Source: Acidimicrobiia bacterium (GTDB lineage Bacteria; Actinomycetota; Acidimicrobiia; Spongiisociales; ZC4RG35). Taken from it: a stretch of DNA of 64,000 bases. The stretch lies in assembly GCA_041747855.1 (NCBI GenBank), contig JBGTEJ010000055.1, forward strand, positions 77,930 through 141,929, in the 5' to 3' direction. The notes below the pieces were generated by a model that did no database searches, was not told the origin of the DNA, and saw only the letters and a list, made by a program, of their open reading frames with translations. The position numbers and the translations under genes were made by a program. Of the stretch, positions 1 to 64,000 are shown piece by piece (the first letter of the stretch is position 1; every line of letters begins with the position of its first letter).

Positions 1-2308
1 TCCCGGCACCTATGACACCAAGCACACCGATCGGGGTGAGGATCTTGCCACCAATTTCCACCCAGGTGTCCTTGAACTCGAGCACCACGTCGGACTGAGT
101 GGGTATCACCACCATCAATGAGGGGGTGGCCCTCCACGGGCCTTCCGCCCCTGAAGCCTTCCAGTTGGGGAAGTAGGAGACCTTGACCACATGGGGGACT
201 CCCACAGCATCGGTTGTGAATGAGATTCTGTGATCTTCGACGAGGATATTCGAGACGTTTCCGGCTGAAGCGGGAAGTGCGATCTCGGGTCGGTCATCAA
301 GGTTGGTGATCCGCGGCCACTCATCAGGCCCGTCGGCCACCACGAGACGATGCAAGCCGTGGATGTCGTCGTACCAGGCGAGGGCCATGTCGTGGAAGGA
401 CGGCAGAGGTTCCCCGTCGGACCCGACCACCGTCTCAGAACCGATCAGTGAGCCCAGGAGACCCCTCTCGGGCACCTCGTAAACGGCGGGCTGATGGGTG
501 GCCACCTCAACGAGATCCGTCGGTGGGAGTCGAAAGATGTGGAATGGATGCACTTCGGCCAGCAATTCGAATCCCTCGATCCCTCGGGCCTTCTCGGCCG
601 CCTCCGGCGTGACCGAGACGTAGTACTCCACCCCGTAGGTGCTCATGTGCACGAGTCCCCGCTCCATGTTGAAGGTGTGGTAGCGGAGGCCGGGAATCGG
701 ATTCGACGGCTTGAACGACATTTCGGAGTGGTTGATGAAGTGAAACGGTGTCGTGATCGAGGACTCGAAGAAGAGCCCTTCCATGGATTGGTGCGATCCT
801 TCGGTCCAATATGGGATCAGCATGGGAGCCATCGGGGTTCCGTACTTGCCCCACCCTTCGTTGCTCGCCTCCCACATCACCCGTCCGGGGGGCAGATCGT
901 TGAGGGTGGCCATGAGGCTCTCGTACTCGGGCCACGGCTCCTTCGCCTCGTATCCGTCGAAGTTCCAACGCGACCATCCGTCGACATAGGTGACACTCGA
1001 GGCCGAACCGAGAATCAGGAGAGCTGCTGCGGTGACAGTGAGAAATGACCTGCTTCCCACACTTGGCGGGAACATGAAGCTCAGGGCGAGCAGCGCCGCA
1101 CCGAGGAGGGCAACCGGAATCCAAGCCAGGCCGGGGAGCTTATGGGACACAGCCACCAGACCGATGGCCACAGCCGTGGTCAAGGCGATCATCCCTCGGA
1201 CCCAGTAGGTCGAGAGACGGGCAGGTAGGCGTCTCGACATCCACATCACAGCGGCGCCGAGGGCGACCGCGGCAAAAAAGGCCAGACCGAAATACCAGTA
1301 GGGAAGGAGCCGGCCGTTCCACAACTTCCACCGCTCGCCGTCGAAAATACCGGGAAGCAACTCGGGGAGAATGTTCGGCAATGGGAAGTAGATGACCGGG
1401 AGCAGAGTGGCACCGATCATCGGACCCGCCCGCCGGGTCGTCCTCATCGCCCAGATCGCCCCCGGGATGGCCAGTGGCAGCAGCAACCAGACTTCTACCG
1501 GGAACACCTGACTCCAGGCACTCAAAGGGTTCCAGCCCATGTCGGAGGTGAGTCCGATCCTGACCAGAAGCGGCAAGGCCCAGAAACCTGCGATGGCGAA
1601 GCCCCAAACCCAGATCGCTATCGACCTCCAGAACCCCCGACGCCAGGCCAGAACGAACAACGAGGCGAAGACGGCGACGATGGTGGTGAGGATGTGCGTC
1701 AGAGCGGTCAGGGCCAGGGCGAGGGCCGCCCACTTCGTGTATCTCTTGTCATCGGCGACGGCCTTCATCAGCAAGCCGAGATAGACCAACGACAGCGAGA
1801 ACGACCATGCGAAGGAGAACTCCCCGGCGAGGGTCGATGCCAGGTTCCCACCGTAAATGTTGAAGCTCTCCATGAAGATGAAGACCACGGCTGCCCCGGC
1901 AGACACCGTGGCCACGGTCTTGCTCAATCGCATCGCCCTGGCGTGGAAGTAGACCGCCGGTGCCATCGCCAAAAGGCCAAAGCTGGTGACCAGCTTGAAG
2001 GCGACCCCATAGGGGATGAACAGGTCGAGGAAGACGATCACCAGCGACGGGATCGGGAAGTAGAAGTAGAAGATGGGGAAACCGGCGAACCAATCCTGGG
2101 ACCAGCCCATGACACGTCCATCGGGAAGGAGTACATCTCGCAGGTAGGCCGGCCCGAAGACATGGGCACCCATATCGCCTCCGGTGGGTGTTGTCGCCGA
2201 CAACATGAACCAGGGCTGCATGACGACGAAGACCACCATGGCAGCCGCAAGCAGCACCAGAGCCGGGAGCGTGGGGGTGCGTCTCAAGCGCCCCCAGAGA
2301 GCCGTCAT
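1..2308 (-). CDS. GT-C-fold membrane protein (6-pyruvoyl-tetrahydropterin synthase-related / PTPS_related family); 3' end runs off the window
   Basis: Absent from the ORF track because no stop lies in the window. Manual translation from ATG 2308 (ATGA overlap with upstream gene): MTALWGRLRR...TPTGGDMGAHVFGPAYLRD...GWSQDWFAGFPIFYFYFP...NIYGGNLASTLAGEFSF...; far end reads VKVSYFPNWKASGAEGPWRATPSLMVVIP; many TM segments. Confidence 0.85.
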   Translation of the reverse strand, partial: MTALWGRLRRTPTLPALVLLAAAMVVFVVMQPWFMLSATTPTGGDMGAHVFGPAYLRDVLLPDGRVMGWSQDWFAGFPIFYFYFPIPSLVIVFLDLFIPYGVAFKLVTSFGLLAMAPAVYFHARAMRLSKTVATVSAGAAVVFIFMESFNIYGGNLASTLAGEFSFAWSFSLSLVYLGLLMKAVADDKRYTKWAALALALTALTHILTTIVAVFASLFVLAWRRGFWRSIAIWVWGFAIAGFWALPLLVRIGLTSDMGWNPLSAWSQVFPVEVWLLLPLAIPGAIWAMRTTRRAGPMIGATLLPVIYFPLPNILPELLPGIFDGERWKLWNGRLLPYWYFGLAFFAAVALGAAVMWMSRRLPARLSTYWVRGMIALTTAVAIGLVAVSHKLPGLAWIPVALLGAALLALSFMFPPSVGSRSFLTVTAAALLILGSASSVTYVDGWSRWNFDGYEAKEPWPEYESLMATLNDLPPGRVMWEASNEGWGKYGTPMAPMLIPYWTEGSHQSMEGLFFESSITTPFHFINHSEMSFKPSNPIPGLRYHTFNMERGLVHMSTYGVEYYVSVTPEAAEKARGIEGFELLAEVHPFHIFRLPPTDLVEVATHQPAVYEVPERGLLGSLIGSETVVGSDGEPLPSFHDMALAWYDDIHGLHRLVVADGPDEWPRITNLDDRPEIALPASAGNVSNILVEDHRISFTTDAVGVPHVVKVSYFPNWKASGAEGPWRATPSLMVVIPTQSDVVLEFKDTWVEIGGKILTPIGVLGVIGAG

Positions 2309-2487
2309 GTTCGATTCTGACGGACTATTTCCAAAACCTGGGCTACGTCTATGTCGACGCCCTCCCGGTTCCACCACTTCTCCTCACATGAGTGGCACCA
2401 GAAGAAGCGGACCTCGGTTCCGTCAGGAAGCACGTGATCTATCTCAAGCACGTCGTTTTTGGAGCAGCGTGGGCAGTTCATTCTCAA
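2305..2487 (-). CDS. small zinc-ribbon protein
   Basis: CPRC...CHSC motif in 60 aa; stop overlaps next start (ATGA); start may be ATG 2481. Confidence 0.75.
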   Translation of the reverse strand: MRMNCPRCSKNDVLEIDHVLPDGTEVRFFWCHSCEEKWWNREGVDIDVAQVLEIVRQNRT

Positions 2488-2527
2488 TGAGGGGTAGGGA
2501 GAGGTTCATAGTATGTCAGCGCCCGTG

Positions 2528-2803
2528 TTACGACAACGCCTCGTCGTCTAGCAATCGACCCACGTATCGACTCCTTCGCTGCCCACCTTCGGTCCAGTAG
2601 GCATACCAGTAGGGGCCATGAGGACACTTGGTGCAACCCAACTTCCCGCAGCGAACCATCTGATGTCTCAAACTCACCTTTGGCTCACCGGGATGATACG
2701 GCCCATCCTTCTCCAAATGCGCCGTGGTGAGTATTTGGAGACGGCGCAAATCGTGGGTGTCGAGGTCCTTGACGGCGTCGAGTAGATCGCGATCCAACGC
2801 CAT
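2528..2803 (-). CDS. DUF6788-like small Cys/His protein
   Basis: VRCGKLGCTKCPHGPYWYAYW...RSRYVG motif; TGATG overlap with upstream gene. Confidence 0.8.
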   Translation of the reverse strand: MALDRDLLDAVKDLDTHDLRRLQILTTAHLEKDGPYHPGEPKVSLRHQMVRCGKLGCTKCPHGPYWYAYWTEGGQRRSRYVGRLLDDEALS

Positions 2804-3024
2804 CAGGCGACGTGCACCGGGGCGAAGAGTCTGGTGACCGACCGTCGGTCAGACAGAGTCCATCCCAGAGGCGGTGTCATCCGGTCCGCGTGGTCGGCGC
2901 AAAGGGCATAGCCATAGGTCTGGACGGCGTCGAGGAGGTCGTCCAACCAGACCAGAGAGTCGGAATAGGAGAAGCTCATCATCGAGGCCGCAGGGGCACT
3001 GCATCTGGCACAGCCAACAGTCAT
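2803..3024 (-). CDS. DUF3499 family protein
   Basis: CARCSAPA...SYSDSLVWLDDL...LCADHADRMTPPLGW; start ATG 3024 or in-frame TTG 3060 overlapping the upstream stop. Confidence 0.85.
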   Translation of the reverse strand: MTVGCARCSAPAASMMSFSYSDSLVWLDDLLDAVQTYGYALCADHADRMTPPLGWTLSDRRSVTRLFAPVHVA

Positions 3025-3056
3025 AGACGGCACGCTAGGAGTAGGCGCCCTCCGAT

Positions 3057-3410
3057 TCAAGGATTGCGCGTCTTCAGCACCTGACCAGTGACGCCACGGT
3101 GCCATGTGCCGGTGCCATCGTCTAGGACGATCAGAGTGCTGGGGACCTGGTTGATGCCCAGTTCTTGGAACATCTCGGGCCGGTCCTCCCACGTGATCTC
3201 GGTGAAGGGGAGCTGGCCAAACCTATCACGAGCGACGGAGCAGTCCCCGCAAGTCAGCGATGTGAACAGGTATGTTCCCGGTTCCAGTCCAGTGGCTGGA
3301 ATGGCCCGCCACGACCGACTCGTCAGACGTCGTCGTCTCCACCAGGCCCAGAACGCCACCGAGCCCGCAGCAGCCGAGACCACGGCCAGTCGGAGCAGGG
3401 GGTCATCCAT
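3057..3410 (-). CDS. membrane-anchored thioredoxin-like protein
   Basis: N-terminal TM helix plus RRRR, FTSLTCGDC (CxxC), INQVPST cis-Pro motif; ATG 3410 overlaps upstream stop. Confidence 0.8.
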   Translation of the reverse strand: MDDPLLRLAVVSAAAGSVAFWAWWRRRRLTSRSWRAIPATGLEPGTYLFTSLTCGDCSVARDRFGQLPFTEITWEDRPEMFQELGINQVPSTLIVLDDGTGTWHRGVTGQVLKTRNP

Positions 3411-4728
3411 CCTGAACTGGAAACCCCAACGAGGTGGTACCCGTGCCGCCGACACCGCCAATCCAGGCCACGACCACGGGAACGTCCGAATCCACGACTC
3501 TGGCGTCACCGGACGAGATCGGGACTTCCAGGACACCTTCGGCCGGGACGATGACCGTGACCGTTCCGCCGTCGCCACCAAGCGTGGTCACGACTACTTC
3601 GGCATCGTCGATTCCGGTGTTGAATATGATCAGACGAGCGGATTCTCCCAAGTCCGGCAGCTCCCCTTCTGCGGGTGGGTCTCCTCCGGCAGGGTGGAAC
3701 CAACCCGGCACAAGCCATCTGAGAGCCTGTGTGCCCGTTCCAGTGACGGCCGAGAGTGCGTTCTCGGACGCTTGCCAGACGGTGGCCACCACCGGGGATG
3801 TCGAGAGGATGCGCACCCCTCGAATTGACGCTTCATCCAAATCTGAAAGGTCCAGTGTCGCTTCACCACCCGCCGGTATCGACCCGCTGAGAACCGTAGG
3901 TTCCAGACCTCCGGTGCGGTATGCGTCGACCTGGTACTCAACGTCGGCGCCCTGTGGGTTGCCGATGACTATCCGGCGCCCGTCGGCGACATCGCCTAAG
4001 GGCACGAACCAGTCGGTGAGTGGTTCGACGGCACTCCACATGGCACCTTCCGCCGGGGCAGTCTGACGTCCGATTGCGACGACCCGGCCCTGCTGATGCT
4101 CGATTAGGACCGACAGTCTCTCTCTCCCGGGAGTGAGCTGGGTCATGTTCATGATGACCGACGACCTTGCTCGCACCACGACTGCAGAGAAGGCCGGGTT
4201 GGACTCGATCCCCACCTCGGAGGTGACCACCAACCGCACCAGAGCATCAGTTGCGAACGGGTTTATCAGATGCAATTCGAACCGGTCGGGCGACGTCGTT
4301 CGGGCGCCAGTCAAAGAGATCTCACCTGGCGTATCACTGACACACAGATCGGCTGAGAGACTCTGCGGGCCGCGGATCATGGATGTGGCAGCAGCCTGAC
4401 CCGACGGGAACTCCACGAAGGCCCCGATGGTGCCTACAGCTGCCACATCGACGATGGGGAAGACTGTAGATCCGGGACCGGAGACATCGACTCCGATGCT
4501 GCCGGCTTCCCGGCCGCCAGCAAAGAGGCTCAACTGCACAAAACCATCGCCCAAAGACACGACACTGATCTCGGTCGAACGTCCCCCTCCCTGTTCGACG
4601 AGACAAACTGCGAATTTGGGCGGGCTCGGCTCGGCGCCAGTTCCGGGTGTCACCGCCGAAGGTTGGGGCAGGACCAACCCGGCGACGGCGAGGAACGCCA
4701 CGACGACCACGGTGACGACACGGCTCAC
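3403..4728 (-). CDS. DUF5719 family secreted/membrane-anchored beta-rich protein
   Basis: Signal/TM segment, repeated LxLxNP...A.V motifs, usual position after the actinobacterial GT2-membrane gene; GTG 4728 overlaps upstream TGA. Confidence 0.8.
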   Translation of the reverse strand: MSRVVTVVVVAFLAVAGLVLPQPSAVTPGTGAEPSPPKFAVCLVEQGGGRSTEISVVSLGDGFVQLSLFAGGREAGSIGVDVSGPGSTVFPIVDVAAVGTIGAFVEFPSGQAAATSMIRGPQSLSADLCVSDTPGEISLTGARTTSPDRFELHLINPFATDALVRLVVTSEVGIESNPAFSAVVVRARSSVIMNMTQLTPGRERLSVLIEHQQGRVVAIGRQTAPAEGAMWSAVEPLTDWFVPLGDVADGRRIVIGNPQGADVEYQVDAYRTGGLEPTVLSGSIPAGGEATLDLSDLDEASIRGVRILSTSPVVATVWQASENALSAVTGTGTQALRWLVPGWFHPAGGDPPAEGELPDLGESARLIIFNTGIDDAEVVVTTLGGDGGTVTVIVPAEGVLEVPISSGDARVVDSDVPVVVAWIGGVGGTGTTSLGFPVQDG

Positions 4729-7469
4729 GACGGCCTCCTCCCAATCACGATCAGAGTGAGCCCAGCTAATAGCACCAGGCCGCCCATGATGGACAGGACC
4801 CGCATCAGCCAAGAGCCACGGAAGCCTGCCTCTCCCGCAGCTCCATTGACCGTCACCGACCAATCAGCCGATATGGAATCGGGTGACCACCCGGCCGAAT
4901 GATTGACGGCGAGCCTCACCGGAGTGCTCGAGGATTCGCCCCCGAACCCAGCACCACGGGGTTCCCAGGTGACCAGGTCGGATGCGGCGATGGGCGCTTC
5001 AATCAGATTCTGAAAGACCCGGATTTCGGAGTCGAAGGGTATGGACACGAAGTCGACCTGATTGAGGAGCACTTCGTCGAGCCGGAAACCGGGGCCCTCG
5101 AGCACCAGCCAATTGACCGCAAACGGCGCCAGAAGTACCCCGGGATGCAGCACGTCTCCTTTCGTGATGGCTTCCAGAGTCTCCAGGAGCAAAGTGTCGC
5201 CCGGTGACGGAGGTGGCAACCAAACCTCGCCGTGACTTGTCCCGACACCGTCGAGGAGCCGGTACCAAAAACCCGGGCCTCTTCGCGCCTCACCCGGGAT
5301 GTCGGACCTGAGGGTGGAGGCAATCAGGACACGACCAGAGCCATCGTCTCCGGTGATGACGGAGGCGAAGCCCAGGTCCTCGTTGACATCCCCTGCCGGC
5401 AACCCATACCTGCCATTGGAGAGGGTTCCGACGGACATGATCAGAATGGCCGCAGCGGCCGCGACTGCCAGGATGGGTGCGAATTCGAAGTTCAGTCGAT
5501 CCATGCCTGCCGAGGCCGCCAGGGCGGCACCGAACGATGCCACAACCAGGAAGCCCTCCTCCACGCCAGCCCCACCTACAGGGAGGCGGACAAGGAGACC
5601 CGAGGCCAGCGCCATGACGGATCCCAACAGGCCAATGCGACGCCAAGGATTCTCAAGGGCGATCAACGGAAGGGAGGCTCCTGCCAGCAGGATCGTCCAT
5701 GTCTCCGAAGGCACCAGGACGAGTTTGCGGGTGGTGTCGGTCAACCATCCCGGGTCCCCAATCAAGAACGGGACAGCAACCACTACCGAAGAGAGACAGG
5801 CCAGACCCATCAGGATCCGACGGACTCGCCGACCCTCAGCTGGCAGGACAAGGGCCATGAGAAGGGGGAGCAGAAGAAGTAGGGGCGAGAAGGTGGCGAG
5901 AACGCCCCCGAGGAGGACCGCCCATCCCATGGCTGCCCATGGGAAGTGCTCATGAGGCTGGGTCATGAGCATGACCGCCCTCACAGCCCAGGGAAGGAAG
6001 GCCGCAGCGGCAAGTGCCAGCCAGGATCCGGAGCCGGCAAGCAGTGAAGTCCCCGGACCGGCAATCACCACTAGACCCGATAGATATCGACCAGGTCCCC
6101 TCAATCCGAGCCGACTCCCGAGACGCCCCATCCCAGCGATGGCAATCACGGCGAGGGAGATGGTGAACAGGGTGCGGGCGGCCCCCGTAGATCCGAAAGT
6201 GAGCAACGAAAGCAGTCCTGTGGTCAAAACTGAGGGGTGGACCGGCGCCGGCGAACCCAGTCCGGCACCGTTCCAGCCTGCGAACCAGCGGTCCAGTGAG
6301 ACCCCGAAGTCTTCGAACGGGAAGGCGAAGCCGGTACTTGGCATGGCCCCGAACAAGAGTGATCGGGCGGCCACGAGGGCTATGGCTGAAGCCATCATGG
6401 CACCCCAGATCCCGGGGGAGGTCAGTAGGACTCGACTCCGCTTTACCAGCGTCTCGTCATCGTCAAAGAGCGAAAGAGCACGGGCTGAAAGTTCCGTTCC
6501 GACGTCTCTGAGCCTTACCGAACCCCGGGCTTGGAACCGGAACAACTCTTCGTCTCCCGCAACCCGGACGCGGTTGAGTCGTCGGCGATGTCTGAGAGTC
6601 GAGAGAAGGTTGGCCAGGTTCCACAGCCAGGACACGACATGACGGGCCAGTGGTCGCCAGCGAAGCAACAACAGATTGGCGATCGAATCGGCAATAGAAA
6701 CGAGAATGTCGTAAGGGATGACCCAGGCCAGCGTCAAAGGCTCGTAGGCGGTGAACATTGCCCTGAGCCTGCCTGCCTGCTCCCTCCAGCCACCAACCCC
6801 CTCATTGCAGCGTCCCTGGTGATAAACCTCGGATGACGGGACACTGATGACACTGCCGCCCGCCAGCCGAGTCCGCTGTGAGAAGTCGAGTCCAGCCGCG
6901 ACCGGGGGAAGCTTGACGTCCAGACCCCTCAGACCTTGGGCCAGGTCGCGGCGCACCAACATCGATGCTGACCTGACGAAGGCCACTTCACGGACCACGT
7001 CGTATTGCTGGAGGTCGATCTCATTCTGTTCCAGACCCGAGTAGGGCTCACCGAAAACGTCGGTGGCGCTCCCGACCTCTTCAAGAACATCCCGACTTCC
7101 GGCAACCAACAACTTCGACCCCCCCAGAGCTGCGTCGTTCAACTCCAACTCCCGGACCAGAGCGGACAGGGCGTCAGGTCGTGGCCGGGCGTCGGAGTGC
7201 AGGATCCAGAGATAGTCGACCGTCTCGTCGGTCTCGACTATGGCCTGCTCGAGTGTGGGATAGGCCATCAGATCAACTGGTGGGTCCTCTACCTCGCCTA
7301 CCACCGCCAGGTCGGGGGCCGGGTCGAACACTTGCCGTCGGACGGTGGAGATCGCCGCCGCCAGGTCGGCGCCCTCGACGATTGTCAGCAGGACCCGCAC
7401 CACCACGACATCGGGCTCGGAGTCATCGGGCTCGAGCTCCTCCTCGGATTGGGTCGAGACAGAAGTCAT
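4725..7469 (-). CDS. GT2-like domain fused to large multi-TM (GT-C-like) membrane domain
   Basis: YLWILHSDARPRPDAL, EIDLQQYD, SMLVRRDL, then many TM helices; start placed at MTSVSTQ (7469). Confidence 0.85.
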   Translation of the reverse strand: MTSVSTQSEEELEPDDSEPDVVVVRVLLTIVEGADLAAAISTVRRQVFDPAPDLAVVGEVEDPPVDLMAYPTLEQAIVETDETVDYLWILHSDARPRPDALSALVRELELNDAALGGSKLLVAGSRDVLEEVGSATDVFGEPYSGLEQNEIDLQQYDVVREVAFVRSASMLVRRDLAQGLRGLDVKLPPVAAGLDFSQRTRLAGGSVISVPSSEVYHQGRCNEGVGGWREQAGRLRAMFTAYEPLTLAWVIPYDILVSIADSIANLLLLRWRPLARHVVSWLWNLANLLSTLRHRRRLNRVRVAGDEELFRFQARGSVRLRDVGTELSARALSLFDDDETLVKRSRVLLTSPGIWGAMMASAIALVAARSLLFGAMPSTGFAFPFEDFGVSLDRWFAGWNGAGLGSPAPVHPSVLTTGLLSLLTFGSTGAARTLFTISLAVIAIAGMGRLGSRLGLRGPGRYLSGLVVIAGPGTSLLAGSGSWLALAAAAFLPWAVRAVMLMTQPHEHFPWAAMGWAVLLGGVLATFSPLLLLLPLLMALVLPAEGRRVRRILMGLACLSSVVVAVPFLIGDPGWLTDTTRKLVLVPSETWTILLAGASLPLIALENPWRRIGLLGSVMALASGLLVRLPVGGAGVEEGFLVVASFGAALAASAGMDRLNFEFAPILAVAAAAAILIMSVGTLSNGRYGLPAGDVNEDLGFASVITGDDGSGRVLIASTLRSDIPGEARRGPGFWYRLLDGVGTSHGEVWLPPPSPGDTLLLETLEAITKGDVLHPGVLLAPFAVNWLVLEGPGFRLDEVLLNQVDFVSIPFDSEIRVFQNLIEAPIAASDLVTWEPRGAGFGGESSSTPVRLAVNHSAGWSPDSISADWSVTVNGAAGEAGFRGSWLMRVLSIMGGLVLLAGLTLIVIGRRPS

Positions 7470-7518
7470 GTGGGGTCGATTGTGAACGGGACGGGCTCCC
7501 TGAGCAATATCGTTCCCG

Positions 7519-8430
7519 ATGATGAACATCGTGGAGATAGCGGGCGGGGTGGGTGGAGCCCGAATGGCCAGGGGGTTTTCCGCATTGGTCGGAGCTCACT
7601 TAACAGTCGTGGTGAACGTAGGTGATGACGATCGTATACACGGCCTCCATGTTTCCCCCGACATAGACACCGTCATCTACACCCTCGCCGGAGTGGAAGG
7701 TGCCGAGGGATGGGGGCGCCACCAAGACACCTTCAAAGTCAACGACGAACTCGGAAGGCTCGGTGTCGACAACCGCTTCAGGCTGGGGGACAGCGACCTT
7801 GCCCTGAACATATACCGGACATGGCGTTTAGGTGAGGGCGAGCGACTGTCGGAGGTGACCCGAGAACTCACCGCCGCCTTCGGACTCGACACTGTGATCA
7901 TCCCGGCCACGGACGACCGGCTCCGGACCCTCGTGCGGCTCGACGACGGATGGACATCGTTCCAGGACTACTTCGTTATCAGGGGCAATCGGGACGAGGT
8001 TCTCGATGTGGAGTACGAGGGATCGAGTGAGTCGACTCCGGCGCCGGGCGTGATTGACGCCATCCGGGCCGCCGACATCCTGGTTATCGCCCCGTCGAAT
8101 CCGCCTTTATCGGTATGGCCCGTGCTGGCAGTGCCAGGGATCAGGGAGGCCGTCGCCAGCCACCACAAGGTTGTGGCCGTGAGTCCACTGATCGGAGGCA
8201 GAGCGCTCAAGGGCCCCGCTGACAGGGTGATGAGGTCCTTGGGTCTTGCCGAGGGCAATTCCGGGGTGGCGGATGCCTATCGTGGCCTCATCGACACACT
8301 CATCATCGACCGGTCCGATCTGGGACAGACCCAATCGGTCATCGACGAAGTGTCGGTGGTTGCTCTCGACACACTCATAGGTGACCCCGAGGCGGCCCGA
8401 AGACTCGCCGAAGAAATCGTGAGGCTATGA
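7519..8430 (+). CDS. cofD: 2-phospho-L-lactate transferase (F420 biosynthesis)
   Basis: AGGVGGAR, VNVGDD, GLHVSPDIDTVIYTLAG, FRLGDSDLA, SFQDYFV, APSNP, ALKGPAD. Confidence 0.96.
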   Translation: MMNIVEIAGGVGGARMARGFSALVGAHLTVVVNVGDDDRIHGLHVSPDIDTVIYTLAGVEGAEGWGRHQDTFKVNDELGRLGVDNRFRLGDSDLALNIYRTWRLGEGERLSEVTRELTAAFGLDTVIIPATDDRLRTLVRLDDGWTSFQDYFVIRGNRDEVLDVEYEGSSESTPAPGVIDAIRAADILVIAPSNPPLSVWPVLAVPGIREAVASHHKVVAVSPLIGGRALKGPADRVMRSLGLAEGNSGVADAYRGLIDTLIIDRSDLGQTQSVIDEVSVVALDTLIGDPEAARRLAEEIVRL

Positions 8431-9125
8431 AGCTCGAAATCCACCCACTGGTCGGCATCGGTTCGGTCGCTCAGGGAGATGACATCGCGGCTGTCCTGAT
8501 TCCAGCTCTGACCCCACTCCACCCGGTCGATGACGACATCCTGGTCGTGACCCACAAGATCGTTTCGAAAGCGGAGGGAGCTGTTCGCAAAGTGGAAGGC
8601 GATGAGGAAGCCTTCAAGAAAAGACTCATCGAAGAAGAGGCGGTGTCGATCGTCAGACGTCGAGGAGATCTGGTCATCGCCGAGACCAAACACGGTTTCA
8701 TTTGCGCCAATGCAGGGATCGACAGGTCGAACGCTGAACCGGGGACGATGATATTGCTTCCTGAAGACCCGGACCGCTCGGCTCACCGAATCCGGGCCCG
8801 GGTTGGACACCATTTCGGAGTGAGCCTCTCGGTGATCATCTCAGACACCTTCGGAAGACCCTGGCGACGAGGACTCACCGACATTGCGATTGGAGTGTCA
8901 GGCATGACCCCAATCCTCGATCTGAGAGGAACCACCGACTGGTCGGGTCGGGAACTGGAGGTGTCCGAGATCGCAATCGCCGACGAAATCGCCTCCGCCG
9001 CCGATCTCGTAATGGGCAAGGCTTCGGGGATTCCTGCAGCCTTGGTCCGCGGATATCGGGCGGGCAAGGGAGTCGGTCGGGCCCGGGATCTGATCCGCCC
9101 TGCGGGGGAGGACCTCTTCAGGTAG
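8427..9125 (+). CDS. cofE: coenzyme F420-0:L-glutamate ligase
   Basis: VVTHKIVSKAEG, GFICANAGIDRSN, LLPEDPDRSA, DTFGRPWRRG, ADEIASAADLVMGK, DLFR. Confidence 0.96.
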   Translation: MKLEIHPLVGIGSVAQGDDIAAVLIPALTPLHPVDDDILVVTHKIVSKAEGAVRKVEGDEEAFKKRLIEEEAVSIVRRRGDLVIAETKHGFICANAGIDRSNAEPGTMILLPEDPDRSAHRIRARVGHHFGVSLSVIISDTFGRPWRRGLTDIAIGVSGMTPILDLRGTTDWSGRELEVSEIAIADEIASAADLVMGKASGIPAALVRGYRAGKGVGRARDLIRPAGEDLFR

Positions 9126-9148
9126 CCGGACAGGACCCGCCGGCTATC
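9121..9148. terminator. inverted repeat between convergent cofE and ugd (candidate terminator hairpin)
   Basis: GGTAGCCGG-10 nt-CCGGCTATC stem (7 perfect bp, one G-U, one G-C); no U-tract. Confidence 0.4.
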
Positions 9149-9165
9149 CGACCCGAGGCGAGGTC

Positions 9166-10440
9166 CTAAGCACCGGGGCGGCCAAGACCCCAGTAGTCGA
9201 GACCTGCAGCCCGAACCATCGAGGGGTCGAGGATGTTCCTAGAGTCGACGACCCTGAAACCCTTCATGACCGCGGCCACCTCTTTCATATCGACTTCGGT
9301 GAACTCCGGCCATTCGGTGGCCACGAGGAGCACATCGGCGCCCCGGGCCGCTTCAATAGGAGAGGATGCCATGGTCACGCTGTCCGACACCGCCCTGGGG
9401 TCATAGGCGGCCACTTCGGCCCCCTCGTCTTGGATCAACTTGGCGATCCGGAGAGCCGGGGACTCACGGATGTCGTCGGTCCCAGCCTTGAAGGCGACAC
9501 CCCAGATTCCGACCCTCCGACCCATCAGCCCGCCCCCGGCAGCCTGTCGAACCTTGTCGGTCAGCCGCTGACGTTGCTCATCGTCGGCCTTGATGACAGC
9601 TCGGAGGAGCCCAAAGTCGTATCCGGCATCCTCCGCAACAGTTATCAAAGCGATCGTGTCCTTAGGGAAGCATGAACCGCCGTATCCAGGACCGGGCTGC
9701 AAGAAGTGGGGGCCGATCCGATGGTCCATTCCCATGCCGGCGATCACATCGACTACGTCGGCTCCAACCGCTTCGCAAAGATTGGCGAGGGTGTTGACAA
9801 AAGTGAGCCGTGCCGCCAAATAGGAGTTTGAGGCGTACTTGATCATCTCGGCGGATGTCGGGTCGGTCATCACCACTTTCGTCTCGAGAGACGAATAGAG
9901 CCCTGCGACTTTCTCGGCATCGGAGGGATCGAAGGCGCCGACGACGATGCGGTCCGGCTTGAGGAAGTCGGCCACCGCCTTGCCTTCCCTGAGGAACTCG
10001 GGGTGGGACACGATCGTGGCTTGACTCCCCCGATCAGCGAGACGCTTGCGCAGACCGGCAACGGTGCCGGGGGGAACTGTCGATTTGACGACAAAGACGG
10101 TCCCATCGGGAACAACCGTCGCCAGTTCATCGATGACACCGTCGACATAACGGAGATCGGCACGGCCCCCCACGCCTTCGGGTGTGGGCAGACAGAGGAA
10201 CACTTGACTCACACCGGCGACGGCATCGATGTTCGACTCGTGGACCGTGAGCATTCCGTCGGCGATCACCTTGCTGAGGAGCTCGGGCAGTCCTTCCTCG
10301 AAGATCGGAATCTCCCCGGCACGCAGGGCGGCCACGCGGTTCGGGTCAACCTCACCAAGTCTGACACGGTGGCCGAGACGGGCGAGACCGGCTCCCGTGA
10401 CAATTCCGACATACCCTGCGCCAATTACCGCTATTTCCAT
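9166..10440 (-). CDS. ugd: UDP-glucose/GDP-mannose dehydrogenase family protein
   Basis: IGAGYVG, FLCLPTP, KSTVPPGT, PEFLREGKAV, AEMIKYASN, GYGGSCFPKD, FKAGTDDIRESP. Confidence 0.95.
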   Translation of the reverse strand: MEIAVIGAGYVGIVTGAGLARLGHRVRLGEVDPNRVAALRAGEIPIFEEGLPELLSKVIADGMLTVHESNIDAVAGVSQVFLCLPTPEGVGGRADLRYVDGVIDELATVVPDGTVFVVKSTVPPGTVAGLRKRLADRGSQATIVSHPEFLREGKAVADFLKPDRIVVGAFDPSDAEKVAGLYSSLETKVVMTDPTSAEMIKYASNSYLAARLTFVNTLANLCEAVGADVVDVIAGMGMDHRIGPHFLQPGPGYGGSCFPKDTIALITVAEDAGYDFGLLRAVIKADDEQRQRLTDKVRQAAGGGLMGRRVGIWGVAFKAGTDDIRESPALRIAKLIQDEGAEVAAYDPRAVSDSVTMASSPIEAARGADVLLVATEWPEFTEVDMKEVAAVMKGFRVVDSRNILDPSMVRAAGLDYWGLGRPGA

Positions 10441-10499
10441 TGAATTCCCCGCGAGTCTATCTGCAGTTTCTAGCGGGCGTTGCACCCGTCAGCTGCGTC

Positions 10500-11600
10500 T
10501 CAGCGGCTATCGGTAGACCAGGCGAGGACTTGACCGAAACCAGAGAACCCGAAGCTCACCGGACCACTCGGATTGAATAGCTCGATCCTGGTTGCCTGAC
10601 TGCGCAACTCCCGGCCGGACCGGAATCTCGAGAGCATCTCGTCCGCTTCGGGTTGACGCTGGACCAGGACCTCACGTCCTCCGATGTTCCTTGCAGAGAC
10701 CGGGAGTGTCGAACCCGCCATGTCCCCGGTGAGCACGCCGCGGAAATCCCAAGCCATTGAAGCCACCGAAGCACCGGCGAGACGGGAGTCGACCGTCATG
10801 TACTTGGCGAGCGCACCGGTGATCGACCCGGCGTCGGCCAAAGAAGAGGGTGACTTGAGCTTGGCGAACATTGCTCGCATTACCGTCTGTTGACGTGTGG
10901 TCCGACCCAGATCGTTCGCATCCACAAAGGTCCATCGGCCGTCCTGGTACTCCTCGTAATGGCGCGATCTGGCGTAGGCGAGAGCGGTTTCACCGTCGAC
11001 TGTTTGGCGACCCGCGGGCACGTCGAGGCCCGACTTTTCGTCCCGGGCCGGATATGGGAGGTCGAGTTGAACTCCACCGAGTTCATCGATCAACCCCTGG
11101 AAGCCCACAAAGTCGATCTCGATGTAGTGGTTGACTTCGATGTCAAGGTTCTCCCTGACGGTCTCGACCAGTTTCCTACTACCGCCGATCGCATAGGCGG
11201 CATTGATCCGGTTGGCCGAACTTCCCGGTATGTCGACCCAAAGGTCTCTGGGTACGGAGAGCATCTGGATAATGGAGCTTTCCCCCCCAACACGGACCAA
11301 CATGATCACATCGGCCCTGGCCCCACCAAAGTTGCCGAAGTTCTCGAGATCATCAAGACCGTCTCGTGTGTCCGAACCTACCAGGAGGAACGTGAGCTCG
11401 TTCCCGCTCCGCTCGTCGAGGACCTCGGTGACGTCACGGTCGGTTGCTGCCACGGCGAGGAAGTCCTGCCCGGTGCGAACAGCCCACAGGACTGCGAGCG
11501 CGGTCAGATTGGCCAGGACAAGCACGGTGACGACCGTGATCTTGAACCAGCGCGGCATTCGGCGAGGAGTAGGGGAGGTTTGGGGGGGCACAGAAGCCAT
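10500..11600 (-). CDS. LCP (LytR-CpsA-Psr) family glycopolymer transferase
   Basis: Single N-terminal TM, LLVGSDTR, RADVIML, SVPRDLWV, RINAAY, ALAYARSRH, DLGRTTRQQ. Confidence 0.93.
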   Translation of the reverse strand: MASVPPQTSPTPRRMPRWFKITVVTVLVLANLTALAVLWAVRTGQDFLAVAATDRDVTEVLDERSGNELTFLLVGSDTRDGLDDLENFGNFGGARADVIMLVRVGGESSIIQMLSVPRDLWVDIPGSSANRINAAYAIGGSRKLVETVRENLDIEVNHYIEIDFVGFQGLIDELGGVQLDLPYPARDEKSGLDVPAGRQTVDGETALAYARSRHYEEYQDGRWTFVDANDLGRTTRQQTVMRAMFAKLKSPSSLADAGSITGALAKYMTVDSRLAGASVASMAWDFRGVLTGDMAGSTLPVSARNIGGREVLVQRQPEADEMLSRFRSGRELRSQATRIELFNPSGPVSFGFSGFGQVLAWSTDSR

Positions 11601-11721
11601 TTATGTCTTGACGTTGGACGCTCCTATCTTACCCAGGGTTCCAATATTTCAATCGGCAGTCGCGGTCCCACCGGCGGTGACACTATCCTCCCCGTGTTCA
11701 TCACTCCGAAGGAGAAACCTG

Positions 11722-12459
11722 TTGGCTGTGTTGGCCCACGAAGGCACCTTCCCGATCATGTTCGGCGCCATACCACTCCCGGTTGGGGCGGGGCATCGCA
11801 CCGGATATCTTGCTCGCCCGGACGAATCGGGACGATTCCCGGTCGTTGTCGTCCTACCCGATCTAGGTGGTCTCGACAGCTTCGAGAAAGACCTGTGCCG
11901 ACGGCTGGCAAGGGCGGGAGTGGTCGCCATCGCGGTCGACCTCTATCGGAGCGACGACGATCCCCTGATCGCGTATAACAGTCTGACCGACACCCGAGCG
12001 CTCACTGATCTCGACGAGGTCCACGACTTCATCGTCTCCGATGACATCACCTGGAATGCCGGGAATCGGGTCGGTCTGCTCGGTATCGACGTGGGGGGCC
12101 GATTCGCATTGCTCAAGGCGGCGACAACCTCATGGGTGGGGTCGGCAGCCGTCGCCTACACACCGCTGACCGGGGATGAAGACCGGGAACGTCAGGTCGC
12201 TGAGATCCTCTCGAATCTGCCGGTGCCGATCCTGGGGCTCTACGGAGCTTCTGACGAACTCATCGACTCTGCGAGTGTCGATGAGGCCCAACGACGCAAC
12301 GAACACGGTCAATGGCTGCTTTACGAGGACGCCGGTCACGGGTTCATCGACCCGACCAGCCCCACTTACGATGAGGGTCCTGCCGAGGATGCAGTTGCGA
12401 GACTCATCGCCTTCTTCAAGACGACCCTGCCCCCAGCTGAGATCGAAGAACTCGGGTGA
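11722..12459 (+). CDS. dienelactone hydrolase family alpha/beta hydrolase
   Basis: GYLARP, PVVVVLPDLGG, PILGLYGASD, YEDAGHGF; AAGGAG RBS 7 nt before TTG 11722. Confidence 0.85.
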   Translation: MAVLAHEGTFPIMFGAIPLPVGAGHRTGYLARPDESGRFPVVVVLPDLGGLDSFEKDLCRRLARAGVVAIAVDLYRSDDDPLIAYNSLTDTRALTDLDEVHDFIVSDDITWNAGNRVGLLGIDVGGRFALLKAATTSWVGSAAVAYTPLTGDEDRERQVAEILSNLPVPILGLYGASDELIDSASVDEAQRRNEHGQWLLYEDAGHGFIDPTSPTYDEGPAEDAVARLIAFFKTTLPPAEIEELG

Positions 12460-12474
12460 GCTCAGCCACCCGAC

Positions 12475-13125
12475 CTATCTGACATGTCTCACCGCACCCG
12501 ATGGAATGACACGCGTCCCTTCCGGGGTCTCCACTACGAGGGCGCCGCTCCGGTCCAGACCGATGACCTGGCCCCGACCCGACGGCTCCCAGGTGATTTC
12601 ACGCCCGAGAGTCGCACAACTCGCGATGTACTCATCCCTCGGCCAACCAGTGTCGTCGATGAGACGCATCATCTCGGCGCCCCACAACGCCCCCAATTCG
12701 ATATGCAGATCAGTACCAGGATCATCCGTGAAGAGACTCCCGTAGCCATCAGGCGGTCCCGGCCACCAGAGGTTGATCCCGATCCCGATCAAAACCAAGT
12801 GGCTGGAACGTTCGACCAGGATTCCCCCGACCTTGGACTCGCCTTGCATCAGGTCATTGGGCCACTTGAGCTGGATGTTGTCGATCACCCGGCATGCGGC
12901 CACACCGGCCATTAGCGAAAACGGGCGATCGTCCTCGCCCACACCCGCGGCCAGAGAGACGGCCAGTGCCCGAGGCGCGGTCTCCCAAGTCGCACCCGAA
13001 CGTCCTCGACCTGCAGACTGCTCGGCGGCGATCACGAGCAAGGGGAGTCTTTCGAACTCGGCCCGCGCCACATCCTGGGTAGAGGGCACCCGCTCCAACC
13101 TGATCTGTATATAGGGTGTAGCCAT
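12475..13125 (-). CDS. birA: biotin--[acetyl-CoA-carboxylase] ligase (no HTH domain)
   Basis: STQ, QSAGRGRSG, LKWPNDL, KVGGILVE, GIGIN; divergent from the carboxylase genes. Confidence 0.93.
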   Translation of the reverse strand: MATPYIQIRLERVPSTQDVARAEFERLPLLVIAAEQSAGRGRSGATWETAPRALAVSLAAGVGEDDRPFSLMAGVAACRVIDNIQLKWPNDLMQGESKVGGILVERSSHLVLIGIGINLWWPGPPDGYGSLFTDDPGTDLHIELGALWGAEMMRLIDDTGWPRDEYIASCATLGREITWEPSGRGQVIGLDRSGALVVETPEGTRVIPSGAVRHVR

Positions 13126-13169
13126 ATCGGCTCCCGGTGAGTCTGACAGGCGGAGGATACGGAGGAGTC

Positions 13170-14720
13170 TTGGGTACCGAGGCGCGCATTGAGCAACTGA
13201 GAGAACTCCGGGAACAGGCCCTCAACTCGGGGAACCAGCGCGCCGTCGCCCGGCAGCACGAGGCTGGCAAACTGACCGCAAGGGAGAGGATCGATGCCCT
13301 TCTCGACCATGACTCGTTTCAGGAGATCGACCAGTTCGTACGACACCAGACGACCGGGTTCGGTATGGAGGAGAGAAAGCCCCTTGGCGACGCCGTGGTC
13401 ACCGGCTATGGGACCATCGAAGGTCGTCCTGTGTTCGTGTTTGCGGAGGACTTCACCGTTTTTGGTGGGAGTCTGGGGAAAGTTGTCGCCGACAAGATAT
13501 GCAAGATTCTCGATCTTGCCTTGGAGACCGGGACTCCCGTCATCGGCTTGAAAGACTCAGGCGGTGCACGTATCCAGGAGGGTGTAGCCGCTCTGGACGG
13601 GTACGGACGCATCTTCGAACGCAACGTCCGGGCCTCAGGGGTGATACCCCAGATCTCGGTGATCATGGGGCCTTGCGCGGGAGGGGCGGTCTACTCCCCC
13701 GCTCTCACCGACTTCGTCTTCCAGGTTGACCAGACCTCACATATGTTCATCACAGGGCCTGACGTGATCAAGGCTGTGACAGGGGAAGACGTGACGATGG
13801 AAGATCTCGGGGGTGCGATGACCCACGCAACCAAGTCAGGTGTTACCCACTTCGTTTACCCGAACGGGCCTGACACCCTTGAAGCGGTCAGGTACCTCAT
13901 GTCGTTCCTACCCAAGAACAACATGGAGATGCCCCCGTACTTTGCACCGGCCGACCGTCCGGACCGGATCGACAACTCTCTCGACGGGCTCATCCCCGAC
14001 TCAGCCAGCCAACCGTACGACATGAAGAAGGTCGTGGAGACAGTCCTGGACGATGGCGAGTTCTTCGAGATCAACGAGCGGTGGGCCGGGAACCTGGTCA
14101 TCGGTCTGGGCCGTCTCGACGGGCATACGGTTGGAATCGTCGCCAATCAACCGGCCGTCCTGGCGGGGACACTCGACATCGAGGCTTCGGAAAAGGGCGC
14201 TCGATTCGTCAGGTTCTGTGATGCCTTCAACATCCCTCTGCTCACCTTCGTCGACGTGCCGGGATTTCTTCCCGGGGTCGACCAGGAACAAGGTGGGATC
14301 ATCCGCCACGGGGCCAAGCTCCTATACGCCTACTGCGAGGCAACAGTCCCACGTCTCACTGTCATCACCCGGAAGGCCTACGGAGGGGCTTACCTGGTGA
14401 TGAATTCGCGAGGCATCCGAGCCGACATGGTCTTTGCCTGGCCCTCGGCTGAGATTGCGGTCATGGGAGCCCAGGGCGCGGTCAACATCATCCAGCGTCG
14501 GGACATCGAGGCCGCCGAGGAACCCGAATCGAAGCGGGCCGAGCTGATCGCGGACTATGAGACCAAATTCAACAACCCATACATTGCTGCCGAATTGGGT
14601 CTCGTCGACGAGGTTATCGAGCCGAGAGAAACCCGGGTCAAGCTGGTGCGAGCGCTGGACATCCTGCGTACCAAACGAGAGGTCATGCCCCCGAAGAAGC
14701 ATGGGAATGGCCCGCAATGA
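13170..14720 (+). CDS. pccB: acyl-CoA carboxylase carboxyltransferase (beta) subunit, PccB/AccD5-like
   Basis: GKLTARERI, DFTVFGGSLG, DSGGARIQEG, GPCAGGAVYSPALTD, DVPGFLPG, KAYGGAY, KKHGN; GGAGGA RBS before TTG 13170. Confidence 0.95.
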   Translation: MGTEARIEQLRELREQALNSGNQRAVARQHEAGKLTARERIDALLDHDSFQEIDQFVRHQTTGFGMEERKPLGDAVVTGYGTIEGRPVFVFAEDFTVFGGSLGKVVADKICKILDLALETGTPVIGLKDSGGARIQEGVAALDGYGRIFERNVRASGVIPQISVIMGPCAGGAVYSPALTDFVFQVDQTSHMFITGPDVIKAVTGEDVTMEDLGGAMTHATKSGVTHFVYPNGPDTLEAVRYLMSFLPKNNMEMPPYFAPADRPDRIDNSLDGLIPDSASQPYDMKKVVETVLDDGEFFEINERWAGNLVIGLGRLDGHTVGIVANQPAVLAGTLDIEASEKGARFVRFCDAFNIPLLTFVDVPGFLPGVDQEQGGIIRHGAKLLYAYCEATVPRLTVITRKAYGGAYLVMNSRGIRADMVFAWPSAEIAVMGAQGAVNIIQRRDIEAAEEPESKRAELIADYETKFNNPYIAAELGLVDEVIEPRETRVKLVRALDILRTKREVMPPKKHGNGPQ

Positions 14721-14779
14721 CGTCTGCTTCGCTCGCTGCCGGCCCTTGCTGCTCCCCCCGTCTCGCAGTTAGGTCATGA
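14717..14779 (+). CDS. candidate bridge sORF (20 aa, MTSASLAAGPCCSPRLAVRS)
   Basis: ATG overlaps pccB stop (ATGA); its TGA overlaps the ATG of the alpha subunit (ATGA). Confidence 0.45.
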   Translation: MTSASLAAGPCCSPRLAVRS

Positions 14780-16506
14780 AGAGCCTTCTGATCGCGAACC
14801 GGGGTGAGATTGCGGTGAGGGTCATCCGCACCGCCCGCGAGATGGGCTTGAGGACCATTGCCATCTACTCCGAGCTAGACCGCGACGCCCGACATGTTTC
14901 TCTCGCGGATGAAGCCTGGAATGTCGGTCCAGCACCAGCTGCCGAGAGCTATCTGAACCAACGACGCATCCTGGAGATCGCAAAGGAGTCGAGAGCCGAC
15001 GCGATCCACCCGGGCTACGGATTCCTTTCCGAGAATCCAACTTTTGCAAAGGCTGTTGCCGATGCCGGGATCATCTGGGTGGGGCCACCTGCCTCGGCGA
15101 TCGAGGCTATGGGAGACAAGATCACATCGAGAAGGAACGCAGAGCTCTACGGCGTCCCAACCGTTCCTGGGATCACCGACCCGGTCACCAGTGTCGCTGA
15201 GGTCGCAGAACTCGCCGAGAGGTTCGGGTACCCCATCGCCATTAAGGCCGCCCACGGAGGTGGAGGCAAAGGGCTGCGTGTGGTCACCCAAGATTCGGAA
15301 CTGCAGGAGGCCTTCGAAGGTGCTCGCCGGGAGGCCGACGCCTACTTCGGGAACCCGGCCGTCTATGTCGAGCGATATCTCGAGAGACCCCGGCATGTCG
15401 AGGCCCAGATCCTCTTCGACTCTCATGGCAACGGCATCTTTCTCGGTGAACGTGACTGCTCGGTCCAGAGAAGACATCAGAAGCTGATCGAGGAAACACC
15501 ATCCCCGGGACTCACCGTCAAGCAGCGTCGGGCCCTGAGCAAGGCCTCGCTGGCCGCGGGCAGGTCATGTGGATATGTCAATGCCGGTACCGTCGAGTTT
15601 CTGCTCGACCGGTCAGGTGACATCTTCTTCCTGGAGATGAACACCAGACTCCAGGTCGAACACACCGTCACCGAGATGGTGACCGGTCTCGACTTGGTCG
15701 AATGGCAGATCCGCATCGCGTCCGGGGAAGCTCTCGACATGACCGAAGTGACACCCAAAGGACATGCGATCGAGTTCAGGATCAACGCCGAAGACCCTCA
15801 CAACAGTTACTTGCCCACACCGGGGCAGGTGATCGAATGGGTCGAACCCGCAGGACCCGGGGTGAGGGTCGACTCCTGGATCACCCCGGGAACAGTGGTG
15901 TCCCAGTACTACGACAATCTGATGGCGAAGCTAGTGGTGTGGGGTGCGACCCGGGAAGCGGCAATCGCCCGGGGTCGGAGAGCTCTCGAAGAGTTCCAGG
16001 TGACGGGTGTCGAAACCACAATCCCAGCACACCTGGCGGTGCTCGATCATCCCGACTTCATAAACGGTGACCACCACACCAAGTGGATCGAGGAGGCGGT
16101 TCTGCTGGTACGCACCGTTCCACCGGCACCACCAGGTCTCGCGGAAGGCGAAGAGACCACCAAGAGGGACATCACGGTGGAGGTGAGTGGACGCCGCTTC
16201 CAGGTGTCGTACTGGGCCCCTGAGCCGGTATCAGCCGGGATCCCGCGTCGGCGCGCCCCCAAACTGGCGGCTCCGGGACCCAAAGGGAGCACTGATGGCG
16301 TGATCACCTCCCCGATGCAGGGGACCATCGTCAAGGTGCATGTTCGCGCCGGTCAACCGGTGAAGGCGGGAGAGCCGATATGTGTGCTCGAGGCCATGAA
16401 GATGGAGAACGAGGTGACCGCTCCGATTGGAGGGGACGTGGTCGACCTGAGAGTGGAACCGGGTGACACTGTCACCGCGGGGCAGGTCATCGCCATCATC
16501 AGGTGA
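14776..16506 (+). CDS. accA: acyl-CoA carboxylase alpha subunit (biotin carboxylase + biotin carrier)
   Basis: LIANRGEIAVR, IHPGYGFLSEN, HGGGGKG, RDCSVQRRHQK, EMNTRLQVEH, EAMKME biotinylation motif. Confidence 0.96.
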   Translation: MKSLLIANRGEIAVRVIRTAREMGLRTIAIYSELDRDARHVSLADEAWNVGPAPAAESYLNQRRILEIAKESRADAIHPGYGFLSENPTFAKAVADAGIIWVGPPASAIEAMGDKITSRRNAELYGVPTVPGITDPVTSVAEVAELAERFGYPIAIKAAHGGGGKGLRVVTQDSELQEAFEGARREADAYFGNPAVYVERYLERPRHVEAQILFDSHGNGIFLGERDCSVQRRHQKLIEETPSPGLTVKQRRALSKASLAAGRSCGYVNAGTVEFLLDRSGDIFFLEMNTRLQVEHTVTEMVTGLDLVEWQIRIASGEALDMTEVTPKGHAIEFRINAEDPHNSYLPTPGQVIEWVEPAGPGVRVDSWITPGTVVSQYYDNLMAKLVVWGATREAAIARGRRALEEFQVTGVETTIPAHLAVLDHPDFINGDHHTKWIEEAVLLVRTVPPAPPGLAEGEETTKRDITVEVSGRRFQVSYWAPEPVSAGIPRRRAPKLAAPGPKGSTDGVITSPMQGTIVKVHVRAGQPVKAGEPICVLEAMKMENEVTAPIGGDVVDLRVEPGDTVTAGQVIAIIR

Positions 16507-16524
16507 AACCTTGGTAGCCGAGAA

Positions 16525-17886
16525 TCACTCGGCCGCCTCGGTGATGGCCTCGGTCATCGAAGGATGGACCATCAGGGTTTCGAGGAGTGTCTGTGCCGTG
16601 ACCCGGGCTTGTACTCCCAGCGCTATCACACCGATCAGTTCCGAGGCACGATGCCCGACGATGGTCCCACCCAGGACGACACCCGTGGCCGGGTCGGTGG
16701 TCACCTTCACAAAGCCACGCTCGAAGTGCTGGAGGACCGACCTGGCATTAGAAGCGAAGGGGACCTTGGTGGTCCGCACCTTCCGTCCGAGAGCGGCCGC
16801 ATCGACATCGACGAGACCGACAGAAGCTATCTCGGGTTCGGTGAAAATGGCCTCGGCGACCTTGGTGTAATCGATCGGCTGTACCGGGAGATTCAGAGCA
16901 TGGCGTGCAATCTTGCGTCCCTGCATCGACGCCACTGAACTCAGGAACATCTGCCCGGTGACGTCGCCAGCCGCATAGATGTTGGAAACTGAGGTTCGTT
17001 GAAACTCATCGACCGTGATGTAACCGCCAGCATCAACGGCTACTCCCGCCTCCTCGAGACCAAGGTCAGCCGAGAGTGGGTAGGACCCAACGGCCAAGAG
17101 GGCGTGTGAGCCGCTGATCCGTCGTCCGTCATCACAGATCACTACGACCCCATCTGATCCCACTTCAATCCCTTCGGCCCTGGCACCGATGACCAGACGC
17201 ACCCCACGTTCGAGGAAGTCGGCTTCGAGAACGGCTGCCACTTCAGCATCACGGTGGGGAAGTATCTGCTGGCGGGACACCACCAGGCTGACTTTGGACC
17301 CCATGCTCTCGAAGACGTGGGTGAACTCGACCCCGGTCACCCCAGAGCCGATGATCACGAGGTGCTCGGGAACCTCTTCCATGTGATAACAGTCCCTGGT
17401 GGTGAGGACCCGTAGGCCGTCGACCGGGGCCCAGTCTGGTCTTCTCGGGGAGGAGCCGGTCGAAATCATGGCCTTATCGAATCGGACGCGCCGCTCACCC
17501 GACTCGGTGTCGACGACGACTTCTTCGGGACTCAGGAAGCGGGCCGTCCCATTCGCGATATCGACGTTCTGGGAGCGGAGCAGTTCGACCCAATTCTCGG
17601 TGATGTCGGCGGTGATCTCCCTTATCCTGCTGGAGAGGACCTTTGAGTCGACAACACCTGGATCGTTGACCAAGCCAAGTTTGACCGCATTCCGCACCGA
17701 CGTATGACGCAAAGCACTTGCGGCCATCGTCTTGGAGGGAATGCAGTCCCAGAGGTGGGCCGCCCCGCCAACGATGTCCTTTTCGACCACTGTGACTCTG
17801 GCCCCCTTCGAGGCGGCAACGGTCGCCGCTTGCGCACCCGCAGGACCGGCACCGATGATCAGAAGCTGGGCGTGGGTGTTGCTCAT
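16525..17886 (-). CDS. lpdA: NAD(P)H-quinone dehydrogenase (actinobacterial LpdA-type flavoprotein)
   Basis: IGAGPAG, GGAAHLWDCIPSKT (single Cys, LpdA-type), IGSGVTGVEF, IYAAGD, IFTEPEIASVG. Confidence 0.85.
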   Translation of the reverse strand: MSNTHAQLLIIGAGPAGAQAATVAASKGARVTVVEKDIVGGAAHLWDCIPSKTMAASALRHTSVRNAVKLGLVNDPGVVDSKVLSSRIREITADITENWVELLRSQNVDIANGTARFLSPEEVVVDTESGERRVRFDKAMISTGSSPRRPDWAPVDGLRVLTTRDCYHMEEVPEHLVIIGSGVTGVEFTHVFESMGSKVSLVVSRQQILPHRDAEVAAVLEADFLERGVRLVIGARAEGIEVGSDGVVVICDDGRRISGSHALLAVGSYPLSADLGLEEAGVAVDAGGYITVDEFQRTSVSNIYAAGDVTGQMFLSSVASMQGRKIARHALNLPVQPIDYTKVAEAIFTEPEIASVGLVDVDAAALGRKVRTTKVPFASNARSVLQHFERGFVKVTTDPATGVVLGGTIVGHRASELIGVIALGVQARVTAQTLLETLMVHPSMTEAITEAAE

Positions 17887-18063
17887 CCGAGGCCAGAACG
17901 GTACCCGGAAACTTGACCCCCACCGGTACACCCAGGCTCTAGTCACCCCACGAACACCAAGGTGAGTCCGAGGGTTTCTGTCGACCGCAGGTATCCTGAG
18001 GTCAGCGGTGGTCTCCTATCGGGAACTCGCCCCTATCCCCGAAACGTCAGATACACGTCATAC

Positions 18064-20625
18064 ATGACCAGAAAAGCCCTGATCCATCAGGTTGAAGCGC
18101 GGGAGCGGCGAGGACGCTGGTTCGGCGCCCTTGCCACTCTCCTGTCGATGTCCCTTCTCCTCTCAGGTTGGGTCGGTCTCTTCGCGTTCTTGGGTGCCAA
18201 CGCCGCCTATGGGACATTTGAGGAGCTCCAAGAGGAATGGGTGCCCGACGCCGCAGGAATGCAACTCAGCCTGCCCGACTTGAGCCGGGTGAGCCGGGTC
18301 TACGCCAACTCAGGTGAGGTGCTGGCCGAACTCCATGACGGTCGCAACTCGGAACCCCTTCCTTACAGCTCGATTCCCGACCTGGTGGTCCATGCTGTAC
18401 TTGCCGCCGAAGATGCCGACTTCTTCGAGCATGAAGGTGTCGATTTCTCGGCAATCCTCTCTGCCGCCATCGACAACCTGATCTACGACGTCACCCGAGG
18501 TGGCTCAACGATCACCCAGCAAGTAGTCAAGAACGTCTTCGTGGGGAACGAGATCAGCATCCGACGCAAGATCAATGAGGCCTTCATAGGAATGGAATTG
18601 GAGCGTCGGTTCCCCAAGGAGAGAATTCTCGAGCATTACCTGAACTCGGTCTACTTCGGATCAGGGGCTTACGGGGTCAAGACGGCCTCCGAGGAGTTCT
18701 TCGACAAGCCCTTGGCCGAGCTCCGCGTCCATGAGGCAGCCGCCCTGGCGGTATTGGTCAGGAACCCAAGTCTGTACAACCCCAGGACTCGCCCCGAGAT
18801 CACCCTCGAGCGCCGCAACAACGTCATCGATCAGATGCTGACCAAGGAGTGGATAACCGAAAGTCAGGCGGCTTCTGCGAAACGCCAGCCTCTCGGTGTC
18901 GTCGACCGGCCGTTGCGTCGAGGCCAGGCTGACCATGTCGTCGCGGAGGTCAAGAAACAGCTTCTCCACGGTGCCGAGTTCGCGTTCCTCGGTGCGACCT
19001 ATGACGATCGTAAGAAAGCGCTTTTCGGATGTCCCGCTGACGACGACACATGTGACGGTGGCGGAGGTCTCCAGGTTTACACCACCATCGACCTGAGACT
19101 CCAGGACGAAGCCAACCGGATCCTACAAGAGTGGCTCCCGCTTCTCCCCTACGAAGAGAACCTGGCGGCCTGTGCTGGTCTGTTCCCCGACTTCGAAGAG
19201 AAGCAAGCCTTCTACGCCGTCTACGCCGAGACTCACTCATGCAGGCCGACAGGTGCCATCAGCATGGTGGACAACCACACGGGAGCGGTGAAGGTGATGG
19301 CTTCCGGTCTCCCGTTCGACTTCAACCAGTTCGACCTGGCCATACAGGGGCGACGTAACACCGGTTCTGCGGCCAAGGTCTTCGGTCTCGTGGCGGCCCT
19401 GGAGAACGGATATACCCTGGGCCATCAGTTCTCGGCGAGAAGCCCGATTCAGATCGAGTGCGAGTTCATCTGCTCCCCGGACGGGACCAACATCTGGACC
19501 GTACGCGGTGGGAGCTCGTCGGCAATGCTCAATCTCGATGCCGCGACCTATGCATCGACCAATGTGGTCTATGCCCAGATCTCCAATCTGGTGGGACCGG
19601 ACAAGATCGTCGAGTCCGCCAGGCGGATGGGAATAACCGAAGCGCCGCTCAACCCCGTCCTCTCGATAGTCCTCGGTTCGTCCTCCGTGTCGACTCTGGA
19701 GATGGCCTCGGCCTATTCCAATTTCGCAACGAACGGTCTTCACGCAGATGACTACATCATCGACCGGATCGTCGACCACACCGGGTCGGTGATCTATCAG
19801 CATCAGGTAGAGCCCACCCAGATCGGTGATCCGGGTGTTTTCGCGGCGGCGCGAAGGTCACTGGAGAAGGTGCCCACCGTCGGCACGGGCACCAGGGCGA
19901 ACATCCAGCGGCCGGCGGGCGGCAAGACCGGGACTCACCAGAGCTACTTCGATGCCTGGTATGTCGGGTTCACCCCGGAGTACTCAACTGCGGTTTGGGT
20001 GGGCTATGAGTCGGAGCAGATCGCACTTGCCAACGTCGTGATCAACGAACAGCGATACAGCCAGGTTTTCGGCGGCTCCGTCCCCGCTCCGATCTGGGCA
20101 GAGTTCATGAGGGTCGTCACAGATGGGCTCCCCATCTCTCCATTCCCCGAAGACCCGCCGAATATCAGCGACTACCTGACCCCACCCGAGACGATCGTTC
20201 CCGTGGTAGTCGGCTATTCGAGGGCTGACGCAGAGAGAGTCCTGACCGGGGCGTTCCTTACCCCCGTGATCGTCGAAGTCCCGTCGCTGGATCCTGTCGG
20301 TACCGTGGTCAGACAGTCGATCGCACCGGGAACCGTCGTGCCCCAGGGCACCGCCATCACACTGTATGTATCCAACGGGCAGGTCCCCACGGGAGCCTTG
20401 CCTTCCCTCCTCGGATTGACCATGACTGAGGCGCGTCTCAGGATCGACGAATTCGAACTGCAGACAGGTGTCCGCATCCTTCTCATCGAGGAGGCCATCG
20501 ATGTCACCAACCCCGATCATGTCGGGCGGATCATCGCTACCAATCCCCCTCCGGGAACCGAGATCAATCAGTCCGCCACGATCATCGTCTCGGTGGGGGT
20601 GCTTGCGGCACCCGCAGAGCCCTAG
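18064..20625 (+). CDS. ponA: class A penicillin-binding protein (transglycosylase/transpeptidase) with two C-terminal PASTA domains
   Basis: EDADFFEHEGVD, GGSTITQQ, YLNSVYFG; SAAK (SxxK), STN, KTGT; VPVVVG and LPSLLG PASTA repeats. Confidence 0.93.
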   Translation: MTRKALIHQVEARERRGRWFGALATLLSMSLLLSGWVGLFAFLGANAAYGTFEELQEEWVPDAAGMQLSLPDLSRVSRVYANSGEVLAELHDGRNSEPLPYSSIPDLVVHAVLAAEDADFFEHEGVDFSAILSAAIDNLIYDVTRGGSTITQQVVKNVFVGNEISIRRKINEAFIGMELERRFPKERILEHYLNSVYFGSGAYGVKTASEEFFDKPLAELRVHEAAALAVLVRNPSLYNPRTRPEITLERRNNVIDQMLTKEWITESQAASAKRQPLGVVDRPLRRGQADHVVAEVKKQLLHGAEFAFLGATYDDRKKALFGCPADDDTCDGGGGLQVYTTIDLRLQDEANRILQEWLPLLPYEENLAACAGLFPDFEEKQAFYAVYAETHSCRPTGAISMVDNHTGAVKVMASGLPFDFNQFDLAIQGRRNTGSAAKVFGLVAALENGYTLGHQFSARSPIQIECEFICSPDGTNIWTVRGGSSSAMLNLDAATYASTNVVYAQISNLVGPDKIVESARRMGITEAPLNPVLSIVLGSSSVSTLEMASAYSNFATNGLHADDYIIDRIVDHTGSVIYQHQVEPTQIGDPGVFAAARRSLEKVPTVGTGTRANIQRPAGGKTGTHQSYFDAWYVGFTPEYSTAVWVGYESEQIALANVVINEQRYSQVFGGSVPAPIWAEFMRVVTDGLPISPFPEDPPNISDYLTPPETIVPVVVGYSRADAERVLTGAFLTPVIVEVPSLDPVGTVVRQSIAPGTVVPQGTAITLYVSNGQVPTGALPSLLGLTMTEARLRIDEFELQTGVRILLIEEAIDVTNPDHVGRIIATNPPPGTEINQSATIIVSVGVLAAPAEP

Positions 20626-20691
20626 AACGGCAAACAGTTCCCCTGCAGCATCGCGGTCTAGGCCAAAGTTTCGCGCCCTGACACACCACAC

Positions 20692-20721
20692 TTGACAGTA
20701 GTTAGCATTATTTAGTAGAAC
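20692..20721 (+). promoter_or_regulatory. sigma70-type promoter candidate in an AT-rich patch
   Basis: Perfect TTGACA (20692-20697), 18 nt AT-rich spacer, TAGAAC, a few nt before the GTG/ATG start. Confidence 0.5.
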
Positions 20722-20725
20722 TTGG

Positions 20726-21163
20726 GTGATGAGAGCAGAAGCGCCCGCAAGCGGCCAGTGTCGTCCTCCAACCACAACAGTCGCAGGGCAGGCGGGCGCT
20801 CCTCTCAGCCCGACCGTGAAGGTTCGGGCGACGATCCCGACGGTCCTTTCGACCGGCTCGGAGGGTTTCGACCCGAGCGATCCCTATGTGAGAAGATTCT
20901 GGGTGGCCGCCATAGGCCCGTCGGCGGTAGCCGAACTGCTGCGTGTGATCCGAGCGGCGGGAAGGGGAGAGGATGTGCGGCTACCCAGAAGTCTGCCGAT
21001 GCTGTTGCGCGCCGGTCTCATCCAGGTGCTCGACGGAGCTCTGGTGGTGAAAGCCAAACTCCCTGAAGTGCCACTCGAGCTCCGCTGGCGTTTCACGCCA
21101 GCGCTCTCAGCAGAGCACACGCGATGGATGGCCCGAGTCGGTCGCGATGCTGGGCGGAACTAA
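20726..21163 (+). CDS. hypothetical protein (possible winged-helix-related)
   Basis: 145 aa ORF filling the gap between PBP and flippase; GFDPSDPYVRRFWVAAIGPSAV...LSAEHTRW motif; has its own promoter candidate. Confidence 0.7.
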   Translation: MMRAEAPASGQCRPPTTTVAGQAGAPLSPTVKVRATIPTVLSTGSEGFDPSDPYVRRFWVAAIGPSAVAELLRVIRAAGRGEDVRLPRSLPMLLRAGLIQVLDGALVVKAKLPEVPLELRWRFTPALSAEHTRWMARVGRDAGRN

Positions 21164-22380
21164 CGTCTGATAGCCAGGAGGGCCATGAGCCCAAGGGCCA
21201 TGAATTCTCCGGACACAAAGCCGACTGCCACTCTCAGTTCGGCGGCACCAGGGAGGAACATTGTTATCACGACCGCAGCCACCAGACCGCCAAACCAGGC
21301 GAGCCCGAGCATCCTCGTCTTTCCTTCTGCAACCAACACCTGTGAGGTGATCTGGGCGGTTGCCGCCGCCATGACCCCGGCGGCAGCCAGTGCGGCGAGA
21401 ACCTGACCTGGCCTGTATTGCGCCCCATACAAGGTTGACATGACCCAGGGACCGACCAACCAACCCACGAGGCCCCCAGCCATGGCGAGTCCTGCGCCTA
21501 TCAACACCACTCTCCTGGCGATGCTGACCAGTCGCTCCTGGTGACCGCCATGGGCCAATCCGACCAGATAGGGCAGAACACGCCCTTGCAAGGCGTAGAT
21601 AAGAGTCAGTGGTGCTCTGAACAAGGTGAAAGTGAAGAACACGATCGACACCATGGCATCGGGAGCGCCAAGGACGGCTACCGCTAGAGGTGCTCCCGCC
21701 AGTAGGAATTGGGCCGGCGCAGTACCACCAACGTAGCCAAGGAGGAAACCGGCGGGGAGCGACGCCGGTGCCTGCTCTTGTCCGGTGTCGTGACGCCACC
21801 ACCGCAACCCGAGGACCGCAAAACCACCTATCACCATCGCCCATCCCATCGATGTCGCCCGCAGTACGAGGCTGAAGAGGATCACACCGGCGACAAGTCG
21901 GCCGACAGTTTCGACGATCATCACCCAACCGACACCGGCGAACCTTCGCGACCCGGCGAGGACTCCCTTGCCCATGAACAAGAACCCGTAACCGAACGAC
22001 AATAGGACAATCTGCAGGACGTACTGCGGATCCCCGGCGAAGAACCTGCCGAGGGTTGCAATTACGAAGCCAGCTCCGATGAGGGCCCCAATCCCCGCCA
22101 TCACCAACATTGGCTTGAGGTGGGAGGGCATCGCTTTTCGTCCGCTGACGACTTCCCTGGTGACGTACTGCTCGACTGGCACCAGCAGGATCGTTGCGAG
22201 GATGAAAAACAGCGTCCAGAGGATGCTGATCGGAGCGATCGCCTCGGGGTCGAGCATGCGAGCCCCGTACCACTGGAACAGGTAGGCCCCAAAAGCCCCG
22301 ACCAAACCTCCCCCGACCATGAAACCGGTGCCCGGGGCGCGGAAGCCTCGCTTCGTCATATCAACCGCAGGGGCACTCAT
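21160..22380 (-). CDS. polysaccharide flippase (Wzx/MOP-like)
   Basis: About 12 TM helices, PVEQYVTREV motif; ATGA-coupled to the sugar transferase. Confidence 0.8.
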   Translation of the reverse strand: MSAPAVDMTKRGFRAPGTGFMVGGGLVGAFGAYLFQWYGARMLDPEAIAPISILWTLFFILATILLVPVEQYVTREVVSGRKAMPSHLKPMLVMAGIGALIGAGFVIATLGRFFAGDPQYVLQIVLLSFGYGFLFMGKGVLAGSRRFAGVGWVMIVETVGRLVAGVILFSLVLRATSMGWAMVIGGFAVLGLRWWRHDTGQEQAPASLPAGFLLGYVGGTAPAQFLLAGAPLAVAVLGAPDAMVSIVFFTFTLFRAPLTLIYALQGRVLPYLVGLAHGGHQERLVSIARRVVLIGAGLAMAGGLVGWLVGPWVMSTLYGAQYRPGQVLAALAAAGVMAAATAQITSQVLVAEGKTRMLGLAWFGGLVAAVVITMFLPGAAELRVAVGFVSGEFMALGLMALLAIRR

Positions 22381-23651
22381 CGAGCCCCGAACCCGGTGAC
22401 CACGATCCAGATGCTCTTCCAAAGAATCCTCAGGTCGAGTACCGGCGACATGTGCTTGATGTAATAGAGGTCGTATGTCAACTTCTCAACGGTTTCCGCT
22501 TGATCATCGGCGTATCCGTAATTGACCTGAGCCCAACCGGTGATTCCAGGTCTGACCAGATGACGATGACCGTAGAACGGGATCGAAGCGTGGAAGTCCT
22601 TGGCGAAGGACACTTGCTCGGCACGGGGCCCGACCAGAGCCATGTCACCCTTGATCACGTTCCAGAGTTGGGGAATCTCATCGAGCCGCGATTTGCGAAG
22701 GAATGCCCCACCTTTGATCACGCGCGGATCGTGTTCGCTGGCGAACCTGGGACCGTCGACTTCGGCGTCGATCTCCATGGTCCGGAACTTGTACATGGTG
22801 AACTGGTCCCCATCGAGTCCGACCCTGACCTGGCGGAAGATGACGTTGCCCCGCTCTGCAGCCTTCAGATAGAGGGCCACCAGAAGACCAAGGGTCAGCC
22901 AGATCGGGCTGACGAGGACAGTCAGGATGAGATCGGTCGCCCGCTTACCGGGCAACCACCTCGCGACCCTGAGGAGTGGGGCCGAGATCTCCCAACCCTC
23001 GGCCAGATGCACCAATGGGACCCGGCCGGTGTGCTCCTCGTAGATGGAGGCGAACGGTCTGATCGTGTATCCGGCGAGGTCACAGGAGGAAACGAACTGG
23101 GCCATACGCTCCGAGAGGACTGCGCCCAGATCGACGGCGATGTGGATCCCTGGTTCCGGGAGGTCCATGTCCCCTTCGAATCCCGGCTCGAAGACCTCCA
23201 CCACTACGGCGTGATCGGCCAGCCTCAAGTCGTCGGCCAGCTTCTTCTCCTTGGTGATCACGATCATTCGTTCCGACCACGGCCGGCGACGTCTGACGAT
23301 TCGGTGCATCGTGGCTGGCACCAGCCAGATGAGGAGGGAGGAGAAGAGGAAAGGTCGGGAGAAGTAAGCATCGCGGAAGATCACGAGTAGACCGGTTGTG
23401 AGCAGTAGGGACCCCAGGCCGATCATGCTCATCCGTCCGTAGGTCGGTCTTGGGACTCCAGGCCCGGCCATCTTGTCGGTGACGAACGACATCGCGATCA
23501 TCGACGCTGAAACAAAACCGATCAGGGGCCAAATGGGCTGTGCCTGCCACGGAAAGGCCGTGCCGAAAGCCAAGAAGGAGGCCACTCCGAAGGAGACGGC
23601 CAGAGATAGCAAGTCGGTAGCAGCTACCGAAAGAACAAAACGGGTGCGCAC
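22377..23651 (-). CDS. polyprenyl glycosylphosphotransferase (initiating sugar-1-P transferase, WcaJ/WbaP-like)
   Basis: N-terminal TMs; KRATD, FRQVRVG, MYKFRTM, DPRV, RKSRLDEIPQ, GDMALVGPR, RPGITGWAQV, YDLYYI. Confidence 0.94.
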   Translation of the reverse strand: MRTRFVLSVAATDLLSLAVSFGVASFLAFGTAFPWQAQPIWPLIGFVSASMIAMSFVTDKMAGPGVPRPTYGRMSMIGLGSLLLTTGLLVIFRDAYFSRPFLFSSLLIWLVPATMHRIVRRRRPWSERMIVITKEKKLADDLRLADHAVVVEVFEPGFEGDMDLPEPGIHIAVDLGAVLSERMAQFVSSCDLAGYTIRPFASIYEEHTGRVPLVHLAEGWEISAPLLRVARWLPGKRATDLILTVLVSPIWLTLGLLVALYLKAAERGNVIFRQVRVGLDGDQFTMYKFRTMEIDAEVDGPRFASEHDPRVIKGGAFLRKSRLDEIPQLWNVIKGDMALVGPRAEQVSFAKDFHASIPFYGHRHLVRPGITGWAQVNYGYADDQAETVEKLTYDLYYIKHMSPVLDLRILWKSIWIVVTGFGAR

Positions 23652-23764
23652 TAGTCAGGGATGATATTTGGATAGTGGTCAGTAGTGGAGGAAAAGATAG
23701 GAGCCATGGGAGTTTGACGTGCCGGCCAGAGGTCTCGTTCCGCTGATTCAATCACCTTGCCCAT
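23651..23764 (-). CDS. candidate bridge sORF (37 aa)
   Basis: ATG 5 nt after the pepA stop; its TAG overlaps the GTG start of the sugar transferase (TAGTG). Confidence 0.3.
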   Translation of the reverse strand: MGKVIESAERDLWPARQTPMAPIFSSTTDHYPNIIPD

Positions 23765-23769
23765 GCTAT

Positions 23770-25197
23770 TCAGTGGCTGGGTCCGGTTGCCCTGGCCAGT
23801 TCCACGATGGTCCTCACCCCGACACCCGAAGCTCCTTTGGTCATCTCACCCGAGCTCTCCCGACTCAAGGCAGGCCCCGCAATGTCGAGGTGGGCCCAGG
23901 GAGTCTCCCCCACGTACTCGGCGAGGAACAAGGCGGCGACGATGGCCCCCCCATATCGACTCCCCGACACGTTCTTGATATCGGCAACGGTGGAATCGAT
24001 CGACTTCCGATATTCCGAGAACAAGGGCATCTCCCAGAAGTGCTCCCCCGCCCTCGATGCCGCGGCCAGGATCTCATCGGCAAGTCCCCGATCCGAAGAG
24101 AAAAGGGCGGTGATCTTGTCGCCCAACGCGGTTCTTGCCGCTCCGGTGAGGGTGGCCACATCGACGATCCGATCGGGTCCGTATCGTCGGATGAGCCCCA
24201 GGCCATCGGCAAGGATCAGCCGACCCTCTGCATCGGTGTTGAGCACTTCGATAGTTGGGCCCTCGATCGGTCTCAAGACATCACCAGGTCTGGTGGCGTC
24301 GCTACCGATCGCGTTGTCGGTGAGCGGGATCACACAGGTCACCTCGACGGGAAGACCGAGTCCGGCGATGGCGACCGTCGCAGCTGCCACGGTGGCGGCC
24401 CCGGCCATGTCGCCTTTCATGTCCTCCATGAATCCGGCCGACTTGATGGAGAGACCGCCGGTATCGAACATGATCCCCTTGCCGACCAAACCGAGATGAC
24501 CGACCGGGCTCTCAGGACGGTATTTCAGGATGACCATTCTCGGGTCACGGTCAGAACCGGCGGCGACACCTAGCAGCGCGCCCAATTGCTCCTGTTCGAT
24601 CTTGGGCCGGTCCCAGACCTCTGAGTCGACTCCGGCACCCTGGGCTAACTCGTCGATCTGGTTTGCCATAGTCTCGGGTGACATGTCTTTCGCCGGAGTG
24701 TTGACCCACGACCTGGCGCGATTCGTCAGGTTGGAAACAATCACCGCCTCCCGGAGCTCGTCGGCCAGACCACCGGCCACCTCCACGGTCTCCACTTTGA
24801 GCTTGTCTCCGGTGGTTTTGTACTCCCGAAACTGGAAGCCACCGATCACACTTCCTTCAACTACGGCTCTTGTTGCCTGCTCCACCCCGATCCCGGCAAG
24901 GAGCGTGACCAGACGTGCCGTTCTTGCCTGACGCACCGCGGTGCCGGAGGCAGCCCTGATCTCCTCGAAGCTGACCTCACCGCCCAGTCCGACCAGTAAC
25001 GCGGCACTGGCACCCGGGTAGGGGACCAGAAGGGTCTCTGCGGGCTTGGCTTCAAAACGCGACACCGAGATCACGTCCTCGGAGACCCGTGCAAAGGCTT
25101 CCTCACTCCCTGGAGCGGGCTCCATCCCCTCCAGGACACCGATCACCAGTGTGGCCCCCGCGAGGTCCGCCCCTACATCAACAACTCTCATTTCCAT
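23770..25197 (-). CDS. pepA: leucyl aminopeptidase (M17)
   Basis: LVGKGIMFDTGG, MKGDMAGAA, NTDAEGRLILAD, DVATLTGA, WAHLDIAG. Confidence 0.95.
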   Translation of the reverse strand: MEMRVVDVGADLAGATLVIGVLEGMEPAPGSEEAFARVSEDVISVSRFEAKPAETLLVPYPGASAALLVGLGGEVSFEEIRAASGTAVRQARTARLVTLLAGIGVEQATRAVVEGSVIGGFQFREYKTTGDKLKVETVEVAGGLADELREAVIVSNLTNRARSWVNTPAKDMSPETMANQIDELAQGAGVDSEVWDRPKIEQEQLGALLGVAAGSDRDPRMVILKYRPESPVGHLGLVGKGIMFDTGGLSIKSAGFMEDMKGDMAGAATVAAATVAIAGLGLPVEVTCVIPLTDNAIGSDATRPGDVLRPIEGPTIEVLNTDAEGRLILADGLGLIRRYGPDRIVDVATLTGAARTALGDKITALFSSDRGLADEILAAASRAGEHFWEMPLFSEYRKSIDSTVADIKNVSGSRYGGAIVAALFLAEYVGETPWAHLDIAGPALSRESSGEMTKGASGVGVRTIVELARATGPSH

Positions 25198-25219
25198 GCG
25201 AACTCCATTCTTACAAGAC

Positions 25220-25912
25220 TCAGCCTGAGAAGGGCCCAACTCCAGCGGCCAGAGCTCGACCCAAGAACACGGCCCCGAGACTGGTCAGGACAGCAAGATA
25301 AGACAGACCGGTCGCCGCCATGACACCTGAGTAGGCCGGTTGTCGGAGAGCACCGATCACTGCGAGCATCAGGATCACGGACAGACCAAGAAGTGTCACC
25401 CAAGCCGTCGTCGCCCCGGACCATGCCGAAACGCCAAGTCCCCTCACCACCAAACCCTCGAGGAGTAAGCCGCCGATACCCACCCCGGCGAGACCTCTCA
25501 ACGCCCAACGTGGCAGTCGAGGGTCCACCAGATACCAGTGGCCGAGCATCATCTCGCCGGTCACACCACCCAACACCAGTGCTGCCGTTACGGCGAGAAT
25601 CCAACCGCCTAAGTAGGTGGCGTCGACCAGGTAGGTCAGAGATGCCCCCAGAAGCATCAATCCAGCAAGTGGCCGATTGCGGGCCAAACCCATTGCTATC
25701 GCCGCTGCCAGAGTCCCCCATGCAGACCAGGATGTCCCGGGTACGAACCAACCGACAAGCCCCATCACACCCGCAGTCCCACCTGTCAACCAGGTGAATC
25801 CAGGTCCGACGATACCGAGCAGCGACACCACTGCTGCCACCAGGGCTAGACCCGCGGCCCATCCCAACAGGATGAAACGCGGGTCGACTATCGCGGTCAG
25901 GTCGAGAGGCAC
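25220..25912 (-). CDS. multi-pass membrane protein of unknown function
   Basis: About 8 TM helices; EMMLGHWYLVDP and AATGLSYLA motifs; start uncertain (GTG 25912). Confidence 0.75.
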   Translation of the reverse strand: MPLDLTAIVDPRFILLGWAAGLALVAAVVSLLGIVGPGFTWLTGGTAGVMGLVGWFVPGTSWSAWGTLAAAIAMGLARNRPLAGLMLLGASLTYLVDATYLGGWILAVTAALVLGGVTGEMMLGHWYLVDPRLPRWALRGLAGVGIGGLLLEGLVVRGLGVSAWSGATTAWVTLLGLSVILMLAVIGALRQPAYSGVMAATGLSYLAVLTSLGAVFLGRALAAGVGPFSG

Positions 25913-26059
25913 TGAGGCTGCATGATGCCGGAAGCGGTATCCCATAGCGAGTATCGGTGCCAGAATCGGCGACCAAAGCTGGGGAACGGAAGCCTCAAGG
26001 GCGAGGTTGGGCTTGCCGAATTAGTGGTGAAGCTGCTACCCAACGAAGCACAAAAGTCG

Positions 26060-28156
26060 ATGAGATTGAAACTGCCCGTCATCACTTTGGCCATCGGAGC
26101 GATGGTCCTCGCTACTTCGCTACCCGCGTCGTCCCAACCACGCGAGGTCTCCGCCCAGGACGGTGCAAGCGTCGGTGATCTCGAACGCTCACTGACTCCG
26201 CCATCCGAAATGATCACGGCTTCAACTGGTGATGTCACCATCTACGGCGGCGGATGGGGCCACGGCATTGGGATGTCGCAGTGGGGCGCACATGCGATGG
26301 CGATCGCCGGGAAGACCCACGAGGAGATCCTCCAGCACTTCTACACCGGTATCCAGTTCGGGGCTATAGCCCCGGTCGGCGCCATCCTCCAGCATGCAGA
26401 CCCCGTCCGTATCGGCGTCGGCCCCAACCGGATCTCAGTGAGCTTCCAGCCGGTGAACGGGCCCGGAGAGCTCTGTCTTTACGAGATCATCCTCGCCGAT
26501 CCGGAAGGTGAAGGCGGGGAGCCGCCGGAACCCGTCTGCCACACCGTCAACCCCGGGGAACAGTGGTTTCTCTATGGTCGCCATGCCACACCCAACCCTG
26601 GCGACAACTGCCTGGTGACCAAGGGTTCGACGACCATAGCTGAGCTCCAGGACTGCCGGGCGACGCTCGAATGGGGGGACCAGCCGAATACCAGGATGAC
26701 ATTCCCCGCGATCGGAAGGACCTACGCAAGAGGCTCGATAGATTTCACGCCGACTCAAATAGGGGGTGTCCCGGGTTATCTCAATGTCAATGTCGTCACG
26801 ACCATGGACGAGTATCTGTATGGTCTCGGCGAGGTCCCATCTAGCTGGCCGATGGAGGCCATGAAGGCGCAAGCCATTGCGGCCCGAAGCTTCGCGCTCT
26901 ATCGGATCTGGTCTACTCGTAATCTCCTAGGCGGCGTATTGGCCGAATGCGATTGCCACCTGCGACCGACGACCGTCGACCAGGCATACCAGGGATGGTT
27001 CACCAGCGGCATCACGGAAGGTTCATCATCTGGCCATCGGTGGCGTCAAGCGGTAGAGGAGACTTCGGGCAAGGCGATTTGGCACTCCCATCACGGTCCG
27101 ACCAGGGCAGCCGAGGCGTACTACTTCTCATCTACGGGAGGCGCAACCGAGAACAACGAGGACCGCTGGGGTGGCAGCCCGTATCCTTACCTCAGATCGC
27201 GTCCTGACTCTGGTGCCACCTCTTGGAGCAAAGGCTTCTCTTTCGCGGGGTTCGCCTCCGCCCTCGGCTTCAGCACGGTTACCTGGGCAGAGATCACTGA
27301 GAGATACGAGTCGGGACGACCCAAGAACATCATCGTCCAAGGCATCAAGAACGGGTTACAGACCACACAGAACTTCACGCCAGCGGCATTCCAGACTGCG
27401 CTGGGATTGACTTCCCAGACCGTCATCACGATCAACGGCCTTCTCCATCCTGAGGCCGACCGTGTCGTGCTCCATAACCCGGCGACCGGTCAGTGGTGGT
27501 ACCGGAGTGAGAGTGGGAGCACAAGTGCCATCTACTACGGCGTTCCAGGCGACCTCGCCGTCCTGGGAGATTGGGATTGCGACGGGATCGCCACCCCTGG
27601 GCTGTATCGGCAGTCCACCGGATACGTCTATCTCAGAAACTCGAACACCCCCGGATACGCGGACCTCCGCTATTACTTTGGGATCCCGGGAGACATACCG
27701 GTCGTCGGCGACTTCAACGGGAACGGCTGTGACACCGTGTCCATATATCGACCATCGCAGTCTCGTTTCTACATCACCAACCAATTGGGGTCTGACGACC
27801 AGGGGTTCGTGGCTGACTACGTCTTCGTCTACGGCAGCCCTGGAGACGTTCCATTCACCGGAGACTGGAACGGTGATGGCATAGACACGCCCGGGCTGCG
27901 GAGGCCATCAGACGGCTTCGTCTATCTTCGCAACAGCAACACCTTTGGAGTGGCCGACCTCAGCTTTTTCTATGGGGTCGCAGGCGACCATGTGTTCTCG
28001 GGTGACTGGAATGGGAGCGGTGTGGATGGACTGGGCCTTTTCCGCCCCTCGAACAACACCGTTTACCTCCGAAACACCCTGAGCACAGGCCCCGCCGATA
28101 TGAGCTATCAGATGGGTAGTTCCAAACACAAACCGGTGGCCGGCTTCCACGATTAG
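26060..28156 (+). CDS. secreted SpoIID/LytB-domain protein with C-terminal DxDxDG repeat domain
   Basis: Signal peptide; GWGHGIGMSQWGA, EYLYGLGEVPSSWPMEAMKAQAIAARS, DQAY, YPYLRSRPD; C-terminal repeats. Confidence 0.9.
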   Translation: MRLKLPVITLAIGAMVLATSLPASSQPREVSAQDGASVGDLERSLTPPSEMITASTGDVTIYGGGWGHGIGMSQWGAHAMAIAGKTHEEILQHFYTGIQFGAIAPVGAILQHADPVRIGVGPNRISVSFQPVNGPGELCLYEIILADPEGEGGEPPEPVCHTVNPGEQWFLYGRHATPNPGDNCLVTKGSTTIAELQDCRATLEWGDQPNTRMTFPAIGRTYARGSIDFTPTQIGGVPGYLNVNVVTTMDEYLYGLGEVPSSWPMEAMKAQAIAARSFALYRIWSTRNLLGGVLAECDCHLRPTTVDQAYQGWFTSGITEGSSSGHRWRQAVEETSGKAIWHSHHGPTRAAEAYYFSSTGGATENNEDRWGGSPYPYLRSRPDSGATSWSKGFSFAGFASALGFSTVTWAEITERYESGRPKNIIVQGIKNGLQTTQNFTPAAFQTALGLTSQTVITINGLLHPEADRVVLHNPATGQWWYRSESGSTSAIYYGVPGDLAVLGDWDCDGIATPGLYRQSTGYVYLRNSNTPGYADLRYYFGIPGDIPVVGDFNGNGCDTVSIYRPSQSRFYITNQLGSDDQGFVADYVFVYGSPGDVPFTGDWNGDGIDTPGLRRPSDGFVYLRNSNTFGVADLSFFYGVAGDHVFSGDWNGSGVDGLGLFRPSNNTVYLRNTLSTGPADMSYQMGSSKHKPVAGFHD
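27458..28153 (+). repeat. about five tandem ~47-aa protein repeats (G.PGD...GDWxxDG.DT.G.YR), copy 1
   Basis: GDWDCDG to GDFNGNG 47 aa, then 51 aa, then 47 aa; ends KPVAGF. Confidence 0.9.
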
Positions 28157-28215
28157 ACGCTAGGTAGCCCCACGCCCAGGTCGGAGCGACAGGACTTTGG
28201 CTGTATGGTTGGGTC

Positions 28216-28848
28216 GTGGCACTGGGCAACCTGCTGAGAAGACTCCTTGGACCCCTTGCCGATCCCCTGATACGGCTCAATCGGCGACTCTTCATAGATC
28301 TGCGGTCCCTGGGCGAGATCCTCGGTCGGGGGCCGGAGCCTGACACCGTGCTCGAGATCGGATGTGGGGATGGACACATGTGTGAAGTCTTGGGTGTGGT
28401 ATTCCCTTCAGCTCAAATCAAAGGAATCGACATTGTCGAGAACCCTGGCTGGTTGTTCAAGGGCGACATCGACCGGGTGGAGTTTCGCCGCGTTGAGGCA
28501 AGTGCGCTTGCGGCAGAGGGCGAGAGGTTCGATCTCGTCCTGATCAACGATGTTCTTCATCATGTGCCCCCCGAAAACCGGGGTCCCCTCCTGAGGGCGG
28601 CGTGGGATCTAACTGCTCGTGGAGGCAGAGTGACGGTGAAGGACTGGATCAGGTTCAACAATCTCGCGACACTCGCTTCCTTCCTCTTCGAGCGCCTGGT
28701 AACAGGAGATCGCGTGGCCTACTTCCCAACTTTCGATTCACTGGTGACTCTGGTCACCTCGGAATGCGAGGGGGGAGAAGTCGTGGAACGTGGAACGGTC
28801 CCCCCACATAGGAACAATGGATTCTTAACACTCCTGAAGGCCCACTAG
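28216..28848 (+). CDS. class I SAM-dependent methyltransferase
   Basis: VLEIGCGDG, GIDI, FDLVLINDVLHHV, RGGRVTVKD. Confidence 0.88.
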   Translation: MALGNLLRRLLGPLADPLIRLNRRLFIDLRSLGEILGRGPEPDTVLEIGCGDGHMCEVLGVVFPSAQIKGIDIVENPGWLFKGDIDRVEFRRVEASALAAEGERFDLVLINDVLHHVPPENRGPLLRAAWDLTARGGRVTVKDWIRFNNLATLASFLFERLVTGDRVAYFPTFDSLVTLVTSECEGGEVVERGTVPPHRNNGFLTLLKAH

Positions 28849-28856
28849 AGGTTCCG

Positions 28857-28952
28857 TTGCGCCTGGAGTGCCAAGCCGTGAAAGAAGACCCCGGGGCAGG
28901 GATTCAAAAATGGGGTGTGTTTCCCGCCCCTTTCTACTGTGAAACGCCATGA
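28857..28952 (+). CDS. candidate bridge sORF (31 aa)
   Basis: TTG 8 nt after the MTase stop, preceded by GAGGT; its TGA overlaps the ATG of the GT2 gene. Confidence 0.25.
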   Translation: MRLECQAVKEDPGAGIQKWGVFPAPFYCETP

Positions 28953-30007
28953 CACAGGTCAGCGTGATAATCGTCACACACAACTCGGCGGAGTTGTTGG
29001 CCCCGGTTCTCGATGCCCTCTATTCCGACCCGGACGGGCCCAGCGAGGTCATCGTCGTCGACAGCGCTTCCGAGGACGGGACCATAGAGATGTTAAGAGA
29101 TAGGTCCCTAAACCTTGTCCAATGCGAGACAAACATAGGCTTCGCCGCTGGCTGCCATATGGGGGTTGATGTCTCCACTCATGAGGTCGTCGTCTTCCTC
29201 GGGCATGACACAACACCCGAGCCAGGATGGCTGAGAAGCCTCGTTGCAGCCCTCGACGACCGCGAGGTCGGAGTGTCGGTATGCACCTTGGAGGCGGCCG
29301 ACCAACCCGGGTCGTTCAACACATCCGGTGGCCGACTCACCTATTTCGGAATCGCCTGGATGAGTGATCAGGGAATGGCGATACCGGAACGCGAGGAGGG
29401 GCTGATCGACATCGCCTTTCCCCAAGGGGGGGCCATGGCGATGAGAAAGGAAACCTGGTTGCAGTTCGAGGGCTTCCGTCCCGAGTTCTTCATGTACAAC
29501 GAGGATGTCGATCTGGGTTGGAGGTTGCGACTCGCCGGACTGCGAGTTGTGAGGGTCCCCCAGTCCCGAGTTCGACACAACTTTGACTTCCACCGCACGC
29601 CCCGCAAGATGTTCTACATGGAGCGGAATCGCTGGCTGATACTGCTCTCCAACTACCGGAGAAGCACCCTCTCGGTTCTTGCCCCCGCCCTGTTCATTGT
29701 CGAGCTCGGAGCAACTGTGGTCTCGTTGCGCGATGGATGGTGGAGGGACAAGTTCGAGGCGTGGAGAGTGGTGGCCCGATCTGGAGATCTGATCCGGAGC
29801 GGCCGGAGGCTCACTCAATCGAACAGGCTACTCGGTGACGCCGACATCATTGCTTCGATGGACTACCGACTAACCGACATAAGCCAGGTGAAGAAGCCGG
29901 TGTTGACTGCGGCCGCCGATGTTGTGTTGGGTATCTGGCAGACGGCTGCGATCCGGCTCATCCGGCAATTGGATCGAAGAGGCCGTTCGACCCAACGATC
30001 CCACTAG
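28949..30007 (+). CDS. GT2 family glycosyltransferase (WbbL/rhamnosyltransferase-like)
   Basis: VSVIIVTHNS, VVDSASEDGT, NIGFAAG, FLGHD, FFMYNEDVDLGWR, ERNR. Confidence 0.92.
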   Translation: MTQVSVIIVTHNSAELLAPVLDALYSDPDGPSEVIVVDSASEDGTIEMLRDRSLNLVQCETNIGFAAGCHMGVDVSTHEVVVFLGHDTTPEPGWLRSLVAALDDREVGVSVCTLEAADQPGSFNTSGGRLTYFGIAWMSDQGMAIPEREEGLIDIAFPQGGAMAMRKETWLQFEGFRPEFFMYNEDVDLGWRLRLAGLRVVRVPQSRVRHNFDFHRTPRKMFYMERNRWLILLSNYRRSTLSVLAPALFIVELGATVVSLRDGWWRDKFEAWRVVARSGDLIRSGRRLTQSNRLLGDADIIASMDYRLTDISQVKKPVLTAAADVVLGIWQTAAIRLIRQLDRRGRSTQRSH

Positions 30008-30060
30008 CCGGCCCTCACCCGGGCAACTACGCTGCACCCAGAGGGCGATCAGGGGGACTC

Positions 30061-33000
30061 TTGGCGAAGCTGGGAAAGCGTCGTCGCAGGCTGGGGGCCG
30101 CGACAACGGTATTGGTGACATGCATGTGGCTGGGAGCGCTGTCGGTCAACGCCGCCCCAACCGGCTTCGTCGAGGAAGTGGTCGGACCGACACTCAACAA
30201 TCCGGTCAATGTCGAGTTCGCTCCCGACGGCAGGGTCTTTGTCTTGGAGAAGTCGGGAAGGATCAAGACATGGCCCACCTTTGCGGACTTCGAGTCGAGT
30301 GTCGGCGAGACGCTATTCACTGACCTAAACCACAACGTGCACGACTTCTGGGACCGCGGGGCGCTGGGTCTTGCCCTCCACCCCTCCTACCCGTCACAAC
30401 CCTACGTCTACGTGCTCTACACATACGACGCGGTGATCGGCGGGAGCGCCCCGACCTATGGGAATTCATGTCCCAATTCGACACCTCCATCGAACGGCAC
30501 CGGCGGAGACGGCTGCATCGTGTCGGGTCGGTTGTCGAGGCTCACCGCCGACACCACCGCCGGAACAATGGTCGGCGCCGAACTGGTTCTGATCGAGGAC
30601 TGGTGCCAGCAGTTCCCGAGCCACTCGATCGGGGATCTCGAGTTTGGTCCCGACGGGGCCCTGTACGCATCGGCAGGAGACGGGGCGGCCTTCCACTTCA
30701 CGGATCACGGACAACTAAACAACCCCTGCGGCGACCCTCCTTCTCCGGCCGGCGTGGCGCTGGCACCTCCGACCGCAGAGGGTGGGGCACTCCGGTCCCA
30801 ATCTCCGAGAGGCTCGGGTAGCACGCTCGATGGGACCGTGATAAGGGTCGACCCGATGACGGGAGAGGCCTTCCCGGGCAACCCATGGTTCGCCGATCCT
30901 GACCCCAATCGCAGTCGGGTCGTGGCCTACGGCCTGAGGAACCCATTCCGCTTCACGATCCGTCCCGGCACCCACCAACTGTTCGTTGGCGATGTGGGTG
31001 CGGGTGGCTGGGAAGAGGTCAACCACATACCCAATCCTCTGGGAGGGGTACGAAACTTTGGCTGGCCGTGCTACGAGGGTGGACTGTCGTCAGGCAACCC
31101 TGTGTCGCTGCGTCAGGCCGGGTTCGACGGCCAGGACCTGAACCTGTGCGAGACCCTGTATTCGGCCGGCCCATCGGCGGTCTCAGCGCCGTACTGGGCC
31201 TACCGCCACGGACAGGCCATGACGCCCGGAAACGTCTGCCCAACCGGCGGTGGCGGAGGGGGCGGTTCCTCGATCGCCGGATTGGCCTTCTACACGGGGG
31301 GCGGTTACCCGGGTTCCTACAACGGCGCCCTGTTCGGGGCCGACTACAGCAGACGTTGTATCTGGGTTATGTTCCCCGACGAGGGCGGGAATCCCGACCC
31401 CTCCACTATCCAGCAGTTCCATCAGACCTCGGGCAACGGCCCGGTCAATCTCACCATGGGTCCGGACGGCAACATGTACTACGCCATGTTCGGTTCCAGT
31501 GGGAACATCAGACGGTTCCGGTTCGTTGGCACCAACAATCCCCCGGTTGCGGTGATCGAAGCTTCCCCCGACTCCGGAACGGCTCCGCTCGAAGTGAGCT
31601 TCGACGCCACGGGATCCTCCGACCCCGATCAGGACGAGATCGTCTTGTACGCGTGGGACCTCGACGGTGACGGGCAGTTTGACGACTCGTCTGATCCGAC
31701 TGTGGTGCACACATTCGGCGTGGGCTCCCATACCGTGCGGCTACGGGTGACGGATGCCCGCGGGGAGTCCGGGACGGCTCAGATCGTGATCAGCGCCTCG
31801 AATACCGCTCCGGTGCCCGTTATCGACACTCCCGGGTTCGGCACCCAGTGGGTCGTGGGACAGCAGATCTCCTTCTCCGGTCATGCCACTGACGAGCAGC
31901 AAGGAATCCTCCCGCCTGGTTCGCTGATTTGGACATTGATCCTCCATCACTGCGAGGGCGGCCACGGATGCCACCAACATCAGATCCAAACGTTCCCGGG
32001 TGTGGCATCGGGATCGTTCAACGCGCCCGACCACGGGTATCCGTCCTGGTTGGAGCTCCGGTTGACCGCAACCGATGAACACGGTCTCCAGGTCACCGAG
32101 ACGCTCGAACTACACCCGTTGACGGTCGACCTGACTTTCACAACAGCCCCGATCACGGGGCTCGATCTCGTTGTATACGGGACGACCCGGACCTCTCCCT
32201 ACACCGCGACATTCATCGTCGGCTCGTCCGTGAGCGTCTCAGCGTTGGCGCCACAAGACGCGGAGGAAACCTGGAATTGGGGCTTCACGGAATGGTCCAA
32301 TCTGGGCGGCCAGTCACACACCATCACCGCCCCCGCAAACGACACCACATACACCGCCAGTTATCACCAGCAGCTGAAACCCGGATACGGCGACAGCTTC
32401 GGAATGGTCCAGACCACGACCGGGCGTTGGTTTCTCTATGACCCTGATACGACCGATACGACCAGCTTCTACTTCGGGATCCCCGGCGACACCCCATTGA
32501 TGGGAGACTGGGACTGCGACGGAGTGGACACACCCGGGGCATATCGGGAATCGGCCGCCTATGTCTACCTGCGCAACTCAAACAGCACGGGCATAGGCGA
32601 CCTGGCCTACTTCTTCGGAATACCGGGTGACATCCCGGTGGCAGGGGACTTCAACGGTGACGGTTGCGACACCGTCTCGATCTACCGGCCTTCGGAGTCG
32701 AAGTTCTACATCACCAACCAGCTCGGATCGAGTGATCAGGGCTTCGTCGCCGAGTACTCCTTCTACTTTGGGATTCCAGGCGACCGGCCCTTCACCGGGG
32801 ATTTCAATGGAGACGGACAGACCGACGTCGGACTTCACAGGGTGACCACGGGTCTGGTCTATTACCGATTCACCCTGGACACCGGCATCGCAGACTCCAC
32901 CCTCTACTGGGGAGCCCCCGGCGACGCAATCATCGCCGGGAGATGGGCAGTCAGCGGTGTCCCTGGCGAGGACACGCTTGGACTCTTCCGGCCTGCAAGT

Positions 33001-33129
33001 TCGACTGTCTACCTGCGGTTCGAAAATTCCCAGGGGTTCGCCGACTTCAGTATCGCCTACGGGTCCCCGCAAATGAGGCCGGTCGCCGGCCGATTTGGCG
33101 TGCTACCGGGGAACTCGGAGGCTCCCTGA
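30061..33129 (+). CDS. secreted PQQ-dependent sugar dehydrogenase-like (GSDH) protein with PKD domain and C-terminal DxDxDG repeat domain
   Basis: Signal peptide; GALGLALHP, SHSIGDLEFGPDGALYASAGDG, YGLRNPFR, GDVG..WEEVN, NFGWPCYEG; PKD (FDATGSSDPD, YAWDLDGDG, LRVTD). Confidence 0.9.
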   Translation: MAKLGKRRRRLGAATTVLVTCMWLGALSVNAAPTGFVEEVVGPTLNNPVNVEFAPDGRVFVLEKSGRIKTWPTFADFESSVGETLFTDLNHNVHDFWDRGALGLALHPSYPSQPYVYVLYTYDAVIGGSAPTYGNSCPNSTPPSNGTGGDGCIVSGRLSRLTADTTAGTMVGAELVLIEDWCQQFPSHSIGDLEFGPDGALYASAGDGAAFHFTDHGQLNNPCGDPPSPAGVALAPPTAEGGALRSQSPRGSGSTLDGTVIRVDPMTGEAFPGNPWFADPDPNRSRVVAYGLRNPFRFTIRPGTHQLFVGDVGAGGWEEVNHIPNPLGGVRNFGWPCYEGGLSSGNPVSLRQAGFDGQDLNLCETLYSAGPSAVSAPYWAYRHGQAMTPGNVCPTGGGGGGGSSIAGLAFYTGGGYPGSYNGALFGADYSRRCIWVMFPDEGGNPDPSTIQQFHQTSGNGPVNLTMGPDGNMYYAMFGSSGNIRRFRFVGTNNPPVAVIEASPDSGTAPLEVSFDATGSSDPDQDEIVLYAWDLDGDGQFDDSSDPTVVHTFGVGSHTVRLRVTDARGESGTAQIVISASNTAPVPVIDTPGFGTQWVVGQQISFSGHATDEQQGILPPGSLIWTLILHHCEGGHGCHQHQIQTFPGVASGSFNAPDHGYPSWLELRLTATDEHGLQVTETLELHPLTVDLTFTTAPITGLDLVVYGTTRTSPYTATFIVGSSVSVSALAPQDAEETWNWGFTEWSNLGGQSHTITAPANDTTYTASYHQQLKPGYGDSFGMVQTTTGRWFLYDPDTTDTTSFYFGIPGDTPLMGDWDCDGVDTPGAYRESAAYVYLRNSNSTGIGDLAYFFGIPGDIPVAGDFNGDGCDTVSIYRPSESKFYITNQLGSSDQGFVAEYSFYFGIPGDRPFTGDFNGDGQTDVGLHRVTTGLVYYRFTLDTGIADSTLYWGAPGDAIIAGRWAVSGVPGEDTLGLFRPASSTVYLRFENSQGFADFSIAYGSPQMRPVAGRFGVLPGNSEAP
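32392..33100 (+). repeat. about five tandem ~47-aa protein repeats, copy 2
   Basis: FYFGIPGDTPLMGDWDCDGVDTPG, FGIPGDIPVAGDFNGDGCDTVSIYRPS, ends RPVAGRF; collinear with copy 1. Confidence 0.9.
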
Positions 33130-33212
33130 CCCGGAAGTGTGGAGAAGGGCACTCGCTTCATCTCAGTCCGGACCGTTCAATCTTCTGGAAACAGCGTTGG
33201 CCTCTTGGCCCC

Positions 33213-34961
33213 TCAAGGGCGGATCGAGACGACACCGGATTGCGGTCCGACGTACACCTGCGAGTGCGCTTCTCCAGTGGAGTGACTGTTGCGCACGTAC
33301 CACATCCCAGTCGACGGCCGATAAACCCCCACCGTGTCGCGCCCATTCCCGTTCCAGTCGCCAACCAGTAGGACATCGCCAGGAATCCCATAGAAGAACT
33401 CGAAGTCAGCAAAACCGCCAGTGTTCGTGTTGCGGAAATAAACGAATCCAGACGACTCTCGATGCAACCCCACAGTGTCCACACCGTCTCCGTCAAAGTC
33501 ACCTACGAACGGCTTGTCCCCTGGCAAGCCGAAGTAGAAAGAGCGCTCAGCGACAAAGTATCCGCCATTCGACCCCAAGGTATCGGATAGGTAGAACCTG
33601 CCTTCCGAAGGCCTGTAAATCCCGACAGTGTCGCACCCATTGCCGTTGAAATCCCCAGCCACTGGGACGTCACCCGGGATTCCGAAGAAGAAGGTGATGT
33701 TGGCGTTCCCCTGGGAATTGGAATTGCGCAGGTAGACGTAGCCCGTTGACCGCCGGTAAAGTCCCAGGGTTTCCACCCCGTCGCAATCCCAATCCCCCGA
33801 GATCGGAACATCCCCACCAAGACCGTAGAAAAAGGTATGGGATGCCTCAGCAGCGGTAGCGTACGTCAAGATCTTGAACAGACCGTTAGAAGCCTGGAGG
33901 GCGACAGTGTCACAGTCTTCGCCGGAAGGACAGACATTCACTCCTGGGGTGACTCCCAAAGTCAACGACCCAGGCTGAAACCAGGTAGTGAGAGGGAACT
34001 GGTAGGCGGTCGATGCCTGGAGCATCCCGTCCCGCCAGCCAGCGTTCACGGTGTTGGGAACCCAGACCCGCCAGTCAGTCTCGTTGGGTTCCCTACTCTT
34101 GTTGAAGTTGAAGTAGATGAGAGCGACCACGTGGGGATGTGAAGCCGCCCAGCTGAACATATCTCTGATCCACTGGGACTTGGTTGCAGAAGGCCAGGCA
34201 CCAGCCTGGGCAATGACCAGGGGCTTGGTTGGGTAGGCGGCGGCAAGACCATCGATGATTCCACCCATGACCTGGTAGACATTGGCTCCATCCGCCCACC
34301 GGTAAGCAGAGATCCCGATCACGTCGACATAGCCGTCACCGGGGTAGTAGTCGGCGATGGAACCGCAACCGGGGGTCGTCCAACCATTGGGTGCGAATGC
34401 GAACCGCACCCGGGTCTCGTCGATACCGCGGTTCCTCACCAGGTTGAAGATCCGCCGATAAGCGTTCTGGAAGTGAGTCGGGCTACACCCATAGGTGACC
34501 CAGTCCCCATTCATCTCTTGAAGTGGCGCCAACACGAGGGACCGGCCACCACCCAGGTTCAGGTAGAGCTGGAGATGGTCGATCCACCGGTTGATGTCAG
34601 CATCGCTGTTCCCTGCCGCGATCTGTGCGGCAGTGCCCGGTACGTGCAAGTTTACGAAAGGGGTAGCTTTTCCCTTCCAGATCTCGTCGATACGCTCCCG
34701 GGTGTTCGACCACTGACCTGACAACGCCGGCCCAGGATCATTCATCACCGAGGCGAACGTGCCTCCGAACGTGACTCTCTTACCTGTTGCCGTGGCCAAT
34801 GCGTCGAGATCACCACCGGCGTGGAAATTGTCCGAGTAGAAGCCTCCGTGGACACTCCCCTGCCCGGGAATGGTGGCGGCCTGGGCTGGCGAGGGGGCGG
34901 GCAAAAAACCGGCACTCAAGAGCACGGCGAATACCGCCACAATGGCAACCGGACGACGCAT
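33213..34961 (-). CDS. secreted GH26-like glycoside hydrolase-fold protein with C-terminal DxDxDG repeat domain
   Basis: Signal peptide MRRPVAIVAV...AQA; LQEMNGDW, FAPN, DYYPGDGYVDVIG, KPLVIAQ, KSQWI, YFN. Confidence 0.88.
   Translation of the reverse strand: MRRPVAIVAVFAVLLSAGFLPAPSPAQAATIPGQGSVHGGFYSDNFHAGGDLDALATATGKRVTFGGTFASVMNDPGPALSGQWSNTRERIDEIWKGKATPFVNLHVPGTAAQIAAGNSDADINRWIDHLQLYLNLGGGRSLVLAPLQEMNGDWVTYGCSPTHFQNAYRRIFNLVRNRGIDETRVRFAFAPNGWTTPGCGSIADYYPGDGYVDVIGISAYRWADGANVYQVMGGIIDGLAAAYPTKPLVIAQAGAWPSATKSQWIRDMFSWAASHPHVVALIYFNFNKSREPNETDWRVWVPNTVNAGWRDGMLQASTAYQFPLTTWFQPGSLTLGVTPGVNVCPSGEDCDTVALQASNGLFKILTYATAAEASHTFFYGLGGDVPISGDWDCDGVETLGLYRRSTGYVYLRNSNSQGNANITFFFGIPGDVPVAGDFNGNGCDTVGIYRPSEGRFYLSDTLGSNGGYFVAERSFYFGLPGDKPFVGDFDGDGVDTVGLHRESSGFVYFRNTNTGGFADFEFFYGIPGDVLLVGDWNGNGRDTVGVYRPSTGMWYVRNSHSTGEAHSQVYVGPQSGVVSIRP
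33216..33911 (-). repeat. about five tandem ~47-aa protein repeats, copy 3
   Basis: GDVPISGDWDCDGVETLGLYR, FGIPGDVPVAGDFNGNGCDTVGIYRPS, GDFDGDGVDT, GDWNGNGRDT. Confidence 0.9.
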
Positions 34962-35001
34962 ACAGCTTCTATCGACCGCATCGGGGGGGGTCTTGAGAGT
35001 G

Positions 35002-36291
35002 TCAGGACGCTTGGGGAGCCGCAATGAGCGGTTTCTGGGTTTCATTGTTGAGGGTATGGGCAAGCCAAAGACCCAACGCAAACCATAGGGCGGGCTCGAA
35101 GATAACGGTCTGGGTGACGCTGGCTACTCCGACAATTGTTAGCGCGGAGCCGGCGACTGGGCCGCCCCGACGCCGTTGCGATGCAAGTAGCGCCAGGAAC
35201 CCCAGCATTCCAATGATCCCTGTTTCGCCAAGTAACTGGAGCCAGAGGTTGTGAGGTTCCTGCAAGTCGGTCTCTGACCAGCCGGTGCCGAGACCGATCC
35301 CTCTGATTGGGCTATCGAGGAAACGACCCCAGTACTCGGCCCAAACCTCAGCCCGATTGTCTCCCTCCCCGAGTGAAGGATCGATCTCGACGTGGTCTCC
35401 AGGTTCGATCGGCCCGAGATCGACAAGATGGGTGAGTCGGAATCTCAACGAGTCGACGACCTCACCGCCTACTCCATCCCGGTCCGTCAGTATGAGCACG
35501 CCAAGAAGCACCGCAGCCACCATCAGGGCGGCACCCAAGTTGCGGACGGCCAAGTCCCGTCGGCCCTTGCGGTGGTGGAACAGCACCACGCTGAGGGCGA
35601 TGACTAGACCCAACCATCCCGTGCGGGAGTAGGTCATGATCGTGGCCGCCACCAGACCACCCAGGACAACAGGGCCAAGCCAGACCGGGCCTCGCACCAC
35701 TCCCCGAATCCACGCGAAGGCCGCCAATACCAACCATACGTTGGTCCAAAGGGCGGAGTAGCCGGGGTCCTGATGCCAGTTTGTGAGGGCTAACAAGCCC
35801 ACCATGTAGGCCGGCTTGTTGATCCGGTCCACACCGGGGATGTCATTGATGGCGTTGACCGCCTCCTCACCAAACACACCATTGGTCATCATTGCCAGAG
35901 CGAAGCCCGTGGCCGCCATCGCCGCCGCCGACCAGAAGACGACTTTCAACACGGAATCCAAGTCACGGGCGTGACGACCGGTGACCATCATGAGCAACGC
36001 ACCTACGGCCAGTGCAGCCAACAATCGCCAGAACGCCTCCGACACACCAATGCTGGGCCAGGAAGCAAAGGCGCAGGCCAGGAAGATGCCCAGAGCGCTC
36101 GCACTCCGACGGTGCCAGGGGAACTTCCGACAGTCCCAGAGATCGGCAGCCGCTACCACCACCACGAGCACCAGCCATGCCTTCAACGCGATGACACCAC
36201 GGAAGTACACCGTATGAAGAGGAAGTACAGCTACCAGTGACAGGTAGGCGACTCGTGCGACACGACTCTGGTTGGGAATCACCGGCTGCAA
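35002..36291 (-). CDS. O-antigen ligase/polymerase family (WaaL/Wzy-like) membrane protein
   Basis: Multi-TM; DPG, TYSRTGW, R..VW, PIRGIGLG, PHNLWLQLLGETGIIG. Confidence 0.88.
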   Translation of the reverse strand: MQPVIPNQSRVARVAYLSLVAVLPLHTVYFRGVIALKAWLVLVVVVAAADLWDCRKFPWHRRSASALGIFLACAFASWPSIGVSEAFWRLLAALAVGALLMMVTGRHARDLDSVLKVVFWSAAAMAATGFALAMMTNGVFGEEAVNAINDIPGVDRINKPAYMVGLLALTNWHQDPGYSALWTNVWLVLAAFAWIRGVVRGPVWLGPVVLGGLVAATIMTYSRTGWLGLVIALSVVLFHHRKGRRDLAVRNLGAALMVAAVLLGVLILTDRDGVGGEVVDSLRFRLTHLVDLGPIEPGDHVEIDPSLGEGDNRAEVWAEYWGRFLDSPIRGIGLGTGWSETDLQEPHNLWLQLLGETGIIGMLGFLALLASQRRRGGPVAGSALTIVGVASVTQTVIFEPALWFALGLWLAHTLNNETQKPLIAAPQAS

Positions 36292-36349
36292 GGCTAGGTG
36301 GTCTGTCCTGACAACAACCAGCTCACGAGTTCACTTACCATTCCCGCCG

Positions 36350-37303
36350 ATGCCCAGCGCCAAACCGGACGGCCCGTCCGACATCTCGATTGTCCTGACT
36401 ATCCGGAACGAGGTTGCCAGTATCAGAGATCTGTTGGAGGCACTTCTCGTCGGAACAGTCACCCCAGGCGAGATTGTGGTCGCCGACGGCGGTTCCACAG
36501 ATGGGACCATCGAGGTCGTCGAGGAGATCGGTCGTCACAATCCCGAAGTTCGTATCTTCACCGATGTCGGCGACCGTTCCAGAGGGCGCAATGTCGGCAT
36601 CCGGAACGCACGCTTTGATCGGATAGCCACGATCGATGGCGGTTGCCGTCCCCGTTCCGACTGGCTGGAGCACATCCTGACAGCCTTCGATGGTGGCGTA
36701 CTTTGGGTAGGGGCATTTTACGAACCGGTCGGCCAGACCAATCTGTCGACCGCGATCGGTCTCACCATGGTGTATGTCGAGGAAGAGGCCCGGCGCCACT
36801 TCATCCCCTCGGCGCGTTCCATGGGCTTCACCAAGGAACTCTGGTCGGAAGTGGGAGGATTCCCTGACGGGCTCCAGTTCGCCGAGGACACCACATTCGC
36901 CCAGGGTCTACTGGATCGCGGTTACACACCCGAGTTCACACCGAAGGCGGTCGTCGAGTGGCATCCCCCAAGGACTTTGCGGGAGCAGGCTCGAACCATG
37001 TTCAAGTGGGGTCATGGAGACGGGCTTCAGGCTCTGAGATCAGACCACTACAGAAGATTGCTGGGAATCCTCGCCATCGGCGGCGTGGTGCTCGTGAGCA
37101 CAGTTCTCGTCGACATTCGACTTGTTCCCCTGGCTCTTCTTCCACTCGGCCCGTTCGTCGCCCGGAATACCCGATACAAGTACCGACACATGTACGGTTG
37201 GACGAAGTGGGTGTTGATCCCACTGGCCAGTGTCAACGGTGCGGTCAGCTCCCTGATCGGATTCCTTGCGGGACGGCGGGAACGTCTACGAGGCGGGACT
37301 TGA
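36350..37303 (+). CDS. GT2 family glycosyltransferase with C-terminal TM segments
   Basis: ISIVLTIRNE, ADGGSTDGT, GRNVGI, TIDGG, VGGFP, AED. Confidence 0.92.
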   Translation: MPSAKPDGPSDISIVLTIRNEVASIRDLLEALLVGTVTPGEIVVADGGSTDGTIEVVEEIGRHNPEVRIFTDVGDRSRGRNVGIRNARFDRIATIDGGCRPRSDWLEHILTAFDGGVLWVGAFYEPVGQTNLSTAIGLTMVYVEEEARRHFIPSARSMGFTKELWSEVGGFPDGLQFAEDTTFAQGLLDRGYTPEFTPKAVVEWHPPRTLREQARTMFKWGHGDGLQALRSDHYRRLLGILAIGGVVLVSTVLVDIRLVPLALLPLGPFVARNTRYKYRHMYGWTKWVLIPLASVNGAVSSLIGFLAGRRERLRGGT

Positions 37304-39879
37304 GCAGGATCATCTTTGTCACCACAGAACTCGATCCGGAAAGGCCGGGGGGAGCAGGAGTCGTCGTCGACGCTCTGGCACGTCACCTTGGCGAGAGTCG
37401 GTCGTCCGTAGTCCTGCTGTTGGGATCTGAGCCAATAGAAGTGGCACCGAGAAGTCCGGTAAGGGTGGTCACCGCCACGATCCCCGAAACCGGTTTCCTG
37501 GAAAGGTCGCAGGCCACGGCCGAGGCTCTTAGCGACTTAGTCGAACCCGGTGACCGTGTCGAGTTCCACGACTTCGAAGGTATCGGTTTCCACTCCCTGC
37601 TCGACAGGCCCCGTTACGGCATGGATCAAGCTGTTGTCAGCGTCCGCTTCCACGGTCCGTACGACCTCTTGGCCGAAGCTATGGAGACCCGCCCGGACGA
37701 CTGGGACATCCCGATAGCCATGGAGCAGGAGGTCTTCCGGATGGCTGACGTGGTGCTGATCCCCGTCGAAGGTCACCGCGAGACGATGATTCGCCGGTAT
37801 GGGGTCGAGGATCAGCGGATCCTGGTCAGTCCCCCACCCGTACCTTCATTGAATCGCGTGACGGGCCTGCCGTCGGATCCTCCCGTGTTCGCCGTCGTAG
37901 GACGACTCGGCGAGATGAAGGGGTCCCAGGACATGGTGCGGGCTGCACTCGCCCTACTGAACAAGGGCATCGTTTTGAAGGTTCGGTTCATTGGCAGCGA
38001 CGGTTGGAGCACAACCAACAATTCTTGGATGCGGCCATGGCTGGAATCACTGATCGGCCCTACTCACAGGGAAGCGTTCGAATTCGTCGATGCGCTGCCA
38101 AGACAGGAGTTGCCAAAAGCTTTGGCCGATGTGACTGCGGTGGTGGTTCCAAGCCGATTCGAGAGCTTCTGTCTGGCAGCCTACGAGGCGCGTCAGTTGG
38201 GGCACGGGGTGGTGGTTCCCGACATTCCTGCTTTCCGAGGGCAATTCGACGAACCGACAGGCGCCCTCGTCTATGACGGAACTGTGGAAGGACTGGCCTC
38301 TGCTCTGAAACGCCTGATCACAGAGCCGGGAGTGGCGATAGATCTGGGACGAAGTGGGACACCAACGCTGGCCGATCCATGGCGCGCTTACTCAGCGGCA
38401 CCACCCGTGAGACACCCACGTTCTCAGGGCGGACTGGCGACATCAGCGGTCAAGCACATCGAGGCTGTGATGAAGGCTGCCATACCCCCACCTTCACTGA
38501 TCCAAAGGATCTACAAGGTGACACCGCCCCGTCTCGTGAGCATCGCATACAAGGTTTTCCCCCGATCACTGCAACGTTGGATTGCGGAGCGAGCGTCATG
38601 GCATAACGAGTTGGAACGGCGAGAACTGGAGAGCGAACTCTCGGTCTACGTGGATGCGGAGCGGGAAGCCCTTGAATCACGACTTCTAACCGTCAAGGCA
38701 CGAATCGCGGCCGGGGAATTCGAGGAACTCAACGAACCACAGGTGACAGTTGTGATCCCATTCTTCAACGCCGTTGAGTTCATCGACGAGACATTGGCCT
38801 CTGTTTACGAGCAGGACTTTCCATCCTGGGAGATGGTTCTCGTGGACGACGGGTCGACCGATCCTGCCTCTCTCTCATACCTGAGAAGGCTCAAGAGACC
38901 AAGACTGAACGTCATCCGTCAGGCGAACAGGGGGCTTTCCGGTGCGCGCAACACGGGCTTCAAGATGGCACGCGGCAAGTATGTCGTCCCACTCGACGCC
39001 GACGACCAGATCGACCCCACGTACCTGACCAGAATGGTTGCCGCACTCGAGTCCAACCCACGCGCCGGGTTTGCTCACTGTTATGCGCGGCTCCACCATG
39101 ATATCGACGCTCTGTTTCTGACCAGACCGTTCAACCAGTACTGGCAACTCCTCAGCAACGATATAGCTTTTGGCCTGGTACGACGGGACGCATGGGAACA
39201 GGTGGGCGGATACAACGAAGTGGCGTTCTCGAAGGGTCATGAGGATTGGGAGTTCTGGCTACGACTGGCAGGGAGCGGATGGGAACAGGTCCATGTTCAC
39301 GAAGTCCTCTACAAGTACCGGAAGCACGGGGTGTCGATGAGCGTGACTTCAGAGTCGCTCTTCGAGGAGGTGCGGAAGACGATCCGGGATCTGCACCCGG
39401 ATCTCTATTCCCCCGCTGGAATGCGCCGGATCAAGGATCAGTGGTACCCGTATGTCACAGTTGTGTCGGGAACGAGGAAGGGGAGGCATCCCGACATCGA
39501 AGTTGTCGACAGCATCGGGGGCCTGGCCTCTTCGTGGGGCAAGTATGTGGCCGACGCTAGAGGTCTTGACCCTTTCCCCGCCGACTTGATCCTGTCGATG
39601 GCCGACCTCCTCGAGGCCAGCCCGAAGGCCGCCACAGCATGCACGGCCGGAGACCCACCACTCCTTGTCAGGCGCCGATGGAATCTCCACGACAGGGGGG
39701 CCAAGCCTTTTGGGACGATCACTCTCGAAGACACCACGTCGGGATCAGGGCTCGAAATGCCAACACACATCGCCCGAGACGGATGGGAGATTCCCCAACA
39801 CCTGATCGAGACCGGTCTCCCCATACAACGACAGGCACCCGAAGAAGCCGGCCGTCTGGTGGACCCGATGGAGTGGTGA
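37300..39879 (+). CDS. multidomain glycosyltransferase (GT4 + helical linker + GT2)
   Basis: GT4: VGRLGEMKG, VPSRFESFCLAAYEA. GT2: VTVVIPFFN, VDDGSTD, NRGLSGARNTG, LDADD, HEDWEFW. TTGA overlap with upstream gene. Confidence 0.92.
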   Translation: MSRIIFVTTELDPERPGGAGVVVDALARHLGESRSSVVLLLGSEPIEVAPRSPVRVVTATIPETGFLERSQATAEALSDLVEPGDRVEFHDFEGIGFHSLLDRPRYGMDQAVVSVRFHGPYDLLAEAMETRPDDWDIPIAMEQEVFRMADVVLIPVEGHRETMIRRYGVEDQRILVSPPPVPSLNRVTGLPSDPPVFAVVGRLGEMKGSQDMVRAALALLNKGIVLKVRFIGSDGWSTTNNSWMRPWLESLIGPTHREAFEFVDALPRQELPKALADVTAVVVPSRFESFCLAAYEARQLGHGVVVPDIPAFRGQFDEPTGALVYDGTVEGLASALKRLITEPGVAIDLGRSGTPTLADPWRAYSAAPPVRHPRSQGGLATSAVKHIEAVMKAAIPPPSLIQRIYKVTPPRLVSIAYKVFPRSLQRWIAERASWHNELERRELESELSVYVDAEREALESRLLTVKARIAAGEFEELNEPQVTVVIPFFNAVEFIDETLASVYEQDFPSWEMVLVDDGSTDPASLSYLRRLKRPRLNVIRQANRGLSGARNTGFKMARGKYVVPLDADDQIDPTYLTRMVAALESNPRAGFAHCYARLHHDIDALFLTRPFNQYWQLLSNDIAFGLVRRDAWEQVGGYNEVAFSKGHEDWEFWLRLAGSGWEQVHVHEVLYKYRKHGVSMSVTSESLFEEVRKTIRDLHPDLYSPAGMRRIKDQWYPYVTVVSGTRKGRHPDIEVVDSIGGLASSWGKYVADARGLDPFPADLILSMADLLEASPKAATACTAGDPPLLVRRRWNLHDRGAKPFGTITLEDTTSGSGLEMPTHIARDGWEIPQHLIETGLPIQRQAPEEAGRLVDPMEW

Positions 39880-41495
39880 TGAAGAGCTTTCTCAAAGAAC
39901 TTGTCAGACCCTTCGTGCCCGAGAAGCTCATGACCTGGTACCGGCTACGTCAGTATCCGGAACACTCGGGGAGGAACTTCGATGTCTTCGTCGAAGACGA
40001 ACAGTCGGCACGCCGTTGGTTGGCAGACACGCCGGACACCTACAGAGTGCGACTCTCGCTCCCCCGAGGCGAGCCACCACTCGATCTTGTCGAGACCCTC
40101 GATTCGTCACTCCCGGTCGACGCACATCTGATCAGACGGGCGCACCAAGTCCTGGCCGATGAAACTCTGGCCGCGGTGGTGATTGGCGAGACCGTGTCAC
40201 CTCAGCTATCGAGGCGGCGAGCGGATCCGACGATCGGTCCCCGGGCCATCCTTTCCCGAAGACCAGTCTTTGAAGAAGTGGGCGGCGCTCCCGACGGCGA
40301 TCACCCCTTGGTCGGGCTGATGGCGAGATTGATCAGTGCCGGACATCACATCGGGCTGATCCCGGTGCCAGCCACTGACGCTCCAACCGAGGAACTGGTG
40401 TATCCGATTCAGAGCCACCCGGTTGTCATACTTGCAGTGGTCCCGATGCATGACGTCGGAGGCGGGGCGAGAAGCACGCAACTCGCCCTCGAGTTTCTCA
40501 GACAGGGGTGTCATGTGACTCTGGCGTCGATGTACGACGCTCAGGAGTCCGTCGATCTGGGGCTCCGGTTCATTCATCCCAACCTTGAACAGGTGAAGGT
40601 TCGGCAGTTCGATGTCGACGCACTCCAGCGACGGGTGAACGGGCCGGGGCTGGTCATTGTGGAGGCACCGGTGTCGGCGATGGTCACCCGAGCCCTCGCC
40701 CTGAAAGAGAGAGGGTGGGAGGTCGTCTACGACCTGATCGATGACTGGTCAGATGTTGCCCTCGGTGGCGACTGGTACAAAGAAGCGACAGAGAGGATCA
40801 TCGTCTCCAGGGCAGACCGTGTGTTGGCGTCTGCACCGGACCTGGTAGAACGTTTGGCTGCCATGGGAGTGAGCGCCACCCTTGTTCCGAATGCCGTCAA
40901 TGCGGAGATCTTTGGCGTCGACCTGCCCCCTCGACCCAACGACCTTCCTCATGCGGAGTCAATCATCGGGTACCACGGCTCTCTTTATGGGAACTGGTTC
41001 GATTGGAACGCACTGGAAGAGGTAGCCAGGAAGTTTCCCCGATCAGCGATAGTCGTCATCGGGGATGACAAGCACCCCAGAGCGAAGATGCCAGGAAACG
41101 TCCACTTTCTCGGACTCAAGCCACAGACAGAACTCCCCGCCTACATCCAGAGATTCGACGTCGCCATTATCCCTTTCAAGCTGAACGACACCACCCATGC
41201 CGTGAGCCCCTTGAAGGTGTACGAGTACCTTGCTTCGGGAGTACCGGTGGCCTCACCGCCACTTCGCTCGCTCAAGGGTCTGGACGACGTCTACGTTGAC
41301 ACAATCCTGGTCTCAGCAGTCGAGGCTGCCTTCTCCGCTCCCAGACCAGACCGATATAAGGTCCTGGGAACTCACTCCTGGGGCCAAAGGGTCGCTGACA
41401 TCTACCCATCGCTCAGCCCGTCGCCAAGCCGAGGTGCGGTGGTGGTCAGCCGTCCTGTTCGTCACTGGTCAAAGGGGGAGCGTTTGGTCCCATGA
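39876..41495 (+). CDS. GT4-like (GT-B) glycosyltransferase with N-terminal extension
   Basis: YDLIDDW, VPNAVN, IGYHGSL, NVHFLG, FDVAIIPF, SPLKVYEYLASGVPV, HSW. Confidence 0.9.
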   Translation: MMKSFLKELVRPFVPEKLMTWYRLRQYPEHSGRNFDVFVEDEQSARRWLADTPDTYRVRLSLPRGEPPLDLVETLDSSLPVDAHLIRRAHQVLADETLAAVVIGETVSPQLSRRRADPTIGPRAILSRRPVFEEVGGAPDGDHPLVGLMARLISAGHHIGLIPVPATDAPTEELVYPIQSHPVVILAVVPMHDVGGGARSTQLALEFLRQGCHVTLASMYDAQESVDLGLRFIHPNLEQVKVRQFDVDALQRRVNGPGLVIVEAPVSAMVTRALALKERGWEVVYDLIDDWSDVALGGDWYKEATERIIVSRADRVLASAPDLVERLAAMGVSATLVPNAVNAEIFGVDLPPRPNDLPHAESIIGYHGSLYGNWFDWNALEEVARKFPRSAIVVIGDDKHPRAKMPGNVHFLGLKPQTELPAYIQRFDVAIIPFKLNDTTHAVSPLKVYEYLASGVPVASPPLRSLKGLDDVYVDTILVSAVEAAFSAPRPDRYKVLGTHSWGQRVADIYPSLSPSPSRGAVVVSRPVRHWSKGERLVP

Positions 41496-41545
41496 CGAGC
41501 GGATGGCCTGCTGAGCGACGCCTCCTATGCTTCGACCCAGTATGA
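41492..41545 (+). CDS. candidate bridge sORF (17 aa, MTSGWPAERRLLCFDPV)
   Basis: ATGA overlap with the GT4 stop; its TGA overlaps ATG 41542 of rmlC. Confidence 0.4.
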   Translation: MTSGWPAERRLLCFDPV

Positions 41546-42081
41546 GCATCGACAACGATGTACGGGTCTTCCAGCCCGTGGTTCACACCGACGCGAGAGG
41601 GCTCTTCTTTGAGTCCTACAACAAGGCGACCTTTTCCGCATGGCTGGGCGAGAACGTCGAGTTCGTGCAGGACAATCACTCCGAGTCGGCAGCATGGGTG
41701 ATTCGAGGACTCCACTACCAGGTCCATCCGCGGGCCCAGGCGAAACTGGTGAGAGTGACTCGGGGAAGCGTGTTCGATGTGGTTGTGGACGTCGAACGCT
41801 CCAGCGCCACATTCGGGGAGTGGCGCGGCTTCCACCTCAGCGCGGAGAACCGGCACCAACTCTGGGTTCCGGAGGGGTACGCCCACGGTTTCTTGGCTCT
41901 CGCGGACAGGACGGAGGTGCAGTACAAATTGACTGCTCCGCACTCGCGGCACCATGAGCGTTGCATCCTATGGAACGATCGGGAGATCGGTATCGAGTGG
42001 CCTCTGGACGGTGCCAATCCCGTGGTGGGGAGCAGGGACTCCAATGCCCCTACTCTGTCCTCTGCCGACCTGTACGAGTAG
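41542..42081 (+). CDS. rmlC: dTDP-4-dehydrorhamnose 3,5-epimerase
   Basis: DARGLFFESYN, FVQDNHS, IRGLHYQ, QAKLVRV, GYAHGF; start 41542 or 41527. Confidence 0.96.
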   Translation: MSIDNDVRVFQPVVHTDARGLFFESYNKATFSAWLGENVEFVQDNHSESAAWVIRGLHYQVHPRAQAKLVRVTRGSVFDVVVDVERSSATFGEWRGFHLSAENRHQLWVPEGYAHGFLALADRTEVQYKLTAPHSRHHERCILWNDREIGIEWPLDGANPVVGSRDSNAPTLSSADLYE

Positions 42082-42094
42082 CCAGGAGGAGTGT

Positions 42095-42970
42095 TTGAGG
42101 GGAATCGTACTGGCGGGCGGGACTGGCTCCCGTCTCGACCCGATCACCAGAGTTGCCTCGAAGCAACTCCAACCGGTGTATGACAAGCCAATGATCTACT
42201 ACCCCCTGGCGACACTCCTTGAGGCCGGGATCAGGGACATCCTCCTCATATCGTCGCCAGACGACACCCCACGATTCGAAGCTTTGCTCGCCGACGGGTC
42301 TCAGTGGGGAGTGTCGATCTCCTATGCAATTCAACAATCGCCCGGAGGGATTGCCGAGGCCTTTCTTGTCGGCAGCGAATTCATCGCTACCGGCAACGTC
42401 GCCTTGATCCTGGGGGACAACATCTTTCATGGGTACGGTGGGCTCCCGTCGCTGGTCTCCTCCTTCAGGGATGGAGCCGCGATCTTCGGGTATCCCGTAA
42501 AGGATCCATCCCGTTACGGAGTCGTAGAGATGGGACCCGATGGCAGGGTCATCAGCTTGGAGGAGAAGCCTCACCGACCCAAGTCGAATCTGGCAATTCC
42601 CGGGCTCTACCTGTATGACTCGGCGGTTGTGGACATAGCCAAAGGTCTCCAACGGTCCTCCAGAGGTGAACTGGAGATCACCGAAGTCAACCGTGCCTAC
42701 ATGGAGAGGGGCAAACTCGAGGTCATACCCCTCGGCCGTGGAGTGGCCTGGCTCGACTCCGGAACTCACGACAGCCTCCTCGAAGCCGCCAACTTCATCG
42801 CCACCCTCGAACGACGACAGGGTCTGAAGGTTGCTTGCCTTGAAGAGGTGGCCTACAGGCTCGACTACATAAACGATGACGCCCTCGGTGCGCTCATCGC
42901 GGCGATGCCCGACTCTGCCTATCGCCAGTACCTCCAGGGTGTTCTCTCGGGTGGACCTGACGTATCGTGA
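42095..42970 (+). CDS. rmlA: glucose-1-phosphate thymidylyltransferase
   Basis: GIVLAGGTGSRL, SKQLQPVYDKPMIYYPL, LGDNIF, EEKP, RGELEIT, WLDSGT; AGGAGG RBS before TTG. Confidence 0.97.
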   Translation: MRGIVLAGGTGSRLDPITRVASKQLQPVYDKPMIYYPLATLLEAGIRDILLISSPDDTPRFEALLADGSQWGVSISYAIQQSPGGIAEAFLVGSEFIATGNVALILGDNIFHGYGGLPSLVSSFRDGAAIFGYPVKDPSRYGVVEMGPDGRVISLEEKPHRPKSNLAIPGLYLYDSAVVDIAKGLQRSSRGELEITEVNRAYMERGKLEVIPLGRGVAWLDSGTHDSLLEAANFIATLERRQGLKVACLEEVAYRLDYINDDALGALIAAMPDSAYRQYLQGVLSGGPDVS

Positions 42971-43845
42971 TCGCGATCCTCGGCGCTAACGGCCAATTGG
43001 GCTCCGCCTTTGTGCGCCTACTGGGGAAAACCTGTCTGTCGGTGACTAGGGCAGAACTCGACTTGAGCCGCCACGAACTGATCAGAACCTGGTTTGAAGC
43101 GCAACGGCCAACGGTTGTCATCAACTGCGCCGCTTACACCGCGGTGGATGCGGCTGAGACCGATGAGGACGCAGCGAGAATGGTAAATGCACTTGCGGTT
43201 GGCGCACTCGCCGAAGCGGCTGCAAGCCACGACGTGGCCCTGGTCACGTTCTCTACAGACTATGTCTTCGACGGGGAGATGGACACTGGATACGTCGAGA
43301 GTGACACCCCCAACCCCCTCAACGCATACGGTCGGACGAAGCTCGAGGGCGAACGATTGGCTCTCGAAGCTCACCCAACAACGTTGGTCATCCGCACCTC
43401 GTGGCTGCTTTCCGTGACACATCCCAACTTCCTCACAACAATCTTGGGGCGGCTAGAACGAGGTGAGGCCACTTCTGTGGTCACCGACCAGACAGGGAAG
43501 CCGACCTTCGCCGACGACCTGGCGCTCAGCTCCCTCGAGGCGGTCGAGCGTCAGGTATCTGGGGTCCTCCACCTCGCAAATGAGGACAAGACCACCTGGT
43601 TCCACCTGGCCCGGGAGATTGCAGAGATTGCCGGACACAACCCCCATTTGGTGTTGCCGACGACAAGCGAGGCGCTGGGTCGACCCGCAGTGCGGCCAAG
43701 GAACTCGGTCCTCGACAGCGAGCGGCTTTCCGAACTCGGCCTGACACCGCTGCCCTCGATAAGCAATACGCTCCTAGCAAGTCCAAGCATCGCGCAACTG
43801 TCCCCGAGCACCTCAGCGGACAGAATGAGCGAACGCGAGACATGA
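42967..43845 (+). CDS. rmlD: dTDP-4-dehydrorhamnose reductase
   Basis: GANGQLG, NCAAYTAVDAAE, STDYVFDG, YGRTKLEGE, DQTGKPT, RPRNSVLD. Confidence 0.96.
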   Translation: MIAILGANGQLGSAFVRLLGKTCLSVTRAELDLSRHELIRTWFEAQRPTVVINCAAYTAVDAAETDEDAARMVNALAVGALAEAAASHDVALVTFSTDYVFDGEMDTGYVESDTPNPLNAYGRTKLEGERLALEAHPTTLVIRTSWLLSVTHPNFLTTILGRLERGEATSVVTDQTGKPTFADDLALSSLEAVERQVSGVLHLANEDKTTWFHLAREIAEIAGHNPHLVLPTTSEALGRPAVRPRNSVLDSERLSELGLTPLPSISNTLLASPSIAQLSPSTSADRMSERET

Positions 43846-43949
43846 TCCCCGGCAACCAGGGCTCCCGGAGCGCGGCCAACTTCCCGCATCGGTCGGCCAA
43901 AACAGAAGAGGCTGTCACGGCCGACATCGAAGAGACACCGGTTCAATGA
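43842..43949 (+). CDS. candidate bridge sORF (35 aa, MIPGNQGS...ETPVQ)
   Basis: ATGA overlap with the rmlD stop and ATGA overlap with the oxidoreductase start; no internal stop. Confidence 0.45.
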   Translation: MIPGNQGSRSAANFPHRSAKTEEAVTADIEETPVQ

Positions 43950-45145
43950 GGGTGGCCGTAGTCGGAGGAGGGATCCAGGGTTCATGTGTGGCAATGGAAC
44001 TCTCCCGGCAAGGTGTGGCCGTCGACCTCATCGAGGCGAACCCGTCGTTGATGCAAGAGGCATCCCGGAACAACGAGGGGAAGATCCATCTTGGATTCGT
44101 CTATGCCAACGACCGGTCGCTTCACACGGCCAGGCTCATGGCCCGCGCAGCCGGAGAGTTCGCTCCATTGATGCGACGATGGCTCGGCCCAACCTTCGAC
44201 GAGCTGGCAACATCGACGCCGTTCATCTACGCGGTGCACGAGGACAGTCTCCTCACATCTGAGGAGCTGCAAGTCATGTACCGAGCCATCTCCAAGCTGA
44301 TCCAAGAGACGATCAGCAGCGACGACTACTTCGGCATCGAGGACGCACACTCGGTCGAGAGGCTGATGGCATCGGAGCATGAGTATGGGCCCGCAATCGA
44401 TGCTGCCTTCGCTACAAGGGAGATCGCCATCGACCCGAGATTGGCAGCCGACCTGATCGTCAAGGTCATCTCGGACAATGAAGGGATCTCGGTCAAGACC
44501 GATACAACCGTCACATCGGTCAGGGCCGACCGTCGCGTGATTGAGGTTCAGTCGCCAGAAGGGCAGACTGAGATCCTCGGGCCATATGACCACATCATCA
44601 ATTGCTCTTGGCGAAGCCGACTTGACCTCGACACGAAAGCCGGGCTGATAGCAGAGCCGCCGTGGACCTTTCGAATGAAGTACTCGTTGTGGTCACCCAG
44701 AACGCACCCCCCTCTACCCTCGACCACAGTTGTCCTTGGCAGCTTTGGGGACATCACTGACTATGGACCGGGCGGGCACTACCTGAACTGGTATTCGAGC
44801 GGACGACTTGGCTGGACGAACAACTTGGTTCCACCACCATGGCCATCCCGCCCCGACTCCGAGCTTGGTGCGCAAGTCGCCTCAGGCACAATTAGCAACT
44901 TGGCGTCTGTCGTTCCGCGGATCGAGGACCTGCGGAGTGAGCTGCTCGATGACTCGGATGTGAGAGGTGGGGTCATCTTCTCTCGCGGGGATACGGATGT
45001 GGACGACCCAGACAGCATGTTTCATCGCAGGTCGAATGTGGGTGTGCGATCGACAGGAAACTACCACTCGATCGATACGGGGAAGTACACCAGTGCACCC
45101 TTGTTCGCGGTGGAAGTAGCGAGTCGAGTGTTGTCGTCTAGATGA
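43946..45145 (+). CDS. FAD-dependent oxidoreductase (DAO-like)
   Basis: VAVVGGGIQG, ASRNNEGKIHLGFVY, YDHIINCSW, TGKYTSAP. Confidence 0.88.
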   Translation: MRVAVVGGGIQGSCVAMELSRQGVAVDLIEANPSLMQEASRNNEGKIHLGFVYANDRSLHTARLMARAAGEFAPLMRRWLGPTFDELATSTPFIYAVHEDSLLTSEELQVMYRAISKLIQETISSDDYFGIEDAHSVERLMASEHEYGPAIDAAFATREIAIDPRLAADLIVKVISDNEGISVKTDTTVTSVRADRRVIEVQSPEGQTEILGPYDHIINCSWRSRLDLDTKAGLIAEPPWTFRMKYSLWSPRTHPPLPSTTVVLGSFGDITDYGPGGHYLNWYSSGRLGWTNNLVPPPWPSRPDSELGAQVASGTISNLASVVPRIEDLRSELLDDSDVRGGVIFSRGDTDVDDPDSMFHRRSNVGVRSTGNYHSIDTGKYTSAPLFAVEVASRVLSSR

Positions 45146-46554
45146 GACCCGGAGTCTTTATCGCCATGCCTGTCTACTTGGGCACCGAGTTCATCGAGGA
45201 GTCGATTCGGTCGATTCTGGCCCAGACGTTCGAAGACTTTCATCTGGTCATGAGTGTCGACGGCGACGACGACCAGACTATCGAAGTCTGCCGGAAGTAC
45301 AGCGACGACCCAAGGGTCGATGTGGTCGTCCAAGAACAGCGTCTTGGATGGCCGGGCAACTTCAACTGGCTGGTTACAAACTGCGACAGGGAATTTTTCT
45401 GCTATTGGCAGCAGGACGATCTTGCTTCGACCACCTACCTGGAGAGTCTTCGGCGCGAATTGGCCTCCAGGCCGGACGCCTCGATCGCCTACACCGACGT
45501 CCAATGGTTCGGAGCCAAGTTCCATCGCGATTCAACACCAAGCATCGAAGGGACAGCACTGGCGCGTGTAATGCAGCATATCGAAGCAATTCGCTACGAA
45601 CCGTTGCGAGGGTTGATGCGCTCGGCCGATCTCCCACGTGACAAACCGGCCATTCCTGAGACACGCGACGAAAGTTGCCAGGAGGAGTTCGTCTTCCTGG
45701 CTCACATGGCGGCAGCCGGAGCATTCATAAGAGTCGACTCGGCTATGTACTTCAAACGACTTCATACGGCAAACGCCTTCGAGCGCTGGCTGCACTTCCC
45801 GGAGTGGCGACGGAGGAGAGGTTGGATTTCGATGGGGGCAGGCATGTACGACATCGCCCGATCGGTCGCCCCTGATGAACTGTCCGTTCCGACTCTTGCG
45901 CAGATCTTGGATCGTCTGGCTGTCAATCGCCTGGGTCGCGGGTACTTCTATCTCCCACCGCAGTCTCCGGAGGAACAGATGCGATTGACACGGGACTTCG
46001 TGGCGTATGCAGGTCTCGACCGGGCAGAACTGGGTGTGAGCAACGTTCAAACTCGAGGGTTGGAGCGCCCCGTCGCTAGAGGAATCATCGATGGCCTCGA
46101 GTATCAAAAGCAGGCATTCGAGGAACTGGAGGTGATCGCCGACTCGCTGTCCAATCTCGGCACTGTCACTCTCGAAATGGGCCAAGGAGTTGGGACTTGT
46201 CTCCTTGGCTATGGCTGGAGCAACCCGGAGCCCTGGGGCGTATGGACCGAGAGTGACGAGGCGACTCTCAACATTCCTGCTCCACCGGGACGGAAGTGGG
46301 AAGCCCTGCTCACTGGACGCGCACTGGGTTCAGAGGGCACGTGGACGATTGGCTCGGGCACGGAAGACGGCCGGGTCAGGTATCAGTCATTCGAATTGCC
46401 CACCAGAATCGAGGTAGCGGTTCACTCCGACGGAACTGCTGGCTCCATTCGACTTGAGCTTCCAAGTGCAACCTCGCCTTCCAGCCTCGGGTTGTCCAGT
46501 GACACCAGATTCCTCGGGTTTGGACTGGAACAACTTCAGATCAGCCTCGAATAG
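45142..46554 (+). CDS. GT2 glycosyltransferase with C-terminal beta-sandwich domain
   Basis: IAMPVY, SILAQTF, RLGWPGNFN, YWQQDD; C-terminal GWSNPEPWGVWT...DTRFLGFGL. Confidence 0.88.
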   Translation: MRPGVFIAMPVYLGTEFIEESIRSILAQTFEDFHLVMSVDGDDDQTIEVCRKYSDDPRVDVVVQEQRLGWPGNFNWLVTNCDREFFCYWQQDDLASTTYLESLRRELASRPDASIAYTDVQWFGAKFHRDSTPSIEGTALARVMQHIEAIRYEPLRGLMRSADLPRDKPAIPETRDESCQEEFVFLAHMAAAGAFIRVDSAMYFKRLHTANAFERWLHFPEWRRRRGWISMGAGMYDIARSVAPDELSVPTLAQILDRLAVNRLGRGYFYLPPQSPEEQMRLTRDFVAYAGLDRAELGVSNVQTRGLERPVARGIIDGLEYQKQAFEELEVIADSLSNLGTVTLEMGQGVGTCLLGYGWSNPEPWGVWTESDEATLNIPAPPGRKWEALLTGRALGSEGTWTIGSGTEDGRVRYQSFELPTRIEVAVHSDGTAGSIRLELPSATSPSSLGLSSDTRFLGFGLEQLQISLE

Positions 46555-46558
46555 ACCA

Positions 46559-48304
46559 TCATTGCTCTGGCCGAAGGTCCACCAGCCAGTCATCACCTAC
46601 GTGGCGAACGCTGACACCAGAAGGCAACTGGCTGATGATCCAGTCGATCTCATCGAAACTGTATGCAGCATCGGTGGATTCAGCCGATCCGTGGAGTAGG
46701 ACGTATCTGATATCCAGTTCAGAGATCCTGGTCAACGCCTGTGGGGCCGGGAACTCGACAAGAGCTGCAACGGCCTCGGAGTACCCAGGGGGGAACCCCC
46801 CTGAGAACCCGTTGAACCTTCTCCGCCAATCTCCAATGGACTCCAGTAGACGAGGACCCTCGATGAAGACGAAAGCGATGTCGACGGCTGCCCGCATCGG
46901 CAGCTCAAGCACCGCGCCCGGGGCCGCCGATGCCAGGATCTCCCGCATCGGGGCCCGGTCTTCGACTGTCGCCCTCAGCGGAGCGACCCACATCTCCACC
47001 AGGACAATAGAGGTGATGATGGCCACCACCACCCACAGTTGCCTCTCTTCCAGCGCGCCGGACAATCGTTTGAGACCGTATGCGGCGAAGATTGCTATCG
47101 CCAAGAGTCCCGGCACAGCGAGTCGCGAGGCGGCACGGATGCTGTCGAAGCCAGGAACAAGTTCGCTGAAGAGCCGGAAGGGCATCGGAAACCCCAAGAC
47201 GGTCGGGCCCATTGCCAGGACCAGCGACACAACCCCCACAAGAGCAAGAAGACCCAGCTCGTACCTGTTGCCTGGACCCTTACATTCGCCAGATCGCGTG
47301 CGGAATCTCAAGAACAGGGCGCCCCCGATCAAAGCGAGAACCGGGACTACCAAGCCGAGAAAGAACCCATGTTCGACGATCCCCGACGGCTGTCTCGCAA
47401 CTGACCAGTTGAAAAGACGGCCGTACGCAAGGGATTCGGGAGCAGGGGTCAGAAAGTCGATCGGGTTCAGTCCCATCCCCCCAACTTCTCGTTCAAAGGG
47501 AACTCGATTTTGGAAGCCGGCGAACACGAGCGCGACGGGTCCGACAGTGGCCGCCGTCACCAACCCAGCCGCCGCGAAAGTAGTCCACCAATCGCGCTGT
47601 GGCTTCCAATGCCGAATCAGGTCAACCATCACAATGACCCCGACGCAGACAAACCAGATGGCTCCGTAGTACAGAGACGCGGTGGTCAGCAGCGCAGTAC
47701 TGAGGCCCAGCCATAAACCGTCCCGAAGTCGCCGAGACTCCAAAGCTCGAAACAAGGTCAGAAATGCGAGCGGAAAGAAGCCGAGAGTCAACAACTGGAG
47801 GTGACCTTGGTGCATGAACACATACCCGGAGAACGTGAAGGACGCAGACGCCAGCAGTGCCACTGGGGCCCCAGCCAGTCGACGTGCGAGCACGAATGTG
47901 CTGATGAAACAGAAGACCGCCAAGGCGAGAAGAACAAAGTTGTGCGCCACCACCTCGCTGCCCGTCAGCGCTTCAACCAAACCGAATGGAATCACCAGGG
48001 GCAACATCAGTTCCGAGTACTTCAGGGCTTCCCCGTATGGATGGAACATGTTGCCGTTGAAGAAGTTCGAGATATCTGCAACCAGCGCGTGGAACTGCCA
48101 GGAGAGAATCCACGTGCCGAGAGCGGGATCACCGAGATTCCAAGGGAGCGTGCTCCGCATACTCTCCAGCGTTGGCTGGTGCATGAGGATGACCAGGGCC
48201 GAGGCTCCAATGCCGAACCCCAACCTATGAAGCCATACTGAGACTTGTGAGGACGGATTCTCCCCCCTCGAGGAGTGGTCGCGATTGACCTCCAACTTTG
48301 TCAC
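46559..48304 (-). CDS. GT-C-fold membrane glycosyltransferase
   Basis: GDPALGTWILSWQFHAL, NMFHPY, YSE, HLQLL, PGFDSIRAASR, ELP, NGFSG, IRYVLLH; many TMs; start uncertain (GTG 48304; ORF open to 48397). Confidence 0.82.
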   Translation of the reverse strand: MTKLEVNRDHSSRGENPSSQVSVWLHRLGFGIGASALVILMHQPTLESMRSTLPWNLGDPALGTWILSWQFHALVADISNFFNGNMFHPYGEALKYSELMLPLVIPFGLVEALTGSEVVAHNFVLLALAVFCFISTFVLARRLAGAPVALLASASFTFSGYVFMHQGHLQLLTLGFFPLAFLTLFRALESRRLRDGLWLGLSTALLTTASLYYGAIWFVCVGVIVMVDLIRHWKPQRDWWTTFAAAGLVTAATVGPVALVFAGFQNRVPFEREVGGMGLNPIDFLTPAPESLAYGRLFNWSVARQPSGIVEHGFFLGLVVPVLALIGGALFLRFRTRSGECKGPGNRYELGLLALVGVVSLVLAMGPTVLGFPMPFRLFSELVPGFDSIRAASRLAVPGLLAIAIFAAYGLKRLSGALEERQLWVVVAIITSIVLVEMWVAPLRATVEDRAPMREILASAAPGAVLELPMRAAVDIAFVFIEGPRLLESIGDWRRRFNGFSGGFPPGYSEAVAALVEFPAPQALTRISELDIRYVLLHGSAESTDAAYSFDEIDWIISQLPSGVSVRHVGDDWLVDLRPEQ

Positions 48305-48448
48305 GGTGACATTCTGATAGCAGGAGACCAATAACGCCCTGTATGGTGTCGTCCCCGGCCGATAGACGAGGTCGACACTTGCCACCCCGCTCGACACTCC
48401 AACTCAAGAAGCACCGAGAAGAAAACAACCTCGCCGCGAACAACCCAC

Positions 48449-50929
48449 ATGATTGACCGCACCGGGGGAGGGCGGACCCGCTCAGGCGAGCGCCAGAACA
48501 ACGCCAAGAGCCGGTTCGATCCCATTTCTGCGCGGATCAGAGCAGGGCAACTCTTGGCTGATCCCAGCAGGGCTGTCTTTGTGGCTGGTGCAGCTGGGCT
48601 CCTCTCGCTGGCGCTCGCGGGCCTGCCTCTGGCCATCGCTGGAGTGTTCAATCCATGGCTGGTCGGGCCAGCCACTGTGGCGCTCTGGATCGTACTCACC
48701 AGGTTCGCCTTGAGTTCAACCGTTGCCGTCACTAACACCCGGGGCGGTAAGACTGCTTCTTGCCTTGCGCTCGTTATTGCGGCAAGTTTCGCGGCTTTTG
48801 CTACTGCGCATTCAGGCGAGCACCTCCTCACTGACAGGGACCCTGGCGTCTACTTCGTCACCGGCAAGTGGCTAGCCGTCAATGGTGACCTCCTCCTCAC
48901 GACCGGCCTACCAAGCGATGTAAACGAAGCGTTTCCCCCCATATGGCCCATGGGCACATATGGGAGACCCGACCACTCTGCCTACTTCCAGTTCCAGCAC
49001 ACACCCGCAGTGATCATGGCCACTGCCCAGTGGGCAGGCGGAGATTGGTTGATGTTCAGGATCATGGGCCTGGTAGGGGGCATCGGAATACTGGGCGTCT
49101 ACCTATTAGGCCGGACGCTCATCGGTCCTGTGATAGCCCTAGCACCCCTAGTCGCCGCCGCTACCCACCCCGTCTTCATCCACGTCGGAAAAGACGGCTA
49201 CTCCGAGCCTCTGACCTTGGTGTTCACGATGGCGGCCTTTTGGTACTGGCTAGCGATCAGAGAAGGCAGCGGTCCGCGTTCATACTTCGTCGCGGGACTA
49301 CTGCTGGGCGCACCGACGTTGGCCCGGATCGACGGATGGCTTCCAGCGATCGGGTTCTTGGCTGGCCTCACCTACATGGTTGTGACTCACGAAGGCACAT
49401 CAAACCCCACGCGACGCAAAATCCTTGCCCTGGCGACTGGATTCGTTTTCACCTCGGGGCTAGGCCTGCTGGACTTGATGGTCAGGTCACCCGTCTACCT
49501 CAGGGACTTGTCGGGTTCGGCGTTTCCGATGATGGTTACCGCTGTTGCCGTGCTCGTTGCAACCGCCGCGGCTTCCGTACCTCTAGTTCCTCGCGTTGGG
49601 GCCTTGACACGCCGGCTGATAGCCCCAGCCGGAGCCACTTTCGTGCTGTTGGCGGGGATCTACGGTTTGTTTATACGACCGCGAACGACAGTGACACTGG
49701 GCGACCCAATCGCACTAGTCGCCGGGCTCCAAACGAGGGAGGGTCTCCTTGTAGATCCGGCTCGTAGTTACGCCGAAATGAGTCTTGAGTGGATAGCCAG
49801 ATACCAGGGGCACATCCCGGTGGCCTTTGGGATAGCCGCCATCTCACTCGTCGTGTTGCTGGTGCTCCGAGAGCGTGGCAACCGGGCCGTCCCGGTACTG
49901 GTCGCACTCCTGGTCACTGGGACAATCTACTTCTGGAGGCCATCGATCACTCCTGACCACCTGTGGGCGATGAGGAGGTTCGTCCCGGTGGTCCTCCCAT
50001 TGAGCTTCGTATTCGCAGCTCTAGGTGCGCAAATTCTGGTGCGCCGAGCCAAGCGACCCGAATTGGCCACTCCTGGCGTAGCGATCATCCTGACCCTGGC
50101 ACTCACCCAGGCACTGGTTGTCGGGTGGCCGGTTGCTGCGGTGAGGACACAAGCCGGGGTTGGTGGGGCGGCAGGCGAAGTCTGCTCCATGATCCCGCCA
50201 AACGGGGCACTCGTCGTCTCCGAGCGGGCATCAGTGATAGCGGCTGCAGTTCGGACAACTTGTCTTTTGCCGGTGACTGTCAATGACGACCCGCTAGTCC
50301 TGGCTGCGATTCAAAGTGCGGGCCTCATCCCTATTTCCGCATCTTCGGCACCTCGCTGTGACGGAGCGACGATCGGCAAATCAAGCGTACAGTTCGAGTT
50401 CCCGGAACGAACTCTGAGCTTTTCACCCAGGGGTCCCGAACAGGAGCTGCTTGTCGTATACGTGGCAGACGCGACTGCGACGGTTGCCCCGACACAATGG
50501 CTTGACTCACCATTCCCCGAAGCCCTTCTAGCGGTGGAAGTCAGCACCACCTGGACGCCGGATCGCTGGGCCGTCATTGCGTCGATCGGCAACTACGGGG
50601 AAGGAATGTGGATTCAGTATGGTGAATCCGGCGATGTGTCGGTTTGGGTAACAACCGAGCTCGGATTCATTGGAGTCCCAGTCCCCGCACATATCAACAA
50701 CGGAGCCAGCCAGGTCGTCGGTGGGTACGTTGCAGATGGGGTTTTACACGCGATATGTGGCGACCAGATCACGGGCTCGGCTGTTCTTCCAGCGCCTTTG
50801 AGCCTCGTCGACCACGATCTCAACGTCGCCCCTGAGATTCTGGCCGAGGACTTCGAAGTGTTCCTCGGCGATGTGAACGTGATTGCATCGCATTCTGGTT
50901 TCGAACTTGAGGGAGCTCGGTACCGCTGA
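48449..50929 (+). CDS. GT-C-fold membrane glycosyltransferase with extracellular C-terminal (LamG-like) domain
   Basis: DRDPGVY, FQF, YSEP, ARIDG, PDHLWAMRRFVPVVLP; many TMs; beta-rich C-terminus. Confidence 0.82.
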   Translation: MIDRTGGGRTRSGERQNNAKSRFDPISARIRAGQLLADPSRAVFVAGAAGLLSLALAGLPLAIAGVFNPWLVGPATVALWIVLTRFALSSTVAVTNTRGGKTASCLALVIAASFAAFATAHSGEHLLTDRDPGVYFVTGKWLAVNGDLLLTTGLPSDVNEAFPPIWPMGTYGRPDHSAYFQFQHTPAVIMATAQWAGGDWLMFRIMGLVGGIGILGVYLLGRTLIGPVIALAPLVAAATHPVFIHVGKDGYSEPLTLVFTMAAFWYWLAIREGSGPRSYFVAGLLLGAPTLARIDGWLPAIGFLAGLTYMVVTHEGTSNPTRRKILALATGFVFTSGLGLLDLMVRSPVYLRDLSGSAFPMMVTAVAVLVATAAASVPLVPRVGALTRRLIAPAGATFVLLAGIYGLFIRPRTTVTLGDPIALVAGLQTREGLLVDPARSYAEMSLEWIARYQGHIPVAFGIAAISLVVLLVLRERGNRAVPVLVALLVTGTIYFWRPSITPDHLWAMRRFVPVVLPLSFVFAALGAQILVRRAKRPELATPGVAIILTLALTQALVVGWPVAAVRTQAGVGGAAGEVCSMIPPNGALVVSERASVIAAAVRTTCLLPVTVNDDPLVLAAIQSAGLIPISASSAPRCDGATIGKSSVQFEFPERTLSFSPRGPEQELLVVYVADATATVAPTQWLDSPFPEALLAVEVSTTWTPDRWAVIASIGNYGEGMWIQYGESGDVSVWVTTELGFIGVPVPAHINNGASQVVGGYVADGVLHAICGDQITGSAVLPAPLSLVDHDLNVAPEILAEDFEVFLGDVNVIASHSGFELEGARYR

Positions 50930-51084
50930 AAGCGGGACTGGGACTAGCTTGCGGCGGGTATGACAAATTCACCTGCCCGCGCCAGACTTGCCCATTGCAA
51001 CTGCATCCAGCGGCAGATGACGACCGCGTGGACAGCGGTGGGAAAAACATGCATGCAAACCACAACGACGGCGGGTAACTAGGA

Positions 51085-53517
51085 GTGGATCGAATTGCCC
51101 TAATCACAACTGGATCCACCGCCGATATCGACGCGACGCAGGCGCTGGCGACGTCGTCGAGTAGATATTGGCCAGAGGTCGACGTGAAGGTCCTAGTCTC
51201 GAGCCGAGTGGTCCCGCCTCCGACTCACTTGGATGCGACACCGATCCAGGACGTCCACGGCACCGACTTCGTAGTCTCCCGGATCCTCCCAGAGGTCGAC
51301 CAACTTGCCCTCGGCCTGCCGAGTTTTCTAAAGGGGCTCCTCGAGCACTACGAGACCTGTGTCTTCATAGGACCAGGAATGGTGGTGGTCCGCCCGCCTG
51401 CGGAGTTGATTCACCAAGCGCAAGCCACAGGGACAGCCGTGTCTGTTCCGGTCACCGTCACGCCACGCCATTCATTGACCCCGGCACTCGGACCAATAGA
51501 CGCCGGGCCGTTCTTGCCCGAGCCAAGAATTCTGGGGGTCACAAGGGATGCCGGGCCATTCCTCGATGAGTGGGCTGACACTCTCCGGCAGGCGGTCTTG
51601 GAACCAGACCAGCGTCCGCTCTCATGGGTCTCGGAGACGTTCCTCCGTCGCACCCTTTCCAGGGCCAGCGTTAGCGTTGAAGGACAGGGAACCCTCCTCA
51701 ATTGGCCGGAGTACGCAGCGGTCGAGGCTGGTCGGGTGACGGGCACGAACGCATCCATCGTGGCATGTGACTACCTCTTCGATGCAGCTCGAGACTCCGA
51801 TCTCTACGACCATCCGGAAGTGGCATGGGGGATGCTCGTCCACAAGGTTCACGATTCCCGCCCCGTCGAACCGTTAATCGAGATAATCCGTGCAAGCCAG
51901 TGGATCAGGGAGGGCTACAACGAGGAAACTGCGTTCGACCATCTGCGAGCCGCCATCAGAAGAGCTGCCGACCCAACTGGGTTGAAGTGGGGTCCTGAGG
52001 AAGTGGCGAGCTTCGACGCATGGCTGTTCGAAGAGAACGAAGCCGGAACAACCAGATTGGCCGATCTGCTCGTGAAAAGCGACCCAGCGCTCCAGCAACG
52101 CTTCTTCGGGGTCAGGTTCGACCCGGTTCCCTTCCGTCGCTGGGTGGGAGAGAGAGGACGCCTAGAACTCGGCTTCGACCCACTAGACCGCGACTACCCC
52201 GCACGAGAGCCTGAGACCTCGGAAATCGATGTGCGACGTTTGAGGAACGCAATCGGATGGCGATGGAACACCATCAAGACCCTCGTGCCCGGTTACACAA
52301 CTAGAGCCACCAAGAAAGTCCAAGCGGCATTCTTGGGCCCAGATCCAGGCGAGACGCGAGGAGTTGCGCCGCCGCGCCCTGTTCACGTGACCCGAACCAC
52401 CCCTATGTGGGGGTCAAGCCCTCGCGGTCTGAATCTGCTCGGGCCCTTCCGCTCGGAGAGTGGCCTCGGCCAAGCAGCGCGCGCCAGCTTGGAAGCCATC
52501 CGTCTGTTGGATCTGCCTTTCACACACGTCGATACAACGGAGAAGTACCCGTCGAGAAACTCCGTCGATGTGGGGCTCACATTCGCGACACATGGGCAGA
52601 TCGGGGATGTGAACCTGATCCACAGCAACGCCGAAGAGATGTTGACTCTATCGGGTGGAGTCTTCAAACATCGGTTCGGGGGGCGCTTCAACGCGGCCAT
52701 GTGGTTCTGGGAAACGGCTGATCTCCCTCTTCGGGCCAGGGCTGCCTTCCATCTTGTTGATGAGCTGTGGGTCGCCAGCAACTACCAACGGGACGTTTTC
52801 GGTCAGTACGCCAGTGTCCCAATTCACGTGGTCGGTTTAGCGGCCGACCTCCCAGAACGACGAGTTGTCGACAGGACAGGATTTGGTTGGAAGGAAGATG
52901 ACCTCGTCTTTCTCTTCGTGTATGACGCACTGTCGTCCTATGGGCGGAAAAACCCAGTCAAAGCCCTTCAAGCGTTCATTTCCGCCTTTGCCCCAGGCTT
53001 CGAAGACGTCCGGTTCGTCCTCAAGGTGTCGAACCTGAACAAGTTCCCCGCCAGTCAAAAGGAGATACTCGGCCTTGCTGGGAAGTACCCGGCGATAACG
53101 GTGATCGATGAATACCTGTCGCGCGACGATGTGATGGACCTCATGTCCGCATCCGACGTCTATGTATCGCTTCACGCAGCCGAGGGGTTTGGCCTGACAT
53201 TGCTCGAGGCAATGGCCTTGGGCACTCCTGTGATCTGCACCGGATACAGCGGCAACATGGACTTCACCAACGACGCCAACTCGTGGTTGGTCGGCTATGA
53301 CATGATGAAGACCGAGGAGCAGACAGGCCCATATCCGAAGGGTTCGGTGTGGGGTTCACCCAGGCTGACAGATGCCATCGAGATCATGAGACGGATCGGC
53401 GACAATCGATCGGAGATTGCGAGCAAGGCTGAAGCGGCCTACAGGGACGCCTTGTCGGCCGCCTCTCTCGAGTCCTACGCTTCGCGTCTTCAGGAGCACC
53501 TGAGGCGCGTCCTTTAA
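51085..53517 (+). CDS. GT4 glycosyltransferase with large N-terminal degenerate GT-A-like domain
   Basis: ESGLGQAAR, WFWET, VDELWVAS, RKNP, DVYVSLHAAEGFGLTLLEAMALGTPVICTGYSGNMDF. Confidence 0.9.
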   Translation: MDRIALITTGSTADIDATQALATSSSRYWPEVDVKVLVSSRVVPPPTHLDATPIQDVHGTDFVVSRILPEVDQLALGLPSFLKGLLEHYETCVFIGPGMVVVRPPAELIHQAQATGTAVSVPVTVTPRHSLTPALGPIDAGPFLPEPRILGVTRDAGPFLDEWADTLRQAVLEPDQRPLSWVSETFLRRTLSRASVSVEGQGTLLNWPEYAAVEAGRVTGTNASIVACDYLFDAARDSDLYDHPEVAWGMLVHKVHDSRPVEPLIEIIRASQWIREGYNEETAFDHLRAAIRRAADPTGLKWGPEEVASFDAWLFEENEAGTTRLADLLVKSDPALQQRFFGVRFDPVPFRRWVGERGRLELGFDPLDRDYPAREPETSEIDVRRLRNAIGWRWNTIKTLVPGYTTRATKKVQAAFLGPDPGETRGVAPPRPVHVTRTTPMWGSSPRGLNLLGPFRSESGLGQAARASLEAIRLLDLPFTHVDTTEKYPSRNSVDVGLTFATHGQIGDVNLIHSNAEEMLTLSGGVFKHRFGGRFNAAMWFWETADLPLRARAAFHLVDELWVASNYQRDVFGQYASVPIHVVGLAADLPERRVVDRTGFGWKEDDLVFLFVYDALSSYGRKNPVKALQAFISAFAPGFEDVRFVLKVSNLNKFPASQKEILGLAGKYPAITVIDEYLSRDDVMDLMSASDVYVSLHAAEGFGLTLLEAMALGTPVICTGYSGNMDFTNDANSWLVGYDMMKTEEQTGPYPKGSVWGSPRLTDAIEIMRRIGDNRSEIASKAEAAYRDALSAASLESYASRLQEHLRRVL

Positions 53518-54665
53518 TCGAGTACTCGAAGCCTCCGTAGCAACCCATCGAGGTTCCGGGTAGATGCGGCCCACGAATACTGGTTCTCTGATCTGTGGTG
53601 CCCGGCCATGCCCAGCGTCGCCACGAGGCCGGGATCGGCAAGCAAGCGGACAAGGGCGGCGGCGATGCCCTGCGACGTCGGTGGCGCTATCAGACCGTCC
53701 CTCTCATGAGTCACCACCGATCTGTTGACAGGGGTATCGACCACAACGACGGGGGTGCCGTGGGCCCAGGCCTCGAGGGTGGTCATTCCAAACGACTCTG
53801 TCAGCGAGGGGTTGACGACAACCAACGCTGAACCAAGGAGATCCGCCTTGGCTTGCTCCGTCGGGGACTCGACAATGTCGACCCGTTCATCCACTGCCAT
53901 CGGCCCGGCTGGGTCCTTCCCGAAGAGGGGTGGGGATCCGGCAATGACGAGCCTGACGTCAGCGAAGTCTATCCAGACGACCTTCATGGCCTCATAGAGC
54001 ACATCCAGTCTCTTCGACTCCATTCGCCGACCCACAAAAAGAACCACCTGATCCCGGTCACTCTTGATGACACTCGATGCCTCGACCCCCGGTGGTACCA
54101 AAACAGTTGTCGCCGCGTTGGCCCGATAGGCCTCAACGAGGCGACTTCTCTCGTGCGTGGTCAGGGCCATCACGCCGTCCGCCACAGCCACCGCCCCTGC
54201 AACTCTTTCAACTGACCAGTAGGGATCGTGCTCATGCAGCATCGGGGCGTAAACCAGCTTCCAGGCGGCTCTGGTACGGAGACGCATGACTTCCTCGACG
54301 TTGGGAAACAAGTGCGGCAATGTGATTACGACGTCGGGAGCGATGGCTTCCAGGCGGTCGCCCAACCGACTTTGGTAGCGCGAAGTTGCGACTCTCAGGG
54401 CTCTGGCCTTGCCTATCAGGCGACCTGCCTTGTATGCAGGGCCCGAATATGGGAGCCTCTCAACGTCCACATCGCGGATCGTCTCGGCAGGTATCCCCAC
54501 AGGTCTGTGGCCCAGTTCATAGAACGCTTGTGGATCCTCGACGGCTGGGACAACCACCGAGACCCCATGGCCCAGCCCTGCGAGACCCTCGGCGAGTCCT
54601 TGGGCATAGCGCTCGGCGCCTCCGATCGATGGGTGGTATGCGTGGGTCGCGAACACCACTCTCAC
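53514..54665 (-). CDS. GT4 glycosyltransferase
   Basis: [36 protein letters not shown]; start GTG 54665. Confidence 0.92.
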
Positions 54666-54729
54666 AGCGGGTCTGCTCCGGTCTTGTGGGTACCATGCAC
54701 TCTCGTCGCCCACACTAGGGAGTTCACCT

Positions 54730-55707
54730 ATGCCAATTGCTCTCATCACCGGGATTACCGGGCAAGACGGATCCTACCTAGCCGAGTTCCTCCTCGCTAA
54801 GGGGTACGAGGTGCACGGCACAATCAGGACAACAACGCATGACATCGAGGACACCCGGATTGGCCATCTCATGGTCACCGACCCACCGCAGGTCACACTC
54901 CATGTCACCGACCTCGGAGACTCCCACTCTCTGACAAGATTGATCGAAGACCTCCGACCTGACGAGGTTTACAATCTCGCGGCTCAATCTCACGTGCGCG
55001 CTTCCTTCGATCAACCGGTCCACACCGGCGACGTGACGGGGCTCGGGGTAGTAAGGCTCCTCGAGGCGATCAGACACACAGATACTTCGATTCGGTTCTA
55101 CCAAGCGTCAAGCTCAGAGATGTTCGGCTCCACACCACCACCTCAGAACGAGACGACCCCCTTTCATCCTCGGAGCCCATACGCCCTCGCCAAGGTGTAC
55201 GCATATTGGGCAACCGTGAACTACCGGGAGAGCTACGGGATCCACGCCAACAACGGCATTCTCTTCAACCACGAGAGTCCACGAAGGGGAAAAGAGTTCG
55301 TCACCCGGAAGATCACAGCCACGATCCCCCGCCTCATCAAAGGGGAACAAAAGAAGCTGTATCTCGGCAACCTAGACGCAAGACGGGACTGGGGCCACGC
55401 CCGGGACTACGTCCGGGCGATGCACATGATCCTTCAGCATCCTGAGCCATTCGACCTGGTGATCGGAACCGGACAAGCTCACTCTGTCCGTGACTTCCTC
55501 GACGCGGCCTTCGGAGTCGTAGACCTGGACTGGGAGGAGTACGTCGAGATAGACCCACGCTTCTACCGCCCAGCGGAGGTGGACTTCCTCCAAGCCGACA
55601 TCACACAGGCCAGAAACATCATCGGTTGGGAGCCTGAGATCGGCTTCGCAGAACTAGTGCGGGAGATGGTGGAAGCAGACCTCAAAGCCGGTGGCGTGAG
55701 TGCCTGA
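54730..55707 (+). CDS. gmd: GDP-mannose 4,6-dehydratase
   Basis: [66 protein letters not shown]. Confidence 0.97.
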
Positions 55708-56650
55708 GCACTCCCGGATTGAAGGCGCCACCGTACTGGTTACTGGCGGCCATGGCTTCATCGGACGGCATGTGGTCAACGCTCTGCACGAATCCGGGGT
55801 AAGACCCATATCTGTCATCCAACCCTCCACCACTCCTGTGAAGGGAATCCCAGGTGAAACCGTGACGGCTGACCTCACCGATCCTGAACAGTGGGTCGGT
55901 TTGCTAAAGGGTGTCGATTCCGTAGTTCACCTCGCCGCCCGGGCCGGGGGGATCCAGTTTCAACAAAGCTCGGCAACCGATGTGTTCAGATCCAACCGGC
56001 TTCTCACCGACCAACTGCTCGCAGCGTGCGCGACGGCCGGAGTCGAGCGGGTCTTCCTCGCCTCATCACTAGTGACCTATAGACCATCTGCGGATCAGAT
56101 CACCGAAAGCCACCAGCAGTTGGGACCCGCGGAACGGCCTGACCCCTACGCCTGGTCAAAGATCACCGACGAGGTTGTGGCGGTATGGCAACCCGACATC
56201 CAAGTGCTGATCGGCCGCTTCGGCAACGTGTACGGTCCCGGTGCTCTCTTCGACTCGGAGCGCTCGACCGTCGTGCATGCCTTGATAGACAGGGCCGCAA
56301 GGCTGACGGACGGATCAGAGCTAGTCGTATGGGGAGACGGAACCGCGGTGCGGACCTTTGTCTATGTCGAGGACGCTGCCCGAGCAGTGGTCACGATCCT
56401 GGGCGCCGGGTCGGCAGGCGAGGCTTACAACGTAGACAGCGGCGAACGAGTCACTATCGCCGAACTGGCGGAGACGGTGCAAAAGCACGTAAACCCGTCA
56501 CTCAGCATCGACTTCGATCCTTCGAAACCGGCCGGTGTCCCGTTCCGGGTGGCCTCGATCGCGAAACTCAGTGGTCTCGGTTACTCCCCCGCAGTCGATC
56601 TCGACGAGGGGGTGCGGCGCACTGTCGGCTGGTACCGCGACACCCAATGA
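55700..56650 (+). CDS. NAD(P)-dependent GDP-sugar epimerase/reductase (Fcl/GME-like SDR)
   Basis: [44 protein letters not shown]; directly after gmd. Confidence 0.88.
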
Positions 56651-56691
56651 CCGCCGATCTCGAGGATCTTCCCTCCGAGGGGGTTCCGTGA
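56647..56691 (+). CDS. candidate bridge sORF (14 aa, [14 protein letters not shown])
   Basis: ATGA overlap with the SDR stop; its TGA overlaps GTG 56688, in frame with the downstream GT2. Confidence 0.35.
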   Translation: MTADLEDLPSEGVP

Positions 56692-56735
56692 TCGGCCGAC
56701 AGGAGGCTGACCTCACCGGATACCATCCTGGTGCG

Positions 56736-57674
56736 ATGACCGATCAACCGACCGAAGCCATTGACGTATCGGTCGTCCTACCTGTCTACAACGAGATCGG
56801 ACACCTGCGGGAAGAGATCGAGAGAATCTCCAAGTCGATGGAGGCCTCCAAGTACTCGTTCGAGATCTTGGTGATAGACGACGGTTCCACAGACGGATCC
56901 GGCGAGGAGCTGCTCGAGATCGAAGGAATCAGACTGATCCAGTTCCTCCAGAATCGAGGGTCGGGCGCGTCTCGAAAGGTTGGAACTCATCAAGCTCGTG
57001 GTGACATCGTGGTTTGGACCGACGTCGACCTGACATACCCCAACGACGATATCCCGAGTCTCCTGGACGAAATGCCGGGATGGGATCAGGTCGTGGGTGC
57101 CCGCACCTCGGAACAAGGAACGCACCGGTTTCTTCGTGTTCCTGCGAAGTGGTTCGTGAGGAGGCTCGCCGAATTCCTCACTGCAACCAAGATTCCCGAC
57201 CTGAACTCAGGTTTCCGTGCCTTCCGACGGGAGGTCGCCGACCAGTATCTCCATCTGCTGCCATCTGGCTTTTCATGTGTCACCACGATCACCCTCGCCT
57301 TTCTCGCCAACGGATACTCGGTGAAGTACATTTCAATCCCCTATTACCCCCGAGCTGGCGAGTCCAAATTCCACTGGTGGTCGGATACCCGGCGCTATCT
57401 CCAACAGGTGGTCAGAATGGTGTTGTCGTTCAATCCCATGAAAGTTCTCATGCCGGTCGCTCTCGTCATCCTTCTCCTCGCCTCAGGAAAACTGATCTAT
57501 GACGTCGTGGGCAGCGAAGTTAGAGTCGCGGGCAACACACTCCTGCTGTTCTTTGCAGGATTCACCGTGCTCCTCGTCGCATTGATCGCAGACCTAGTTG
57601 TACAGGTCAACAAACCAACCCACGAGGTAGATCCGGCACACATCACCCACCACAGATCCGGACCCATGCCCTAG
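56736..57674 (+). CDS. GT2 polyprenol-phosphate glycosyltransferase (DPM synthase/GtrB-like)
   Basis: VSVVLPVYNE, IDDGSTDG, NRGSG, WTDVDLTY, VVGAR, DLNSGFRAFRR, two C-terminal TMs; alternative start GTG 56688. Confidence 0.9.
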   Translation: MTDQPTEAIDVSVVLPVYNEIGHLREEIERISKSMEASKYSFEILVIDDGSTDGSGEELLEIEGIRLIQFLQNRGSGASRKVGTHQARGDIVVWTDVDLTYPNDDIPSLLDEMPGWDQVVGARTSEQGTHRFLRVPAKWFVRRLAEFLTATKIPDLNSGFRAFRREVADQYLHLLPSGFSCVTTITLAFLANGYSVKYISIPYYPRAGESKFHWWSDTRRYLQQVVRMVLSFNPMKVLMPVALVILLLASGKLIYDVVGSEVRVAGNTLLLFFAGFTVLLVALIADLVVQVNKPTHEVDPAHITHHRSGPMP

Positions 57675-57682
57675 CCCCTTTA

Positions 57683-59104
57683 CTACGACGGGGCCAACCT
57701 GAGCGTCGAGATGGCAGCCACCACCTCACCTTCGTAGGACCCGACTCCGTACGATCGGGGGGACCACGCTCCCTCGGCGCTGACGTGTACTTCCTGGTCG
57801 GTCGGCAAAACCTCAGTGGGGATCTCGAGGGTATACCACTCGCCGCTGGCGGGGATGACATGCTCTGTTTGCACATCGTTGTGGCGGACAGCCAGCGTGG
57901 TTCTCTGGGAAACGCCTTCTGGTGGTCCAAGGAGCTCGATTCTCAGAATTCCAGGACCGCTGAACCGTGGTGAGACCAAGACCCTCGCCCATTGCCTGCT
58001 TGGAATCCATCTCGCTTCGCGCCCGAGCACATGCTCACGTTCAAGGAACCCGTCAGTCTGAAGATCGTCGTTCCGGCCGACTTCCATATCTGGGAGCACC
58101 ACCCTCCAGAGAGCCTGCCTACTCTGATAGAGCCACTCTGGATACCGCCACCTATCTGGACCGAAAGCGCCCGCGACTGCGAAAACGTACTCACCCCGGT
58201 TTGTTGAAACGACCTGCGGCATCCGTGCAACGGACTCCGGTGGCACCGGATTGACATCGGCAGTGAAAACGCGAATCGGGTCGAACCCGAGTTCCGAGAA
58301 AATGGTCTTCAACTCGGCCACGGTGTACTCCCTATTGTGGCGACCCTGAACGCCGTAGCCGGACATCGGTTCGTAGACATTCTCACCCTTGAGCATTTTC
58401 ACCAGATTCTCTTGGCGCACCGGATTCGGCGTACTCAGGATGAGAAGGCCACCTGGCTTCTTCAGGACTCGATGGATCTCAGCCAGCGCGTTTATTGGGT
58501 CAAGCGCAAGATGCTCCAAGATCTCACAGAAGTAGACGGCATCGAACTTGTCGCTGTCATACGGAAACCGGCCCTGCTCGATATCGAAATGGTCATACTC
58601 GATCGCGAGGCTCTCACCGGTCCGCGAGTTGACCACGTGTTGAGTGCCCTTGGTGCCTTCGATCGACTGGTCGCCGAACCAGTTGGCACAGGTCACATCT
58701 AAGCCACGACGCAAGAGCATGCGCGTGAAGAAGTACGGGTTCGCCCCCAGTTCAAGTACTTTCGCATTCGGGTCCAAAGCCGGCGTCACCGCCAGTGTGA
58801 TCCGGAAGCGTTCGAGGGCATGCCAGAGATAGGCGCGACGTTCCGCTTCGTCGAACCCGGAAAGCGCGGCCTCGAGCAGGAAGTCTCTCAGGGCTTCGCG
58901 ATCGGTGAGATCTGGAGGGAAATCAATCTTCTCTTCTTGTTCGACTTCGCCCTTCTCCTCTGTTGGTGACTGTTGGACAGGGCGCCTTCCTGCCAGCGAC
59001 TTGTACAAGAGAGATAGCCTCAGCTTTAGCCGTTCAGGCAAAGCCCACAGCACACGCCGTGCTGCGCGGCCCAGCACACCGGCTCCACCTCCTCGATTGG
59101 TCAT
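57683..59104 (-). CDS. SAM-dependent methyltransferase with C-terminal beta-sandwich domain
   Basis: VLELGANP, FDAVYFCEILEHL, EIHRVLK.PGGLLILSTPN, HNREYT; AAGGAG RBS. Confidence 0.9.
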   Translation of the reverse strand: MTNRGGGAGVLGRAARRVLWALPERLKLRLSLLYKSLAGRRPVQQSPTEEKGEVEQEEKIDFPPDLTDREALRDFLLEAALSGFDEAERRAYLWHALERFRITLAVTPALDPNAKVLELGANPYFFTRMLLRRGLDVTCANWFGDQSIEGTKGTQHVVNSRTGESLAIEYDHFDIEQGRFPYDSDKFDAVYFCEILEHLALDPINALAEIHRVLKKPGGLLILSTPNPVRQENLVKMLKGENVYEPMSGYGVQGRHNREYTVAELKTIFSELGFDPIRVFTADVNPVPPESVARMPQVVSTNRGEYVFAVAGAFGPDRWRYPEWLYQSRQALWRVVLPDMEVGRNDDLQTDGFLEREHVLGREARWIPSRQWARVLVSPRFSGPGILRIELLGPPEGVSQRTTLAVRHNDVQTEHVIPASGEWYTLEIPTEVLPTDQEVHVSAEGAWSPRSYGVGSYEGEVVAAISTLRLAPS

Positions 59105-59253
59105 GCCTGCTCCTTCAAATGACCGGATACCACCAGACCAAGTGTCACTTTTGCCGGCTCCGGGCTTTTTCGATGCCGGTTCGGGACTCCATCAATTCTG
59201 GCGCCTCCCTCGTGGTAACTGAGGGGTGGACTTGAAGCATGACTCAAGGTCAA
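59101..59253 (-). CDS. candidate bridge sORF B (50 aa, TTG start)
   Basis: TTG overlaps the stop of sORF A (TTGA); its TGA overlaps the MTase ATG (ATGA). Confidence 0.35.
   Translation of the reverse strand: MTLSHASSPPLSYHEGGARIDGVPNRHRKSPEPAKVTLGLVVSGHLKEQA
59231..59253 (-). promoter_or_regulatory. imperfect 18-bp palindrome adjoining TTGACC (possible MerR-type operator/promoter)
   Basis: CTTGAAGCATGACTCAAG matches its reverse complement at 14/18; minus strand reads TTGACC-TTGAGTCATGCTTCAAG; no good -10. Confidence 0.3.
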
Positions 59254-59348
59254 GCGAAATCCTCTGGGGGACGCGTTGATGCGCGGAGTTGGCCACCGTG
59301 TTCAGGATCAGGACCATGGAAACAGTGCAAAGCTTGTTCGTAGCTCAT
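59250..59348 (-). CDS. candidate bridge sORF A (32 aa, MSYEQALHCFHG...DFA)
   Basis: ATGA overlap with the GT4 stop; its TGA overlaps the TTG of sORF B. Confidence 0.35.
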   Translation of the reverse strand: MSYEQALHCFHGPDPEHGGQLRASTRPPEDFA

Positions 59349-60466
59349 TGCCCGGGAGGAGAGGCGTTGAACTGTCGGGCCAGAGCCTCAACCACACCCG
59401 AAAGAGCATCTATGGGCTGCGGGCGAGCTGCCGCGCCCCGAACAAGATCATGCAGGTGACCATCCACGTGCTCAATAGCGTCGGCAAGGGACGGGGCGGA
59501 GCCGGGTTGGAACAGCACACCGTCGCTGCCGTCGCGGATCTGCTCGGCGAGGCCAGGCAAATCAGAAGCCACGACGGGTCTATGGCATCCGTGAGCCACC
59601 GGGGTAATGGCCGATTGTGATGCAGAGAGATACGGCAGCAGCACGACATGGTGATTAGCAATCGCGGTGATCAGATCCTCGTCGGAGATATATCCATCTT
59701 CGAGATCGACCAACGATTCCAGACCCAACTGATCCCGCAGCACCGTGGCTTCTTGATGAGTAGGACTCCAGAATTCGCCAACAACAGTGAGCCGCACCCC
59801 TACGCCCCTCTGGTGGAGTAGTTTGATCGCCTTCAAGGCCAATTCCAGCCCCTTGTAGGGCCGCACATACCCGATCATCAGGATCCGGAGTGGCGGCTGT
59901 CCTGGAAGCTCAGCCGGTGTGCCCACCAGAACACTCGGCATAGGCACACTTCTGACATCAGCTTGAGGGACCAAGTGAAGAACCTGGTTCCGAACCTCGT
60001 CAGAGTGAACTACCACCGCGGCGGACGAGCCGATCGCCCATCGTGTGAGAACCCTTCGCATTGGAAACCACTCGTGGGTCTCAACGTTGTGAACCAACAA
60101 GATCGTCGGTACCGGTCGAGCCGCCCATGCCGAGACGACAACTGCGAGAACATGAAACGGGGTGACCCAGGGCTGCAATAAGACATCACATTTGCGGGCC
60201 CGCCTCCCGGCACGCCACCAGCTCCAAGGACTCCACCAGCGGGCCTTGAAGTCTGCGTCGGGACTACTAGCCAGCATTTCTGACTTTGACGGCTGGGTCC
60301 CGTGGTATATCCACCCTGGGTACTGGGACGCCCACGATATCGCCGTGACCTCGTGGCCACCACTTCGAAGCGATGCCAACAAGGCAGTCGCATGTTGGGC
60401 AACTCCTCCGCGATAAGGGGCCAGTGTCCCGAAGTAAGAAAACTCGACGCTGTTCCTCAATTTCAA
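59345..60466 (-). CDS. GT4 glycosyltransferase
   Basis: PYRGGVAQH, HNVETHE, GYVRPYKGL, VVGEFW, LPYLSASQSA, PVVASDLPGL. Confidence 0.92.
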   Translation of the reverse strand: MKLRNSVEFSYFGTLAPYRGGVAQHATALLASLRSGGHEVTAISWASQYPGWIYHGTQPSKSEMLASSPDADFKARWWSPWSWWRAGRRARKCDVLLQPWVTPFHVLAVVVSAWAARPVPTILLVHNVETHEWFPMRRVLTRWAIGSSAAVVVHSDEVRNQVLHLVPQADVRSVPMPSVLVGTPAELPGQPPLRILMIGYVRPYKGLELALKAIKLLHQRGVGVRLTVVGEFWSPTHQEATVLRDQLGLESLVDLEDGYISDEDLITAIANHHVVLLPYLSASQSAITPVAHGCHRPVVASDLPGLAEQIRDGSDGVLFQPGSAPSLADAIEHVDGHLHDLVRGAAARPQPIDALSGVVEALARQFNASPPGQ

Positions 60467-60565
60467 CTCAGTTCAGGCATGCTGCGGAACCACTGGGGTT
60501 CGACCGCGAAGAATGCCGAGCGTTCGATACCGGCCACCAGACGAATCGGCAGAACTGTTGAGCAA

Positions 60566-61297
60566 TCAGACGGAGCCGACATAGGCTTGCACAACCTCTT
60601 TTGGATCACCCATCATCACAGTGTGTCCTCGATCAAGCCAGAGAACACGATCGGAGACCTCCTCTACCGCATCCAAATCATGTGACACGAAAAGCACGGC
60701 GGCGCCCGAGTCGATGAGCTGAATCATCCTCTCCTTTGACTTCAGCTGAAACGAGGCATCACCTACCGATAGGACCTCGTCGATTACCAGGACATCCGGT
60801 TCTATGTCCGTGGCAACCGCAAATCCGAGGCGTGCCAGCATGCCAGACGAGTAGGTGCGTATAGGGACGTCTACGAACTCGTTCAACTCGGCCCAGTCGA
60901 GAATGTTGGCCACTCTCTCCCTCATCTGCACCGGAGTCCGACCCAACAGCGTCCCATAGAGGACGATGTTTTCACGAGCGCTCATCTCCGTGTTGAACCC
61001 GGCGCCAAGCTCGATCATCGGTGCCACCGCCCCCCGCACCACGATCCGGCCCTCCGTGGGTGGCAACACCCGGGCCACGATCTTCATCAGTGTGCTCTTG
61101 CCAGCACCGTTGCGTCCGATAACCCCAAGGACTTCACCCGAACTCAGCGAGAAGTTGACGTCCTTCAACGCCCAGACCTCCTCGCTTGCGGTCTTTCCCT
61201 TGACGACGTCGATGGCGAACCCCTTGATAGTGCCCGCCCGGTTCCTGTTGTGCCGGTAGGCAAGGGACACACCCGTCGCCTCCACAGCGGGCTTCAC
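60566..61297 (-). CDS. wzt: ABC polysaccharide exporter ATP-binding subunit (no C-terminal CBM)
   Basis: GRNGAGKST, ELGAGF, YSSGMLARLGFAVA, LVIDEVLSVGD, VSHD; GTGA overlap with wzm. Confidence 0.94.
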   Translation of the reverse strand: MKPAVEATGVSLAYRHNRNRAGTIKGFAIDVVKGKTASEEVWALKDVNFSLSSGEVLGVIGRNGAGKSTLMKIVARVLPPTEGRIVVRGAVAPMIELGAGFNTEMSARENIVLYGTLLGRTPVQMRERVANILDWAELNEFVDVPIRTYSSGMLARLGFAVATDIEPDVLVIDEVLSVGDASFQLKSKERMIQLIDSGAAVLFVSHDLDAVEEVSDRVLWLDRGHTVMMGDPKEVVQAYVGSV

Positions 61298-62121
61298 AGC
61301 ACTACCACAAGATTCTTCCATGATCTCGTGAAGACCCAGACCCCCAGCAACAGAACCACGATGGCGCTGGCGATCATCATCACGAAGTTCCAGGTCGGAG
61401 CAAAGGCGCCCTCATAGACGAAACCCCGAAACACGGTGAGATATGAATAGAGGGGGTTGGCCTGAATAATCCAACGGAAGTGATCGGGAATCATCGTGAT
61501 CGGGTAAAAGGTCGGGGTTAGATAGCTGATCAGTTGGACTCCGACTGCAGTCAGGTCGAGAACGTCGTAAAAAAAGACGGCAGCTGAGGCCACCAAAAGC
61601 CCCAGACCCGCCACCAGAAGCAGTAGGAAAAAGGCTGGGATCGGGACCAGGATGACCGTCCAAGGGATCCCCACCCCAGTGAACAACTGGATTACCAGCA
61701 GAGGAAGAAGGCTGATGGTGAAGTTCACAAGTGCAGCTACTGCGGCCGCAACTGAAAACACCTCGGCAGGGACATAGACCTTCGACAGCACAGACGCGCT
61801 GTTGACTATCGACGATCCAGTGGCAATGACCCCTTGGGCAAAGAAAGTGATGAAGACGATCCCGGAGAGCAGATACACCACGAAGGGGACACCCGGGATC
61901 TCGAATCGGAAGACCTGGCTGAAGACGACCCAGAAAACGGACATCGTGAGCAGCGGGTTGAGGAGCGTCCACCACACTCCCAGAGTCGACCGCTTGTACC
62001 TCACTGTCAGATCGCGTGTGACCAACAGCCGCAACAGTCCGCGATACACCCAGATGTTGGTGAGTTCGGTGACGATGGGCCGACGAGACTGGTCTGAGTC
62101 GTAGACGTAGGTCGAGGTCAT
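61294..62121 (-). CDS. wzm: ABC polysaccharide exporter permease
   Basis: RDLTVRYKRSTLGVWWTLLNPL, YLTPTFYP, NPL; about 6 TMs. Confidence 0.94.
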   Translation of the reverse strand: MTSTYVYDSDQSRRPIVTELTNIWVYRGLLRLLVTRDLTVRYKRSTLGVWWTLLNPLLTMSVFWVVFSQVFRFEIPGVPFVVYLLSGIVFITFFAQGVIATGSSIVNSASVLSKVYVPAEVFSVAAAVAALVNFTISLLPLLVIQLFTGVGIPWTVILVPIPAFFLLLLVAGLGLLVASAAVFFYDVLDLTAVGVQLISYLTPTFYPITMIPDHFRWIIQANPLYSYLTVFRGFVYEGAFAPTWNFVMMIASAIVVLLLGVWVFTRSWKNLVVVL

Positions 62122-62237
62122 ATGTGATCGGGTCGGTTCAAGCCTTGTGACTGACCCCTGGCGCCGAAGGCTACTAGGTACGTAAACCTCTGGAATGGCA
62201 AGGGCAATCTGGTTCGGTCCGGTTCCCGGTGGGTCAT
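62118..62237 (-). CDS. candidate bridge sORF (39 aa, MTHREPDR...PDHI)
   Basis: ATGA overlap with the upstream stop (62234) and ATGA overlap with the wzm start (62121). Confidence 0.45.
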   Translation of the reverse strand: MTHREPDRTRLPLPFQRFTYLVAFGARGQSQGLNRPDHI

Positions 62238-63271
62238 GACTTGACGAACTCGGCCCAGAGTTGTTTTCCCACCCGGTCGGCTTCATCAATCCACTTCAGA
62301 GCTCGTTCGGTCGCCTCGTCACGGTTGTCGTAGAGGGCAAGTCCGGCAGTGGCAATGGCCGCCGGGTTGTCGTGCTGTTCAACGGTGGTCATTTTCCAGA
62401 GCTCCTGGTCGGAACGAAACACAGCCGACGTTCGCGAGAACAAACATGGCACACCGGTCATGTACGACTCCTGGGGGGTGGAGGGATGACACTCAGACAG
62501 GGTGACATACAGGTTCAGATCGACCGAGGCCTGCAGTGAGATGAAGGTGTCGTAATCCAGGATCCCGTGCTCGACGATGTCCATCTCCCGTAGATACATG
62601 TTGCCCGGCTTGAGCATCACGTGGGCTGTGGCACCTTCCATCAGTCCAACGGCGAGAAGCTGGGTCGTCACGTTCTTCCGCCAGTAGGGATCGGCGAAAA
62701 CCCCTACGTTGAAGGGGCCTCCAAGCTCGCTCCTGGAAACTGACTGAGGAATGACCGGAGCCCGGTTCGGCACGTATGAAACCGGGTAACCGATCGAGGT
62801 AAATGCCTCGGGGAGTCCGTCCTTGGCCATCCCGAGACCGTGAAGCCCGCCCTCGCGAAGTAGGGCAAGGATCTCGTCGGCGACACTTCCCTCTGCAGCA
62901 TCGCCTCCGTGCTGTGCGGCAGAGGAGTGGAGAACGCATTTCACCTTCACCCCGAGGGCGGTGAGTTGATTAGCGAAGGACGTCGAACCTGGAGGCCAAC
63001 CCTGGATGACCACACAGTCGGGGGAACGAGCAACCAAGTCCGAAGCCAACTCCTCTCCCCACAATTCCAGATCGTCACACTCCACCACAGGTGTCCGAAA
63101 CGAGTAGGCCACCGTGCGGACACCTCGCCAATCGGGATGGCACACCTGGACGACAGATCCTCGCCCGAGGTTCTCCCATGCTCCGAACGAGGTGTGAGGT
63201 GTTCGAACGGTGGTCCCCAACGCCAGTTCCTTGGTTACCACGGACCGTCGGCCCAAAATCCGGTCAAGCAT
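62234..63271 (-). CDS. GT-B (GT4-like) glycosyltransferase-like protein
   Basis: WRKNVTTQL, DLNLYVTLSECHP..PQES...GVPCL (Ex7E-like). Confidence 0.78.
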   Translation of the reverse strand: MLDRILGRRSVVTKELALGTTVRTPHTSFGAWENLGRGSVVQVCHPDWRGVRTVAYSFRTPVVECDDLELWGEELASDLVARSPDCVVIQGWPPGSTSFANQLTALGVKVKCVLHSSAAQHGGDAAEGSVADEILALLREGGLHGLGMAKDGLPEAFTSIGYPVSYVPNRAPVIPQSVSRSELGGPFNVGVFADPYWRKNVTTQLLAVGLMEGATAHVMLKPGNMYLREMDIVEHGILDYDTFISLQASVDLNLYVTLSECHPSTPQESYMTGVPCLFSRTSAVFRSDQELWKMTTVEQHDNPAAIATAGLALYDNRDEATERALKWIDEADRVGKQLWAEFVKS

Positions 63272-64000
63272 CTTCGATCAACCCATGGATCGCTTGGACG
63301 ATCAGATCCGATGTTGAGCCGTCACCATAGGGCGAAGGCAGTTGCGCCAGCGACTGGTGGACGGCACTCACGTCGCTCAACCAGTCCTCGACGGTCGCCG
63401 CAATGGCGGCAGGCTCTACCAGCCTGGCAAACGTGCCGAGCACTTCGGGCCGTTCGGTACTACGGCGAACCACCACTACCGGCCGCTTGTAGATCGAGGA
63501 TTCCTCTTGGACTCCACCCGAGTCGGAAACCAGAAATGCAGACTCCGCACTCAACCCGAGGAAATCCCCGTAGCCGAGGGGATCGACAACACGAAGAGAG
63601 CCCATCTCGTCGGTGAGCCCAAACGCCGCGGCTTTTTTCCGGGAGCGAGGATGGAGCGGGAGCAACACCGGGAAAGGCATCGCTGAAAGTTGGCGGAGTA
63701 TCAACGAGAACCGATCCGGGTCGTCCACATTCTCTGGGCGATGGAACGTTGAGAGCACGTATCGATTCGGTTCCAGCCCGTGAGAGGCCGCGAGCCTGAG
63801 GCGCTCGGCTTCGGAAGGCATCAGTCTCTGCACCGCCTCCACAACCGTGTTGCCGGTGACCAGAATCCGTTCGGGGTCGACGCCCTCAACCAACAAATTG
63901 GCGCGACTCACCTCGGTCGGAGCACACAAGAGGTCGGAAAGGTGATCGGTGACCACCCGGTTGTGCTCCTCGGGCATCCGACGATCCCGACTCCGGAGCC
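63264..64000 (-). CDS. wecB: UDP-N-acetylglucosamine 2-epimerase (non-hydrolysing); 5' part outside the window
   Basis: LRSRDRRMPEEHNR, TGNTVVEA, TFHRPEN, PLHPR, SDSGGVQEE, TERPE, PYGDG. Confidence 0.95.
   Translation of the reverse strand, partial: LRSRDRRMPEEHNRVVTDHLSDLLCAPTEVSRANLLVEGVDPERILVTGNTVVEAVQRLMPSEAERLRLAASHGLEPNRYVLSTFHRPENVDDPDRFSLILRQLSAMPFPVLLPLHPRSRKKAAAFGLTDEMGSLRVVDPLGYGDFLGLSAESAFLVSDSGGVQEESSIYKRPVVVVRRSTERPEVLGTFARLVEPAAIAATVEDWLSDVSAVHQSLAQLPSPYGDGSTSDLIVQAIHGLIEDA

Follow-up and report, generated by a model that had tools for sequence, protein, structure and literature searches.

Can the translation of neighbouring operon genes stay coupled across a gap? Re-initiation is generally held to couple genes only if they overlap or lie within a few bases of each other, and therefore gapped operon junctions are usually read as independently initiated. 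A 64,000-nt stretch of an Acidimicrobiia genome (here referred to as the window) raises this question, because several gaps between its co-directional genes are spanned by short open reading frames (sORFs) that open on the stop codon of one gene and close on the start codon of the next. The initial annotation described these sORFs as systematic ribosome relays whose spacers are under selection to stay translated.

Anatomy of the bridging ORFs in the window

We translated all ten intervals listed in the initial annotation. The seven primary sORFs, which occupy six junctions ending in ATGA (one of them crossed in two steps), are intact and exactly as it had claimed. Each has an NTG start one base ahead of the upstream stop and a terminal TGA that shares bases with an NTG in frame with the next gene, and a 4-nt (NTGA) or 1-nt stop/start overlap is present at both ends of all seven. 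Six of them open with ATGA and the sORF at 59253 with TTGA, while the 3' overlaps are ATGA in five cases, GTGA in one and TTGA in one.

The first sORF (14717..14779, plus strand, 20 codons) fills a 55-nt spacer. Its ATG lies on the stop of a pccB-like carboxyltransferase gene (13137..14720, plus strand; Pfam PF01039, 666 bits) and its TGA on the ATG of an accA-like biotin carboxylase/BCCP gene (14776..16506, plus strand; Pfam PF00289), with ATGA at both overlaps. The other five junctions sit in a polysaccharide cluster. On the plus strand, 41492..41545 (17 codons) leads from a GT4 gene (39879-41495) to rmlC (start 41542), 43842..43949 (35 codons) from rmlD (42967-43845) to a FAD oxidoreductase gene (43946-45145), and 56647..56691 (14 codons) from an epimerase/SDR gene (55700-56650) to a GT2 gene starting with GTG at 56688. 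On the minus strand, 62118..62237 (39 codons) reaches the ATG of wzm (62121) from the gene 62234-63271, which matches no Pfam family. The two-step case is also on the minus strand: 59250..59348 (32 codons) opens with ATGA on the stop of a GT4/GT1 gene (59345-60466) and ends with TTGA, and 59101..59253 (50 codons) has its TTG on the first-step stop and its TGA on the ATG (59104) of a methyltransferase gene.

Three further cases, which had been listed as looser, are weaker. The frame 28857..28952 (plus strand) does end with ATGA on the start at 28949, but it is merely open from the upstream stop (CTAG) and has no overlapping start, its first TTG being 9 nt past that stop; it was classed among the exact frames without a start. 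The interval 23764-23651 is an ORF, but it starts with ATGG and ends with CTAG and so overlaps at neither end. In 60565-60463 (103 nt), an in-frame stop occurs after 30 codons, 6 nt before the TTG start.

All six downstream starts (14776, 41542, 43946, 56688, 62121 and 59104) were picked independently by our home-made hexamer/RBS gene caller, which was blind to the sORFs and overlooked or shortened some genes (GT4 59345-60466, for instance, began at 59941 in its calls). Moreover, Pfam profile positions and homologue alignments are consistent with the starts of accA, the oxidoreductase, wzm and rmlC. At accA, position 3 of the PF00289 profile corresponds to residue 2, in support of 14776. Homologues of wzm align from residue 1, which backs 62121, and so do those of the FAD oxidoreductase, but the latter have different upstream genes. 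An alternative ATG of rmlC is present at 41527, 15 nt upstream of 41542, and of the six starts that of GT2 (56688) is the most doubtful, with its Pfam domain opening 27 residues downstream.

An RNA element in the spacers was considered and rejected, since an Rfam search of the window gave no matches and the window spacers are unstructured (fold z-scores of -1.8 to +1.1). Promoter-like or terminator-like sites were absent from the four gaps inside the scanned interval 41000-60999 (the pccB-accA and 62118-62237 gaps lie outside it).

Orthologous junctions for the five polysaccharide-cluster cases were found neither in 30 relatives nor at 6 contig loci around wzm homologues or 5 metagenome loci around oxidoreductase homologues, and a metagenome scan with the GT4 protein gave no matches. 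In related clusters of other MAGs, 0/7 NTGA-ended gapped junctions are bridged. We infer that these five sORFs operate like the conserved cases described below.

Conserved junctions among relatives

Comparison of the same junction in different genomes provides the strongest evidence for relays. Five junctions were scanned family-wide in genomes other than our own, which are related and therefore non-independent samples. Among 90 pccB-accA junctions, 32 are direct overlaps, 24 are bridged by a frame with a start and 2 by a frame without one, 24 are unbridged and 8 are long. The corresponding counts for nuoI-nuoJ (n=26) are 9 direct, 13 bridged, 1 bridged without a start and 2 unbridged, plus 1 other overlap, and those for secY-adk (n=29) are 9 direct, 15 bridged, 2 without a start, 2 unbridged and 1 long. 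For aroB-efp (n=28) there are 9 bridged, 3 without a start and 16 unbridged, and for nuoM-nuoN (n=29) 4 direct, 5 bridged, 3 without a start, 14 unbridged and 3 other.

The bridged gaps have 15 distinct lengths at pccB-accA, 13 at nuoI-nuoJ (10-190 nt) and 14 at secY-adk (where spacers of 7 and 193 nt occur). Nearly all of these lengths are 1 mod 3, and the peptides show no conservation, so it is the frame and not the sequence that is conserved. Short pccB-accA gaps as a whole have remainders 1, 0 and 2 in the ratio 31:12:7. When each distinct combination of length and state was counted once against a baseline of 8.8%, p-values of 9e-8 (pccB-accA), 9e-12 (nuoI-nuoJ), 4e-12 (secY-adk), 0.005 (aroB-efp) and 0.017 (nuoM-nuoN) were obtained. 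As negative sets, nuoK-nuoL, where the NuoL start is poorly defined, is bridged in 1/28, and random unbridged junctions in 1/14, 0/24 and 0/1 (1/39 in total), the third of these sets consisting of one relative only. An extreme case was read directly at locus L310, where secY (1501..2814), a 66-codon sORF (1304..1504) and adk (729..1307) follow one another on the minus strand.

These patterns, drawn from sequence comparison, strongly indicate selection on relay geometry at pccB-accA, nuoI-nuoJ and secY-adk, and more weakly at aroB-efp and nuoM-nuoN. The claim that spacers are selected to stay translated is partly supported: selection on the geometry is indicated at particular junctions, but not as a systematic rule. 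In the proposed test of whether spacer length mod 3 is conserved while sequence diverges, remainder 1 is kept at the conserved junctions while length and sequence drift, but between our own genome (G000) and the relative G007 there is no genome-wide excess of gap-length changes that are multiples of 3 (8/21 bridged vs 68/184 other junctions).

The idea that the sORFs are in-frame scars of deleted genes found no support and was rejected. The long pccB-accA inserts of four same-genus relatives (505-587 nt) hold an antisense gene and no lost sense gene; that of G005, the only one searched against Pfam, belongs to PF05635. In addition, a relay in C24 was derived from a -4 overlap that is retained in 10/10 relatives.

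We consider it probable that the spacers are relay cistrons which preserve termination-reinitiation coupling. In such a relay, a ribosome would end the upstream gene at UGA, re-initiate on the overlapping AUG, GUG or UUG, read through the spacer, stop at the UGA overlapping the downstream start and re-initiate there, the peptide itself being irrelevant. The coupling of a direct -4/-1 overlap would in this way be restored over gaps ranging from 7 nt to about 190 nt. Only three features would be selected, namely that a start codon sits on the upstream stop, that the frame is open (gap length of 1 mod 3) and that a stop codon sits on the downstream start, and selection would act at junctions that need coupling, such as those between complex subunits or in housekeeping operons. 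Junctions under such selection could therefore absorb insertions without loss of coupling.

The ends of a relay resemble direct ATGA/TGATG overlaps, which couple genes by termination and re-initiation (Huber et al. 2019, PMC6728339; 2023, PMC10666635), with which they share the tetranucleotide. In fact, the same junctions alternate between the two states among relatives, and both states often join subunits of one complex (pccB/accA, nuoI/J, nuoM/N); overlaps are described as enriched among complex subunits (PMC10666635). Unlike a direct overlap, a relay consists of two successive overlaps separated by an expendable cistron. Moreover, in the E. coli and H. volcanii pairs tested in PMC10666635 a gap of ~20 nt nearly abolishes re-initiation, and relays span gaps far above this limit. 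The alternation at pccB-accA, nuoI-J and secY-adk offers concrete pairs for testing double ribosome hand-over and protection from Rho.

Precedents and competing explanations

The closest precedents, as far as the cited sources describe them, are the ORFs of MIRUs and the RTGA/NUGA-coupled small ORFs, both from mycobacteria. A literature search found no intercistronic double-overlap relay ORFs outside MIRUs, although some could appear in the supplementary tables of the Shell (2015) and D'Halluin (2023) studies. In MIRUs (Supply et al. 1997, via PMC12548453 and PMC3184786), the insert carries an ORF overlapping its neighbours, which has been read as keeping coupling. Relay ORFs likewise overlap the upstream stop and the downstream start, and some spacers of relatives are dispersed repeats. 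Unlike MIRUs, relays have free lengths, occur here in an Acidimicrobiia MAG, and have unique spacers, with no second match in the genome, in the five of six window cases tested (all except the two-step GT4-to-methyltransferase spacer).

MIRUs also suggest that the geometry could be a mutational by-product: small mobile elements or repeats would land in NTGA overlaps and copy the tetranucleotide, which would leave NTGA-spacer-NTGA, and the spacer would not have to be translated. We regard this as unlikely. MIRUs do have tetranucleotide direct repeats together with ORFs overlapping both neighbours (PMC3184786; PMC12548453), and the origin of the C24 relay from a -4 overlap agrees with such insertion. 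In G035, the secY-adk spacer is a member of a repeat family that has 25-28 matches per genome across three genera and commonly forms arrays with a 21-nt period, and 5 of the 30 bridging spacers in our own genome contain dispersed repeats. However, the remaining 25 are unique, as are the window spacers tested, and duplication alone does not produce the correct length class, or a frame that runs without a stop for up to 190 nt. Bridged lengths are near-continuous (4, 7, 10, 13, 16, 34, ... 97), and start-less ends are scarce, since a start codon is present in 66/77 open bridging frames over the five junctions and lacking in 11/77. A survivorship filter on insertions, moreover, would itself be selection for coupling. 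Relay cistrons would account for the settling of repeats and cassettes inside tightly coupled operons.

The second precedent comprises RTGA-coupled leaderless small ORFs (Shell et al. 2015, PMC4633059) and NUGA overlaps of the uORF-ORF and uORF-uORF types (D'Halluin et al., bioRxiv 10.1101/2022.06.01.494293). As described there, these ORFs are like relays in placing a TGA on an annotated start and in keeping the architecture but not the peptide, and they are proposed to deliver ribosomes and perhaps counter Rho. They start at the 5' end of a transcript or within a leader, whereas relays begin on the stop of the upstream gene, so that a relay links two full-length genes. The synthetic bicistronic design cited in PMC12548453 similarly couples a short leading cistron to a gene by an overlap; unlike a relay it is engineered, has its own Shine-Dalgarno (SD) sequence and is fed by no upstream gene.

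Spacers might also be translated for coverage only, shielding the mRNA from Rho or RNases with no hand-over of ribosomes. Rho is encoded in the genome, and it has been suggested that tightly coupled overlaps in M. tuberculosis suppress termination by Rho (bioRxiv 10.1101/2022.06.01.494293). For such a purpose any translated frame would do and an exact stop-on-start overlap would be unneeded, yet the exact downstream overlap is what stays conserved, and at a given junction it alternates with a direct -4/-1 overlap. We therefore give this explanation a low probability.

Frequency in the genome and nature of the peptides

DNA of 60% G+C often has open off-frames, an A follows about 37% of starts and TGA predominates among the stops, and therefore some NTGA-to-NTGA frames arise without function. 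We compared gaps of 21-200 nt with a control made up of gene ends whose stop carries no overlapping start codon. In our own genome, bridged gaps number 14/40 after ATGA, 9/59 after GTGA and 7/58 after TTGA, and 15/176, 2/35 and 9/151 after the no-start ends CTGA, TAA and TAG. The ATGA class exceeds the no-start ends as a whole (26/362, 7.2%; OR 7, p=3.7e-6), and it does so outside the window as well (9/35 vs 25/352, p=0.0015). In the window, 5/5 ATGA-ended gaps of this size are bridged and a two-step bridge crosses the sixth (240 nt); compared with 9/35 outside, the window is an outlier even inside its own genome.

Pooling our own genome with 1.45 Mb of the relative G007 gave 48/289 bridged start-bearing gaps vs 44/611 no-start gaps (OR 2.6, p=2.9e-5). 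The excess persists when gaps are stratified by length, and also if -1 overlaps are included (53/306 vs 48/594). Start-bearing gaps have higher proportions of lengths 1 mod 3 (0.40 vs 0.34), of NTGA at the downstream start (0.54 vs 0.37) and of open frames (0.76 vs 0.58). In G007 alone, gaps of 21-200 nt show no significant difference (19/138 vs 20/243, p=0.11), and its ATGA class is bridged in 2/30. Under the start rule of taking the first NTG after the stop, the excess remains (44/270 vs 55/616, OR 2.0, p=0.0024), and under a crude first-ATG rule it is gone (39/436 vs 52/599). The excess over no-start ends is thus real but modest and varies with start calling, and the word systematic overstates a pattern seen at only the above 48 of 289 junctions over two genomes. 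The contrast with convergent gene ends was slight: start-bearing TGA ends make up 47% at co-directional gaps and 41% at convergent ones (p ~0.08 in each genome), and ATGA enrichment is weak (p ~0.4). Among the syntenic, non-gene bridged junctions of G000 with gaps >20 nt, 5/8 are unbridged in G007, with gap lengths in the two genomes of, for example, 34/27, 22/21 and 40/39. Replacement of the SD sequence by the relay was rejected as an explanation, since genes downstream of bridged junctions have the same SD class (matches in 44% vs 35% of others).

Chance is already disfavoured for the sORF set as a whole, and we think it quite improbable. The window was selected for its striking look, start-less frames do hit the downstream start exactly in 7.2% of pooled junctions, and chance would also agree with the result in G007 alone and the loss of the excess under the first-ATG rule. 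Against these stand the 5/5 of the window, the pooled excess, the random control junctions and, above all, three junctions with 13-15 distinct bridged lengths and p-values from 1e-7 to 1e-12.

If relay cistrons work as proposed, many seemingly non-coding spacers would be translated with frame as their sole constraint, and annotation pipelines that discard short non-conserved ORFs would miss them. Relay cistrons may further be a general selected device of this actinobacterial family, and perhaps of other high-G+C, overlap-rich lineages, letting coupling-dependent junctions absorb insertions whatever their sequence; we put this forward tentatively, at slightly less than even chances. On that reading, the insertions absorbed would include the whole antisense gene (505 nt) of one relative, there would be a class of ORFs selected for being translated and not for their product, and gene pairs needing translational coupling could be spotted from sequence only.

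Functional micropeptides are very improbable: the pccB-accA peptides are wholly different among relatives (a remnant of AccE, the carboxylase epsilon subunit, after pccB was accordingly dropped), lengths span 2 to about 65 codons, and composition is not coding-like, with negative hexamer scores per codon in 4/5 listed window sORFs (the 35-codon sORF has +0.15) and in all 32 listed outside the window, although one bridging ORF, C48:3608, has 94 codons, CxxC pairs and a peptide conserved in G007. As a minor observation, junction C50:31657, which had been drawn as a random control junction, is a -1 overlap.

Putative relay ORFs of the window and their flanking genes

The initial annotation described short ORFs that open on the stop of one gene and close on the start of the next. 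Translation of the ten intervals it named confirmed the seven primary ones (14717-14779, 41492-41545, 43842-43949, 56647-56691, 62237-62118, 59348-59250 and 59253-59101) as intact ORFs of 14 to 50 codons. Each opens on an NTG one base ahead of the upstream gene's TGA, and the base before its closing TGA completes the in-frame NTG of the next gene. The three looser intervals proved weaker: one has overlap at neither end, one opens 9 nt past the stop, and in one the frame is closed by a stop lying 6 nt before the start. The downstream starts at 14776, 41542, 43946, 56688, 62121 and 59104, as given in the initial annotation, were all picked independently by our home-made gene caller, which uses hexamer coding scores with iterated start-codon and SD weights and is blind to short ORFs and to the upstream gene end. 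Profile positions agree with the called starts of accA, the oxidoreductase and rmlC (an alternative ATG lies 15 nt upstream in rmlC), and homologues of wzm and the oxidoreductase align from residue 1, also in agreement; of the six starts, that of GT2 is the most doubtful.

According to Pfam, the flanking pairs are carboxyltransferase and biotin carboxylase/BCCP, GT4 and rmlC, rmlD and an FAD oxidoreductase, an epimerase and GT2, GT4/GT1 and a methyltransferase, and a gene without Pfam family followed by an ABC-2 permease (wzm). The last upstream gene (62234-63271, minus strand) had been labelled a glycosyltransferase in the initial annotation; it matches no Pfam family at E<=0.001. The wzm protein (61294-62121) shares 82-85% identity with contigs titled Acidobacteriota MAGs and 67-83% with Acidimicrobiia MAGs, and gene order around wzm differs; this suggests cluster transfer, or binning or labelling errors. 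Hexamer scores of the bridging sORFs are non-coding, and the window spacers tested, those of the five single-step relays, are all unique in the genome. Among relatives' and metagenome loci we found no orthologous junctions for the five polysaccharide-cluster relays, and in related clusters none of seven NTGA-ended gaps is bridged.

Bridging frequency in the genome and a same-genus relative

The source genome (2.09 Mb, 95 contigs, about 61% G+C), in which the window occupies C55:77930-141929, has 1361 co-directional junctions, including 311 -4 overlaps, 59 -1 overlaps and 519 gaps of 21-200 nt. A gap was counted as bridged when the frame opening one base before the upstream stop had as its first stop a TGA exactly on the called downstream start. 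Among the 21-200 nt gaps, this held for 14/40 ATGA, 9/59 GTGA and 7/58 TTGA ends, and for 15/176 CTGA, 2/35 TAA and 9/151 TAG ends, the last three offering no start. ATGA ends thus exceed no-start ends (OR 7, p=3.7e-6), also outside the window (9/35 vs 25/352, p=0.0015). Inside the window all five ATGA-ended gaps of this size are bridged and a sixth, of 240 nt, has the two-step bridge, making the window an outlier even within its own genome.

In the same-genus relative G007 (1.45 of about 2.2 Mb analysed, same pipeline), the counts were ATGA 2/30, GTGA 11/68, TTGA 5/34, CTGA 10/151, TAA 4/20 and TAG 4/78, and its excess by itself is not significant for 21-200 nt gaps (p=0.11). Pooling both genomes gave 48/289 start-bearing vs 44/611 no-start ends (OR 2.6, p=2.9e-5), and each component is raised, namely a gap of 1 mod 3, a downstream start followed by A, and an open frame. 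The pooled excess persists across gap-length strata; it is 53/306 vs 48/594 when -1 overlaps are also counted, and gaps of 1-20 nt gave 31/115 vs 27/254. It stays when the start is taken as the first NTG past the upstream stop (44/270 vs 55/616, p=0.0024) and is gone under a first-ATG rule (39/436 vs 52/599), a loss we attribute to overlapping genes with GTG or TTG starts that this rule wrongly treats as gapped, so that the start-bearing denominator is too large. The first-ATG outcome nevertheless shows how fragile the signal is at genome scale.

Three further checks either failed to support a relay or gave it weak support. TGA ends that carry a start occur just slightly more often ahead of co-directional gaps than where genes converge, and SD strength of downstream genes at bridged junctions is no lower than elsewhere. 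Among 542 junctions syntenic in both genomes, the bridged ones are labile, and the expected conservation of gap length modulo 3 did not appear, as changes were multiples of 3 in 8/21 bridged vs 68/184 other junctions.

Two junctions deserve mention for their annotation. An uncalled 94-codon ORF on contig C48 (near 3608, minus strand) carries four CxxC pairs, has NTGA overlaps with both neighbours and is conserved at peptide level in G007 (111 codons there); it is a genuine small protein of zinc-ribbon-like type. At C50:31657 the "gap" measures 80 nt, as it does in all 11 relatives (L402-L412); the upstream gene ends in TGATG, the downstream frame is open back to that ATG, and the downstream gene probably starts 27 codons earlier than called, via a -1 overlap.

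Direct overlap and relay at conserved junctions

We compared pccB-accA among 91 loci of the family and order, where aligning the N-terminus of accA fixed the downstream start. With the own genome excluded, 32 loci have a direct -4/-1 overlap, 24 have a short gap with a start-bearing bridge, 2 are bridged without start, 24 are unbridged and 8 are long. Here the modulo-3 expectation was realised: short gaps with remainders 1:0:2 number 31:12:7, while sequence has diverged. The bridged gaps come in 15 different lengths, and the relay peptides are unrelated among relatives. In four same-genus relatives an antisense gene with short GTACC-like repeats on its flanks lies between pccB and accA. In G005 (locus L010, interval 1918-2430, plus strand; antisense gene 1996-2352, minus strand), whose insert was the one searched against Pfam, this gene is PF05635 (23S rRNA intervening-sequence protein), and the sense frame is open for 170 codons across it, from pccB GTGA to accA ATGA.

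Further junctions, bridged in the source genome and syntenic in G007, were scanned in 10 to 30 family loci each, named by Pfam, with the own genome excluded. nuoI-nuoJ (n=26) has 9 direct, 13 bridged with start (10 to 190 nt), 1 bridged without start, 2 unbridged and 1 other overlap; secY-adk (n=29) has 9, 15 (7 to 193 nt), 2 and 2, plus 1 long; aroB-efp (n=28) has 0, 9, 3 and 16, with no other state; nuoM-nuoN (n=29) has 4, 5, 3 and 14, plus 3 other overlaps; and nuoK-nuoL (n=28) has 0, 1, 0 and 23, plus 4 long. The WYL-protein junction on C24 is direct in all ten relatives, so its relay is derived from a -4 overlap. Four unbridged control junctions from a seeded random draw gave 1/14, 0/24 and 0/1 bridged with start, the fourth being a miscalled -1 overlap. 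When every distinct combination of length and state was entered a single time and compared with the no-start baseline of 8.8%, the result was p=9e-8 for pccB-accA, 9e-12 for nuoI-nuoJ, 4e-12 for secY-adk, 0.005 for aroB-efp, 0.017 for nuoM-nuoN and 0.87 for nuoK-nuoL, values that are rough because related genomes are not independent; distinct bridged lengths do require separate indel histories. Relay starts are GTGA (35), ATGA (26) and TTGA (10). One extreme case, L310, was read directly: a 66-codon ORF shares 4 nt with the end of secY and 4 nt with the beginning of adk. At nuoK-nuoL (L254-L283), where alignment places the start of NuoL poorly, just one of 25 short gaps is 0 mod 3 (remainders 1:0:2 = 12:1:12).

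At some junctions, then, direct overlap and relay are interchangeable states, and conservation extends to a start on the stop, an open frame and a stop on the start, but not to sequence or length. Such geometry matches the prediction of selection for ribosome hand-over from gene to gene. Neither mere mRNA coverage nor a peptide function predicts it. The pattern also fits PMC10666635, which reports that re-initiation is almost lost once the gap reaches about 20 nt and that overlaps are a mark of subunits of one complex. We infer translation of the sORFs, co-transcription and a link to Rho, which the genome encodes. Thus the observation of the initial annotation was borne out; its reading, that spacers are selected to stay translated so that ribosomes are handed across gaps, held in part only.

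Origin of the spacers and known relatives

In relatives, the spacer of a relay is sometimes a dispersed repeat, often arrayed with a 21-nt period. The secY-adk spacer of G035 (L323 1844-1930) belongs to such a family, which also occurs in G059 and G062; across three genera each genome holds 25-28 matches, and the source genome holds none. The family looks MIRU-like. Together with the C24 origin, the G005 insert and the unique window spacers, these repeats lead us to read relays as probable survivors among insertions and expansions at coupling-dependent junctions.

In the literature, MIRU ORFs overlap both neighbouring genes (PMC12548453, PMC3184786), RTGA-coupled leaderless small ORFs keep architecture and not peptide (PMC4633059), NUGA uORF overlaps have been proposed to influence termination by Rho (bioRxiv 10.1101/2022.06.01.494293), and a 2025 review holds the notion of "ribosome delivery". 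In the literature searched, with supplementary tables outside its scope, we found no account of an intercistronic relay that is not a repeat and whose frame alone is conserved.

In G035, a translated motif related to its secY-adk repeat is also present in the nuoI-nuoJ spacer. The nuo spacers L252, L256, L262 and L279, from different junctions and genera, share the translated motif ARFARRxPFxVxRxPYG, which suggests a second repeat family read in one frame. In the source genome, the nuoM-nuoN spacer (C71:51737-51854) matches three tandem copies with a period of about 76 nt at C32:7156-7372, and has single-copy matches on C17, C90 and C88.
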